Source: Macrostomum lignano | Lineage: Eukaryota | NCBI GenBank assembly: GCA_002269645.1 | Contig: NIVC01003747.1 | Coordinates: 1-54,886, forward strand | DNA: 54,886 nt | Direction: 5' to 3' | In this document: positions 1 to 54,886 of the stretch, piece after piece | Position numbering within the stretch: the stretch's first letter is position 1 | How the letters are laid out: every line of letters starts with the position of its first letter | Made by a program: the position numbers and the translations under genes | The notes under the pieces: model-generated | What the model saw: only the letters and a program-made list of their open reading frames with translations | The model's database searches: none | Told to the model about the DNA's origin: nothing

Positions 1-80
1 TAAGTCGCAATTGGGAGGAACTAAGTTGCAATCGGGAGGAACTAAGTTGCAATCAGGAGGAACTAAGTTGCAATCAGGAG
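1..80. repeat. 20-bp tandem repeat (GGAGGAACTAAGTTGCAATC), about 4 copies, probably continuing left of the window
   Basis: Unit read directly, with a 20-bp period from base 1 to about 80. Confidence 0.9.
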
Positions 81-552
81 ATTTTTTTGCCTGTCCTCTA
101 GGCATTGTATATATGGCGAAATTTTCAAAGGCATGATACATAGAAGGCTCCAATTTGTCTGCAGCACAATGTATAAGAAGAAATTGTTTCTTGCCCATGG
201 TTTTAGCAACTTGCAAGTCAAACTTGACTTCCTATTATCACAGATGCTTTCTGTTGTAATGCCCTGCAAAACAACTGTCATAATACTATCTTAAATAAAT
301 CTTTTAGCATATCAAGTGCAAGTTCGAACAAAATCGGTCCAGCCATTTTTTCTCTAATATATCATATATATTATATAGACATCACATTTTTAGTATATAG
401 GATGCTTTGTCTTGTTTCTGTGACTGACAGTTGCTTAAATCTATAGAAGTAGATTATTGGTTTGCTCTTCTCAAGCATCCAGAAATATATCATTAGGTAA
501 CTATTTGTAACTGTTTGTATAACTATATAACTTTTTCTTGGAGGACTCTTAC

Positions 553-753
553 TTCTTTGGCATGAGTCTCAGTTTCCGAATCTGAGTCCAAATGAATGGC
601 TATATGTGGTTGTTGGATCCGTGCTTCAGTATCAGCATCAGTTGATGGGCAAGATTCTATAGCGATAGATTTAGCATGAGCATTGTGCCATTGTACAAGT
701 TCTGTCTTAAGACGTCTAGTTTCTTCATTCATTTCAAAAAGCTTCTCTTTCAG
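553..753 (-). CDS. Candidate internal host exon (67 codons, LKEKLFEMNEETRRLKTELVQWHNAHAK...THAKE), product unknown
   Basis: On the minus strand: acceptor CTCTTCTCAAATAATTTCAG, a 201-bp stop-free phase 0/0 frame, and donor GAA|GTAAGA. No homology recognised. Confidence 0.35.
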
Positions 754-984
754 CTGAAATTATTTGAGAAGAGCAATATGCATGGGTTGTTGCATCTGCA
801 CCATGAATCTCTATTTTTGCATTCAGCACAGATAGATCTGACAAAGGCGGCTGACAAAATCTGACACCATAGGTGTCAAGTACATTATATAAGTACAATG
901 TATAGTTTCAAACATACTGGTCATATATAGCCAGTGCAGCACCCAAACCAAGCTAGCATACCCACCCTATCTATCAAATTCACA

Positions 985-2105
985 ATAGAGCTCAATAGGA
1001 GTCTTTTTAGAGCAATGATTTATTACAATTTTAAAAGTGGTTTGCAGCAGCAAGAAAGTCTTAAGCAATTGCGAGGAGCTTTTGGTGATAAAAAACCTTC
1101 TAGATCCACTGTTTTTGACTGGTTTGCCAAATTTCGATGCAGCAGGCAGAGTCTGAATGATGAGGAGCGCAGTGGCTGGTCTGTCTTCGCAACGACTAAG
1201 AATAATGTTGCTGCTGTCTAGGCCATGGTTGAGGATGATGCCCAAGTGACTGTGGCCCAGATAGAGGCAGAAGTGGGCATTTCATCAGGATCCATCAGGA
1301 CGATCCTGCATTCAAAGCTTAACCTGAGCAAGATTTCTGCATGCTAGGTGCCTCATCAGCTAACTCTGGAGCAGAAGGAGGCTCAGGTGACCTAGTGCTG
1401 CACTATGCTCAACAGATTCAATGGAGGCAGCTCAAATTTGGTCTGGGATATTGTCAATGGTGACAAGTCTGGGATCTATAGTTTCAACTTGGAGACTAAG
1501 AGCAGCAATCGGCCCAGTGGACTCCAGTTGGCGGCACCCCACCATCCAAGCTTTGGTGAGAGTGCAGCGTGGCAAAGCAGGTGGTGGCCATTTTTGTGGC
1601 GAAAACTGGTCATCTGGCCACAGTTCCACTCATGCAGCAGCGCATAGTCACTGGTGACTAGTATGCCAATGTTTGCCTGCCAGAAGTGCTGAGTGCTCTC
1701 TCTAGGTGTCGCCCAAGGACTCAAACTTGGGGTATCCTTCTCCACCACGACAACACCTTGGCCCACAAGGCTCGACAAGTGGCAGAGTTCCTAGCTGGAA
1801 AGCGCATTCAAGAGCTCGGTTATCTACCCTACAGCCCCAACCTGGCCCCCTGACTGTTGTATTTCCACAAATCAAGCGTAGGATGCGTTGAATCTGCTAT
1901 GGATCACCAGAAGCTGTAATAGAGGCTTTCATCCGGCATATGGAGGAGGTGCCTGCTTTAGATTGGTCCAGCTGCTTTAGCAAGTGGTTAAGCGCATGAA
2001 AATTTGCATCAAATCTGCTGGAGAGTACTTTGAAAAGATGTAACTGTTTTTTCTCTCTAACTATTTCTGTCTGGGCACATCCGGAAACCCACCGCTCAGC
2101 CCTCA
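985..2105 (+). mobile_element. Decayed mariner (Tc1/mariner, DD34D) transposase with right TIR; no left TIR found
   Basis: Translation gives HTH region RAMIYYNFKSG...PSRSTVFDWFAKF, then *VPHQL (WVPHxL motif), IVNGDKS, LLHHDN, YSPNLAP (YSPDLAP motif) and GEYFEKM* ending at 2043. Several stops and frameshifts. The end GCTCAGCCCTCA|TA at 2105 resembles a mariner TIR plus TA. Confidence 0.9.
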
Positions 2106-2222
2106 TATAGTCAGGTGCAGCATGTAGGTCTATCTTTAAGTGAAGTATATAATGACTCATTATTACACCTGACTATATGAAGGCTGAGCAATAGGTTTCC
2201 GGATGTGCCCAGATAGAAATAG
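2061..2222. repeat. 57-bp inverted repeat (2061-2117 and 2166-2222) with a 48-bp spacer, covering the mariner right end
   Basis: Manual reverse-complement comparison gives 52/57 matches. Confidence 0.9.
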
Positions 2223-2248
2223 TATATATATATATATATATATATATA
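2223..2248. repeat. (TA)13 microsatellite
   Basis: Read directly. Confidence 0.95.
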
Positions 2249-2477
2249 AGTGCATGAGTGTACATATACAAGTTTGTTTGCCAGACATATAGTACAGTAT
2301 GTAGAGATTGTGTAGCCTATAGGGTATAGGCTACAATGCAGTTTAGTATTGCAGTGTGCAATGCTACATAATTGAATGATAAATCAATCAATAAAGAGAA
2401 TGAGGGCAGGAGAAAGGGAAAAGAAATGAGGAACTTCCATTTTTCAATAAGTATAACCACGCATAAGGTGTGCTACC

Positions 2478-2775
2478 CATACATGCGCAACCTCCAAAAT
2501 TCGGTCGGCCATGCGACTTAGTTTTAACAAAAATGCGACGTAGTTTTTGGGCAAAAATGCGACTTACATGTAATAAAAACCCTAAAGCAAAATTAACGCA
2601 ACTTTGGGTAAACGGAAGGAGTAACTATGACTGTCTTATTAGGTAAAAATGCCTCGTCAGCTACTTAGTAATACTACTTTGGTATTTTTCGGGTGGGCAT
2701 TTTTGCGACTTCCTTGATTGGCTGCCAAATCGGTCGGCCGGATTGGCCGACTCGGCCGACTGTTGCGCATGTATG
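2478..2775. mobile_element. 298-bp non-autonomous hAT-type element (MITE)
   Basis: Perfect 14-bp TIRs CATACATGCGCAAC (2478-2491) and GTTGCGCATGTATG (2762-2775), flanked by an identical 8-bp direct repeat GTGCTACC (2470-2477 and 2776-2783). An 8-bp TSD with CA..TG ends is typical of hAT. Confidence 0.85.
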
Positions 2776-5499
2776 GTGCTACCCCCCCCCCCTGGTCCTT
2801 TAGTGTGGTGGTGCATAGGTAAGTTGCAAATCTGGACAAAACTAAGTTGCACTGGATAGGTAAAATTTTGAGGTTGGGCATTTATGTTAAATATGCATGA
2901 CATTTGTGCTAAGATGTAAATCTTATGGTAGTCCTTGTGTTAGGTTTATCGCTCAATTGTTGCAAAATTTAATAACTCTATTAATAACCAGACTAATTCA
3001 TAAAATAAAATAACGAATAATAAGAGAACTATAAATGATTTGACATTGCAAAGTTACAAACATTGAGAAGTATAACATTTTAGAGCTTTTTATTCTCAGA
3101 AAAATTGGTGTACAACTGCTTGGAAATTTGCTACTATAGAACTGCTTGGATATTAGTGACACTTGCTCAGCAACTATGTAAAACTGCTTATAGACAAGCA
3201 CTAAACTGCTAAGAAGCTGAGTGAAGCCATGAATAAAGCCATAAATTCCATGAATGCTAGCCTAGATATGAATAGACTGAACTGATAGTATGGCAACCTA
3301 GGTTTGAATCTTAATAGTAAGAATTTTTTTAATGAAAACTTTAAATAATTTAAAGGAATAATTAAAAAGACATTATTTTTGCACTTGATAAGCCAAGACT
3401 CATAGGGATAATTACTAGAATGCTATGGCTATTAAGGGATTTGTTAGGAAGAGTAAAGGTTAAACCATAAATTAATTGACCTGTCAAACATAAAGACTCA
3501 TTGGGGAATTGCTGAAATATCAAGATTTACTAGAGGAATTGCTGAGAATTCAAGTCTTAGGGGCAATTGCTGAGATATCAAGGTAGAGGATAGAAGCTAC
3601 ATGTAATTAATTTAAAAATTTTACTACATTCTTTGTTTTCTCCCTAATGGGGGCATAAATTGTTAGAATTGACAAATCTAAATTTATACATTGCAATAAG
3701 GAATACAATACTATATTATATAGATAGTATCAATATAAGTATAAAATAAATAGATATAAAAACATTTAATTTTCTCTTATTGAATATTAATTATTTAGGC
3801 CTACTCAAATTTTATGTCATGAATATATAAAAACATAGGCCTATATGAATAAGCCTATGTAGTAGGCCTATTATTACTATTTTATTAGATTAGATTAATA
3901 AAGTATTATATGGATATAAACTATCACCAATATAGGCCTAGGCCTATATTGTGTATATATATTTTAAATGCATAACAAGAACAATTTAAACAATTGTAGA
4001 CAAAATTTACAGGTTAGGAAATTTTTAAAGTAAAATTTTTAATTAATTTCATTTTTTATTTGTAAATTGGTAAACAACTCTATTCAGCCTACTAAGCTTG
4101 ATGGCAGTTCTCTTTGTATAGGAGTTGGACAAATGAAGAGTAACAAGGGTTTGAAAAAACTGTCCTATAGTTAGACAGTGTCTTGCTTTTTGGATGAAAT
4201 AACTGACAAAAAACTACTAATAATCAATATCAATACTAACAGAGCTGTAAAAGGCAAGTCATCATAAGATGAGCATTGGGTCCGCCCCTAATCAAAAGCA
4301 ATTACAGATTTTTTTGTGCTTAAAATGAAAACCGCCATATTCCAAATGTATTTTTCAGTAAAACCTGCCTCCTTCAAAACTTCCATAGAAATATGCAACC
4401 CTCCTTAAAAAAAGTTTCAAGAAACGTATAGTCCACTCAGTCAGCCGTGTCCCACTCGTGGTGAGGCCATTCTATCCTCGGAAAACACGGCCTCGCAGCC
4501 CAGTAATGAATGCAGCGGTGTAGCGCTGCATGTATTTCTGGATTTATTTTACGTTGTATTTAATACATTTGCGCACGTATGCACCAGCCGGTTCTATAGG
4601 CTAAGCCACGTGTGATATTAGTAAACAAGTGTACAATTTAAATTGCATTTTAGCTAGCTAATAAAATAAGCCTGCCTATACATAAAATTTTACCACTTGC
4701 CAATTAGTTAGGCTTACAGATTTATTTATTGCTCTTTAGACTTTGGAATCATTTAAAATTTACATAACTATCCAATTTTTTGTTTAGCCTAGGCAAAATG
4801 CATATTTAATAAGCTTTCTAGGCTTCTAAAATCTAATAGCCTAGCAATAGATAAAAACTACCTACCTAGTATAGTAATTTTTTTACCTAATAGTAATACA
4901 AAGCCTTCTATTTCAAATCATTGATTATTTTCTACTATTGACTGATAGGTCTAAGTCTAAAATATTTTCTTTTCTTTTGTGTTATAAAGCCTTTATGCTA
5001 TATTAGAATATGTTTTTTTAATGCTAATAAGAATCTTTTATAACTTTGGATCTAAAATTCATTTGGTCCTTCTTTAATTTAAGTTGCTTAGGCCTATCTT
5101 TTTATAAGACCTAAGGGGGCTAAGCCTAGCCTATGTTTATAATGTTTTATATTAAAATGTTTTAATAATATTGTTTTATAGGAATCAAAAGTAGGAATAT
5201 AACTATATAAGATAAAGCATGCCTAGAATAAAAATCTTTTTGAAATAATTAGCCATAGTCTAATCAACTATAGATTAGGCCCAACTAATAACTATTCATT
5301 GGCACTATATAAAGTCATGATATCCCTCTAGTTGCGACCTTTTCTTCCCCTTTAATGCTAGGCCTTACTTTTTCTTTCTAGCCCATATTCTCTTCTCTAA
5401 AGCCTTACCTTCTTTTCCCTTCAGTATTTCCCTCCTCTCTAGTCCCACAATGTTTTCCCATTAAATTCTTACCCTTTTATCATAATCTCGCCCTCCTAT

Positions 5500-7200
5500 C
5501 TTCTAGCCCCACCTTCCTAGCCTTTAGTCCCACTATCCTACCCTCCAGCCCCACCCTCCTTTCCTCTAGCCCCACCCTCCCCTCCAGCTTCCACCCTCTT
5601 CTCTTCTCTAGACCCATCCCTTCTCTCTAGCCCCACCCCTTCCCTCTAGCCCAACCCCTTCTTTCTAGCCCCACCCTCTTCTCTTCTGTAGCCCCACCCC
5701 TTTCCTTCTAGCCCCACCCTCCTACCCTCTAGCCCCGCCCTCCCTTCTAGCTTCTACCCTCTTCTCCCCTCCAGCCCCACCCTCCTACCCCCCAGCCCCA
5801 CCCTCCTACCCTCTAGCCCCACCCTCCTACCCTCTAGCCCTGCCCTCCCTTCCAGCTTCCACCCTCTTCTCCCCTTTAGCCCCACCCTCCTACCCTCTAG
5901 CCCCACCCTCCTCTCCAGCTTCCAACCTCTTCTCCCCTCCAACCCCACCTTCCTTCCCTCCAGCTCCACCCTCCTTCCCTCCAGCCCCACCCTCTTCTCT
6001 TCTGTAGCCCCACCCCTTTCCCTCCAGCCCCACTCTCCTTCCCTCTAGCCCCGCCCTCCCTTCCAGCTTCCACCCTCTTCTCCCCTCCAGCCCCACCCTC
6101 CTACCCTCCAGCCCCACCCTCCTACCCTCCAGCCCCACCCTCCTACCCTCTAGCCCCACCCTCCCAGTTTCCAACCTCTTCTCCCCTCCAGCCTCACCTT
6201 CCTCCTCTCCAGCCCCACCCTCCTTTCCTCCAGCCCCACCCTCCTACCCTACTGCCTCACCCTCTCCTCCAGCTTTTACCCTCTTCTCTTCTGTGCCCCA
6301 CCCCCTTCCTTCCAGCCCCACACTCCTACCCTCTAGCCCCACCCTCCCAGTTTCCAACCTCTTCTCCCCTCCAGCCTCACCCTCCTCCCCTCCAGCCTCA
6401 CCCTCCTTCCCTCTAGCCCCACCCTCTTCTCTTCTGTAGCCCCACCCCTTTCCCTCCAGCCCCACTCTCCTTCCCTCTAGCCCCGCCCTCCCTTCCAGCT
6501 TCCACCCTCTTCTCCCCTCCAGCCCCACACTCCTACCCTCTAGCTCCACCCTCCCATCCAGTTTCCAACCTCTCCTCCCCTCCAGCCTCACCCTCTTTTC
6601 CCCTCCAGCCCCACCTCCCTTCCCTCCAGCCCCACCTCCCTTCCCTCCAGCCCCACCTCCCTTCCCTCCAGCGCCACCCTCCTACCCTACTGCCTCACCC
6701 TCTTCTCTTCTGTAGCCCCACCCCCTTCCTTCTAGCCCTACCCTCCTTGCCTTCAGTCCTACCCTCCTTCCCTGCAGCCTCACCCTCTTCTCTCCGTTAG
6801 CCTCATCCTCCTCTCTAGCCCTCACCCTTTCTCCTCTCTAACATCACCCTTTCTCATCCAACCTCGTCCTCCTACCCTCTAGCCTCTACTCTCTTCTTTC
6901 CTTCAATACCCCCTCGTCCCCTCTAGCCCTACTATGTCCTCCAGTTGAATCCTCACCCTTTTCTCCCCACAAACCTACCCTCTCCTTCCTTCCAGCCCCT
7001 ATCCTTCTCTCCAGGACCTACCCTTGTTCTCTTTCAGCCTCGCTCTCATGTCCCCTCCAGCTCCACCCCCTTCTTCCCCCAGCCCCACTCTCTCCTCTTC
7101 AGCCGCATCCTCTCCTCCCCTCCAGCCTCACCCTCTCCTACCCCAGCCTCAACCTCTTCGCCCCTCCAGCCCCACCCTATTTTTTTATTCAGCCTCACCC
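5500..7200. repeat. Pyrimidine-rich degenerate minisatellite (core CTCCAGCCCCACCCTCCT, roughly 20-22 bp)
   Basis: Reiterated (C/T)AGCCCCACCCTC motif throughout; the overlapping ORFs are low-complexity. Confidence 0.9.
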
Positions 7201-7276
7201 TTCTCGTAGCTCTGCTAATAAAATTTAATTATCCTTTTCAGAAGTGAAAAAGAATATTTCTCTTTTCTCTCTTCAG

Positions 7277-8150
7277 AATGTCCTCGCACCGGTCTAGAGG
7301 TCATACCACGTGCCGGAGCGACTGGTCGCAGCAACCATAACTCTCTTCTAGGAGACCCTGGCCGCCGTGGTGACACCTGACGGACTATCCGACCTGTTCA
7401 ACACGACCTCAGGGATGCTGCAAGGCGACACGCTTGCGTCCTACCTTTTCGTGTTGGTGCTCGATGGGGTGCTACGTAGGGCCCTGCCAACAGACGAGGA
7501 CGGCTTCCTACTGTGCCGGCAAACAAGCAGCCGCCAATCGGAGAAGCGGCTGTCACTCATGGGGTCATGGGTTACGCCGACGACCTGGCGCTGCCCGCCT
7601 CTATGGCTGAGGGAGCCCAGCGCATGCTAGACAGCCTGGTTGGTGGCAGCTGCGGCATCGGTCGGGCTAGCGGTGAGCATCGAGAAGACGGAGGTGATGA
7701 CTGTACCTGCGGAGCTGCCTATCAAAATCACCTGCTGGGACACCCAACGGTCATGCAGCAGCTCTACCTCGCTGCGCGTGCTTCACGTACCCCGGCGATC
7801 TTGTGCCCAGTGTCCAGGAGGACTTGGCGCGACGCAGGGGCCTGGCCTGGGCGGCCTTCCGCTCCATCCGAGTCGTCCTGCAGAACGCCGCGCTGCCAGA
7901 CCGCTGCGATCACCTAGCGAGACCCTCCGCAGGCGAAGACATCAGCTGGCGGGCCACACCATCCACGCGGAGGCCTACTGTTCTCAACCAGTGCAAGACG
8001 TCCTGCTGCTCACGATGCAGGGCCCCTGGCGCCGGGGCTACGGCCGGGCGAGTCGCGTCGCGGATTGCCTGTTGGATGGCGCTGGGGTGATTGGCCAGGC
8101 GCACGCTGTTGCCGCCTTTAGTGAGCTCACACTGAGAGAACTGATCTGAC
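7277..8150 (+). pseudogene. Non-LTR retrotransposon reverse-transcriptase relic (RTE/RTEX-like), left-arm copy
   Basis: Peptides VVTPDG, SGMLQGDTLASYLFVLVLD, GYADDLAL and GLAVSIEKTEVM match RT core motifs. Stops and frameshifts present; truncated at both ends. Confidence 0.85.
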
Positions 8151-8727
8151 ACCGCCTCCCATTGTGAACTGTTACTTTTAACTCAACAATACTGGGTGTG
8201 CCTTGTTATTATTTTCTCTTCAAAATAATTTGCCTAGCTGCGAACTGTGATGGTGCATATCGCGTACTCGCAATTCAATAGCTTATACTTATTACTGTTT
8301 TACTTATTGCTTTCCGATGTCAATGCTATTTATTGCGTGTAATATTATCGCAAAATTCAAGTTCGGGCGTCATTATTTAGCTACTGCCGGTGTTCTGCAT
8401 TACAATTATTATAGTACTTCGTATCTACTGACGTAACATTGTACCAAAAATTTTAGATTGCGTCTTGCGTGGCGCCAAAACCAATCTTGTTGAATGCTAC
8501 TAGCGTAATAGCCGTTTGAATCGCTTGAAATACATTGTAATGCCATGCTGTATTGCTTTTGACGATCTAAATGACACTGGCTAGACTTCACTGATCCATA
8601 TGCTCCTCAAGCAAGGTATATGGAAAGCAGATTGAGCAGCAAACTTAGTGTTTGATTGATAGAGATTTTGTATAGTTGGATCTTTGGATCACGGATAAAA
8701 CCAAGGAATCTAGATCTGGAGGCATGC

Positions 8728-9425
8728 GGGGGGAGCGGCGGAAAGCAGCAGAGCTGTTGGGGAGAGCAGCGGAAAGCAGCGTAGCTGTTGGGGGGAGCGG
8801 CGGAAAGCAGCAGAGCTGTTGGGGAGAGCGGCGGAAAGCAGCGTAGCTGTTGGGGAGAGCGGCGGAAAGCAGCGTAGCTGTTGGGGGGAGCGGCGGAAAG
8901 CAGCAGAGCTGTTGGGGAGAGCGGCGGAAAGCAGCGTAGCTGTTGGGGGGAGCGGCGGAATGTAACGGAGCTGTGGGGGAGCTGCGGAAAGCAGCGGAGC
9001 TGTTAGGGAGAGCGGCGGAATGCAACGGAGCTGTGGGGGAGCTGCGGAAAGCAGCGGAGCTGTTGGGGAGAGCGGCGGAAAGCAGCGGAGCTGTGGGGGA
9101 GCGGTGGAATGCAGCGGAGCTGTGGGGGAGCTGCGGAAAGCAGCGGAGCTGTTGGGGAGAGCGGCGGAATGCAACGGAGCTGTGGGGGAGCTGCAGAAAG
9201 CAGCGGAGCTGTTGGGGAGAGCGGCGGAATGCAGCGGAGCTGTGGGGGAGCTGCGGAATGCAGCGGAGCTGTTGGGGAGAGCGGCGGAATGCAGCGGAGC
9301 TGTGGGGGAGCTGCGGAATGCAGCGGAGCTGTTGGGGAGAGCGGCGGAATGCAGCGGAGCTGTGGGGGAGCTGCGGAATGCAGCGGAGCTGTTGGGGAGA
9401 GCGGCGGAATGCAACGGAGCTGTTG
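8728..9425. repeat. G-rich minisatellite: 31-bp monomers grading into a 29+31 = 60-bp dimer
   Basis: GCTGTTG recurs every 31 bp at about 8784-8940; an exact 60-bp period is visible at 9241-9420. Confidence 0.92.
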
Positions 9426-10479
9426 GTTTGATAACAGCTGACGAGGCTGACAGGCTTATTTGCATAGAGCGATGCTATGAGAATGAATTCAGTCAGTCAG
9501 TTTAAGGCAGAAAGCTGGCTCTCTGTCTCTGCCTACCCTTCAACTGAATCGAGTGAATTCGCAGTGCCTGAAGTGCCCGAAGTTGGTTCTACATGTACGT
9601 ATATATATTGTTTTGGCAAACTGGATTACAAAAAGGTACGGCTCATATATTACAGTATACTATACATGTATTTGAGTGGCGAAAGGGTGACGGTTTAAAT
9701 GTTGCTAGGGCTACGTGTATGAGATTCGGCCGGTGCTCTACTACCTTGAATTCATGCCCGTAAGGCTCAGCCTCCGTTCATTTACTAATTATTTAATGTC
9801 GCGAGAGGGGACTATCAGTCCCCAACATCCTGCATGGTATTTAGGGGGCCTAGGGTCTTGGCCTTTGGGGCCTTCGACAAGTGACTGCCGCAATTTGACT
9901 GGGGACTATTGAACTCTAAACATTGGCACCTCAAGATTAGAGCGGCGGCACTCGAACCAAAATAATGTTGAAGGACTACAGAATACATGTATATCATAGA
10001 ATAGAGAGAAGCTAGTTCATTTAGACATTTTTTAATCGCAATCCCCAATTTTCATTTTTATTTTCATTTCAAAATCTCAATCCCCGATTGTTAATTCCCT
10101 TATATCCCTGATTCCTAATGTTGAAATTTGAATCCAGCTTGTTGATATCCCTCAGAGGGGAATGATGAGGGGATGCTTCTGAGGACCGAGTTGCTGCATG
10201 CTTTAGCTATATACAACTAAATATGATCCTGTTTTAGGAGTAGAGTAGAAATATGTGAGAGCAGAGAAGAAGACAGAAAATAGTAGGGGAAGTTTAGGGG
10301 ATATAGGGCATCGGCAACTTTTACGAGAAACTTGTAAGACTGGTCGGGTCAGGTATGATATTCTTAAGTTGAATATGACGTAAGTTGGAACTGGGGCACC
10401 TTTTACGAAATGTTTGAAAAGCTGCCATGCAGCTACATGTATACGAGATCATAGAACAGAGAGAAGTTATAGCTCATTT

Positions 10480-11120
10480 AGCCCAACCTCAAGAGCCAGA
10501 ATTCCGAGTGGCAGTCGAAAAATTCCGCCCAGCCACTGAGACCATCAGTTCTGCGGCGCGCCAAGGGAGCCGACAAAATGATGATCATCGCATGCTACGA
10601 TAGTTTTGGAATTATTCTCATCCACCGCATTTCTGAGGGCCAAAACATCAACCAAAAGTTTTATCGGAGCTTCATAACCCACCATCTTCGGCCTGCCCTG
10701 CGCAACAAGCGGTCACACAGACCCTGGAACTTGGTCCACTCCTTCCGCACGACAATGCCAGTTCGCACACAGCCCGCATTGTGCAAGACCTACTGCGGGA
10801 CTACCGTGGGAGGTGCTGCCTCATCCTACTTACTCCCCAGACCTCACGTACAGTCCCTGCGATTTCAGCCTTTCCAAAGCTTAAGAACCAGCTTCAAGGG
10901 TATTCAAGGGAACCAGCATCCAGGCAGCAAGATCGGCCGCATTGCAAAAGACCTGTGCGAATCTGGCGCTGCTGACGGCGTCCACAAGTTGCCTGGCTGC
11001 TGGTAGCGCACGATTCAAACCAACGGAAGTTATATTGAAGGTTTTTGAGCTGTTCACTGTTCTGACACTCGTTTGTTGAAAATAAATAAGTGTTTAATGA
11101 AACTTTTGAGATGACCCTCG
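10480..11120 (+). mobile_element. 5'-truncated mariner relic with right TIR, in the spacer of the large inverted repeat
   Basis: Peptides KMMIIACYDSFGII, HLRPALRNKR, HDNASSH, YSPDL and PCDF, FPKLK (frameshifted). Ends ...AACTTTTGAGATGACCCTCG, a mariner-type TIR. Confidence 0.85.
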
Positions 11121-11284
11121 GCATAGATGGAAGAATATCTTAAATGCCCTCAAGCTATATGTACACATTCAGAAGTTACGTGCTCTTTTAGCATGGTACA
11201 TGTAATAGATACTGTACATGTATAACATTGATACATTTGAGTGTAAGATGCGTTACATGTACGTAGCTACATGTATATATACAG

Positions 11285-11622
11285 CATGTTTTCTGTAGTC
11301 CTTCAACATTATTTTGGTTCGAGTGCCGCCGCTCTAATCTTGAGGTGCCAATGTTTAGAGTTCAATAGTCCCCAGTCAAATTGCGGCAGTCACTTGTCGA
11401 AGGCCCCAAAGGCCAAGACCCTAGGCCCCCTAAATACCATGCAGGATGTTGGGGACTGAGAGTCCCCTCTCGCGACATTAAATAATTAGTAAATGAACGG
11501 AGGCTGAGCCTTACGGGCATGAATTCAAGGTAGTAGAGCACCGGCCGAATCTCATACACGTAGCCCTAGCAACATTTAAACCGTCACCCATTCGCCACTC
11601 AAATACATGTACATGTATAGTA
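11285..11622 (-). repeat. Inner segment of the right arm of the large inverted repeat
   Basis: Reverse complement of 9658-9989, with two substitutions and a 6-bp duplication seen by eye. Confidence 0.95.
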
Positions 11623-11779
11623 TCTGTCTTCTGTCTTAATACTAAAACTGGTGCGTTGTTTGTCTGTGTGTGTGTGTGTTTGTTGGATATCTCTCTATCT
11701 ATCTATATATACTAAAGTTGACGCGTTGTTTGTCTGTCTGTCTGTCATTTCGACAACTCCTCCTTGAATAGTGGCAACT

Positions 11780-11818
<39 letters not shown>

Positions 11819-14380
11819 CTCTATCTCTTCTCTCTCTCTTAATACTAAAGTTGGTGCGTTGTTTGTCTGTTTGTGTGATACACATCTCCTCCTAGACGAC
11901 TTGCAAGTCAGCGTTGAAACTTATATGGGAACACTGCAAATTTTTCGAGGATGGCAGTGGGCTATTTCAATTTTTTATTTTCACGTCTTAAGATCCCTAA
12001 AAAAGCAGAAGTAGTAAAACAATAGGGGAATATGAACATCTTGCGTAATTTACAATTATTGCGCCACAACAGCCGGCCTATCTGTGCAGTGTATTCTTTC
12101 AACTGAAGGGGGTAAGCTGGGCCGGTTGACATCAATTTTTAGCGATTGCGCCACAACTGTGTGCACTGAGAACTTACCAAACCCCCCTGTGTTGAGGGTG
12201 CTGGGGCGGCAGTGGAATTCAATGAATAAACTTGCAAGCCTTTTTAGCAGGCAGTGCACGTATGCGTACACTCGATAGTTCAATGCTTTAAATTGGGATA
12301 TTTCAAACGCCAACTGTTCCTCGAGTTTTGAACTCTGAGAGAAGAGACTCATATTGCTGGAAAGATCTTTTAATGCTGACTTCGAGGATATAAGTTGTTT
12401 GCTTTAAATATGAAAGCAAAAAGCAAAGCAAAAGCAAAGACGATATTTCAATACTTTTAACTCTCTGCAAAGATTGTACTCATTTTACGGGTTCAATGGG
12501 GGTTCGACCGACACCCCAACAGTTAGGGGGGGGGGGGGTTGAATTTCTAACCTTCACTGCGTATTGGAAGGGGTCGGTCGCTGTGTATTGGAGGGTTGAT
12601 TTAGATTGCGCAATTTTTTTTTCTAATTTTACCGAGACTGATACTGAATGACTATGAAATTGGTTGCGCATTCAACTGATTCAATTGGTTCAATTTTTTT
12701 ATCGGCGCCTTTCAACACGCTGCTGTGTGTAGCTCTAACCCTAACCCTAACCCTAACCCTAACCATTGAATCCTGGGAGTATATTCCCTTTGACGGAGAA
12801 AATTTCGATTGAGTCCAGTTTCACGGAGAGAATTTCAATGGTTTTCAGTTTCTTGGAGATGATTTCTGTCTTGCGGAGAGGATTTCGATGGTTTTCAGTT
12901 TCACGGAGAGGATTTCTGTTTCGTGGAGAGAATTTTGATGTATTTCTGTTTTACGGAGACAATTTTGATGGATTTTAGTTTCACGCAGAGGATTTCCTTG
13001 GAGTTCAGTTTCCCGGAGAGGATTTCTGTTTCGTGGAGAGAATTTTGATGTATTTCTGTTTTACGGAGACAATTTTGATGGATTTTAGTTTCACGCAGAG
13101 GATTTCCTTGGAGATCAAGAGAGAGAGAAGAGAGAGGAGAGATGAGACAGGAGACGGTAGAGAGGAGAGGGGAAAGATGAGAGAATAGAGATGAGAAAAT
13201 AGAGATGAGAGCGCAGAGAGAAGAGATGAGAGATTGGAGATTATTGATAAGAAAGTAAGAGTAGAGATGAGAGAGGAGATAAGAGCAGAGAGAAGAGATT
13301 ATATAAAGGAGCAAAGAGGAGAGAGTAGATAGGAGAGTCTCAGTCTGGACCATGGCAGTCAATTTTTGCAAACAGGGAAAACATGCTATGATATTTCAGA
13401 GGTTTTATGGAGGATTTTGAAGATTTTTTGACGTAGACCCAAACAATTAAAAAGCATATTTTTATAGACCAGTTTCATAGTCTTGATTGACTGAAATTTG
13501 ATAGAGATAATATTTTTTAAATTGATGGATTGTAGCTTGAAGGAGATGATACACGCTTGATTGCAGTTTAATGGAGAGGATTTTGATGATACATGTATCT
13601 GTTTCATAGAGAGGATGAAATGGCTAAATGAAAGGGATTAGAGAAAAGAGAAAAGGAAACAGTAGATAAAATATTAGATGAAAGAGAACATGAAAAGAGA
13701 GAATTAAAAGGGACAGATTAGAGAAAAGAAAAAGAGAATAAAGGCGAGAGAAGAGATGAGGGAATTGAGAGGAGAGAGGAGAGGGGGTACGAGAGGAGAA
13801 AGAGGAGACAGGAGGGAGTAGAGCCGAAAGACGAGAGAGAAGAGATAAATGAGTAGAGATGAGGGGAGGGAGAGGAGAGAGAAGCGAGAGGATAAGGGAG
13901 AGAGGAGAAGGGAGAAAGTAGAGTGATGAGAGAGCAGAGAGGAGATAAAGGAGAGGAGAGAGAAGAGATAAAAGAGGAGAGAGAAAAAAGTAGTGAGGAG
14001 AAAGAAGAGAGTAGATATGAGAGCGCAGAAAGGAGAGATAAGAGAGTAGAGATGAGAGATGGGAGAGATGAGATGAGAGAGATGAGATGAGAAATAATAG
14101 ATAAACGAGCAGATGAGAGCAGAGAGGAGATAGGAGAGATTAGAGATGAGAGAGCAAAGAAGAGAGAGGGACAGACGACAGTCTCAGTCTGGACAATGGC
14201 AGGCAGTCAATTTTTGCAAACAGGTAAAACAACATGGTTTTTGGGAGGTTAATAGAGGATTTGGAGAGGATTTGGACGATGGGATTCATGTCATTGGATT
14301 CAGCTGATGGATTTCAAGGAATGAAATTCTGGCGATGGGAGTTCTATCCCCTTACTCCGCCAACGGAGGAGTTGGCCTCG
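11623..14380 (+). mobile_element. Helitron unit U1 (type A ends), preceded by two truncated 5' stubs
   Basis: 5' ends start at 11623, 11690 and 11780. CCCTAA tract at about 12736-12764. 3' end is ...GGAGGAGTTGGCCTCG. Confidence 0.85.
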
Positions 14381-15956
14381 CTTAATACTAAAGTTGGTGC
14401 GTTGTTTGTCTGTTTGTGTGATACACATCTCCTCCTAAACGACTTGCAAGTCAGCGTTGAAACTTATATGGGAACACTGCAAATTTTCCGAGGATGGCAG
14501 TGGGCTATTTCAATTTTTTATTTTCAAATTTTAAGATCCCTAAAAAAGCAGAAATCGTAGAACAATAGGGGAATATGCCCATCTTGCGTAATTTGCAATG
14601 ATTGCGCCACAGCAGCTGGCCTATCTGTGCAGTGTATTCTTTCAGCTGAAGGGGTGTAAGCTGGGCCGGTTGACATCAATTTTTAGCGATTGCACCACAA
14701 CTGCGTGCACTGAGAACTTAACCAAACCCCCCTGTGTTGATGGTGCTGGGGCGGCAGTGGAATTCAATGAATAAACTTGCAAGCCTTTTAGCAGGCAGTG
14801 CACGCATGCGTACACTCGATAGTTCAATGCTTTAAATTGGGATATTTCAAACGCCAACTGTTCCTCGAGTTTTGAACTCTGAGAGAAGAGACTTATATTG
14901 CTGGAAAGATCTTTCAATGCTGACTTCGAGGATATAAGTTGTTTGCTTTAAATATGAAAGCAAAAAGCACTGCATTCAAGAAGAGATTTCCATACTTTTA
15001 ACTTTCTGCAAAGATTGTACTCATTTTACGGGTTCAATGGGGTTCGACCGACCCCCTAACAGTTGGGGGGGGTTGAATTTCTTACCTTCACTGCGTATTG
15101 GAAGGGGTCGGTCGCTGTGTATTGGAGGGTTGATTTAGATTGCGCAATTTTTTGTTAACTTTTACTGAGACTGATACTGAATGACTGTGAAATCGGTTGC
15201 GCTTTCAATTGACTCAATTGGTTCAGTTTTTTATCGGCGCCTTTCAACACGCTGCTGTGTGTAGCTCTAACCCTAACCCTAACCCTAACCCTAACCATTG
15301 AATCCTGAGAGTTTATTCCTTTTGACCGAGAAAATTTCGATTGAGTCCAGTTTCACGGAGAGAATTTCAATGGTTTTCAGTTTCTTGGAGAGGATTTCTG
15401 TCTTGCGGAGAGGATTTCGATGGTTTTCAGTTTCACGGAGAGGATTTCTGTTTCGTGGAGAGAATTTTGATGTATTTCTGTTTTACGGAAACAATTTTGA
15501 TGGATTTTAGTTTTACGCAGAGGATTTCCTTTGAGTCCATTTTCACGGAGACGATTTCTGTTTCGCGGAGAGGATTTTGATGGTGTTCAGTTGCACGGAG
15601 ACGATTTCTGTTGCGCGGAGAGGATTTCGATGGTGTTCAGTTTTGCGGTGAGGAGTTGGATGATTTTGCGGTGAGGAGTTGGATGATTTTGCGGTGAGGA
15701 GTTGGATGATTTTGCGGTGAGGAGCTGGATGATTTTGCGGTGAGGAGTTGGATGATTTTGCGGTGAGGAGTTGGATGATTTTGCGGTGAGGAGTTGGATG
15801 ATTTTGCGGTGAGGAGTTGGATGATTTTGCGGTGAGGAGTTGGATGATTTTGCGGTGAGGAGTTGGATGATGGGATTCAGTTGGTGGATTTCAGGGAATT
15901 GAATTCCGGTGATGGGAGTTCTTCCCCTTCCTCCTCCGAAGGAGGAGTTGGCCTCG
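14381..15956 (+). mobile_element. Helitron unit U2 (type A)
   Basis: 5' CTTAATACTAAAGTTGGTGCG; 3' CTCCTCC-GAA-GGAGGAG-TTGGCCTCG; no GA-rich block. Confidence 0.88.
15641..15870. repeat. 23-bp tandem repeat x10 (TTTTGCGGTGAGGAGTTGGATGA) inside U2
   Basis: Exact 23-bp period over 230 bp, nearly invariant copies. Confidence 0.95.
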
Positions 15957-18696
15957 TATCTATATATACTAAAGTTGACGCGTTGTTTGTCTGTCTGTCT
16001 GTGTGTCTGTCTGTCATTTCGACAACTCCTCCTTGAATAGTGCCAACTCAGCGTTGAAACTTATATGGGAAGATTGGAAATTATCCGAGGTCGGCTATAG
16101 GCTATTTTAATTCTGAAATTTTAATTTCTAAGATCCTCAAAAAAGCAGAAAACGGCGGTCTTGACCTTTGATAATCTTAATTGTCCCCTCTTTCTGCTTG
16201 GAGCTGAAAATTTGCATGAATTTCAAGTGATTGCGCCACAACTTTTCCCTATCTCTGCAGTGTATTTTCTCTCCAGTGGGGGGATGGGGCGTTCTAAATG
16301 GCTGCCTGTGTACAATCGGACCCTGGCTCACTGGCTGACTGTATAGACAATTGCGCAAAGATTTGTGTTCTAATTTTCAATAGGCAGCCCTGTGATTTTG
16401 TTGAACGTTGAAATTCAATGCATAAACTTGCGGGCCTCTTTAGCAGGCAGTGAACGTACAATCGATATTTCAATGCTTTAAATCAGAAAGTTTCAAACGC
16501 AAACTGTTGCTTGAGTTTTTAACTTTGAGAGAAAAAATTTATATTGCTGGAAAGAACTTGCAAAGCTGATTTCAGGGATATAAATTGTTTGCTTCAAATA
16601 TGAAAACTAAAAGCTCTGCATTGCAAAAACTATTTCCATACTTTAAACTTTCTGCAAAGATTGTACTCATTTTGGCGAGAGGTGAGAGATAAAGTTGGGG
16701 GTTTCGACTTCCAACTGGCGCTGTGTATAGGAAGGGGGTCAGTTGCTTTGTATTGGAGGGTTGATTTAGATTGCGCAATGTTTTTGTTAACTTTAACTGA
16801 GACTGATACTGACTGACTGTGAAATCGGTTGCGCAATGAATTGATTCAATTAGTTCAATAGTTTATCAGTGCCTTTTAACACGAAGCTGTGCGTAGTTCT
16901 AACCCTAACCCTAACCCTAACCAATGAATCCGGAGAGTTGAGTTGTTTGACGGAAAAAATTGATTGAGTCCAGTTTAGCGGAGACGATTTCAATGTTTTA
17001 ATTTTGACAAAGAGGATTTCTGTTTCGTGGAGAGGATTTCGATGGTGCTCAGTTTCACGGAGAGGATTTTGATGATGTTCAGCTTCATGGAGAGGATTTC
17101 TGTTTCGCGGAGTTAAATTTATGATTTATTTCTGCTTTATGGAGACGATTTTGATAGATTTAAGTTTCAAGGAGAGGATTTCGAAGGTGTTCAGTTTCAC
17201 GGAGAGGATTTCGAAGGTGTTCAGTTTCACGGAGAGGATTTCGAAGGTGTTCAGTTTCACGGAGAGGATTTCGATGATGTTCAGCTTCACGGAGAGGATT
17301 TCTGTTTCGCGGAGATAATTTATGATTGATTTATGTTTTATGGAAACGATTTTGATGGATTTAAGTTTCAATGAGAGGATTTCGAAGGAGTCCAGTTTCA
17401 CGGAGAGGATTTCGATGGTTTTCAGTTGCACGGACAGGATTTTTCTGCTTCGCGGAGAGGATCTTGATGGATTTGGCATCTTCAATCAGTCAGAGAAGAG
17501 AGTAAAGAGAAGAAAAGAGAAGAGAGATGAGATGATAGAAAACAGAGTAGAAATGAGTGGAGAGATTAGACATGAGAGATGGGAGAGAAGAGGGGAGTAA
17601 GGCGGGAACGAAGAGGGAGAGAGAAGAGGAGAGAGGAGATGAAGGGAGAGGATATGAGAGAGGAGATATGAGATAGTAGAGAGGAGACAGGAGCGAAAAG
17701 AAAGGAGGGATAAGAGCGTACAGAGGCGAGGAGAGAAGAGAGGAAAGAGAGGAGAGAGGTGAGAGGTGAGAGGAGAGAGATGAAAGATCAGAGATCAGAG
17801 ATTTAAGAGAAGAAAGTAGTGAGGAGAAAGAAGAGGGTAAAGATGAGAGTGCAGAGAGGAGAGAAACGAGAGGAGACAGGTGGTAGAAAGGAGTGTAAAA
17901 AACAGGAGATAAGAAAGGAGAGGGTGAGAGTGAGAGCATATAGGAAAGTGTAAAAGGGGAGCAGAGGAGAGAGAATAGATAAGTGAGTAGAGAAGAGATA
18001 TGAGAGAGGAGAGAGGAGAGATTAGAGAAGAGATGAGGGGAGATAAGAGGAGAGAAGAGGGAATGGAGAGGAGAGAAAAGAGAGGAGAGGAGACAGGTGA
18101 TGCAGTAGAAAGGGAAGAAAGATGGTAGATAAGAAAGGAGAGGGTGAGAGCGTATAAGAGATACGAGAAATGAAAGCAGAGAGAGGAGAGAAAAGGTGAG
18201 ATAGAAAGTAGAGCGGAGACGATAGGTAAGTGAGTAGATATGAGATATTAGAGGGGAGAGAAAAGGGGAGAGATAAGAGAGAAGATAGGAGAGTAGACAG
18301 GAGAGGGTACAGACGAAAGGCGAGGGAGAAGAGATAAATAAGGGAGTAGAGATGAGATATGAGAGAGAAGAGATAAGCGAGAAGAGTAGGAATAGAGGAG
18401 AGAGAGAAGCGAGAGAAGGGAGAGAGGAGGGAGAAGAGAGATGAAAGATCAGAGATGAGAGAGATGAAAGTGTAGACAGGAGTAATTAGTGAGGAGAAAG
18501 AAGAGAGTAAAAATAAAAATTAGAGCGCAGGGCGCAAGAGATGAGAGATGGGAGTTGATAGATTGTAGAAGATTTGGAGATGATTTGGAAGATGGGATTC
18601 AATTCATGGAATTTCAGCTGATAGGAGTTCTTCCCCTTCAGAATTCCGGTGATGGGAATTCTTCCCCTTTCTCCTCCAGAGGAGGAGTTCCACTCG
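15957..18696 (+). mobile_element. Helitron unit U3 (type B)
   Basis: 5' ..ATACTAAAGTTGACGCG; GA-rich block at about 17490-18560; 3' hairpin-TTCCACTCG. Confidence 0.88.
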
Positions 18697-20765
18697 TATA
18701 TACTAAAGTTGACGTGTTGTTTGTCTGTGTGTGTGTGTGTGTGTGTCATTTCGACAACTCCTCCTTGAATAGGGGCAACTCAGCGTTGAAACTTATATGG
18801 GAAGATTGGAAATTATCCGAGGTCGGCTATAGGCTATTTTAATTCTAAAATTTTAATTTCTAAGATCCTCAAAAAAGCAGAAAACTCAAATCTTGACCTT
18901 TGATAATCTTATTTGTCCCCTCTTTCTGCTCGGAGCTGAAAATTTGCATGAATTTTAAGTGATTGCGCCATAAAATTTTGCTACCTTGGCAGTGTATTTT
19001 CTCTCCAGTGGGGGGATGGGGCGTTCTAAATGGCTGCATGTGTACAATCGGACCCTGGCTCACCGGCTGACTTTATAGACAATTGCGCAAAGATTTGTGT
19101 TCTAATTTTCAATAGGCAGCCCTGTGATTTTGTTGAACCTTGAAATTCAATGCATAAACTTGCGGGCCTCTTTAGCAGGCAGTGAACGTACACTCGATAT
19201 TTCAATGCTTTAGATCAGAAATTTTTAAATGCTAACTGTTGCTAGATTTTTGAACTTTGAGAGGAGAGACTTATATTGCTGGAAAGAGCTTGCAACGCTG
19301 AGTTCGGGGATATAAGTTTCTTGCTTTAAATATTAAAACTAAAAGCACAGCATTTAAAAAAACGATTTCATACTTTTAACTTTTTGCAAAGATTGTACTT
19401 ATTTTTGCGATAGGTCAGAGATAAATTTGGGGGGTTCAATTGCCAATTCAATTGGGGGTCGGGCGCTGTGTATTGGACGGTTGATTTAGATTGCGCAATC
19501 TTTTTGTTAACTTTACTGAGACTGATTCTGACTGACTGTGAAATCGTTTGCGCCATCAATTTGTTTTATTATCTGTGCCTTTCAATAGGCTGCCCTGTGT
19601 AGTAGCCGGCCTGTGTAATGAATGAATAGACTTGCGAGCCTCTTTGGTAGGCAGTGAACGTACACTCGATGTTTCAATGCTTTAAAACGGGAACTTTAAA
19701 ACGCTAACTGCTCTTCGAGTTCTAAACTTTAAGAGAAGAGACTTATACTGCTGAAAAGATCTTGCAACACTGAGTTCGAGGGTGTAAGTTTTTTGCTTTA
19801 AATATGAAAAGAAAAGCACAGCATTTAAAAAACTATTTCCATACTTTTACTTTCTGCAAAGATTGTACTCAGTTTTGCGAGACGTAATAGATAAAGTTGG
19901 GGGGAGGGTTCAACTTCTCACTGCTGCTGTGTATTGGAGGGTTGATTTAGATTGCGCAATCATTTTGTTAACTTTAACTGAAACTGATACTGTCTGACTG
20001 TGAAATCGGTTGCGCAATGAATTGATTCAATTAGTTCAATATTTTAATCAGTGCCTTTTAACACGAAGCTGTGCGTAGTTCTAACCCTAACCCTAACCCT
20101 AACCCTAACCAATGAATCCTGAGAGTTGAGTTGTTTGACGGAAAAAATTCGATTGAGTCCAGTATAGCGGAGACGATTTCAATGTTTTAATTTCAACAGA
20201 GAGGATTTCTGTTTCGTGGAGAGGATTTCGAAGGAGTCCAGTTTCACGGAGAGGATTTCGATGGTTTTCAGTTGTACGGACAGGATTTTTCTGCTTCGCG
20301 GAGAGGATCTTGATGGATTTGGCATCTTCAATCAGTCAGAGAAGAGAGTAAAGAGAAGAATGAAAAGAGAAGAGAGAGAGAGAGGGTTTAGAGAGACGAT
20401 AGATAAGTGAGTAGAGATAAGATATGAGAGGAGAGAAGAGGGAGAGATAAAAGAGAAGAGAGGAGACACGAGACAGGAGAGGGTACAGACGAAAGACGAG
20501 GGAGAAGAGATAAATAAGGGAGTAGGGGTAGAGATGAGAGAGAGGAGAGAGAAGAGAGTCACGATAATAGCAGAGAGGAGAGAGGAGATATGAGAGACGT
20601 GAGAGTCTTTGAGCTATGGTCTTTGAAAGGTTTTGTAAAGAATTTGGAGACGATTTGGAAGATAGGGTTCAAGACATGCAATTTCAGTTGATGGATATTT
20701 CAGGGAATAGAATTCCGGTGATGGGAGTTCTTCCCCTTTCTCCTCCGAAGGAGGAGTTCCACTCG
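18697..20765 (+). mobile_element. Helitron unit U4 (type B, two internal modules)
   Basis: Type B ends; the internal module occurs twice. Confidence 0.88.
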
Positions 20766-20800
20766 TCTATCTCTATCTATATATACTAAAGTTGACGCGT

Positions 20801-20832
<32 letters not shown>

Positions 20833-23605
20833 ATTTCGACAACTCCTCCTTGAATAGTGGCAACTCAGCGTTGAAACTTATATGGGAAGATTGGAAATTA
20901 TCCGAGGTCGGCTATAGGCTATTTTAATTCTGAAATTTTAATTTCTAAGATCCTCAAAAAAGCAGAAAACGGCGGTCTTGACCTTTGATAATCTTAATTG
21001 TCCCCTCTTTCTGCTTGTAGCTGAAAATTTGCATGAATTTCAAGTGATTGCGCCACAACTTTTCCCTATCTCTGCAGTGTATTTTCTCTCCAGTGGGGGG
21101 ATGGGGCGTTCTAAATGGCTGCCTGTGTACAATCGGACCCTGGCTCACTGGCTGACTGTATAGATAATTGCGCAATGATATGCTACTGATAAGTTTTCCT
21201 GCCTCTCAATGGGCAGCCCTGTGTATTTGTTGGACATTTAAATTAGCAGGCAGTGAACGTACAATCGATATTTCAATGCTTTAAATCAGAAAGTTTCAAA
21301 CGCAAACTGTTGCTCGAGTTTTTAACTTTGAGAGAAAAAATTTATATTGCTGGAAAGAATTTGCAAAGCTGATTTCAGGGATATAAATTGTTTGCTTTAA
21401 ATATGAAAACTAAAAGCTCTGCATTGCAAAAACTATTTCCATACTTTAAACTTTCTGCAAAGATTGTACTCATTTTAGGATTTCAATGGCGTTCGACCGA
21501 CCCCCCAACAGTTAGGAGGTCGGTCGGTGTGTATTTGAGGGTTGATTTAGATTGCGCAATCTGTTTGTTAACTTTAACTGAGACTGATACTGACTAACAC
21601 AGAAATATATTGCACAATCAATTGATTCAATTGGTTCATTTTTTATTATCGGCCCTGTGTATTAGTTTGGCAGTGAAATTCAATGAATAAACTTGCGAGC
21701 TTCTCTAGCCAGAAGTCGGAAAATCGGTAAATTTCAAACGCTAACTGTTCCTCGAGTTTTAAACTTTCAGAGGAGAAACATATATTGCTGGAAAGATCTT
21801 GCAACGCTGAGTTCGGGGATATAAGTTGTTTGCTTTAAATATAAAAAGAAAAAGCACAGCATTGAAAAAACTATTTCCATGCTTTTAACTTTCTGCAAAA
21901 ATTGTGCTCAGTTTTGCGAGACGTAATAGATAAAGTTGGGGGGAGGGTTCAACTTCTCACTGCTGCTGTGTATTGGAGGGTTGATTTAGATTGCGCAATG
22001 TTTTTGTTAACTTTAACTGAGACTGATACTGACTGACTGTGAAATCGGTTGCACCATCAATTTGTTTTATTATCTGTGCCTTTCAATACGCTGCCCTGTG
22101 TAATAGCCGGCCTGTGTAATGAATGAATCAACTTGCGAGCCTCTTTGGCAGGCAGTGAACGTACACTCGATATTTTAATGCTTTAAAACGGAAACTTTCA
22201 AACGCTAACTGCTCTTCGAGTTCTAAACTTTAAGAGAAGAGACTTATACTGCTGAAAAGATCTTGCAACGCTTAGTTCGAGGATATAAATTGTTAGCTTT
22301 CAATATAAAGACTAAAAGAGCAGCATCAAAAAAACTATTTCCATACTTTTAGCTTTATGCAAAGATTGTACTCATTTTTTGGTTCAATGCCCCCAACAGA
22401 TGGGGGTTCAATTTCTAACTGCCACAGCGTATTGAAAAGGGGTCGGTCTCTGTGTACTGGAGGGTTGATTTAGATTGCGCAATGTTTTTGTTAACTTTAA
22501 CTGAGGCTGATACTGACTGACTGTGAAATCGGTTGCGCAATGAATTGATTCAATTAGTTCAATAATTTTATCAGTGCCTTTTAACACGAAGCTGTGCGTA
22601 GTTCTAACCCAAACCCTAACCCTAACCCTAACCAATGAATCCGGAGAGTTGAGTTGTTTGACGGAAAAAATTCGATTGAGTCCAGTTTAGCGGAGACGAT
22701 TTCAATGTTTTAATTTTGACGGAGAGGATTTCTGTTTCGTGGAGAGGATTTCGATGGTGTTCAGTTTCACGGAGAGGATTTCTGTTTCGCAGAGATAATT
22801 TATGACTGATTTCTGTTTTATGGAGACGATTTTGATGGATTTAAGTTTCAAGGAGAGGATTTCGAAGGAGTCCAGTTTCACGGAGAGGATTTCGATGGTT
22901 TTCAGTTGCACCGACAGGATTTTTCTGCTTCGCGGAGAGCATTTGGCATCTTCAATCAGTCAGAGAAAAGAGTAAAGAGAAGAATGAAAAGAGAAGAGAG
23001 ATGAGATGATAGAAAACAGAGCAGAAATGAGTGGAGAGATTAGACCTGACAGATAGGAGAGAAGAGGGGAGTAAGGCGGGAACGAAGTAGAGAGAAGAGA
23101 AGAGGAGAGAGGAGATGAGAGGGGAGATATGAGATAGCAGAGGGAGACAAGAGAGATGATAGGAGAGAGAATAGAGATGTGAGATAAGAGCGTACAGAGG
23201 AAATAGAAGAGAGGGAGAGTAGAAGGGAAAGAAAGAGTCAGATGAGGGATGAGAGATGAGAGAGGAGGGGAGAGAGAAGAGAGGAAAAAAGAGGGGAGAA
23301 ATGAGACAAGAGAGAGTAGAGACGAAAGACCAGGGAGAAGATATAAATAAGGTAGTAGAGATGAGAGGAGAGAGAGGAGAGAGAAGAGAGTCACGATCAC
23401 GATAATAGCGAACAGAGGAGAGAGGAGATATGAGAGACGTGAGAGTCTTTGAGCTATGTTCTTTGAAAGGTTTTGTAAAGAATTTGGAGACGATTTGGAA
23501 GATAGGGTTCAAGACATGAAATTTCAGTTGATGGATATTTCAGGGAATGGAATTCCGGTGATGGGAGTTCTTCCCCTTTCTCCTCCGAAGGAGGAGTTCC
23601 ACTCG
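20766..23605 (+). mobile_element. Helitron unit U5 (type B, three internal modules)
   Basis: Type B ends; modules at about 21245, 21700 and 22150. Confidence 0.88.
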
Positions 23606-26052
23606 TCTCTCTATACTAAAGTTGACGCGTTGTTTGTCTGTCTTCTTCTTTCTTCTCTATACTAAAGTTGACGCGTTGTTTGTCTGTCTGTCTGTCTGTC
23701 ATTTCGACAACTCCTCCTTGAATAGTGGCAACTCAGCGTTGAAACTTATATGGGAAGATTGGAAATAATCCGAGGTCGGCTATAGGCTATTTTAATTCTG
23801 AAATTTTAATTTCTTAGATCCTCAAAAAAGCAGAAAACTTGAATCTTGACCTTTGATAATCTTAATTGTCCCCTCTTTCTGCTTGGAGCTGAAAAAATGC
23901 ATGAATTTTTAGTGATTGCGCCACAACTTTTCCCTATCTCTGTAGTGTATTTTCTTTCCTGTGGGGGGTGGGAGCGTTCTCAGTGGCTGCGTGTGTACAC
24001 TTGGACCCTGGCTCACTGGCTGACTGTATAGATAATTGCGCAATGATATGGCTACTGATAAGTTTTCCTGCCTTTCAATGGGCAGCCCTGTGTATTTGTT
24101 GGACATTGAAATTCAAGGCATCAACTTGCAAGCAGGCAGTCAACGTACACTCGATACTTCAATGCTATAAATCAGACAGTTTTAAACGCTAACTGTTCTT
24201 CGAGTTTTAAACTTTGATAGGAGAAACTGATATTGCTGGAAAGATCTTGCAACGCTGAGTTCGGGGATATAAGTTGTTTGCTTTAAATATAAAAAGAAAA
24301 AGCACAGCATTGAAAAAACTATTTCCATGCTTTTAACTTTCTGCAAAAATTGTGCTCAGTTTTGCGAGACGTAATAGATAAAGTTGGGGGGAGGGTTCAA
24401 CTTCTCACTGCTGCTGTGTATTGGAGGGTTGATTTAGATTGCGCAATGTTTTTGTTAACTTTAACTGAGACTGATACTGACTGACTGTGAAATCGGTTGC
24501 ACCATCAATTTGTTTTATTATCTGTGCCTTTCAATACGCTGCCCTGTGTAATAGCCGGCCTGTGTAATGAATGAATCAACTTGCGAGCCTCTTTGGCAGG
24601 CAGTGAACGTACACTCGATATTTTAATGCTTTAAAACGGAAACTTTCAAACGCTAACTGCTCTTCGAGTTCTAAACTTTAAGAGAAGAGACTTATACTGC
24701 TGAAAAGATCTTGCAACGCTTAGTTCGAGGATATAAATTGTTAGCTTTCAATATAAAGACTAAAAGAGCAGCATCAAAAAAACTATTTCCATACTTTTAG
24801 CTTTATGCAAAGATTGTACTCATTTTTTGGTTCAATGCCCCCAACAGATGGGGGTTCAATTTCTAACTGCCACAGCGTATTGAAAAGGGGTCGGTCTCTG
24901 TGTACTGGAGGGTTGATTTAGATTGCGCAATGTTTTTGTTAACTTTAACTGAGGCTGATACTGACTGACTGTGAAATCGGTTGCGCAATGAATTGATTCA
25001 ATTAGTTCAATAATTTTATCAGTGCCTTTTAACACGAAGCTGTGCGTAGTTCTAACCCAAACCCTAACCCTAACCCTAACCAATGAATCCGGAGAGTTGA
25101 GTTGTTTGACGGAAAAAATTCGATTGAGTCCAGTTTAGCGGAGACGATTTCAATGTTTTAATTTTGACGGAGAGGATTTCTGTTTCGTGGAGAGGATTTC
25201 GATGGTGTTCAGTTTCACGGAGAGGATTTCTGTTTCGCAGAGATAATTTATGACTGATTTCTGTTTTATGGAGACGATTTTGATGGATTTAAGTTTCAAG
25301 GAGAGGATTTCGAAGGAGTCCAGTTTCACGGAGAGGATTTCGATGGTTTTCAGTTGCACCGACAGGATTTTTCTGCTTCGCGGAGAGCATTTGGCATCTT
25401 CAATCAGTCAGAGAAAAGAGTAAAGAGAAGAATGAAAAGAGAAGAGAGATGAGATGATAGAAAACAGAGCAGAAATGAGTGGAGAGATTAGACCTGACAG
25501 ATAGGAGAGAAGAGGGGAGTAAGGCGGAACGAAGTAGAGAGAAGAGAAGAGGAGAGAGGAGATGAGAGGGGAGATATGAGATAGCAGAGGGAGACAAGAG
25601 AGATGATAGGAGAGAGAATAGAGATGTGAGATAAGAGCGTACAGAGGAAATAGAAGAGAGGGAGAGTAGAAGGGAAAGAAAGAGTCAGATGAGGGATGAG
25701 AGATGAGAGAGGAGGGGAGAGAGAAGAGAGGAAAAAAGAGGGGAGAAATGAGACAAGAGAGAGTAGAGACGAAAGACCAGGGAGAAGATATAAATAAGGT
25801 AGTAGAGATGAGAGGAGAGAGAGGAGAGAGAAGAGAGTCACGATCACGATAATAGCGAACAGAGGAGAGAGGAGATATGAGAGACGTGAGAGTCTTTGAG
25901 CTATGTTCTTTGAAAGGTTTTGTAAAGAATTTGGAGACGATTTGGAAGATAGGGTTCAAGACATGAAATTTCAGTTGATGGATATTTCAGGGAATGGAAT
26001 TCCGGTGATGGGAGTTCTTCCCCTTTCTCCTCCGAAGGAGGAGTTCCACTCG
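23606..26052 (+). mobile_element. Helitron unit U6 (type B, doubled 5' end)
   Basis: A 35-bp 5' stub is followed by a second 5' end; near-identical to U7. Confidence 0.88.
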
Positions 26053-28501
26053 TCTCTCTATACTAAAGTTGACGCGTTGTTTGTCTGTCTTCTTCTTTCT
26101 TCTCTATACTAAAGTTGACGCGTTGTTTGTCTGTCTGTCTGTCTGTCATTTCGACAACTCCTCCTTGAATAGTGGCAACTCAGCGTTGAAACTTATATGG
26201 GAAGATTGGAAATAATCCGAGGTCGGCTATAGGCTATTTTAATTCTGAAATTTTAATTTCTTAGATCCTCAAAAAAGCAGAAAACTTGAATCTTGACCTT
26301 TGATAATCTTAATTGTCCCCTCTTTCTGCTTGGAGCTGAAAAAATGCATGAATTTTTAGTGATTGCGCCACAACTTTTCCCTATCTCTGTAGTGTATTTT
26401 CTTTCCTGTGGGGGGTGGGAGCGTTCTCAGTGGCTGCGTGTGTACACTTGGACCCTGGCTCACTGGCTGACTGTATAGATAATTGCGCAATGATATGGCT
26501 ACTGATAAGTTTTCCTGCCTTTCAATGGGCAGCCCTGTGTATTTGTTGGACATTGAAATTCAAGGCATCAACTTGCAAGCAGGCAGTCAACGTACACTCG
26601 ATACTTCAATGCTATAAATCAGACAGTTTTAAACGCTAACTGTTCTTCGAGTTTTAAACTTTGATAGGAGAAACTGATATTGCTGGAAAGATCTTGCAAC
26701 GCTGAGTTCGGGGATATAAGTTGTTTGCTTTAAATATAAAAAGAAAAAGCACAGCATTGAAAAAACTATTTCCATGCTTTTAACTTTCTGCAAAAATTGT
26801 GCTCAGTTTTGCGAGACGTAATAGATAAAGTTGGGGGGGAGGGTTCAACTTCTCACTGCTGCTGTGTATTGGAGGGTTGATTTAGATTGCGCAATGTTTT
26901 TGTTAACTTTAACTGAGACTGATACTGACTGACTGTGAAATCGGTTGCACCATCAATTTGTTTTATTATCTGTGCCTTTCAATACGCTGCCCTGTGTAAT
27001 AGCCGGCCTGTGTAATGAATGAATCAACTTGCGAGCCTCTTTGGCAGGCAGTGAACGTACACTCGATATTTTAATGCTTTAAAACGGAAACTTTCAAACG
27101 CTAACTGCTCTTCGAGTTCTAAACTTTAAGAGAAGAGACTTATACTGCTGAAAAGATCTTGCAACGCTTAGTTCGAGGATATAAATTGTTAGCTTTCAAT
27201 ATAAAGACTAAAAGAGCAGCATCAAAAAAACTATTTCCATACTTTTAGCTTTATGCAAAGATTGTACTCATTTTTTGGTTCAATGCCCCCAACAGATGGG
27301 GGTTCAATTTCTAACTGCCACAGCGTATTGAAAAGGGGTCGGTCTCTGTGTACTGGAGGGTTGATTTAGATTGCGCAATGTTTTTGTTAACTTTAACTGA
27401 GGCTGATACTGACTGACTGTGAAATCGGTTGCGCAATGAATTGATTCAATTAGTTCAATAATTTTATCAGTGCCTTTTAACACGAAGCTGTGCGTAGTTC
27501 TAACCCAAACCCTAACCCTAACCCTAACCAATGAATCCGGAGAGTTGAGTTGTTTGACGGAAAAAATTCGATTGAGTCCAGTTTAGCGGAGACGATTTCA
27601 ATGTTTTAATTTTGACGGAGAGGATTTCTGTTTCGTGGAGAGGATTTCGATGGTGTTCAGTTTCACGGAGAGGATTTCTGTTTCGCAGAGATAATTTATG
27701 ACTGATTTCTGTTTTATGGAGACGATTTTGATGGATTTAAGTTTCAAGGAGAGGATTTCGAAGGAGTCCAGTTTCACGGAGAGGATTTCGATGGTTTTCA
27801 GTTGCACCGACAGGATTTTTCTGCTTCGCGGAGAGCATTTGGCATCTTCAATCAGTCAGAGAAAAGAGTAAAGAGAAGAATGAAAAGAGAAGAGAGATGA
27901 GATGATAGAAAACAGAGCAGAAATGAGTGGAGAGATTAGACCTGACAGATAGGAGAGAAGAGGGGAGTAAGGCGGGAACGAAGTAGAGAGAAGAGAAGAG
28001 GAGAGAGGAGATGAGAGGGGAGATATGAGATAGCAGAGGGAGACAAGAGAGATGATAGGAGAGAGAATAGAGATGTGAGATAAGAGCGTACAGAGGAAAT
28101 AGAAGAGAGGGAGAGTAGAAGGGAAAGAAAGAGTCAGATGAGGGATGAGAGATGAGAGAGGAGGGGAGAGAGAAGAGAGGAAAAAAGAGGGGAGAAATGA
28201 GACAAGAGAGAGTAGAGACGAAAGACCAGGGAGAAGATATAAATAAGGTAGTAGAGATGAGAGGAGAGAGAGGAGAGAGAAGAGAGTCACGATCACGATA
28301 ATAGCGAACAGAGGAGAGAGGAGATATGAGAGACGTGAGAGTCTTTGAGCTATGTTCTTTGAAAGGTTTTGTAAAGAATTTGGAGACGATTTGGAAGATA
28401 GGGTTCAAGACATGAAATTTCAGTTGATGGATATTTCAGGGAATGGAATTCCGGTGATGGGAGTTCTTCCCCTTTCTCCTCCGAAGGAGGAGTTCCACTC
28501 G
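26053..28501 (+). mobile_element. Helitron unit U7 (type B, doubled 5' end)
   Basis: Near-identical to U6, offset about 2448 bp; ORF-track peptides repeat at that period. Confidence 0.88.
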
Positions 28502-30929
28502 TCTCTCTATACTAAAGTTGACGCGTTGTTCTTCTGTCTGTCTGTCTGTCATTTCGACAACTCCTCCTTGAATAGTGGCAACTCAGCGTTGAAACTTATA
28601 TGGGAAGATTGGAAATAATCCGAGGTCGGCTATAGGCTATTTTAATTCAGAAATTTTAATTTCTTAGATCCTCAAAAAAGCAGAAAACTTGAATCTTGAC
28701 CTTTGATAATCTTAATTGTCCCCTCTTTCTGCTTGGAGCTGAAAAAATGCATGAATTTTTAGTGATTGCGCCACAACTTTTCCCTATCTCTGTAGTGTAT
28801 TTTCTTTCCTGTGGGGGTGGGAGCGTTCTCAGTGGCTGCGTGTGTACACTTGGACCCTGGCTCACTGGCTGACTGTATAGATAATTGCGCAATGATATGG
28901 CTACTGATAAGTTTTCCTGCCTTTCAATGGGCAGCCCTGTGTATTTGTTGGACATTGAAATTCAAGGCATCAACTTGCAAGCAGGCAGTCAACGTACACT
29001 CGATACTTCAATGCTATAAATCAGACAGTTTTAAACGCTAACTGTTCTTCGAGTTTTAAACTTTGATAGGAGAAACTGATATTGCTGGAAAGATCTTGCA
29101 ACGCTGAGTTCGGGGATATAAGTTGTTTGCTTTAAATATGAAAAGAAAAAGCACAGCATTTGAAAAAGTATTTCCATACTTTTAACTTTCTGCAAAAATT
29201 GTACTCAGTTTTGCGAGACGTAATAGACAAAGTTGGGGGAGGGTTCAACTTCTCACTGCTGCTGTGTATTGGAGGGTTGATTTAGATTGCGCAATGTTTT
29301 TAATAACTTTAACTGAGACTGATACTGACTGACTGTGAAATCGGTTGCGCAATGAATTGATTCAATTATTGCAATAGTTCAATATTTTTATCAGTGCCTT
29401 TTAACACGAAGCTGTGTGTAGTTCTAACCCTAACCCTAACCCTAACCCTAACCCTAACCAATGAATCCGGAGAGTTAAGTTGTTTGACGGAAAAAAAATT
29501 GATTGAGTCCAGTTAGCGGAGACGATTTCAATGTTTTAATTTTGACGGAGAGGATTTCTGTTTCGTGGAGAGGATTTCGATGGTGTTCAGTTTCACGGAG
29601 AGTATTTCTGTTTCGCGGAGATAATTTATGATTGATTTCTGTTTTATGGAGACGATTTTAATGGATTTAAGTTTCAAGGAGAGGATTTCGATGGTTTTCA
29701 GTTGCACGGACTGCTTTGCGGAGAGGATCTTGATGAATTTGGCATCTTCAATCAGTCAGAGAAGAGAGTAAAGAGAAGAATGAAAAGAGAAGAGAGATGA
29801 GATGATAGAAAACAGAGTAGAAATGAGTGGAGAGATTAGACATGACAGATGGGAGACTTAGCTGCAGGGCTGTCCGGGGGACACAGCGGGAAGGCGCGAA
29901 CGCCCATTCCGCTAAACAGATGGGAGAGAAGAGGGGAGTAAGGCCGGAACAAAGGAGGGAGAAGAGAAAAGGAGATAGGAGATGAGAGGGGAGATATGAG
30001 ATAACAGAGGGAGACAAGAGAGATGATAGGATAGAGAATAGATGAGAGATAAGAGCGTACAGAGGAAATAGAAGAGAGGGGAAAGTAGAGGAGAAAGAAA
30101 GAGTGAGATGAAGGATGAGAGATGAGAGAGGAGGGGAGAGAGAAGAGAGGAGAAAAGAGGGGAGGAAGGAGACAGGAGAGAGTAGAGACGAGAGATCAGG
30201 GAGAAGATATAAATAAGGTAGTAGAGATGAGAGGAGAGAGAGGAGAGAGAAGCGAAAGGAGAAGAGAGAGAGGAGAGAGGAGAGATGAAAGATGTGATGA
30301 GAAGAGATGATTGAGAACATAAGAGAGAAGAGATTAGAGATTAGAGAAGAGAGGGGAGAAGATGAAAGGAGCAGGGAGAGGAGAAAAGAGAGAATGGAGA
30401 GGATAGAAAAGAGAGAAGAGAAGAGACACGGGATAGGGAAAGGAGGAAAGAAAGATGGGAGACAAGAAAGTAGAGTGTGAGAGCGTATATGAGATATGAG
30501 AAATGAGAGCAGAGAGGAGATAAAAGAGAAGAGAGAGAGGGTTAAGAGAGACGATAGATAAGTGAGTAGAGATGACATATGAGAGAGGAGAGAAGAGGGA
30601 GAGATAAGAGAGAAGAGACGGGACAAGAGACAGGAGAGGGTACAGACGAAAGACGAGGGAGAAGAGATAAATAAGGGAGTAGGGGTAGAGATGAGATGAG
30701 AGAGAGGAGAGAGAGGAGAGTCACGATAATAGCGAAGAGAGGAGAGAGGAGATATGAGAGACGTAAGAGTCTTTGAGCTATGGTCTTAGAAAGGTTTGTA
30801 AAGAATTTGGAGACGATTTGAAAGATAGGGTTCAAGACATGCAATTTCAGTTGATGGATATTTCAGGGAATGGAATTCCGGTGATGGGAGTTCTTCCCCT
30901 TTCTCCTCCGAAAGGAGGAGTTCCACTCG
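28502..30929 (+). mobile_element. Helitron unit U8 (type B)
   Basis: Type B ends; one module; long GA block at about 29760-30770. Confidence 0.88.
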
Positions 30930-32154
30930 TCTTAATACTAAAGTTGGTGCGTTGTTTGTCTGTGTGTGTGTGTGTTTGTTGGATAACTCCTCCTAGAATA
31001 CTTGCAAGTCAGCGTTGAAACTTATATGGGAAAACTGCAAATTTTCCGAGGATGGCTTTAGGCTATTTTAATCTTTCATTTTCAATTTTTAAGATCCCTA
31101 AAAAAGCAGAAAATGGCGGTCTTGACCTTTGATAATCTTAATTGTCCCCTCTTTCTGCTTGGAGCTGAAAATTTGTATCAATTTTAGTGATTGCGCCATA
31201 AAATTTTTCTATCTTGGCAGTGTATTTTCTCTCAAGTGGGGGGATGGTCGCGTTCTCAGTGGCTGCGTGTGTACACTTGAACCCTGGCTCACTGACTGAC
31301 TTTATAGACAATTGCGCAACTATTTGTGTTCTGTTTTTTAACAGGAAGCCCTGTGTATTTTTTGCACAGTGAAATTCAGTGCATTTTAATGCATAAACTT
31401 GCGAGCATCTTTAGCAGGCAGTGAACGTACACTCGATATTTCAATGCTTAAAATCAGAAAGTTTCAAACACTAACTGTTGCTCGAGTTTTGAACTTAGAG
31501 AGGAGAGACTTATATTGCTGGAAAGATCTTGCTGCAATGAGTTCGGGGATATAAGTTTTTTGCTTTAAATATGAAAATTAAATTCACAGCATTCAAGAAA
31601 AGATTTTCATACTTTTAGCTTTCTGCAAAGATTGTGCTCATTTTGGAGTTCAATGGGGGTTCGACCGACCCCCAATAGTTGGTGGGGGGGGTTCAATTTC
31701 TAGCTGCACTGCGTATTGGAAGGGGGGTCGGTTGCTGTGTATTGAGGGTTGATTTAGATTGCGCAATCTTTTTGTTAACTTTAACTGAGGCTGATACTGA
31801 CTGCCTGAGAAATAAGTTGCGCAATTTAATTGGTTCAATGTTTTTACGGCGCCTTTCAACACGCAGCTGTCAACCCTAACCCTAACCCTAACCAATGAAT
31901 TCTGAGAGCTGGGCTATTTGACGTAGAAATTTCGATTTAGTCCAGTTTCACGGAGAGGATTTCTATTTCGCGGAGAATATTTCGATGGTGTTCAGTTTCA
32001 CGGAGAGGATTTCGATAGTGTTCAGTTTCACGGAGACGATTTCTGTTGCGCGGAGAGGTGTTGGAAAATGGGATTCCGCTTATGGAGTTCAGGGAATGGA
32101 ATTCCGCTGATTGGAGTTCTTCCCCTTTCTTCTCCGAAGGAGGAGTTGGCCTCG
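30930..32154 (+). mobile_element. Helitron unit U9 (type A, short)
   Basis: 5' TCTTAATACTAAAGTTGGTGCG; 3' GGAGGAGTTGGCCTCG; no GA block. Confidence 0.88.
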
Positions 32155-33274
32155 TCCTAATACTAAAGTTGGTGCGATGTTTGTGCGTCCATTTGTTGCA
32201 TAACTCCTCCCAGACTACTTGCAAGTCAGTGTTGAAACTTATATGGGAAGACTGCAAATTGTCCGAGGATGGCTTTAGGCTATTAAATTTTTGCATTTTC
32301 ATATTTTAAGATCCCCAAAGAAGCAGAAATAGTATAACAATAGGGATTACGATCACCTTGCGCAACTCTTAATGATTACGCCACAACAGCTGGCCTATCT
32401 GTGTAGTGTATTCTTTTAACTGAGGGGGTGTAGCCGGGCCGGTTGACAATTTTTTTTAGTGATTGCGCCACAACTGTGTGCACTGTTTTTTAGCGATTGC
32501 GCTGTGTGCACTGAGCAATGGAGCAAATAGAACCCCCCCGTGTTAGGGGTGTTGAGGCGGCAGTGAAATTCAATGAATAAACGTGCGAGCCTCCCACTGT
32601 AGCAGGCAGTGAATGTACTCTTAAAAATTCAATGCTCTAAATCAGAAAAATTTAAACGTTAACTGTTCCTCGAGTTTTAAACTTTAAAGGAAGACACTTA
32701 TATTGCTGGAAAGATCTTGCAACGCTGAGTTCGGGAATATAATTTGTTTGCTTTAAATGTGAAAAGAAAAGGCGCAGCATTCGAAAGACTATTTTCATAC
32801 TTTTAACTTTTTTTAAAGATTGTGCTCATTTTTGCGAGACATAATAGATAAAGTTCGAGGGTTGAATTTCTAATTGCTCAGTGTGCTTTAGTGGGGGGGG
32901 CGGTCACTGTGTACTGGAGGGTTGATTTTGATTGCGCAATCTTTTTGTTAACTTTAACTGAGACTGATACTGACTGACTGACTGAGAAATACATTGCGCA
33001 ATCAATTGATCAATCAATTAAATCTTTTTATCGGCGCTTTTCAGCACGCAGCTGTGTGCAGCTCTAACCCTAACCCTAACCAATGAATCCTGAGTGTTGA
33101 GTTCTTTTTGACGGAGAAAATTTTGATTCAGTCCAGTTTCACGGAGAGGATTTCGATGGTGTTCAGTTTCGCGGAGCTTAGTTAAGTAATGGGATTCAGC
33201 TGATGGATTTCAGGGAATGGAACTCCGGTGATGGGAGTTCTTCCCTTTCTCCTCCATCGGAGGAGTTGGTCTCG
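32155..33274 (+). mobile_element. Helitron unit U10 (type A, short)
   Basis: 5' TCCTAATACTAAAGTTGGTGCG; 3' CTCCTCC-ATC-GGAGGAG-TTGGTCTCG. Confidence 0.88.
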
Positions 33275-34557
33275 TCCTAATACTAAAGTTGGTGCGATGA
33301 TTGTTTGTTTGTTTGTCTGTTTGTTTGTGTGTTGCATAACTCCTCCTAGAATACTTGCAAGTCAGCGTTGAAACTTATATGGGGAAACTGCAAATTTTCC
33401 GGGGACTGCAGTGGGCTATTTCAATTTTTTATTTTCACATTTTAAGATCCCTAAAAAAGCAGAAAACTGATTTCCTAACCTTCTCTGGACACTTTTTCTG
33501 CTCGGAGCCGAAAATTTGCATGATTTTGAGCGATTGCGCCACAACTTTCTCCTATCTCTGTAGTGTATTTTCTCGCCAGTGGGGGTTGGTCGCGTTCTCA
33601 GTGGCAGCGTGTGTACAAGCGGACCCCGGCTGAAAAATTGAACTGTGTGTATTTCGTGGGGTGGTGGGTAAGTAAGCGCAATTATATGGCTATTGTGCTG
33701 AGATTCAATTGGTTTTATTATCAGCGCCTTTCAATTGACTGCCCTGTGCATTGGTTAGACAGTGAAATTCAATGAATAAACTTGCGGGCCTCTTTAGCAG
33801 GCAGTGAACGTATGAACGTACACTCAATATTGCAATGCTATAAATCGGCAAATTTCAAACTCAGACTGTTGCTGGAGTTTTTAACTTTGAGAGGAGAGAC
33901 TTATATTGCTGGAAAGAACTTGCAACGCTGAGTTCGGGGATATAAATTGTTTGCTTTAAATATGAAAACTAAATGCTCTGCATTGGAAAAACTATTTCCA
34001 TACTTTTAACTTATTGCAAAGATTGTACTCATTTTAGGAGTTCAATGGTGTTCGACTGACCCCCAACAGTTGGGGGGGGTTCAATTTCTAATTGCCACTG
34101 CGTATTGGAAGGGGGTCGGTCGCTGTGTATTGGATGGAGGGTTGATTTAGATTGCGCAATATTTTTGTTAACTTTAACTGAGACTGATACTGACTGACTT
34201 AGAAATACGAGCGTAAATTGCGCAATCTTTTGATTCAATTATCTCATTTTTTATCGGACCTTTTCAACACGCAGCTCTGTGCAGCTCCAACCCTAACCCT
34301 AACCCTAACCACTGAATCCTGAGAGTTTAGTTGTTTGACGGAGAAACTTTCGATTGAGTCCAGTTTCACGGAGAGGATTTCTGTTTCGCGGAGAGGATTT
34401 CGATCGTGTTCAGTTACACAGAGAGGATTTTGATGGATTTGGAGAACAGTTAGATAATGGGATTCGGGTCTTGGGATTCAGCTGATGGAGTTCAGGGAAT
34501 GGAATTCCGGTGATGGGAGTTCTTCCCCTTTCTCCTCCATCGGAGGAGTTGGCCTCG
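33275..34557 (+). mobile_element. Helitron unit U11 (type A, short)
   Basis: Type A ends; shares AAAACTGATTTCCTAACCTTCT with the autonomous element (near 33462 and near 44330). Confidence 0.88.
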
Positions 34558-36417
34558 TATATACTAAAGTTGGTGCGATGTTTGTGTGTTTGTTTGTCTG
34601 TTGCATAACTCCTCCTAGAATACTTGCAACTCAGCGTTGAAACTTATATTGGAAAACTGCAAATTTTCCGAGGATGGCTTTAGGCTATTTTAATCTTTCA
34701 TTTTTACATTTTAAGATCCCTAAAAAAGCAGAAAACGGCGGTTTTGACCTTTGATAATCTTAATTGTACCCTCTTTCTGCTTGGAGCTGAAAATTTGCAT
34801 GAATTTTGAGCGATTGCGCCATAACTTTCTCCTATCTCTGCAGTGTATTTTCTCTCCAGTGGGGGGATGGTCGCGTTCTCAGTGGCTGCGTGTGTACAAT
34901 CGGACCCTAGCTCACTGGCTGATTGTATAGACAATTGCGCAACGATATGTGTTCTGATTTTCAATAGGCTGCCCTGTGTAGTTTTGGACAGTGAAATTCA
35001 ATGAATAAACTTGCGAGCCTCCCACTGCTGCAGGCAGTGAACGTACACTCGATATTTCAATGCTTTAAATCAGAAAATTTCAAATGCTAACTGTTGCTCG
35101 ATTTTTTAACTTTGAGAGGAGAGACTTATATTGCTGGAAAGAGTTTGTAGCGTTGAGTTCAGGGATATAGGTTTTTTGCTTTAAATATGAAAACTAAAAG
35201 CACAGCATTCAAAAACGATTTAAATACTTTTGCAAAGATTGTACTTATTTTTGCGATAGGTCAGAGATAAAGTTGGGGGGGTTCAACTTCTACTTGCCAC
35301 TGCGTATTGGAAGGGGGCGGTGGCTGTGTATTGGATGGTTGATTTAAATTGCGCAATCATTTTGCTAACTTGAACTGAGACTGATACTGGCTGACTGAGA
35401 AATCGATTGCTCAATCTGTTGCTTCAATTAGTTCAATTTTTTATTATTGGTGCCTTTCAACACGCAGCTATGTGTAGCTCTAACCCTAACCCTAACCCTA
35501 GCCACTGAATCCTGAGAGTTGAGTTCTGTTTGACAGAGAAAATTTCGATTGAGTCCAGTTTCACGGAGAGGATCTTTTTGTCTTCGGAGAGGAGTTGGAT
35601 GATGCAACTCGGGTTATGGAATTCAGCTAATGGAGTCCAGGAAATCGAATTCCGGTGATGGGAATTCTTCCGATGCGAGAGAAAAGAGAAAAGAGAACAG
35701 AGAAAAGAGATTATAGAAAAGAGAGTAGATATGAGAGAGGAGAGATTAGAGATTAGAGAAGAGAGGGGAGAAGATGAAAGGAGCAAGGAGAGGAGAGAAG
35801 AGAGAATGAAGAGGATAGAAAAGAGAGAAGAGAAGAGACGGGGATAGTGGAAAGGAGGAAAGAAAGATGGGAGACAAGAAAGTAGAGTCTGAGAGCGTAC
35901 ATGAGATATGAGAAATGAGAGCAGAGAGGAGAGAAAAGAGAAGAGAGAGGGTTAAGAGAGACGATAGATAAGTGAGTAGAGATGACATATGAGAGAGGAG
36001 AGAAGAGGGAGAGATAAGAGAGAAGAGAGGAGACAGGAGACAGAAGTGAAGAGGAGAGATATGAAAGAAGAGAGGAGACAAGAGACAGGAGAGGGTACAG
36101 ACGAAAGACGAAGGAGAAGAGATACATAAGGGAGTAGAGATGAGAGGAGAGAGAGGAGAGACTAGATATAAGATAGCAAAGAAGAGAGAGCAGAGATGAG
36201 AGACTAGAGATGGAAAGCAGATTAGAGAGAAGAGATAAGAGACTACACTGTAGAGATGAGAGGGCAAAGAGGAGAGCAAAAAGGCTTTACAGAGGATTTG
36301 GAGATGATTTGGAAGATGGGATTCAAGTCATGGAGTTTCAGCTGATTGATTTCAGGGAATGGAATTCCGGTGATGGGAGTTCTTCCCCTTTCTCCTCCGA
36401 AGGAGGAGTTCCACTCG
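34558..36417 (+). mobile_element. Helitron unit U12 (chimera: type A 5' part, type B 3' part)
   Basis: Type A 5' end, a 3' end broken at about 35671, then a GA block and a type B terminus TTCCACTCG. Confidence 0.85.
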
Positions 36418-38723
36418 TATATACTAAAGTTGACGTGTTGTTTGTCTGTCTGTCTGTCATTTCGACAACTCCTCCTTGAATAGTGGCAACTCAGCGTTGA
36501 AACTTATATGGGAAGATTGGAAATTATCCGAGGTCGGCTATAGGCTATTTTAATTCTGAAATTTTAATTTCTAAGATCCTCAAAAAAGCAGAAAACGGCG
36601 GTCTTGACCTTTGATAATCTTAATTGTCCCCTCTTTCTGCTTGGAGCTGAAAATTTGCATGAATTTCAAGTGATTGCGCCACAACTTTTCCCTATCTCTG
36701 CAGTGTATTTTCTCTCCAGTGGGGGGATGGGGCGTTCTAAATGGCTGCATGTGTACAATCGGACCCTGGCTCACCGGCTGACTGTATAGACAATTGCGCA
36801 AAGATTTGTGTTCTAATTTTCAATAGGCAGCCCTGTGTTTTGTTGAACCTTGAAATTCAATGCATAAACTTGCGGGCCTCTTTAGCAGGCAGTGAACGTA
36901 CAATTGATATTTCAATGCTTTAAATCAGAAAGTTTCAAACGCAAACTGTTGCTCGAGTTTTTAACTTTGAGAGAAAAAATTAATATTGCTGGAAAGAACT
37001 TGCAAAGCTGATTTCAGGGATGTAAATTGTTTGCTTTAAATATGAAAAGAAAAAGCACAGCATTGAAAAAACTATTTCCATACTTTTAACTTTCTGCAAA
37101 AATTGTACTCAGTTTTGCGAGACGTAATAGATAAAGTTGGGGGGAGAGTTCAACTTCTCACTGCTGCTGTGTATTGGAGGGTTGATTTAGATTGCGCAAT
37201 GTTTTTCTTAACTTTAACTGAGACTGATACTGACTGACTGAGAAATCGGTTGCGCAATCAATTGATTCAATTGGTTCAATTTTTATTTGAACACGCAGCT
37301 GTGTGTAGCTTTAACCCTAACCCTAACCCTAACAATAACCCTAACCAATGAATCCTGATATTCATTTTTTTTGACGGAGAAAATTTCGATTGAGTCCAGT
37401 TTAAAAGAGATAATTTCGATGGTTTTCAGTTTCACGGAAAGGATTTCGAAGGAGTCCAGTTTCACGGAGAGGATTTCGATGGTTTTCAGTTGCACGGACA
37501 GGATTTCTGCTTCGCGGAGAGGATCTTGATGGATTTGGCATCATCAATCAGTCAGAGAAAAGAGTAAAGAGAAGAATGAAAGCAGAAGAGAGATGAGATG
37601 ATAGAAAACAGAGTAGAAATAAGTGGAGATATTAGACATGACAGATTGGAGAGAAGAGGGGATTTAGGCGGGAACGAAGAGGGAGAGAGAAGAAAAGAGG
37701 AGAGAGGAGAGAAAATAGATTAGGGATAAGAGCGTACAGAGAAAATAGAAGAGAGGGGAGAGTAGAGGAGAAAGAAAGAGTGAGATGAGGGGATGAGGGA
37801 TGAGAGAGGAGGGGAGACAGGAGAGACAAGAAAGGAGAAAAGAGGGGAGAAAGGAGAAAGGAGAGAGTAGAGACGAAGGACCAGTTAGAAGATATAAATA
37901 CGGTAGTAGAGATGAGAGGAGAGATAGGAGAGAGAAGCGAGAGAAGAAGCGAGAGGAGAAGAGAAAGAGGAGAGAGGAGAGAGATGAAATAGATAAGAGA
38001 GTTAAGAGAGGAAAGTAGTGAGGAGAGGAGAGATGAGAGATGCGATGATAAGAGATGAGTGAGAACATAAGAGAGAAGAGAGAAGAGATTAGAGAAGAGA
38101 GGGGAGAAGATAAAAGGAGCAAGGGGAGGAGAAAAGAGAGAATGGAGAGGATAGAAAAGAGAGAAGAGAAGAGACAGGGAAAAGTGGAAAGGAGGAAAGA
38201 AAGATTGGAGACAAGTAAGTGGAGTGTGAGAGCGTATATGAGATATGAGAAATGAGAGCAGAGAGGAAAGAAAAGAGAAGAGAGAGAGGGTTAAGAGAGA
38301 CGATAGATAAGTGAATAGGGATGACATATAAAAGAGGAGAGAAGAGGGAGAGATAAGAGAGAAGAGAGAAGACAGGAGACAGAAGTGAAGAGGAGAGATA
38401 TGAGAGAAGAGAGGAGACAAGAGACAGGAGAGGGTACAGACGAAAGACGAGGGAGAAAACATAAATAAGGGAGTACGGGTAGAGATGAGATGAGAGAGAG
38501 GAGAGAGAAGAGAGTCACGATAATAGCACAGAGTGGAGAGAGTAGATATGAGAGACGTGAGAGTCTTTGAGCTATAATCTTTGAAAGGTTTTCTAAAGAA
38601 TTTGGAGACGATTTGGAAGATAGGGTTCAAGACATGGAATTTCAGTTGATGGATATTTCAGGGAATGGAATTCCGGTGATGGGAGTCCTTCCCCTTTCTC
38701 CTCCGAAGGAGGAGTTCCACTCG
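36418..38723 (+). mobile_element. Helitron unit U13 (type B)
   Basis: Type B ends; body near-identical to U15. Confidence 0.88.
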
Positions 38724-41700
38724 TCTATCTCTATCTATATATACTAAAGTTGACGCGTTGTTTGTCTGTCTGTCTGTGTGTCTGTCTGTCATTTCGACAA
38801 CTCCTCCTTGAATAGTGCCAACTCAGCGTTGAAACTTATATGGGAAGATTGGAAATTATCCGAGGTCGGCTATAGGCTATTTTAATTCTGAAATTTTAAT
38901 TTCTAAGATCCTCAAAAAAGCAGAAAACGGCGGTCTTGACCTTTGATAATCTTAATTGTCCCCTCTTTCTGCTTGGAGCTGAAAATTTGCATGAATTTCA
39001 AGTGATTGCGCCACAACTTTTCCCTATCTCTGCAGTGTATTTTCTCTCCAGTGGGGGATGGGGCGTTCTAAATGGCTGCATGTGTACAATCGGACCCTGG
39101 CTCACTGGCTGACTGTATAGACAATTGCGCAAAGATTTGTGTTCTAATTTTCAATAGGCAGCCCTGTGATTTTGTTGAACCTTGAAATTCAATGCATAAA
39201 CTTGCGGGCCTCTTTAGCAGGCAGTGAACGTACAATCGATATTTCAATGCTTTAAATCAGAAAGTTTCAAACGCAAACTGTTGCTCGAGTTTTTAACTTT
39301 GAGAGAAAAAATTTATATTGCTGGAAAGAACTTGCAAAGCTGATTTCAGGGATATAAATTGTTTGCTTTAAATATGAAAACTAAAAGCTCTGCATTGCAA
39401 AAACTATTTCCATACTTTAAACTTTCTGCAAAGATTGTACTCATTTTAGGATTTCAATGGCGTTCGACCGACCCCCCAACAGTTAGGAGGTCGGTCGGTG
39501 TGTATTTGAGGGTTGATTTAGATTGCGCAATCTGTTTGTTAACTTTAACTGAGACTGATACTGACTAACACAGAAATATATTGCACAATCAATTGATTCA
39601 ATTGGTTCATTTTTTATTATCGGCCCTGTGTATTAGTTTGGCAGTGAAATTCAATGAATAAACTTGCGAGCTTCTCTAGCAAGTAGTCGGGAAATTGGTA
39701 AATTCAAACGCTAACTGTTCCTCGAGTTTTAAACTTTCAGAGGAGAAACTTATATTGCTGGAAAGATCTTGCAACGCTGAGTTCGGGGATATAAGTTGTT
39801 TGCTTTAAATGTGTAAAGAAAAAGCCCAGCATTGAAAAAACTATTTCCATGCTTTTAACTTTCTGCAAAAATTGTGCTCAGTTTTGCGAGACGTAATAGA
39901 TAAAGTTGGGGGGAGGGTTCAACTTCTCACTGCTGCTGTGTATTGGAGGGTTGATTTAGATTGCGCAATGTTTTTGTTAACTTTAACTGAGACTGATACT
40001 GACTGACTGTGAAATCGGTTGCACCATCAATTTGTTTTATTATCTGTGCCTTTCAATACGCTGCCCTGTGTAATAGCCAGCCTGTGTAATGAATGAATCA
40101 ACTTGCGAGCCTCTTTGGCAGGCAGTGAACGTACACTCGATATTTTAATGCTTTAAAACGGAAACTTTCAAACGCTAACTGCTCTTCGAGTTCTAAACTT
40201 TAAGAGAAGAGACTTATACTGCTGAAAAGATCTTGCAATGCTGAGTTCGAGGATATAAATTGTTAGCTTTCAATATAAAGACTAAAAGAGCAGCATCAAA
40301 AAAACTATTTCCATACTTTTAGCTTTATGCAAAGATTGTACTCATTTTTTGGTTCAATGCCCCCAACAGATGGGGGTTCAATTTCTAACTGCCACAGCGT
40401 ATTGAAAAGGGGTCGGTCTCTGTGTACTGGAGGGTTGATTTAAATTGCGCAATCTTTTGGTTAAATTTAACTGAGACTGATACTGACTGTGAAATCGGTT
40501 GCGCAATGAATTGATTCAATTAGTTCAATATTTTTATCTGTGCCTTTTAACACGAAGCTGTGCGTAGTTCTAACCCTAACCCTAACCCTAACCCTAACCC
40601 TAATGAATCTGGCGAGTTAAGTTGTTTGACGGAAAAAATTCGATTAAGTCAAGTTTAACGGAGACGATTTCAATGTTTAAATTCTGACGGAGAAGATTTC
40701 TGTTTCGTGGAGAGGATTTCGATGATGTTCAGTTTCACGAAAGGATTTCCATGGTGTTCAGTTTCACGGAGAGGATTTCGATCATGTTCAGCTTCACGGA
40801 GAGGCTTTCTGTTTCGCGGAGATAATTTATGATTGATTTCTGTTTTATGGAAACAATTTTGATGGATTTAAGTTTCAAGGAGAGGATTTCGAAGGAGTCC
40901 AGTTTCACTGAGAGGATTTCGATGGTTTTTAGTTGCACAGACAGGATTTTTGCTTCGCGGAGAGGATCTTGATGGATTTGGCATCTTCAATCAGTCAGAG
41001 AAGAGAGTAAAGAGAAGACTGAAAAGAGAAGAGAGAAGAGATGATAGAAAACAGAGTATAATTGAGTGGAGAGATTAGACATGACAGATTGGAGATGATA
41101 GGAGAGAGAATAGATGAGGGATAAGAGCGTACAGAGGCAATATAAGAGAGGGGAGAGTAGAGGAGAAAGAAAGAGTGAGATGAGGAGATGAGGGATGAGA
41201 GAGCAGGGGAGAGAGGAGACAGGATAGAGTACAGACGAAAGACTAAGGAGAAGATATAAATAAGGTAGTAAAGATGAGAGGAGAGAGAGGAGAGAGAAGC
41301 GAAAGGAGAAGTGAGTGAGGAGAGAGGAGAGAGATGAAAGGAGCAAGGAAATGAGAAAAGAGAGAATGGAGAGAATAGAAAAGAGAGAAGAGAAGAGACA
41401 GGGGATAGTGAAAAGGAGGAAGAAAGATGGGAGACAAGAAAGTAGTGTCAGAGCGTATATGAAATATGAGAAATGAGAGCAGAGAGAAGAGAAAAGAGAA
41501 GAGAGAGAGAGGGTTAAGAGAGACGATAGATAAGTGAGTAGAGATGACATATGAGAGAGGAGAGAAGAGGGAGAGATAAGAGTGAAGAGAGGAGACAGAA
41601 GACAGGAGAAGGTACAGACGAAAGACGAGGGAGAAGAGATAAATAAGGGAGCAGGGGTAGAGATGAGATGAGAGAGAGGAGAGAGGAGATATGAGAGACT

Positions 41701-41866
41701 TGAGAGTCTTTGAGCTATGGTCTTTGAAAGATTTTGTAAAGAATTTGGAGACGATTTGGAAGATAGGGTTAAAGACATGGAATTTCAGTTGATGGATATT
41801 TCAGGGAATGGAATTCCGGTGATGGGAGTTCTTCCCCTTTCTCCTCCGAAGGAGGAGTTCCACTCG
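38724..41866 (+). mobile_element. Helitron unit U14 (type B, three internal modules)
   Basis: Type B ends; module region matches U5. Confidence 0.88.
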
Positions 41867-44153
41867 TCTATCTATACTAAAGTTGACGCGTTGTTTGTCT
41901 GTCTGTCTGTCTGTGTGTGTGTGTGTCATTTCGACAACTCCTCCTTGAATAGTGGCAACTCAGCGTTGAAACTTATATGGGAAGATTGGAAATTATCCGA
42001 GGTCGGCTATAGGCTATTTTAATTCTAAAATTTTAATTTCTAAGATCCTCAAAAAAGCAGAAAACTCAAATCTTGACCTTTGATAATCTTATTTGTCCCC
42101 TCTTTCTGCTCGGAGCTGAAAATTTGCATGAATTTTAAGTGATTGTGCCATAAAATTTTGCTACCTTGGCAGTGTATTTTCTCTCCAGTGGGGGATGGGG
42201 CGTTCTAAATGGCTGCATGTGTACAATCGGACCCTGGCTCACCGGCTGACTTTATAGACAATTGCGCAAAGATTTGTGTTCTAATTTTCAATAGGCAGCC
42301 CTGTGTTTTGTTGAACCTTGAAATTCAATGCATAAACTTGCGGGCCTCTTTAGCAGGCAGTGAACGTACAATTGATATTTCAATGCTTTAAATCAGAAAG
42401 TTTCAAACGCAAACTGTTGCTCGAGTTTTTAACTTTGAGAGAAAAAATTAATATTGCTGGAAAGAACTTGCAAAGCTGATTTCAGGGATATAAATTGTTT
42501 GCTTTAAATATGAAAAGAAAAAGCACAGCATTGAAAAAACTATTTCCATACTTTTAACTTTCTGCAAAAATTGTACTCAGTTTTGCGAGACGTAATAGAT
42601 AAAGTTGGGGGGAGAGTTCAACTTCTCACTGCTGCTGTGTATTGGAGGGTTGATTTAGATTGCGCAATGTTTTTCTTAACTTTAACTGAGACTGATACTG
42701 ACTGACTGAGAAATCGGTTGCGCAATCAATTGATTCAATTGGTTCAATTTTTTATTTGAACACGCAGCTGTGTGTAGCTTTAACCCTAACCCTAACCCTA
42801 ACAATAACCCTAACCAATGAATCCTGATATTTATTTTTTTTGACGGAGAAAATTTCGATTGAGTCCAGTTTAAAAGAGAGAATTTCGATGGTTTTCAGTT
42901 TCACGGAAAGGATTTCGAAGGAGTCCAGTTTCACGGAGAGGATTTCGATGGTTTTCAGTTGCACGGACAGGATTTCTGCTTCGCGGAGAGGATCTTGATG
43001 GATTTGGCATCATCAATCAGTCAGAGAAAAGAGTAAAGAGAAGAATGAAAGCAGAAGAGAGATGAGATGATAGAAAACAGAGTAGAAATAAGTGGAGATA
43101 TTAGACATGACAGATTGGAGAGAAGAGGGGATTTAGGCGGGAACGAAGAGGGAGAGAGAAGAAAAGAGGAGAGAGGAGAGAAAATAGATTAGGGATAAGA
43201 GCGTACAGAGAAAATAGAAGAGAGGGGAGAGTAGAGGAGAAAGAAAGAGTGAGATGAGGGGATGAGGGATGAGAGAGGAGGGGAGACAGGAGAGACAAGA
43301 AAGGAGAAAAGAGGGGAGAAAGGAGAAAGGAGAGAGTAGAGACGAAGGACCAGTTAGAAGATATAAATACGGTAGTAGAGATGAGAGGAGAGATAGGAGA
43401 GAGAAGCGAGAGAAGAAGCGAGAGGAGAAGAGAAAGAGGAGAGAGGAGAGAGATGAAATAGATAAGAGAGTTAAGAGAGGAAAGTAGTGAGGAGAGGAGA
43501 GATGAGAGATGCGATGATAAGAGATGAGTGAGAACATAAGAGAGAAGAGAGAAGAGATTAGAGAAGAGAGGGGAGAAGATAAAAGGAGCAAGGAGAGGAG
43601 AAAAGATACAATGGAGAGGATAGAAAAGAGAGAAGAGAAGAGACAGGGAAAAGTGGAAAGGAGGAAAGAAAGATTGGAGACAAGTAAGTGGAGTGTGAGA
43701 GCGTATATGAGATATGAGAAATGAGAGCAGAGAGGAAAGAAAAGAGAAGAGAGAGAGGGTTAAGAGAGACGATAGATAAGTGAATAGGGATGACATATAA
43801 AAGAGGAGAGAAGAGGGAGAGATAAGAGATAAGAGAGAAGAGAGGAGACAAGAGACAGGAGAGGGTACAGACGAAAGACGAGGGAGAAAACATAAATAAG
43901 GGAGTACGGGTAGAGATGAGATGAGAGAGAGGAGAGAGAAGAGAGTCACGATAATAGCACAGAGTGGAGAGAGTAGATATGAGAGACGTGAGAGTCTTTG
44001 AGCTATGGTCTTTGAAAGGTTTTCTAAAGAATTTGGAGACGATTTGGAAGATAGGGTTCAAGACATGGAATTTCAGTTGATGGATATTTCAGGGAATGGA
44101 ATTCCGGTGATGGGAGTCCTTCCCCTTTCTCCTCCGAAGGAGGAGTTCCACTC
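41867..44153 (+). mobile_element. Helitron unit U15 (type B)
   Basis: Type B ends; the terminal G is missing at the junction (CACTC|TCTTAAT). Confidence 0.88.
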
Positions 44154-44928
44154 TCTTAATACTAAAAGTGGTGCGCTGTTTGTTTGTCTGTATGTGTGTT
44201 GCAATTTTTCTCCTAGACTACTGACAAGTCAGCGTTGAAACTTATATGGGAAAACTGCAAATTTTCCGGATTGGGTTTATAGCTATTTTAATCTTTAGGT
44301 TTTATATTTTAAGATCCCTAAAAAAGCAGAAAACTGATTTCCTAACCTTCTTTGGCCCTTCTGTGGCCACTCTGCCTCTCCATTGGAGGGGTTGCAGTCT
44401 GTTTGTAAAAATAGCCACCCCTACCTCCGCCCGCGGGTCGCTGTGTTTTGGGGGGGTGGGTGCGCGTGTTCCGCGTTCAATGCAAAACCCCCCCGCGTGT
44501 TGGGGGGTTCAATTAAATTTAACGATTCCCCGGAATGGGGGTTTGGGCTTGGGCTGAGTGTACGTAGCAGTTGTACAGTGTAAGCAGATAGATAGGACTG
44601 CCGAGATTCAATTGGTTTTATTGGCGCCTTGAGTCAGTCCATTGCATTGGCTGGGCAGTGGGGACAGACTGGTGGGGCTTAAGGTTCTTTTTTATTGATT
44701 TTTACTGACAAAAAATTGTGTACACTGACTGGGCCTTTCTTAAGGAGGCCAATTTTCAATTCTCTCTAGAGATTTTTCTCCAATCTGCTGAATCTGGTGA
44801 AATTTCTATTTGCTTATTCCTTCTATTCTTTTCTATTCTTTGCTTATTATCACCATCTACTTTCTATTTGCCTACTTTTGCTTTGTTTATTTTTGCCTGT
44901 TCATTGTTTATTGTATACGCGAAAGAAA

Positions 44929-47900
44929 ATGCCAAAACGCGGAAGTATTTCCCGTTCTACACGTGCTGCATCGGCAGCTAAAAAGCGCAGGGCCTCGGAG
45001 ACACCCGAGGAGCGCCAGCATCGCCTTGAAGCGAATCGACGGCGCACAGCCGAAAGCCGCGAGGCTGAAGGCGAGGTGAAGCGCCAGAATCGCCTTGAGG
45101 CGAATCGACGGCGCACAGACGAAAGCCGCGAGGCTGAAGGCGAGGTGGAGCGCCAGAATCGGCTCGACCACGACCGGCTGCGTGCTGCCGAAAGCCATGA
45201 AGCAGAGGCCGAAGCGGTCCATCAGCTTTGCTTGGAGGCGCAGCGGCAGCGCACAGCCGAAAGCCGTGAAGCCGAGGACGAGACGGTCCATCAGCATCGC
45301 CTGGAGGCGCAGCGGCAGCGCCAGAACCGGAATCGCGCGGCTGAGTCCGCTGACGACCACAACCGCCGCCTAAACGCACAGGCAGAGTGGCGCCGAGACA
45401 GGTAGGGGTTCCTATATATTTTTATTTTACATTCTGCTATTTTTATATTATTATATATTATTTTCTGAGACAATTAAACTCTGCATACAGAACTGGATTC
45501 TCAAGGAGAAGTCATGCCTTATGATTAAAATGCTTTTTCTTTCATTGTCACAGACTGCTGGAGCTGGCACACCGGCCACATGTGCTCGGTCGCATGGACC
45601 GCCAATGCCCGCACTGCAGCGCGCTACGCTGGAAGGACGAGCCAGCTAGCATTTGCTGTCACGCTGGAAAGGTGAGTCCATTTTTTATTTTAGTTTACTT
45701 TAATTGCTGCTTCATTATTGCTTTTTATACTAATCAATGTATACAGTATAAAACCTCTGACCACCAATGGAGTCATAGAAAATTGCGTGATGTGCTGCTG
45801 AAAGTCATTAATCCAACTTTAATCCAACTCAGACCGTCCTGGAGCCCCGCCGTGACCCCCCTGATGTCCTGAAGCGGCTTCTGACTGGCCAGCACCCAGA
45901 CAGCTCTCAGTTCCTGAAGGACATCAGGAAGTACAACGGCGCGCTCCACATGACGTCGCTCGGTGCCAAGCAGCGTGAGCAGCCCGGCTGGAACCCGAGC
46001 TTCATCCTCAATGGTCAGGTGCACCACAAGATCGGCAGTCTCTTGCCGGATCCGGGGATGAGGCCAGGTTCTGCCAGGTCTTTTTTGTGGACCAGGAGCT
46101 GCAAACCCGGCTGCAGTGGGCCACCGGACTGAACGGTCGTGTGCTGGAAGAGCTGCAAGCCATGCTGCATGCGTGCAACGGCTACGTGCGCAGCCTCAAG
46201 TCCGCCGTTGACTTGCTCCGCAACGACCCTCAGCTGCAAAGCGCCAAGGTCGTCATCAACCCTGATGCCCGTCCATCAGGGGAGCATGCCAGACGCTTCA
46301 ATTTGCCCGAGTGCAGTGAAGTCGGCATCCTGACGGACCTTGACGATACCGAAGGCGCAGCCCAGACGCGACGGCGGGACGTGATTTTGCGTCTGAGGGG
46401 CGGTGGTGAGTTCTGCATCCCGAAATTATGTTAAACTTTTTTTATTTGTTAATACAGGCGTTTAAATCATTTTCCTAAAAAGACTCAGACTTTTGCGCTT
46501 CTTTATGTGATAATGCACATGTATCGCTTAAATATTGAAGCAATTTATTATCTCTTGCTTTTGTGTGAATTGGAAGACTCAAGCATTCTGTTTCATTAAT
46601 TTAGTTGCTACTTATTTGCATTTAAAAATGAGAATGCGCCATTCATCATTTTTCATTCACAGGCCTCCAGAGCATCTGTGACACCCACCGCTCCTACGAT
46701 CCCTTGGAGTACGTCCTGCTGTTCCCATTTGGTGAGGACGGCTGGAGCATCGGACTCAAGCAGGATCGTGGCATCACTATCATGAAGTACTATGCCTTCA
46801 TGATCCAGGTGCGTCCAGGCCAGTTCAATAGCCTGCTGTACGGTCGCCGGCTCTTCCAGCAGTACCTGGTAGACCAGGCTGCTAAGATCGAGTCCGAGCG
46901 ACTTACGTACATCCGACTGCACCAAAAGGATCTGGTGTCGGAAAGTCTTCGGGGTCTCCGAGACGCGCTGCACGAGGACGACGGCAGGCCGGAGGAAGTC
47001 GGGAAGCGTGTCATTCTTACTTCCAGCTACGTGGGAGGTCCACGGTACCGTCTGGAGCGTCAGCAGGATGCCATGGCGTATGTTCACGCCTTTGGCCGCC
47101 CAGACCTGTTTCTGACGATGACATGCAACCCGAAGTGGCCGGAAATTCTGGCCGAGCTGCTTCCAGGACAGACTGCCGTCGATCGGCCGGACATTACCGC
47201 CCGGGTGTTCGAGCTGAAAAAGAAGGCCTTCCTAAACAGGCTGAAGAGTCTGTTTGAAGATACTCTGGCTCGAGTCTGCTCGCTGGAGTACCAGAAGCGA
47301 GGCAAGTGTGAAATTTGTATGAACTTTTGAAAATTTTAACATTTAAATGTTGCATTAACTGTCGCCTCAATAATTTCGTAAATTTCAATAGAGTTTTTAA
47401 TTTTATCTACATCCAGGTCTTCCCCACGTGCACGCGCTGCTTTGGCTGGCGAACAAGCTGAAGCCGGATCAGTACGACGCCGTCATCAGCGCGGAGATCC
47501 CGGACCCTGTCGCCGACGCCGACCTGCATCAGCTGGTGGCGGAGAACATGCTGCACGGTCCCTGTGGACAGCAGCTCAATTCTGCCGCGGCGTGCATGGA
47601 GAAAGGCAGGTGCAGCAAGCGCTACCCGAGGGAGTTCCTGGCCGCCACGAAGGTGGAGGAGGATGGCTACCCGCATTACTGCCGCAGATCCGTCGAGATG
47701 GGCGGCTTCACGGTGACGAAGCTCGCAAAGCTGCGCGGCGGTCAGAGGGTGATGTTCACCTTTGACAACCGCTGGGTGGTGCCGTACTGCCCAGCGCTGC
47801 TGCGCGAGTTTCGCTGTCACCTGAATGTCGAGATCTGCGCGACAGTTCGGGCCATCAAGTACGTGGTGAAGTACATCACCAAGGGTAGCGACATGGCAGC

Positions 47901-50703
47901 ATACCAGATCCGCAAGGAGTCGGCGGCTGCTGCGAATGCCAGCGCTGATTCGGCCACTGAAGGACCACTGGCGATCGCCGGTCCGTCCGCGTCGACTGGG
48001 ACTGCTGCTGCTGCTGCTGCGACTTCCGCAAAGCGACGCAAGATCGACGAGATCGACGAATACCTACTGGGCAGGTTCATCGGTCCAATGGAGGCGGTTA
48101 ACACCATCCTGGGCTTCGAGGTGCACAGCCGATACCCGCCTGTGATCAGGCTCGCGGTTCATCTTAAGGACGAGCAGCGGGTCTTCTTCACTGACGAGAC
48201 GGCTCAGGCTGTTGCTGCTACGCCCAAGGCCACGACTTTGACCGCCTTCTTCGATGTGAGTTTTGCAGACAAAGTGCAATTTGTTAAATTTATTCCTCCT
48301 TCCTGTTTCTACCCGCCCACTTTCCTGTTCCTACCCGCCCAGCTCTGTCGCCATGACGAAATCGCCCGAGGTCTGCTGTACCAGGAGGTGCCCCGGCACT
48401 TCACCTGGGACCCCAGGGCGCACCAGTGGCATCGCGCAGGTCGCGGCCGAGTCGCTGCTGATCAGCCAGCCGATGTTCTGACGACCAGCAACATCGGCCG
48501 CATCTACACAGTCAGTCCTCGGATGGGCGACTGTTTTTACCTGCGCCTGCTGCTGGTGAATGTGCGCGGCCCGACTTCGTTCGAGGCTCTGCGCACTGTT
48601 GACGGAGTCCTGCTGCCGACCTTCAAGGCCGCCTGCCAGGCTCGCGGACTGCTGGAAGACGACAGGCACTGGCAGCTGTGTCTGTATGAGGCTGCCCAGA
48701 CGCGGATGCCTGCTGCTCTGCGCCGACTTTTTGCCGCAATTTTGGCTCACGGCGATCCCAGCGACCCCGCCAAGCTCTGGGAGGAGTTTTCCCGCGAGAT
48801 GGCTGGTGACCTGCTGCATCAGGGCTTGAGCGCCGAGGCTGCTAGGGCCGAAGTGCTGCGGTCGCTGCAGAAGCGGCTGGAGCGGATGGGCGGATCCGAG
48901 CTGTCTGCCTACGGCCTTCCTGAACCACCGGCAGAAGCGGATCAAGTAAATGAACTCACTGCTATGCACACTGACTGTTGATATTTTTAACCTTTAATAG
49001 CTTACTGATGACAGCTTCTTCTCAATATCCAGACTCGGCTTCTTTCTGACTGCCTGCCGACGCCGCAAGAAGCTGCTGAGCTGCAGTCTGAAGTGGATGC
49101 GCTGGTCGCTACCCTGACTGACGAGCAGCGAGCTGTCTTCGAGGCCGTGCAGTCCAATCTGACGGCCGGTGGCGGCGGGCTGCACTTCATTGACGCTCCT
49201 GGAGGCACAGGCAAGACGTTCCTGCTCACGCTTCTGCTGAAGTCGGTTCGAGCAAGGCGTCAAATTGCTGTTGCCGTCGCGTCATCGGGCATCGCGGCGA
49301 CTATTCTTCCCTGAGGTCGGACCGCCCATTCGATGTGAGTTTTGTGTCTGCATCAATCATTTTATAAACGGTTCATTTTTAAGCACAGAAAGGCATCCTT
49401 TTAATCCTTTTAATTTATCCTCAAAATTGAAAATCCTCGCGATACCTGCCTACAGGTTCAAGATCCCCGTCTGCGCTGTACGGCAGGACAGCGCCTTCTG
49501 CTCCATCGGCAGGCGGAGCAAATTGGCGGAGATTCTGCGGAACGCCCGCCTCATCGTGTGGGACGAGGCTCCGATGACGCACCGCAAAGACCTCGAGATC
49601 GTCGAGCGTACTCTGCGGGATTTGCTGCACGGTGGGCAGCCGTTCGGGGGAGCGCTGCTGGTGCTGGCTGGCGACTTTCGCCAGTTGCTTGCTGTTGTGC
49701 CCGGAGGGACGCAGGCCAACACGATTGAAGCCTGCCTGAATCGGTCGGTGCTGTGGCCGCACTTCAGGCAGCACCAGCTAACAAGGAATCTGCGGCTGGA
49801 GGGCGGCTCGGCTCTCCAAAGCTACGCGGATTTTCTTATGCAGGTGAGAATCTATGGAGTTTCTATGCTCTCATTAAGCATGCAAATTGAAGGAAAAAAT
49901 TGTAAAATTTTATTCCACTTTTTCACCGTCAGGTTGGCAACGGGGAGCTGCCAGAGGACGTTGAGGGCATGGTCTCCTTGCCTAGCGAGATCCTTCTGCC
50001 CGAGGACACAACCACTGAGCAGCTCATTCGGCATGTTTACCCGTCCTTTGAGCCGAGTGCGCAGCGTGACCAGATGTTCGCGGAGCGGAGCATCCTGGCG
50101 CCACTCAACAGGACGGTGGACGAGGCCAACGCCGCCTGCTTAGCGCTCTTCCCCGGTGAGAGTCGAGTCTACTTATCTGTTGACTCGATTCCGAATGACG
50201 ACACGGCAGCCACCAATTTTCCACCGGAGCTGCTGAACCGGCTGGACCCCAGCGGTATGTCGCATCACCGACTGGAGCTGAAGGTCGGCATGCCGGTCGT
50301 CATGATGCGGAATCTGGACCCACCGCTGCTGTGCAACGGGACTCGGCTACTGCTGCGTGAACTGCGTGACAACGTCCTGCTAGCGGAGGTAACCACCGGC
50401 GTCTACCGTTCGCGGCAGGTGTTCATCCCGCGGATCCCGCAGGAGCCGAGTCCGACAGAGGTTCCGTTTGTTTTCCGCCGTCTGCAGTTCCGGATCCGGC
50501 CGTGCTTCGCCATGACCATCCACAAGAGCCAGGGCCAGTCGCTGGGCACCTACGCCGTCGACCTGACGACGGCTTGCTTTCAGCATGGCCAGCTCTACGT
50601 GGCTCTGAGTCGTGCGCGGAGTGCCGATGGCGTTAAAGTTCGGGCTCCAGGCGGACGGACGCGGAACATCGTGCTGCGCCAGCTTATTGGCAAGCAGAAC
50701 TGA
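44929..50703 (+). pseudogene. Helitron RepHel transposase (HUH Rep + Pif1-family helicase), 9 exons, about 1568 aa when restored. Exons: 44929-45401, 45554-45671, 45833-46405, 46663-47301, 47417-48255, 48343-48945, 49033-49334, 49456-49843, 49933-50703
   Basis: Zn-finger CPHC..CCHAGK; Rep motifs PDLFLTMTCNPKW, EYQKRG|LPHVH and KYVVKYITKG; helicase motifs DAPGGTGKTF, IVWDEA, GDFRQL, FAMTIHKSQGQSL and HGQLYVALSR. Splice phases are mutually consistent, and the exons sum to 4706 bp (4707 with one base restored). One -1 frameshift at about 46065 and a TGA at 49312-49314. Confidence 0.93.
44998..45390 (+). repeat. 69-bp (23-aa) coding repeats, 5-6 copies, STPR-like, in the RepHel N-terminus
   Basis: ETPEERQHRLEANRRRTAESREA / EGEVKRQNRLEANRRRTDESREA and further copies, with a 23-residue period. 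Confidence 0.75.
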
Positions 50704-50747
50704 TTAGACTCAATTGAATTAACAGACTCAAATGACAGAAATATAAT

Positions 50748-51290
50748 ATGAGTGACATATTATAAGAGTGAGTGATAAATTATGAGAGTGAGAGAAAAAT
50801 TATCAGAGTGAGAGACAAATTATGAGAGTAAGTGAAAAATTATGAGAGTGAGTGACAAATTATGAGAGTGAGTGACAAATTATGAGAATAAATGACAAAT
50901 TATGAGAGTAAGTGACAAATTATGAGAGTGAGGGACAAATTATGAGAGTAAGTGACAAATTATGAGAGTAAGTGACAAATTATGAGAGTGAGTGACAAAT
51001 TATGAGAGTGAGTGACAAATTATGGGAGCGAGTGGGTGAAAAATTATGAGAAGGAGTGGTTAATCATGAGAGGGAGTGAAAAATTATGAGTGACAAATTT
51101 GAGAGCGATAATACTTATGAGGGTGCAAAATTCAGGATGTCATATTGAGTGTGACGAATTATGAGAGTGATAAATTATGAGAGACAAATTATGAGTCAAA
51201 AAAATTTTGAGAGTGACGAATTCACGAGCGAAAATACTTATGCCACATTGAGTGCCAAATTGAGAGTGCGACAAATAATGAGACTGATAA
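50748..51290. repeat. 20-bp tandem repeat (AAATTATGAGAGTGAGTGAC) downstream of the RepHel stop, decaying toward the right
   Basis: Regular 20-bp period at about 50775-51025, degenerate afterwards. Confidence 0.92.
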
Positions 51291-52127
51291 ATCTTTTAAC
51301 ATAAACTATTAGGTAGTGGCAAAACTGTTTCTTGATAGAGTTGCTCATATAAGGGGAGCTTCTAAGAATGCTCAGGCTCCAAGCAATTTAGATTCAATTG
51401 CCGTACTTATTTTTTCTGAATCTTTTTAATGTACAAAGTAGCCGTTCGTAATTATTTATGTATTTTGTTACACGTGTAATATTAACGGCCAATTCACACA
51501 TTTAGTATTGTCAGTTAAGTTATTAGATTTCTTCCACTTTCTCCCCACCTTTGCTTGCACCCCTATTATAACACAATTGCATTGCTTTAATAAAAAATAT
51601 ATGCCATACTGTACTCGGGTGCGCAGGATTCAGAATACAAACGAGCCAGTCGATTGATAGGCTATTAGTAAACATCATAAATAATGAAAAGGTATTACAT
51701 GCACATAAATTCTGAATTAACAATTATGCAATACTTAGCCAATGACCCGTGCTTATACTATCCCTTTAATTTGGTCGTTTCCTGCGCACCCCCCAATGAT
51801 GTCTTTGAATTAGTTTTTTAATATATTTAACGGAGACACAGAAGTATAACTACCTGATAGGAATGGATGCGTTAGTTAGATTTCTAATTGCGCGTTGTGT
51901 ACTGAAAGTGTAGGTCGCTGTGTACGTATTGGAGGGTTGATTTGGATTGCGTAACCTTATAGTTAATTTATAATGAGCCTAACACCGACTGCCTGATAAA
52001 TTGATTACGTCATAAATGCTTTGTGTGACTCTTACTCTGACTGACTTAGCTCATGAGATTCAGCTGATGGATTTCAGGGAATGGAATTCCGGTTATGGGA
52101 TTCCGGTGATGGGAGTTCTTCCCCTTT

Positions 52128-52150
52128 CTCCTCCGGAGGAGTTGGCCTCG
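52128..52150 (+). terminator. Helitron 3' terminal palindrome and CTCG end
   Basis: CTCCTCC/GGAGGAG at 52128-52141, a 5-nt spacer, then CTCG at 52147-52150. The same motif, with a 3-4 nt loop, ends the other units (imperfect in U1). Confidence 0.85.
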
Positions 52151-52380
52151 TACTGTAATAATGAGCCGTACCTTTTTGTAATCCAGTTTGCCAAAACAAT
52201 ATATATACGTACATGTAGAACCAACTTCGGGCACTTCAGGCACTGCGAATTCACTCGATTCAGTTGAAGGGTAGGCAGAGACAGAGAGCCAGCTTTCTGC
52301 CTTAAACTGACTGACTGAATTCATTCTCATAGCATCGCTCTATGCAAATAAGCCTGTCAGCCTCGTCAGCTGTTATCAAA

Positions 52381-52953
52381 CCAACAGCTCCGTTGCATTC
52401 CGCCGCTCTCCCAACAGCTCCGCTGCATTCCGCAGCTCCCCCACAGCTCCGCTGCATTCCGCGCTCTCCCCAACAGCTCCGCTGCATTCCGCAGCTCCCC
52501 CACAGCTCCGCTGCATTCCGCCGCTCTCCCCAACAGCTCCGCTGCTTTCTGCAGCTCCCCACAGCTCCGTTGCATTCCGCCGCTCTCCCAACAGCTCCGC
52601 TGCTTTCCGCAGCTCCGCCACAGCTCCGCTGCATTCACCGCTCCCCCACAGCTCCGCTGCTTTCCGCCGCTCTCCCCAACAGCTCCGCTGCTTTCCGCAG
52701 CTCCCCCACAGCTCCGTTGCATTCCGCCGCTCCCCCCCAACAGCTACGCTGCTTTCCGCCGCTCTCCCCAACAGCTCTGCTGCTTTCCGCCGCTCCCCCC
52801 AACAGCTACGCTGCTTTCCGCCGCTCTCCCCAACAGCTACGCTGCTTTCCGCCGCTCTCCCCAACAGCTCTGCTGCTTTCCGCCGCTCCCCCAACAGCTA
52901 CGCTGCTTTCCGCTGCTCTCCCCAACAGCTCTGCTGCTTTCCGCCGCTCCCCC
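52381..52953. repeat. Right-arm copy of the G-rich minisatellite (C-rich on + strand), shorter than the left copy
   Basis: About 573 bp versus about 698 bp for the left copy; same 29/31-bp units. Confidence 0.92.
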
Positions 52954-53530
52954 GCATGCCTCCAGATCTAGATTCCTTGGTTTTATCCGTGATCCAAAGA
53001 TCCAACTATACAAAATCTCTATCAATCAAACACTAAGTTTGCTGCTCAATCTGCTTTCCATATACCTTGCTTGAGGAGCATATGGATCAGTGAAGTCTAG
53101 CCAGTGTCATTTAGATCGTCAAAAGCAATACAGCATGGCATTACAATGTATTTCAAGCGATTCAAACGGCTATTACGCTAGTAGCATTCAACAAGATTGG
53201 TTTTGGCGCCACGCAAGACGCAATCTAAAATTTTTGGTACAATGTTACGTCAGTAGATACGAAGTACTATAATAATTGTAATGCAGAACACCGGCAGTAG
53301 CTAAATAATGACGCCCGAACTTGAATTTTGCGATAATATTACACGCAATAAATAGCATTGACATCGGAAAGCAATAAGTAAAACAGTAATAAGTATAAGC
53401 TATTGAATTGCGAGTACGCGATATGCACCATCACAGTTCGCAGCTAGGCAAATTATTTTGAAGAGAAAATAATAACAAGGCACACCCAGTATTGTTGAGT
53501 TAAAAGTAACAGTTCACAATGGGAGGCGGT

Positions 53531-54403
53531 GTCAGATCAGTTCTCTCAGTGTGAGCTCTAAAGGCGGCAACAGCGTGCGCCTGGCCAATCACCCCAGCGC
53601 CATCCAACAGGCAATCCGCGACGCGACTCGCCCGGCCGTAGCCCCGGCGCCAGGGGCCCTGCATCGTGAGCAGCAGGACGTCTTGCACTGGTTGAGAACA
53701 GTAGGCCTCCGCGTGGATGGTGTGGCCCGCCAGCTGATGTCTTCGCCTGCGGAGGGTCTCGCTAGGTGATCGCAGCGGTCTGGCAGCGCGGCGTTCTGCA
53801 GGACGACTCGGATGGAGCGGAAGGCCGCCCAGGCCAGGCCCCTGCGTCGCGCCAAGTCCTCCTGGACACTGGGCACAAGATCGCCGGGGTACGTGAAGCA
53901 CGCGCAGCGAGGTAGAGCTGCTGCATGACCGTTGGGTGTCCCAGCAGGTGATTTTGATAGGCAGCTCCGCAGGTACAGTCATCACCTCCGTCTTCTCGAT
54001 GCTCACCGCTAGCCCGACCGATGCCGCAGCTGCCACCAACCAGGCTGTCTAGCATGCGCTGGGCTCCCTCAGCCATAGAGGCGGGCAGCGCCAGGTCGTC
54101 GGCGTAACCCATGACCCCATGAGTGACAGCCGCTTCTCCGATTGGCGGCTGCTTGTTTGCCGGCACAGTAGGAAGCCGTCCTCGTCTGTTGGCAGGGCCC
54201 TAGGTAGCACCCCATCGAGCACCAACACGAAAAGGTAGGACGCAAGCGTGTCGCCTTGCAGCATCCCTGAGGTCGTGTTGAACAGGTCGGATAGTCCGTC
54301 AGGTGTCACCACGGCGGCCAGGGTCTCCTAGAAGAGAGTTATGGTTGCTGCGACCAGTCGCTCCGGCACGTGGTATGACCTCTAGACCGGTGCGAGGACA
54401 TTC
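53531..54403 (-). pseudogene. RTE/RTEX-like RT relic, right-arm copy
   Basis: Same peptides as 7277-8150, with one R>P change and a 2-bp indel seen. Confidence 0.85.
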
Positions 54404-54886
54404 TGAAGAGAGAAAAGAGAAATATTCTTTTTCACTTCTGAAAAGGATAATTAAATTTTATTAGCAGAGCTACGAGAAGGGTGAGGCTGAATAGGAAAAT
54501 AGGGTGGGGCTGGAGGGGCGAAGAGGTTGAGGCTGGGGTAGGAGAGGGTGAGGCTGGAGGGGAGGAGAGGATGCGGCTGAAGAGGAGAGAGTGGGGCTGG
54601 GGGAAGAAGGGGGTGGAGCTGGAGGGGACATGAGAGCGAGGCTGAAAGAGAACAAGGGTAGGTCCTGGAGAGAAGGATAGGGGCTGGAAGGAAGGAGAGG
54701 GTAGGTTTGTGGGGAGAAAAGGGTGAGGATTCAACTGGAGGACATAGTAGGGCTAGAGGGGACGAGGGGGTATTGAAGGAAAGAAGAGAGTAGAGGCTAG
54801 AGGGTAGGAGGACGAGGTTGGAGGAGAAAGGGTGATGTTAGAGAGGAGAAAGGGTGAGGGCTAGAGAGGAGGATGAGGCTAACGGA

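Follow-up and report, generated by a model that had tools for sequence, protein, structure and literature searches.

Results

An array of co-oriented Helitrons fills a single A|T site

The window analysed here, the whole 54,886-nt contig NIVC01003747.1 of Macrostomum lignano, ends inside an inverted repeat and carries at 11623-52150 a 40.5-kb stack of 16 co-oriented Helitron units (U1 to U16) with 5′ stubs (Table 1). The 3′ motif GGAGGAGTTSSMCTCK is found 16 times in the window (0.02 expected), its matches ending exactly at the 16 unit ends listed in Table 1, from 14380 to 52150. The 5′ motif ATACTAAAGTTGRYGCG is found 20 times (0.01 expected), at the 16 unit heads and in four stubs (11639, 11709, 23613 and 26060), and every match of either motif lies on the + strand. 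The units range in length over 1.1-9 kb; each is complete, has intact termini and carries a short telomere-type (CTAACC)n tract, and most pairs of units are 80-94% identical. An earlier sequence-only reading had recognised the array, placing it at 11600-52160 rather than within its actual limits, and had given the subfamily order A, A, B×6, A×3, A/B, B×3, A, with which the head and tail types agree exactly. The CTCG|T junction that it described along the array is present at 13 of the 15 junctions, the exceptions being U1|U2 (CTCG|CTTA) and U15|U16 (CTCT|CTTA).

Table 1. Features of the Helitron array and its host flanks (window coordinates; "second copy" is the other copy of the locus)
Feature	Position	Strand	Description
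Left arm of host inverted-repeat element	6793-9998		Inverted copy of both array flanks; uninterrupted target A9657|T9658
Spacer between inverted arms	9999-11275		Mariner-type transposase fragment at 10482-11006
Array left flank	11276-11622		Proximal part of right arm; last base is target base A11622
Outermost 5′ leader TCTGTCTTCTG	11623-11633	+	Canonical TC start; common to second copy (alignment with C3272)
Stub A	11634-11689	+	First ~56 nt of an A-type (U9-like) element; this copy only; inserted at G|T within leader
Stub B	11690-11778	+	Leader and first ~70 nt of a B-type element; also in second copy, there ~190 nt
U1	11779-14380	+	A-type head, alpha tail (TTGGCCTCG), leader with (TCTA)12; backbone unit; head GACGCG in second copy
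U2	14381-15956	+	A head, alpha tail; backbone unit; tail beta in second copy
U3	15957-18696	+	B head, beta tail (TTCCACTCG); this copy only, unit Y in its place in second copy
U4	18697-20765	+	B type; backbone unit
U5	20766-23605	+	B type; backbone unit; leader, head and microsatellite not alike in the two copies
Local tandem duplication	21732-28547	+	Period 2448 bp, about 2.8 copies, 99.7%; no counterpart in second copy
U6	23606-26052	+	Product of the local duplication
U7	26053-28501	+	Product of the local duplication
U8	28502-30929	+	B type; backbone unit
U9	30930-32154	+	A type, 1.2 kb; this copy only; clean gain or loss between CACTCG and TCCTAATACT
U10	32155-33274	+	A′ type; variant tail GGTCTCG; backbone unit
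U11	33275-34557	+	A′ type; this copy only, unit W in its place in second copy
U12	34558-36417	+	A′ head with beta tail; backbone unit, 99.5-99.7% to second copy
U13	36418-38723	+	B type; backbone unit, 99.5-99.7% to second copy
U14	38724-41866	+	B type; this copy only, U12-like unit X1 in its place in second copy
U15	41867-44154	+	B type; tail CTCT; backbone unit; second-copy counterpart lacks about 0.6 kb
U16	44155-52150	+	RepHel-coding; alpha tail, CTCG end at 52150; 99.8% identical in second copy
Array right flank	52151-54886		Distal part of right arm; target base T52151 first; reaches contig end

The left arm of the host element preserves both array flanks in inverted form: 6793-9306 is the reverse complement of 52381-54886 at 98.6% identity and 9656-9998 that of 11276-11619 at 97.7%, and more than ten further uninterrupted copies of the host arm are found elsewhere in the genome. 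The filled site reads ...TATAGTA|TC...CTCG|TACTGTAA... and the empty paralogue ...TATAGTA|TACTGTAA..., with no target-site duplication. Because the inverted flank copy keeps the empty site, the whole array fills one canonical A|T site, as the earlier reading had held. The mariner-type fragment in the spacer matches Pfam Transposase_1 with an E-value of 8.9e-4, which is below the family cut-off.

The RepHel unit and the class of the family

U16 has profile matches to Helitron_like_N (E 3.9e-51), PIF1 (E 1.1e-32) and Pif1_2B (E 2.3e-14), and its coding region, at about 46632-50703, is spread over four reading frames. From these domain matches U16 is predicted to encode the Rep/HUH domain and the PIF1-type helicase of a canonical Helitron. 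No endonuclease domain was matched among the ORFs scanned, and the family differs from Helentrons and Helitron2 in its target, A|T and not T|T, and in its TC and CTCG ends, which are not inverted repeats. The array resembles the canonical Helitron1-type animal elements Helraiser and HelibatN (PMC5876387) in its RepHel with Helitron_like_N and PIF1, in its 5′ TC (the array opens TCTGTC, and TC or TA directly follows CTCG in most units), in the hairpin near the 3′ end and in A|T insertion without target-site duplication. The hairpin, CTCCTCC-GAA-GGAGGAG, lies 9 nt before the 3′ end in all 16 units and folds at -6.3 kcal/mol in beta tails, more weakly in U16. Unlike Helraiser and HelibatN, which end in CTRR (PMC5876387), the units end in CTCG (15 units) or CTCT (one), a variant terminus whose third base is C and not a purine; further differences are the variable T/C/A microsatellite leader at the 5′ end and the G|T internal target joints.

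A second copy of the locus has the same backbone and different single units

Joining contigs C3272, C4595 and C2633 gave us a second copy of the locus; the first two of these overlap at 95% identity over 1.7 kb (14 mismatches and 73 gap positions). C3272 alone was rejected as a second allele, its units not being collinear with U1-U11, and C4595 was found to bridge C3272 and C2633. The left flank of the second copy is 99.8% identical over 6 kb, and U16 with the right flank 99.6% identical over 9.9 kb. Ten backbone units (U1, U2, U4, U5, U8, U10, U12, U13, U15 and U16) are collinear in both copies at 99.5-99.8% identity. Since the two copies occupy one insertion site and have a common backbone, yet are unlike in single units, the locus has changed in place after insertion. 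As the host may be polyploid, the two copies could be homeologues and not alleles.

The second copy is longer at the 5′ side by eight extra units (about 24 kb), a block that sits downstream of stub B and the 11-nt leader common to both copies, and stub A is present at the outermost 5′ head of the window copy only. Six of the nine internal intervals are unlike between the copies (U3/Y, an added unit Z, U6-U7, U9, U11/W and U14/X1), U11/W and U14/X1 being swapped between identical neighbours; the 3′ boundary shows no difference. The U9 difference is bounded by the unit, at the internal joint CACTCG|TCCTA, and stub A differs cleanly at G|T, between CTG and TCTCT; both have exact canonical ends and only about 6 nt of flanking identity. 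Because U9 was cleanly gained or lost at a G|T joint within the array, G|T beside a head is used. The heads of U1 and U5 and the tail of U2 are unlike between the copies exactly where the neighbouring unit is unlike. These hybrid termini fit poorly with canonical cut-and-join integration, which counts against the accretion reading proposed below. For unit Z we considered a head swap, by a circle integrating through recombination in the head, and dropped it: Z is ~1% from U13 throughout and may have its own head.

Relatives of the units and marks of recombination

Nearest-relative identities were taken from a small sample of about 40 loci, in which unit V4 of the second copy scored 82% against 99% genome-wide; within this small sample, identity to the nearest non-allelic relative showed no trend along the array (rho -0.07, p 0.81). 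For copy-specific units, other arrays contain near-identical relatives (U11 100%, U3 99.6%, U9 99.1%, V4 99%, V2/V3/V5 99.6-99.9%), and the nearest relatives of backbone units are mostly at 80-98% (Mann-Whitney p 0.006; 0.025 without U6/U7). The first 800 bp of U11 are 100% identical to one unit of the C102 array, and those of U3 99.6% identical to V3 of the second copy. The 5′ region of U16 has no relative above 82% except its second-copy counterpart.

The local duplication begins 966 bp inside U5 and yields U6 and U7, within each of which a stub is followed by a full 5′ end. Units are mosaics: their segments match different units at 99-100% identity. The phase-shifted duplication, the hybrid termini of U1, U2 and U5 and the mosaic units are signs of recombination.

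Head-to-tail arrays across the genome

Genome surveys with queries of about 450 bp and exact patterns returned 1629 3′ ends by exact pattern, 1210 of them (74%) followed within 30 nt by the head ATACTAAA and 684 by the longer head motif ATACTAAAGTTG. Tail-to-tail joins numbered zero genome-wide by exact patterns among these 1629 tails, with 0-6 in controls and 0 in reversed-pattern controls. Head-to-tail arrays are the normal state of this Helitron family, and hundreds of similar arrays lie inside megabase contigs such as C1 and C32. A comparison of free heads with free tails (751 vs 1629) was discarded as a test of the target terminus, as it largely reflects pattern sensitivity; the apparent tail excess arises because heads are more variable than tails and foreign heads are common.

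The place of the RepHel unit varies among at least nine other arrays, for example 2nd of 7 units, 6th of at least 11, 4th of at least 6 and 7th of 22. At the 5′ boundary of the C1 array, which was fully read, lie two foreign 5′ stubs, and a foreign Helitron head adjoins the 3′ end of the array. C4120 was considered as a haplotig of this array and rejected, being a separate locus that matches only in the autonomous unit (98.9% identical).

Discussion

On balance, and with confidence only a little better than even, we read the locus as an accretion array of one young Helitron family, formed by integration at any resident 5′ terminus and then recombination, its order not being chronological. A founder Helitron would have entered the canonical A|T site in one arm of the inverted-repeat host element. 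Later copies, autonomous and non-autonomous and from several subfamilies, would then have entered, all in one orientation, immediately 5′ of the 5′ termini of resident Helitrons, each such terminus consisting of a T/C/A-rich leader and then the conserved ATACTAAA head. The outermost terminus or any internal tail|head joint could serve as the site, the upstream base need not be A, and abortive events would leave 5′ stubs of 50-200 nt. Homologous or unequal recombination in conserved heads, tails and bodies could subsequently duplicate, delete or swap units. Internal additions and losses, together with an end-proximal stub common to both copies, indicate that unit order is not chronological. We infer that the copy-specific units are gains rather than losses; pure 5′ growth with frequent precise unit deletions may also have produced them, gains and losses being indistinguishable from structure alone.

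With 74% of the 3′ ends in the genome abutting a 5′ head, a resident Helitron 5′ end appears to draw further Helitrons, which suggests that the transposase picks the resident 5′ terminus as target. Single-strand HUH transposons such as the IS608/IS200 family and IS91 use targets that mimic their own end flank. The likeness lies in the idea that the donor 5′ cleavage site may also be a preferred integration site, which would give co-oriented tandems; it is one of analogy only, and, unlike those elements, the array gives no evidence of a fixed target oligonucleotide. We tentatively suggest, as a possibility that we would not yet expect to prove right, that RepHel recognises the resident 5′ terminus (leader and ATACTAAA head) whatever the upstream base, donor-end recognition serving as target choice. 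If so, co-oriented nests of mixed subfamilies would follow, any head being able to receive the next copy.

The sequence-only reading had proposed strict growth at the 5′ end, in which all units would have entered through the host-A|TC boundary, the youngest lying 5′ and the oldest 3′, and copies of the locus would differ only by 5′ additions. Part of this is borne out by the copy comparison: the copies differ most at the 5′ side and agree at the 3′ boundary and in U16, and stub A is copy-specific at the outermost head. Stubs mark the 5′ boundary of the C1 array too, and the isolation of the U16 5′ region fits an old or rare lineage. However, the extra block lies downstream of a leader and stub that both copies have, which is at odds with growth only at the host-A|T boundary, and the turnover in the internal intervals contradicts the strict form. 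Relatives at 99.1-100% exist elsewhere for the internal copy-specific units U3, U9 and U11, the sites of U9 and stub A are G|T and not A|T, U6 and U7 arose by off-register local duplication, and apparent age in the small sample of about 40 loci does not follow position. The same reading had made the autonomous U16 the oldest unit and had itself counted random places of autonomous copies against the idea, and varied places are what the other arrays have. We consider strict 5′ growth quite unlikely, and the array is probably not the chronological record that it was taken for. Its notion of a self-targeting landing pad is retained in part, as tails so often abut heads and never tails, but the pad would not be ordered by age. 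Rolling-circle concatemers, by which the literature accounts for tandem Helitron arrays (PMC11934779 discussion; PMC5148889), could likewise have arisen here, through circular-intermediate rounds or read-through of internal 3′ ends, making up the array or large blocks of it before insertion in one piece at A|T. The single TC and single CTCG that bound the array at one site agree with this, as do the U13|U14 pair found again at C70 (96.5%) and the composite elements (stub then full 5′ end) found again at other loci. Yet identity between units is only 80-94% and several subfamilies are represented, so the units are not concatemers of a single circle. The boundaries of the sole near-identical units, U5-U8, do not coincide with the Helitron ends, the two copies differ by single units at the same site and backbone, and the one long collinear match found elsewhere (C4595) proved to join the second copy of the same locus. 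En-bloc insertion is in our judgement just as doubtful as strict 5′ growth.

Satellite-like evolution would need few insertions, followed only by unequal crossing-over and ectopic gene conversion among hundreds of arrays, with conserved heads and tails as homology arms and terminus-targeted transposition unnecessary. It accommodates the off-register duplication, the mosaic segments shared out of register, the swaps between identical neighbours (U3/Y, U11/W, U14/X1) and the hybrid termini, but leaves unexplained how mixed-subfamily arrays originate at a single A|T site, why 3′ ends abut heads and never tails, and the foreign head and foreign stubs of the C1 array; nor do the exact ends of U9 and stub A, with so little flanking identity, favour it. 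We regard it as unlikely as a full account, and the accretion reading takes up recombination as its later step. Mis-assembled repeats might have created the array or the differences between its copies, given that C3272, C4595, C2633 and C1368 begin or end inside the array, that overlaps at contig ends are gap-rich and that the window contig itself ends inside an inverted repeat. Against this stand ten units in the same order in independently assembled contigs, the consistency of both flanks with the empty site and the similar arrays within megabase contigs, and we think an artefact highly improbable.

Tandem Helitron arrays or multiple 5′ termini are known from Myotis, Drosophila, rice, maize, Arabidopsis and Fusarium/Metarhizium (PMC5148889; PMC11934779 discussion), and how they form is debated between rolling-circle concatemers and self-insertion. 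We found no published description of such arrays for the M. lignano genome. The known arrays are also head to tail, in one orientation and with short (<200 bp) duplicated 5′ termini (PMC5148889; PMC11934779). Unlike them, the array described here draws its units, RepHel copies included, from several diverged subfamilies; arrays are the dominant state of the family; and the two copies of the locus show directly that single units turn over internally and that recombination occurs. As in the leader-end growth of CRISPR or integron cassette arrays, new units lie beside a defined end and the copies differ most at that end; unlike in those systems, units are also gained and lost at joints inside the array, and both copies have the end-proximal stub.

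The locus is an unusually clean natural experiment: it includes the empty site, the array in full and, assembled independently, another copy with the same ten-unit backbone. Comparison of the copies indicates that complete single units come and go at tail|head joints, G|T included, and that recombination reshuffles them, and unit order in such arrays should not be taken as a timeline. If the transposase does target resident 5′ termini, this would explain the near-exclusive array life of the family, its mixed-subfamily arrays and the seeding of satellite-like DNA by Helitrons. In cnidarians, a 372-bp Helitron derivative makes up 26% of the genome after amplification at chromosome ends (PMC11934779). 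Those subtelomeric repeats are, like the array, Helitron-derived units with local tandem amplification and a minisatellite association (PMC11934779), whereas the units in M. lignano are full-length elements. Should RepHel recognise resident 5′ termini, the nests would also disperse minisatellites and telomere-type (CTAACC)n tracts across the genome.

The array and its insertion site

The array of co-oriented Helitron units U1–U16 (numbered 5' to 3') is real and well defined, as the sequence-only reading had described it. In the window, which is one entire contig (C3747, 54,886 bp), the 3' motif GGAGGAGTTSSMCTCK occurs 16 times (0.02 expected) and the 5' motif ATACTAAAGTTGRYGCG 20 times (0.01 expected), all on the + strand, giving 16 complete units and four truncated 5' ends, or stubs. 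At the 5' end of each unit a short T/C/A-rich leader precedes a conserved head, ATACTAAAGTTG(GT|AC)GCG, and the unit is closed by the hairpin CTCCTCC-GAA-GGAGGAG and then TTCCACTCG (beta) or TTGGCCTCG (alpha). The types of head and tail give the same subfamily order as was read earlier, A,A,Bx6,Ax3,A/B,Bx3,A. The features of the element place it among canonical Helitrons, with CTCG as a variant 3' end; a Helentron identity was rejected on these features. For the RepHel protein of the window, the best named relatives are Macrostomum lignano proteins, at no more than 91 % identity.

An inverted copy of both array flanks lies within the window (6793-9306 is 98.6 % identical to the reverse complement of 52381-54886, and 9656-9998 is 97.7 % identical to that of 11276-11619), and there the flanks are contiguous at A9657|T9658, an empty site. 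The filled site reads ...TATAGTA|TCTGTC...GGCCTCG|TACTGTAA..., the array starting with TC and finishing with CTCG without a target-site duplication. The entire 40.5-kb array therefore occupies one canonical A|T site.

Positions of features in the window
Feature	Position	Strand	Remark
U1–U16, 3' ends in order	14380, 15956, 18696, 20765, 23605, 26052, 28501, 30929, 32154, 33274, 34557, 36417, 38723, 41866, 44154, 52150	+	
U16	44155-52150	+	Helitron_like_N and PIF1 domains over four reading frames
Stub A	11634-11689	+	5' motif
Stub B	11690-11778	+	5' motif
Two further stubs	one within U6, one within U7	+	5' motif
(CTAACC)3-6 tracts	12735-12764, 15267-15296, 20081-20110, 29424-29459, 40570-40603		each remaining non-autonomous unit also has one site
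23-bp tandem repeat (TTTTGCGGTGAGGAGTTGGATGA)	15641-15871		near U2 3' end; 10 copies at 99 %
Leader microsatellites	11780-11826		also at junctions throughout
Inverted-repeat element, parts	6793-9998, 9999-11275, 11276-11622, 52151-54886		6793-9998, inverted copy of both flanks; 9999-11275, 1.3-kb spacer between arms
Mariner-type transposase fragment	10482-11006		in the spacer
31/60-bp satellite (GGGGAGAGCGGCGGAAAGCAGCGGAGCTGTT)	8728-9426 and 52381-52953		host arms; ~23 copies
C-rich 21/42-bp satellite	5491-7200 and 54475-54886		host arms; ~1.3 kb

A second copy of the locus

A second copy was reconstructed by joining three contigs fitted end to start (C3272, C4595 and C2633). C3272 matches the left flank of the window at 99.8 % over 6 kb, has the same inverted repeat and insertion point, shares an 11-nt leader (TCTGTCTTCTG) and stub B with it, and extends 12.7 kb into the array before the contig ends. 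C4595 (41,039 bp) is array throughout; its first 1.7 kb overlap the last 1.7 kb of C3272 at 95 % (14 mismatches, 73 gap positions), and its last 8.5 kb overlap the first 8.5 kb of C2633 at 99.3 % (4 mismatches). C2633 starts within the array and ends with U16 and the right flank (99.6 % over 9.9 kb); C1368 is a third contig with the right flank and the end of U16.

The joined array is ~59.8 kb long and holds 22 units, in the order stub B, V1-V6, AUTO2 (a 9.1-kb RepHel unit), B0, U1, U2, Y, U4, Z, U5, U8, U10, W, U12, U13, X1, U15, U16. The ten collinear units found in both copies (U1, U2, U4, U5, U8, U10, U12, U13, U15 and U16) agree at 99.2-99.9 % of aligned bases, U15 of the second copy being without 0.6 kb. 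M. lignano has extra chromosome copies, and the second copy may thus be an allele or a homeologue.

Turnover at internal joints and recombination

The sequence-only reading had proposed that the array grows only at the host-A|T boundary on its 5' side, making unit order a chronological record, and that alleles share 3' units and differ at the 5' end. To first order the last point holds, the 3' boundary being the same and ~24 kb being extra on the 5' side. The extra block (eight units, between stub B and U1, in the second copy only) does not adjoin the host boundary, being downstream of the leader and stub common to both copies. Counted as events, most differences are internal. Stub A is present in the window only. 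Six of the nine internal intervals differ (U3 versus Y; U11 versus W; U14 versus X1; Z, U6 and U7, and U9 each present in one copy), an outcome at odds with a chronological record; intervals U1-U2, U12-U13 and U15-U16 are identical.

One group of events has exact Helitron ends. U9 (TCTTA...GGCCTCG) is flanked by CACTCG and TCCTAATACT, and the second copy reads CACTCG|TCCTAATACT. Stub A sits inside a leader, with ...TTCTG on one side and TCTCT... on the other. At U11/W and U14/X1 an entire unit is exchanged and the neighbours on either side are identical, U13 beside the latter being the same to its final base except for one substitution. Sites of exact-end events are G|T, not A|T, and have in common a resident leader and head 3' of the site. 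Because the U9 and stub A sites are G|T, the premise that only the host A|T boundary receives new elements fails. The data support a wider version of the self-targeting landing pad, with any resident 5' terminus as a possible target, and do not support strictly polar growth or a chronological record. The RepHel transposase would, we infer, pick a resident 5' terminus (leader plus head) as its target. On structure alone, copy-specific units could be gains or losses alike.

Not all differences have exact ends. The segments 21732-26096 and 24180-28547 match at 99.7 % (period 2448 bp), starting 966 bp inside U5; U6 and U7 were made by off-register local duplication. The copies also differ at termini, in the U1 head (GGTGCG versus GACGCG), in the last 7 nt of U2 (alpha versus beta) and in the leader, head and microsatellite of U5, each exactly where the adjacent unit differs, and many units are mosaics, their segments matching different units at 99-100 %. 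Together, the off-register duplication, hybrid termini and mosaics point to recombination within conserved termini and bodies as a process that reshuffles units.

Age and position of units

A polar array would have its autonomous copy, the oldest unit, at the 3' end; varied positions had been named in advance as evidence against this, and varied positions are what we found when RepHel matches were located relative to the listed 3' ends and junctions. RepHel is second of seven units in the C1 array (by sequence reading), sixth of at least 11 on C32, fourth of at least six on C108, mid-array on C135, C413 and C392, and 5' of the listed junctions on C414 and C291; in the second copy of the locus, RepHel units are seventh and 22nd of 22.

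As a proxy of age we used identity of the 5' 800 bp to the nearest non-allelic relative, sampled from both locus copies, the C1 and C4120 arrays and 30 junction loci. Identity showed no trend with array position (Spearman rho -0.07, p 0.81; small sample, noisy measure). Window-specific units stood at 99.6 % (U3), 99.9 % (U6/U7), 99.1 % (U9), 100 % (U11) and 94.2 % (U14), versus 79.7-99.1 % for the ten backbone units common to both copies (Mann-Whitney p 0.006; 0.025 without U6 and U7). Given their high identities, copy-specific internal units look like recent arrivals rather than relics, in a small sample and by a noisy measure. Genome-wide, U1 has 99 % relatives at three other loci and V4 has three relatives at 99 %. 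At least eight other copies match the RepHel core of U16 (46995-50284) at 97-99 %, and the upstream region of U16, 45000-45450, has no relative above 82 % genome-wide besides its second-copy counterpart; judged by these matches, U16 is a mosaic.

Arrays across the genome and among known Helitrons

In exact-pattern counts over the 764-Mb assembly (5269 contigs), the tail occurs 1629 times, and ATACTAAA follows within 30 nt in 1210 cases, so that 74 % of tails abut heads; the longer head motif ATACTAAAGTTG follows within 30 nt in 684. No two tails faced one another within 30 nt, and reversed-pattern controls gave 0-6 matches, so joining is frequent and strictly co-oriented. Arrays are the normal state of this Helitron family. 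Four contigs (C3272, C4595, C2633 and C1368) start or stop inside the one array. Since assembly breaks recur within Helitron arrays, their number and length in this assembly are probably underestimated.

The C1 array (read at C1:806001-836000) starts with two stubs from a different Helitron subfamily, ATACTAAA(A)ATCTCTAAGGTTTGTATGC, and its final CTCG adjoins the head of a further Helitron type, TATATACTAAAAATGAGTTG / TATATACTAAAAATGAGTTGTTTG; both features are as expected if new copies join 5' of a resident head. One internal C1 unit has the head ATACTAAAACCGACGCG.

Tandem Helitron insertions are recorded in Myotis, Drosophila, rice, maize, Arabidopsis and fungi, as are short duplicated 5' termini (PMC5148889; PMC11934779); our literature search found no description of a tandem Helitron array in M. 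lignano. The M. lignano arrays go beyond that record in mixing subfamilies, in the 74 % of family 3' ends that abut heads, and in the single-unit turnover at internal G|T joints, with recombination, seen between the two copies.

Repeats within units and the host element

All non-autonomous units contain telomere-type (CTAACC)3-6, ~0.9-1.85 kb from the 5' end, and downstream of it a 30-bp minisatellite (TTTCACGGAGAGGATTTCGATGG...) and a long GA-rich tract; the lengths of all three vary among units and between locus copies. Leaders, from CTCG to ATACTAAA, are variable T/C/A microsatellites (TAT, TCTTA, TCCTA, TCTATCTCTATCTATAT, (TCTA)12) of unequal length in the two copies, and may reflect integration that recurred a few bases into the leader. 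Some junction fillers have an extra TCTCG straight after CTCG (CTCG-TCTCG-TC...; C32:1316144, C135:336003, C414:525392), which may be the footprint of a lost unit.

The sequence that hosts the array is also a repeat, present as inverted pairs at many loci, with more than 10 further copies uninterrupted at the insertion position. The array lies in one arm of a large inverted-repeat element, possibly foldback-like or a long-TIR element, whose arms are at least 3.2 kb long and 98 % alike. The same inverted pairs, ~2 kb apart, occur on C958, C4944, C2325, C349, C984, C611 and C1424.

What the first reader, a model, noticed from the sequence alone, without database searches (positions are those of the whole stretch)
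11623..52150. A 40.5-kb head-to-tail Helitron train occupies a single A|T site, and its empty site is in the same window
Removing 11623-52150 joins ...CATGTATAGTA to TACTGTAATA.... This is the reverse complement of the intact left-arm sequence at 9641-9670, with the junction at 9657|9658 in the centre of the palindrome AGTATACT. The 16 units therefore behave as one Helitron-type insertion: A|T target, no TSD, 5' TC, 3' hairpin plus CTCG. All units face the same way, abut with no host DNA between them, and the only coding element is last. Tandem Helitrons are known, but a heterogeneous 16-unit train with an internal empty-site control is unusual.
Basis: partly seen in the sequence, partly recalled or inferred. 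Interest (0 to 1): 0.92.

Follow-up and report, generated by a model that had tools for sequence, protein, structure and literature searches.

The report
Sixteen Helitrons stacked at one site
A 40.5-kb stack of sixteen rolling-circle transposons (Helitrons), all facing the same way and ending in the only protein-coding copy, fills one A|T site in one arm of an inverted duplication in a Macrostomum-type flatworm genome; such stacks are known from other organisms, so this is a clean example, not a new kind of element.

Summary
Removing 11623-52150 (40,528 bp) rejoins the right arm of a large inverted repeat. The rejoined sequence matches the uninterrupted left arm across 9657|9658 (AGTA|TACT). 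There is no target-site duplication, only a 1-bp T ambiguity.

The insert has 16 head-to-tail units on the + strand. Each ends in a 7-bp hairpin followed 9 nt later by CTCG (one ends CTC). Nothing but Helitron sequence lies between units. The first 15 are non-coding. The last (44154-52150) encodes a RepHel protein with intact Rep motifs, a frameshift and a premature TGA.

Its closest relatives are Macrostomum lignano Helitrons. One M. lignano contig shows the same layout: non-coding units followed by a RepHel-bearing unit.

Whether all 40.5 kb arrived in one event is not shown. There are 20 5' cores for 16 3' ends. A 2,448-bp period (99.7% identical copies) arose by unequal exchange. Units are mosaics, and unit order differs between the two loci I could compare. 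I favour stepwise stacking at resident Helitron ends plus unequal crossing-over. En bloc transposition is not excluded.

Tandem and multi-termini Helitrons are already described in bats, plants, Drosophila, fungi and cnidarians. This is a new member of a known kind, of moderate interest.

The parts
11623..52150 (+). The whole Helitron train, 40,528 bp: 15 non-coding units followed by one RepHel-coding unit, inserted between A (11622) and T (52151).
9641..9670 (.). Unfilled target site in the left arm. The junction equivalent is 9657|9658, within AGTA|TACT.
6793..9989 (.). Left arm of the inverted repeat. It carries a 31/60-bp minisatellite at 8728-9426 and a weak reverse-transcriptase-like ORF.
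9990..11284 (.). Non-palindromic loop, 1,295 bp, with a weak mariner-transposase-like ORF at 10578-11006.
11285..11622 (.). Inner piece of the right arm, 338 bp, ending at the insertion point.
   Evidence: repeat I3: 327 nt, 99% complementary.
52151..54886 (.). Outer piece of the right arm. It runs off the end of the window.
   Evidence: repeats I1, I2, I4.
11623..14380 (+). Unit 1 (2,758 bp, 3' TTGGCCTCG). It opens with two stacked 5'-end fragments of other subfamilies (11623-11690 and 11691-about 11785) and a long TC/TCTA leader. Its own 5' core is at 11840.
14381..15956 (+). Unit 2 (1,576 bp). The 5' end starts CT (the leading T is missing); 3' TTGGCCTCG.
15957..30929 (+). Units 3-8, the 'GACGCG / TTCCACTCG' subfamily. 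Boundaries: 18696|18697, 20765|20766, 23605|23606, 26052|26053, 28501|28502. Includes the 2,448-bp-period duplication, 21732-28547.
30930..36417 (+). Units 9-12, with 'GGTGCG' 5' ends. Units 9-11 are short (1.1-1.3 kb); unit 12 is 1.9 kb. Boundaries: 32154|32155, 33274|33275, 34557|34558. Unit 12 holds a truncated internal 3' end at about 35616-35671 and ends in TTCCACTCG.
36418..44153 (+). Units 13-15, 'GACGCG / TTCCACTCG' subfamily. Boundaries: 38723|38724, 41866|41867. Unit 15 ends CACTC, lacking the final G.
44154..52150 (+). Unit 16 (7,997 bp), the coding Helitron. 5' end TCTTAATACTAAAAG; 3' palindrome CTCCTCCGGAGGAG followed by TTGGCCTCG.
45830..50703 (+). RepHel gene. Exons lie at about 45830-46404, 46665-47303, 47416-49332 (with two short introns inside), 49457-49846 and 49930-50703. 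Lesions: loss of 1 bp in a G run at about 46055, and an in-frame TGA at 49312-49314.
52128..52150 (+). 3' terminator of the train: palindrome CTCCTCC/GGAGGAG plus 9 nt ending in CTCG. The same module, with a 3-nt loop, closes every unit.

Best explanation
What it is (shown). This is a head-to-tail array of one Helitron family from a Macrostomum-type flatworm. Fifteen non-autonomous units of at least three subfamilies are followed by one RepHel-coding copy, which is damaged here. The array occupies a single A|T in one arm of a young (99.7% identical) inverted duplication. The other arm keeps the unfilled site.

How it was probably built (inferred). One element landed at the A|T first, most likely the coding copy that now sits at the 3' end. 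The array then grew in place in two ways.
1. Rep-mediated addition of further copies exactly at resident Helitron ends. The boundary 'host-A|TC-5' end' and each 'CTCG|T' junction are the sites that the Rep nuclease nicks anyway. A head-to-tail junction is the same substrate as the joint of a Helitron circle. An incoming strand or circle can therefore be ligated there in the same orientation with no host DNA between units. This step is inferred, not shown.
2. Unequal crossing-over or slippage between neighbouring units. This step is shown by the 2,448-bp-period block, whose register ignores unit ends.

The purine-rich tracts and 30/50-bp repeats inside units then change length quickly. That makes the units look more different from one another than their termini are.
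For: Identity as a Helitron:
- Helitron_like_N and PIF1 domains.
- Rep motifs FLTMTCNP, HVH and KYVVKYITK; Walker A motif GGTGKT.
- 5' TC, a hairpin 9 nt from the end, A|T target, no target-site duplication, no terminal inverted repeats.
- Closest proteins are from M. lignano, up to 92% identity.

Single site.

Change in place:
- 21732-26096 matches 24180-28547 at 99.7% identity, with a register that starts mid-unit and ends 46 bp into unit 8. Arm divergence is about 0.2-0.3%.

Repeated, independent junction formation:
- The unit 14 3' end is 99.6% identical to a 3' end on M. lignano contig L001, but the two are followed by different 5' partners.
- The unit 13 5' end is 100% identical to a 5' end of an L001 unit.
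- Within the window, 5' and 3' ends reassort: units 3 and 14 have 100% identical 5' ends and different 3' ends.
- No multi-unit order is shared between the two loci.

Directionality:
- In both trains that could be examined, the RepHel-bearing unit is last and is followed by host DNA starting with T.
- Truncated 5' fragments are stacked at the left (growing) edge and at the unit 5|6 and 6|7 junctions. The two internal stacks are copies of one event.

Published precedent:
- Circle intermediates with a precise head-to-tail joint (PMC5876387).
- Self-insertion at 5' ends and multiple 5' termini in Fusarium (PMC5148889).
Against: - Sixteen or more separate hits at one nucleotide position, while the 3.2-kb arms gained only 7 substitutions and no other insertion, require very strong end-targeting. 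That targeting has not been demonstrated for any Helitron.
- Internal junctions are G|T, not A|T.
- Four units start TA and one starts CT rather than TC, so the junctions are not all clean Rep products.
- Only two trains could be compared, and the 5' host boundary of the second one was out of reach.
- If arm-to-arm gene conversion is not operating, the older-looking subfamilies sit awkwardly with a young site. Units 1-2 and 9-12 have termini 82-95% identical to their best matches.
Confidence: 0.45

Rival explanations
1. En bloc composite transposition. A heterogeneous array that already existed elsewhere was mobilised as one 40.5-kb Helitron. Rep nicked the leftmost 5' end, read through 15 internal 3' ends and terminated at the 3' end of the coding unit. 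The whole strand then integrated at this A|T.
For: - One 5' end and one 3' end at one A|T, with no target-site duplication and no host DNA inside.
- The arms are 99.7% identical, while several units look older.
- 3'-end bypass is shown experimentally (PMC4778049). Maize composites with several termini are inferred to transpose whole (PMC3288121).
- A second locus also ends in the RepHel unit, as expected if that 3' end is the effective terminator.
Against: - The 15 internal terminators look intact. The hairpin and CTCG are present, and units 1, 2, 9 and 11 share the final 3' end's GGAGGAGTTGGCCTCG. In Helraiser the hairpin acts as a terminator, and bypass rises when it is deleted (PMC4778049).
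- No unit order is shared with the one other train available.
- Part of the train (about 4.9 kb) is a duplication as young as the arm divergence, with a non-transpositional register.
- The leftmost 5' end is a 68-bp fragment with an 11-nt extra leader, not a clean full-length 5' end.
Confidence: 0.28
2. Recombinational import. A single Helitron inserted at the A|T. A later break in it was repaired by copying from a long array of the same family elsewhere (ectopic gene conversion, synthesis-dependent strand annealing or break-induced replication). This brought in many units at once between the original ends.
For: - Units are mosaics, with 5' and 3' halves of different affinity.
- Termini are identical between loci while the interiors differ, which points to frequent exchange among arrays.
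- Unequal exchange within the train is shown.
Against: No direct evidence. It needs a donor array with matching order, which was not seen. It does not explain why the coding unit is last at two loci.
Confidence: 0.12
3. Assembly artefact. The palindrome, or the join between a filled and an unfilled haplotype, is a mis-assembly. The 'empty site in the same window' would then really be the other allele or a paralogue. Alternatively, the unit count is wrong because of the 99.7%-identical repeats.
For: - Several arm differences are single-G indels, and the RepHel frameshift lies in a G run. Single-base indels of this kind are typical of long-read errors (my own knowledge, not checked here).
- Macrostomum genomes are repeat-rich and partly duplicated (background knowledge, not checked here).
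- Units 5-7 are nearly identical.
Against: - The palindrome has a 1,295-bp non-palindromic loop.
- The arms differ in minisatellite copy number (23 versus 19), by 7 substitutions and by a 6-bp duplication. This is not what a fold-back read chimera gives.
- Most units differ enough from one another to assemble unambiguously.
- Even if the two arms were alleles, the filled/empty comparison would still hold.
Confidence: 0.08
4. Precise loss. The train was present before the inverted duplication and so was in both arms. It was later excised exactly from the left arm.
For: None. I know of reports of somatic Helitron excision in maize, but this is from memory and was not checked here.
Against: - It needs exact removal of 40.5 kb that restores AGTA|TACT with no footprint.
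- There are no direct repeats at the ends that could mediate a deletion.
Confidence: 0.03

Closest known systems
Head-to-tail / tandem Helitron arrays: Helibat in Myotis, plant arrays including Arabidopsis, HSymSHlR in Hydractinia (PMC5876387, PMC4778049, PMC11934779)
   Same: Same orientation, 3' end abutting 5' end with no host DNA, internal repeats within units, array units of variable length. In bats, abutting insertions have empty-site support.
   Different: This array mixes at least three subfamilies and ends in a coding copy. It sits at a single mapped A|T, with the unfilled site preserved 2 kb away in the same molecule. It is not subtelomeric or centromeric as far as the window shows.
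Composite Helitrons with multiple termini: maize helitron_mc2, FoHeli in Fusarium (PMC3288121, PMC5148889)
   Same: Several 5' and 3' termini lie inside one outer pair of ends. Short 5' fragments (tens of nt) are repeated ahead of a full 5' end. Self-insertion near 5' ends has been proposed.
   Different: In maize, 99 of 100 sampled internal ('pseudo') 3' ends had lost an intact CTAG. Here the internal hairpins and CTCG are intact in 14 of 15 units. FoHeli elements are Helitron2-type with terminal inverted repeats; this family has none.
IS91 (bacterial HUH rolling-circle element)
   Same: The cited Helitron papers draw the parallel: rolling-circle transposition by an HUH Rep and a circular intermediate (PMC5148889), and concatemers in related rolling-circle replicons (PMC5876387). 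Terminator read-through that carries adjacent DNA, and tandem multimers, I recall for IS91/ISCR from my own knowledge and did not check.
   Different: Bacterial; no Pif1 helicase fusion (my own knowledge). This is an analogy of mechanism, not homology of the array.
Helitron-derived satellite DNA, e.g. DINE-TR1 in Drosophila virilis (papers listed, not read)
   Same: Non-autonomous rolling-circle elements whose internal tandem repeats expand and seed long arrays.
   Different: In those cases it is the internal repeat that becomes the satellite, and the elements are Helentron/Helitron2-type (my own knowledge). Here whole elements with both termini are the repeating unit.

Membership tests
Helitron superfamily (RepHel rolling-circle transposons) | Encodes a RepHel protein: an HUH Rep nuclease with two catalytic tyrosines, fused to a Pif1-type helicase | tested here: met
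   Helitron_like_N E 2.7e-51, PIF1 E 1e-32, Pif1_2B E 2.1e-14. Motifs HVH and KYVVKYITK and GGTGKT. More than 100 RepHel homologues align along 45830-50727. This copy carries a frameshift and a TGA.
Canonical Helitron (Helitron1-type ends) | Inserts between A and T with no target-site duplication | tested here: met
   Comparison of filled and empty sites within the window: AGTA|TACT, with only a 1-bp T ambiguity. The L001 train is also followed by T.
Canonical Helitron (Helitron1-type ends) | 5' terminus TC | tested here: met
   The train starts TC at 11623. Eleven of 16 units start TC, 4 start TA and 1 starts CT.
Canonical Helitron (Helitron1-type ends) | 3' terminus CTRR | tested here: not met
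   The terminus is CTCG in 15 units and CTC in one: C, not a purine, at the third position. It is a terminal variant. The superfamily assignment rests on RepHel and the other end features, not on this motif.
Canonical Helitron (Helitron1-type ends) | Short hairpin about 10 nt upstream of the 3' end | tested here: met
   CTCCTCC-N3-GGAGGAG lies 9 nt from the end in most units. Loops vary (GAA, ATC, AGA, GAAA) and the stem is shortened in unit 1. The fold is predicted in 3 of 5 minimum-free-energy structures tested and in the centroid of a fourth; in the final unit the palindrome has no loop and was not predicted. The energies are not unusual against shuffles; the evidence is the conserved position.
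Helitron2 / Helentron | Asymmetric terminal inverted repeats; T|T target; (Helentron) a C-terminal endonuclease domain | tested here: not met
   No inverted match of 7 nt or more between the first 40 nt and the last 150 nt of any unit. The target is A|T. No endonuclease domain was found in the Pfam hits; the reading frame stops at 50703 and is followed by a 20-bp tandem repeat.
Tandem / composite Helitron array | Two or more elements in the same orientation, 3' end joined directly to the next 5' end | tested here: met
   15 internal junctions of the form ...CTCG|T(C/A)..., with one CTC|TC and one CTCG|CT. No foreign DNA between units. No inverted copies.
Single-event (en bloc) composite Helitron | The same multi-unit order found at another locus with different flanks, or only full and empty alleles in a population | not testable with these tools
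   The source genome cannot be searched here. The one other train available (L001) has a different unit order. Other look-ups failed.

The most novel reading that the evidence does not exclude
Trains are built by site-specific integration of Helitron strands or circles at the 5' end or the junctions of a resident copy, which is the Rep protein's own nick site. A founder coding Helitron would then collect an ordered stack of its non-autonomous dependants upstream of itself, much like a cassette array. That would explain why the coding unit is last at both loci seen, and why truncated 5' fragments pile up at the left edge.
Probability: 0.3. Interest if true: 0.65.

Novelty: new member of a known kind. 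Interest (0 to 1): 0.4.

Why it matters
Tandem Helitron arrays are usually explained after the fact, as rolling-circle concatemers or as chance neighbouring insertions. Here both outer boundaries and the unfilled target can be read in one molecule. The units are distinguishable, and a second locus shows the same 'coding copy last' layout. The locus is therefore a good test case for how such arrays form: end-targeted stacking, read-through of many terminators, or recombination.

It also points to a young Helitron family in Macrostomum. Termini are 99.6-100% identical between loci, and this RepHel copy has only two visible lesions. As far as I know, M. lignano is a laboratory flatworm in which transgenesis is possible, so the family could be tested experimentally.

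For genome annotation, the case is a reminder that a 40-kb 'repeat region' can be a single transposon-bounded insertion.

Tried and rejected
- A protein search with the long antisense S/L-rich ORF of a non-coding unit (37632-38630, minus strand), meant to pull in more M. lignano arrays, found no hits. These ORFs are compositional artefacts of the purine tracts.
- A protein search with the C-terminal helicase ORF gave no closer M. lignano loci. The best hits were short Logan-assembly contigs at 58-66% identity and one M. lignano protein at 52%.
- Look-ups of the UniRef-only M. lignano proteins P0008 and P0003 found nothing on record.
- L002 (M. lignano) is a solo, 3'-truncated RepHel copy inside an innexin gene span, with no train upstream. 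L003 is a distant Helitron family with no train of this family. Neither helps decide how trains form.
- An early BLAST summary mixed L001 and L002, because both records sit in one file. It was redone per record. The earlier apparent 'second RepHel' in L001 was this artefact.
- No tRNA genes and no Rfam families were found in the window, so there is no sign of captured RNA genes.
- A nested-insertion explanation for the extra 5' fragments was rejected. Every 3' end is followed by a 5' end or by the host flank, never by the remainder of an interrupted element.
- Helitron2/Helentron assignment was rejected: no terminal inverted repeats, A|T target, no endonuclease domain.
- I did not scan the viral, metagenome or prokaryotic-genome collections for the termini. 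They would not be expected to hold a flatworm genome.

Full report
**1. The observation**

The window contains a large inverted repeat:
- left arm 6793-9989
- a non-palindromic loop 9990-11284
- a right arm interrupted after 338 bp (11285-11622), which resumes at 52151 and runs off the window end at 54886

I joined the 60 nt on each side of 11623-52150 and reverse-complemented the result. It aligns to 9596-9711 with one substitution, a 1-nt indel and a 6-nt indel. The join falls at 9657|9658 inside AGTATACT.

Over about 3.2 kb the arms differ by 7 substitutions and about a dozen indels. Many of the indels are single G's, and two are 59-61-bp minisatellite units.

There is no target-site duplication. 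The only positional freedom is one T, since 11623 and 52151 are both T. The inserted segment is 40,528 bp.

**2. What the insert is**

The last 23 nt (CTCCTCCGGAGGAGTTGGCCTCG) and the last 80 nt recur along the insert, always on the + strand. Reading each site gives 16 3' termini: 14380, 15956, 18696, 20765, 23605, 26052, 28501, 30929, 32154, 33274, 34557, 36417, 38723, 41866, 44153 and 52150.

Each terminus has a CTCCTCC-N3-GGAGGAG hairpin followed 9 nt later by the end. The closing sequence is TTGGCCTCG (TTGGTCTCG in unit 10) or TTCCACTCG. Unit 15 lacks the final G. Every 3' end is followed at once by a 5' end: a variable TC/TCTA-type leader, then TA(A)TACTAAAGTTG. The final 3' end is followed by the host T.

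Further checks:
- There are no minus-strand copies, and no train sequence elsewhere in the window.
- Apart from three short stretches (42, 212 and 92 bp), every base of units 1-15 recurs in other units. No host DNA separates them.
- ORFs in units 1-15 are stop-free antisense readings of roughly 1-kb purine tracts. They have no homologues.

Unit 16 (44154-52150) shares only about 200 bp at its 5' end and about 270 bp at its 3' end with the others. It encodes RepHel:
- Helitron_like_N, PIF1 and Pif1_2B domains
- Rep motifs FLTMTCNP, HVH and KYVVKYITK
- Walker A motif GGTGKT

Alignment of more than 100 homologues places exons at about 45830-46404, 46665-47303, 47416-49332 (with two short introns inside), 49457-49846 and 49930-50703. 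Two lesions are visible: loss of 1 bp in a G run near 46055, and an in-frame TGA at 49312-49314 within SSGIAATILP*GRTAHS. If the assembly is exact, this copy codes for RepHel but is probably inactive.

No terminal inverted repeats exist. The target is A|T, and no endonuclease domain is present. This is the canonical Helitron type with a variant 3' tetranucleotide, CTCG in place of CTRR.

**3.

- There are 20 5' cores for 16 3' ends: 19 found by pattern, plus the coding unit's own. The train opens with a 68-bp 5' fragment of one subfamily, then a 5' fragment of about 95 bp from another, then a long leader and the full 5' end of unit 1. Units 6 and 7 each open with a 38-46-bp 5' fragment ahead of the full one.
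- Unit 12 contains a truncated 3' end at about 35616-35671.
- The 5' dinucleotide is TC in 11 units, TA in 4 and CT in 1.
- The apparent heterogeneity has two sources. One is at least three subfamilies defined by their termini. The other is rapid length change of internal modules: a roughly 460-bp module present 1-3 times, 30/50-bp repeats, and purine tracts.
- The 250-bp termini of the commonest subfamily are 95-100% identical among units.

**4. Host and relatives**

The closest proteins are Macrostomum lignano Helitron fragments at 92%, 82%, 74% and 65% identity. Other animals are at about 40%.

Three M. lignano loci were retrieved:
- **Contig NIVC01004741.1 (L001).** It carries the same family in the same layout. 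Non-coding units end at 386, 5186 and 7642. A RepHel-bearing, internally deleted unit follows (7643-11392), ending GGAGGAGTTGGCCTCG|T. Unrelated DNA follows that.
- **L002.** A solo, truncated RepHel copy with a roughly 70-nt CT-rich 5' leader and no train.
- **L003.** A distant family.

Termini are nearly identical between the window and L001. The unit 13 5' end is 100% identical to an L001 5' end, and the unit 14 3' end is 99.6% identical to an L001 3' end. The window therefore most likely comes from M. lignano or a very close relative, and the family is young.

**5. One event or many?**

Points that favour one event:
- The single outer pair of ends at one A|T.
- The near-identity of the arms.

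Points against taking that at face value:
- The segment 21732-26096 matches 24180-28547 at 99.7% identity, with a 2,448-bp period. Its register starts mid-unit and ends 46 bp into unit 8. This is the mark of unequal exchange, not transposition. It is as young as the arm divergence, so about 4.9 kb may have been added in place.
- Units are mosaics. Units 3 and 14 have identical 5' ends but different 3' ends. The same 3' end type is followed by different 5' partners in the window and in L001, and no multi-unit order is shared. Junctions are therefore made repeatedly at different loci.
- Fourteen of the 15 internal terminators look intact, and units 1, 2, 9 and 11 share the final 3' end's GGAGGAGTTGGCCTCG. 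In the Helraiser system the hairpin is a terminator, and bypass rises when it is deleted (PMC4778049). Fifteen successive bypasses would be remarkable.
- Three of the roughly 19 arm differences lie within 30 bp of the insertion point, where 0.36 would be expected (Poisson P about 0.006). This fits insertion-associated repair. It equally fits reduced arm-to-arm gene conversion next to a large heterology, in which case arm identity would not date the insertion. The local sequence is also AT-rich and repetitive, so this signal is weak.

**6. Most likely mechanism**

I favour seeding by one element, followed by growth in place. The host-A|TC boundary and the CTCG|T junctions are the Rep nuclease's own substrates. 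A head-to-tail junction is equivalent to the joint of the Helitron circle intermediate (PMC5876387). Integration at those points would give same-orientation, gap-free stacks of whichever family members are active. This is my inference and is not shown.

It accounts for three things:
- the coding unit being last at both trains seen
- the different unit orders at different loci
- the truncated 5' fragments at the left edge

Published bat data include insertions in which one Helitron's 5' end abuts another's 3' end, with empty-site support (PMC4778049). Fusarium data include multiple 5' termini and proposed self-insertion at 5' ends (PMC5148889).

Unequal crossing-over is directly visible.

Rivals, with my weights:
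- En bloc transposition of a pre-formed array, 0.28. It is supported by the single boundary pair and by maize composites (PMC3288121).
- Recombinational import from another array, 0.12.
- Mis-assembly, 0.08.
- Precise excision from the left arm, 0.03.

**7. Comparison with what is known, and novelty**

All of the following are already in the literature:
- Multiple tandem insertions in Myotis, Drosophila, rice and maize (PMC5148889).
- Arrays in Arabidopsis and in Hydractinia (PMC11934779).
- Composite Helitrons with multiple termini (PMC3288121).

My literature search found no description of Helitron arrays in Macrostomum. Four papers mention both terms; in the one I opened, the Helitron mentions concern C. 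elegans.

What is uncommon here is the combination of a mixed-subfamily train, a coding copy at the 3' end, and the unfilled target preserved in the same molecule. I rate it a new member of a known kind. Interest is moderate (0.4), not the 0.92 first proposed.

**8. Limits**

- The source genome could not be searched, so donor copies, other alleles and a census of trains are missing.
- Only one other train could be examined, and its 5' boundary lay outside the retrievable flank.
- Read support for the junctions and the palindrome cannot be assessed from the sequence alone.

Noticed in passing
window 46052-46056 and 49312-49314: The RepHel gene of the last unit has two disabling lesions. One is a 1-bp loss in a G run (a frameshift between the exon parts 45830-46057 and 46054-46404). 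The other is an in-frame TGA inside the helicase motif SSGIAATILP*GRTAHS. The Rep catalytic motifs are intact. The frameshift could be a homopolymer sequencing error.
   Followed up: partly
window 9647-9684, with counterparts at 11596-11622 and 52151-52162: Differences between the palindrome arms cluster at the insertion point. A 6-bp TACATG duplication, a TA-repeat indel and an A/T substitution all lie within 30 bp of 9657|9658 (0.36 expected, P about 0.006). Possible causes are repair at insertion, reduced arm-to-arm gene conversion next to the heterology, or a locally mutable AT-rich sequence.
   Followed up: partly
window 8728-9426 and 52381-52953: A G-rich 31/60-bp minisatellite (GGGGAGAGCGGCGGAAAGCAGCGGAGCTGTT) sits in both arms but with different copy numbers, about 23 versus 19. 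This argues that the palindrome is real and not a fold-back read artefact.
   Followed up: partly
window 5491-6795: A C-rich 21/42-bp minisatellite (about 62 copies of CCCTCCTACCCTCTAGCCCCA) abuts the outer end of the detectable left arm. The window ends before it can be seen whether the arm extends into it.
   Followed up: no
window 934-1221, 10578-11006, 7367-7630: Other transposon debris. A mariner-type HTH_48 ORF lies left of the palindrome (E 1e-10). A weak, sub-threshold Transposase_1 match lies in the loop ORF (E 0.17). A weak RVT_1 match lies in an arm ORF (E 0.22). The palindrome is therefore made of older repeat DNA.
   Followed up: partly
window about 12000-44000 (e.g. 13100-14180, 17490-18520, 37550-38560): Each non-coding unit carries a roughly 1-kb tract that is almost pure purine (GA-rich, with 14/21-nt periodicity) on the + strand. 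This gives a GC skew of 0.14-0.47 across the train and long stop-free antisense ORFs. The + strand carries the 5'-TC...CTCG-3' ends, so on the rolling-circle model (my inference) it is the strand that would be displaced. No function was tested.
   Followed up: no
window 50749-51090, 45011-45321, 15641-15871: Short tandem repeats inside elements. A 20-bp repeat (x17) lies just after the RepHel stop codon. A 69-bp coding repeat (x4, RQNRLEANRRRTAESREAEGE-like) lies in an upstream ORF of the coding unit. A 23-bp repeat (x10, 99% identical) lies near the 3' end of unit 2.
   Followed up: no
window units 3, 13, 14 versus L001 1-386 and 5187-5436: Termini are 99.6-100% identical between the window and an M. 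lignano contig, while unit interiors are only about 80-88% identical. The 5' and 3' halves of units also reassort. This suggests very recent activity, frequent exchange among arrays, or both.
   Followed up: partly
L002 6100-6190 (M. lignano NIVC01000059.1): A solo RepHel copy of a sister subfamily has a roughly 70-nt CT-rich leader before the TATACTAAA core. It lies within the span of an annotated innexin gene. The 5' leader of this family therefore behaves like an expandable microsatellite.
   Followed up: no
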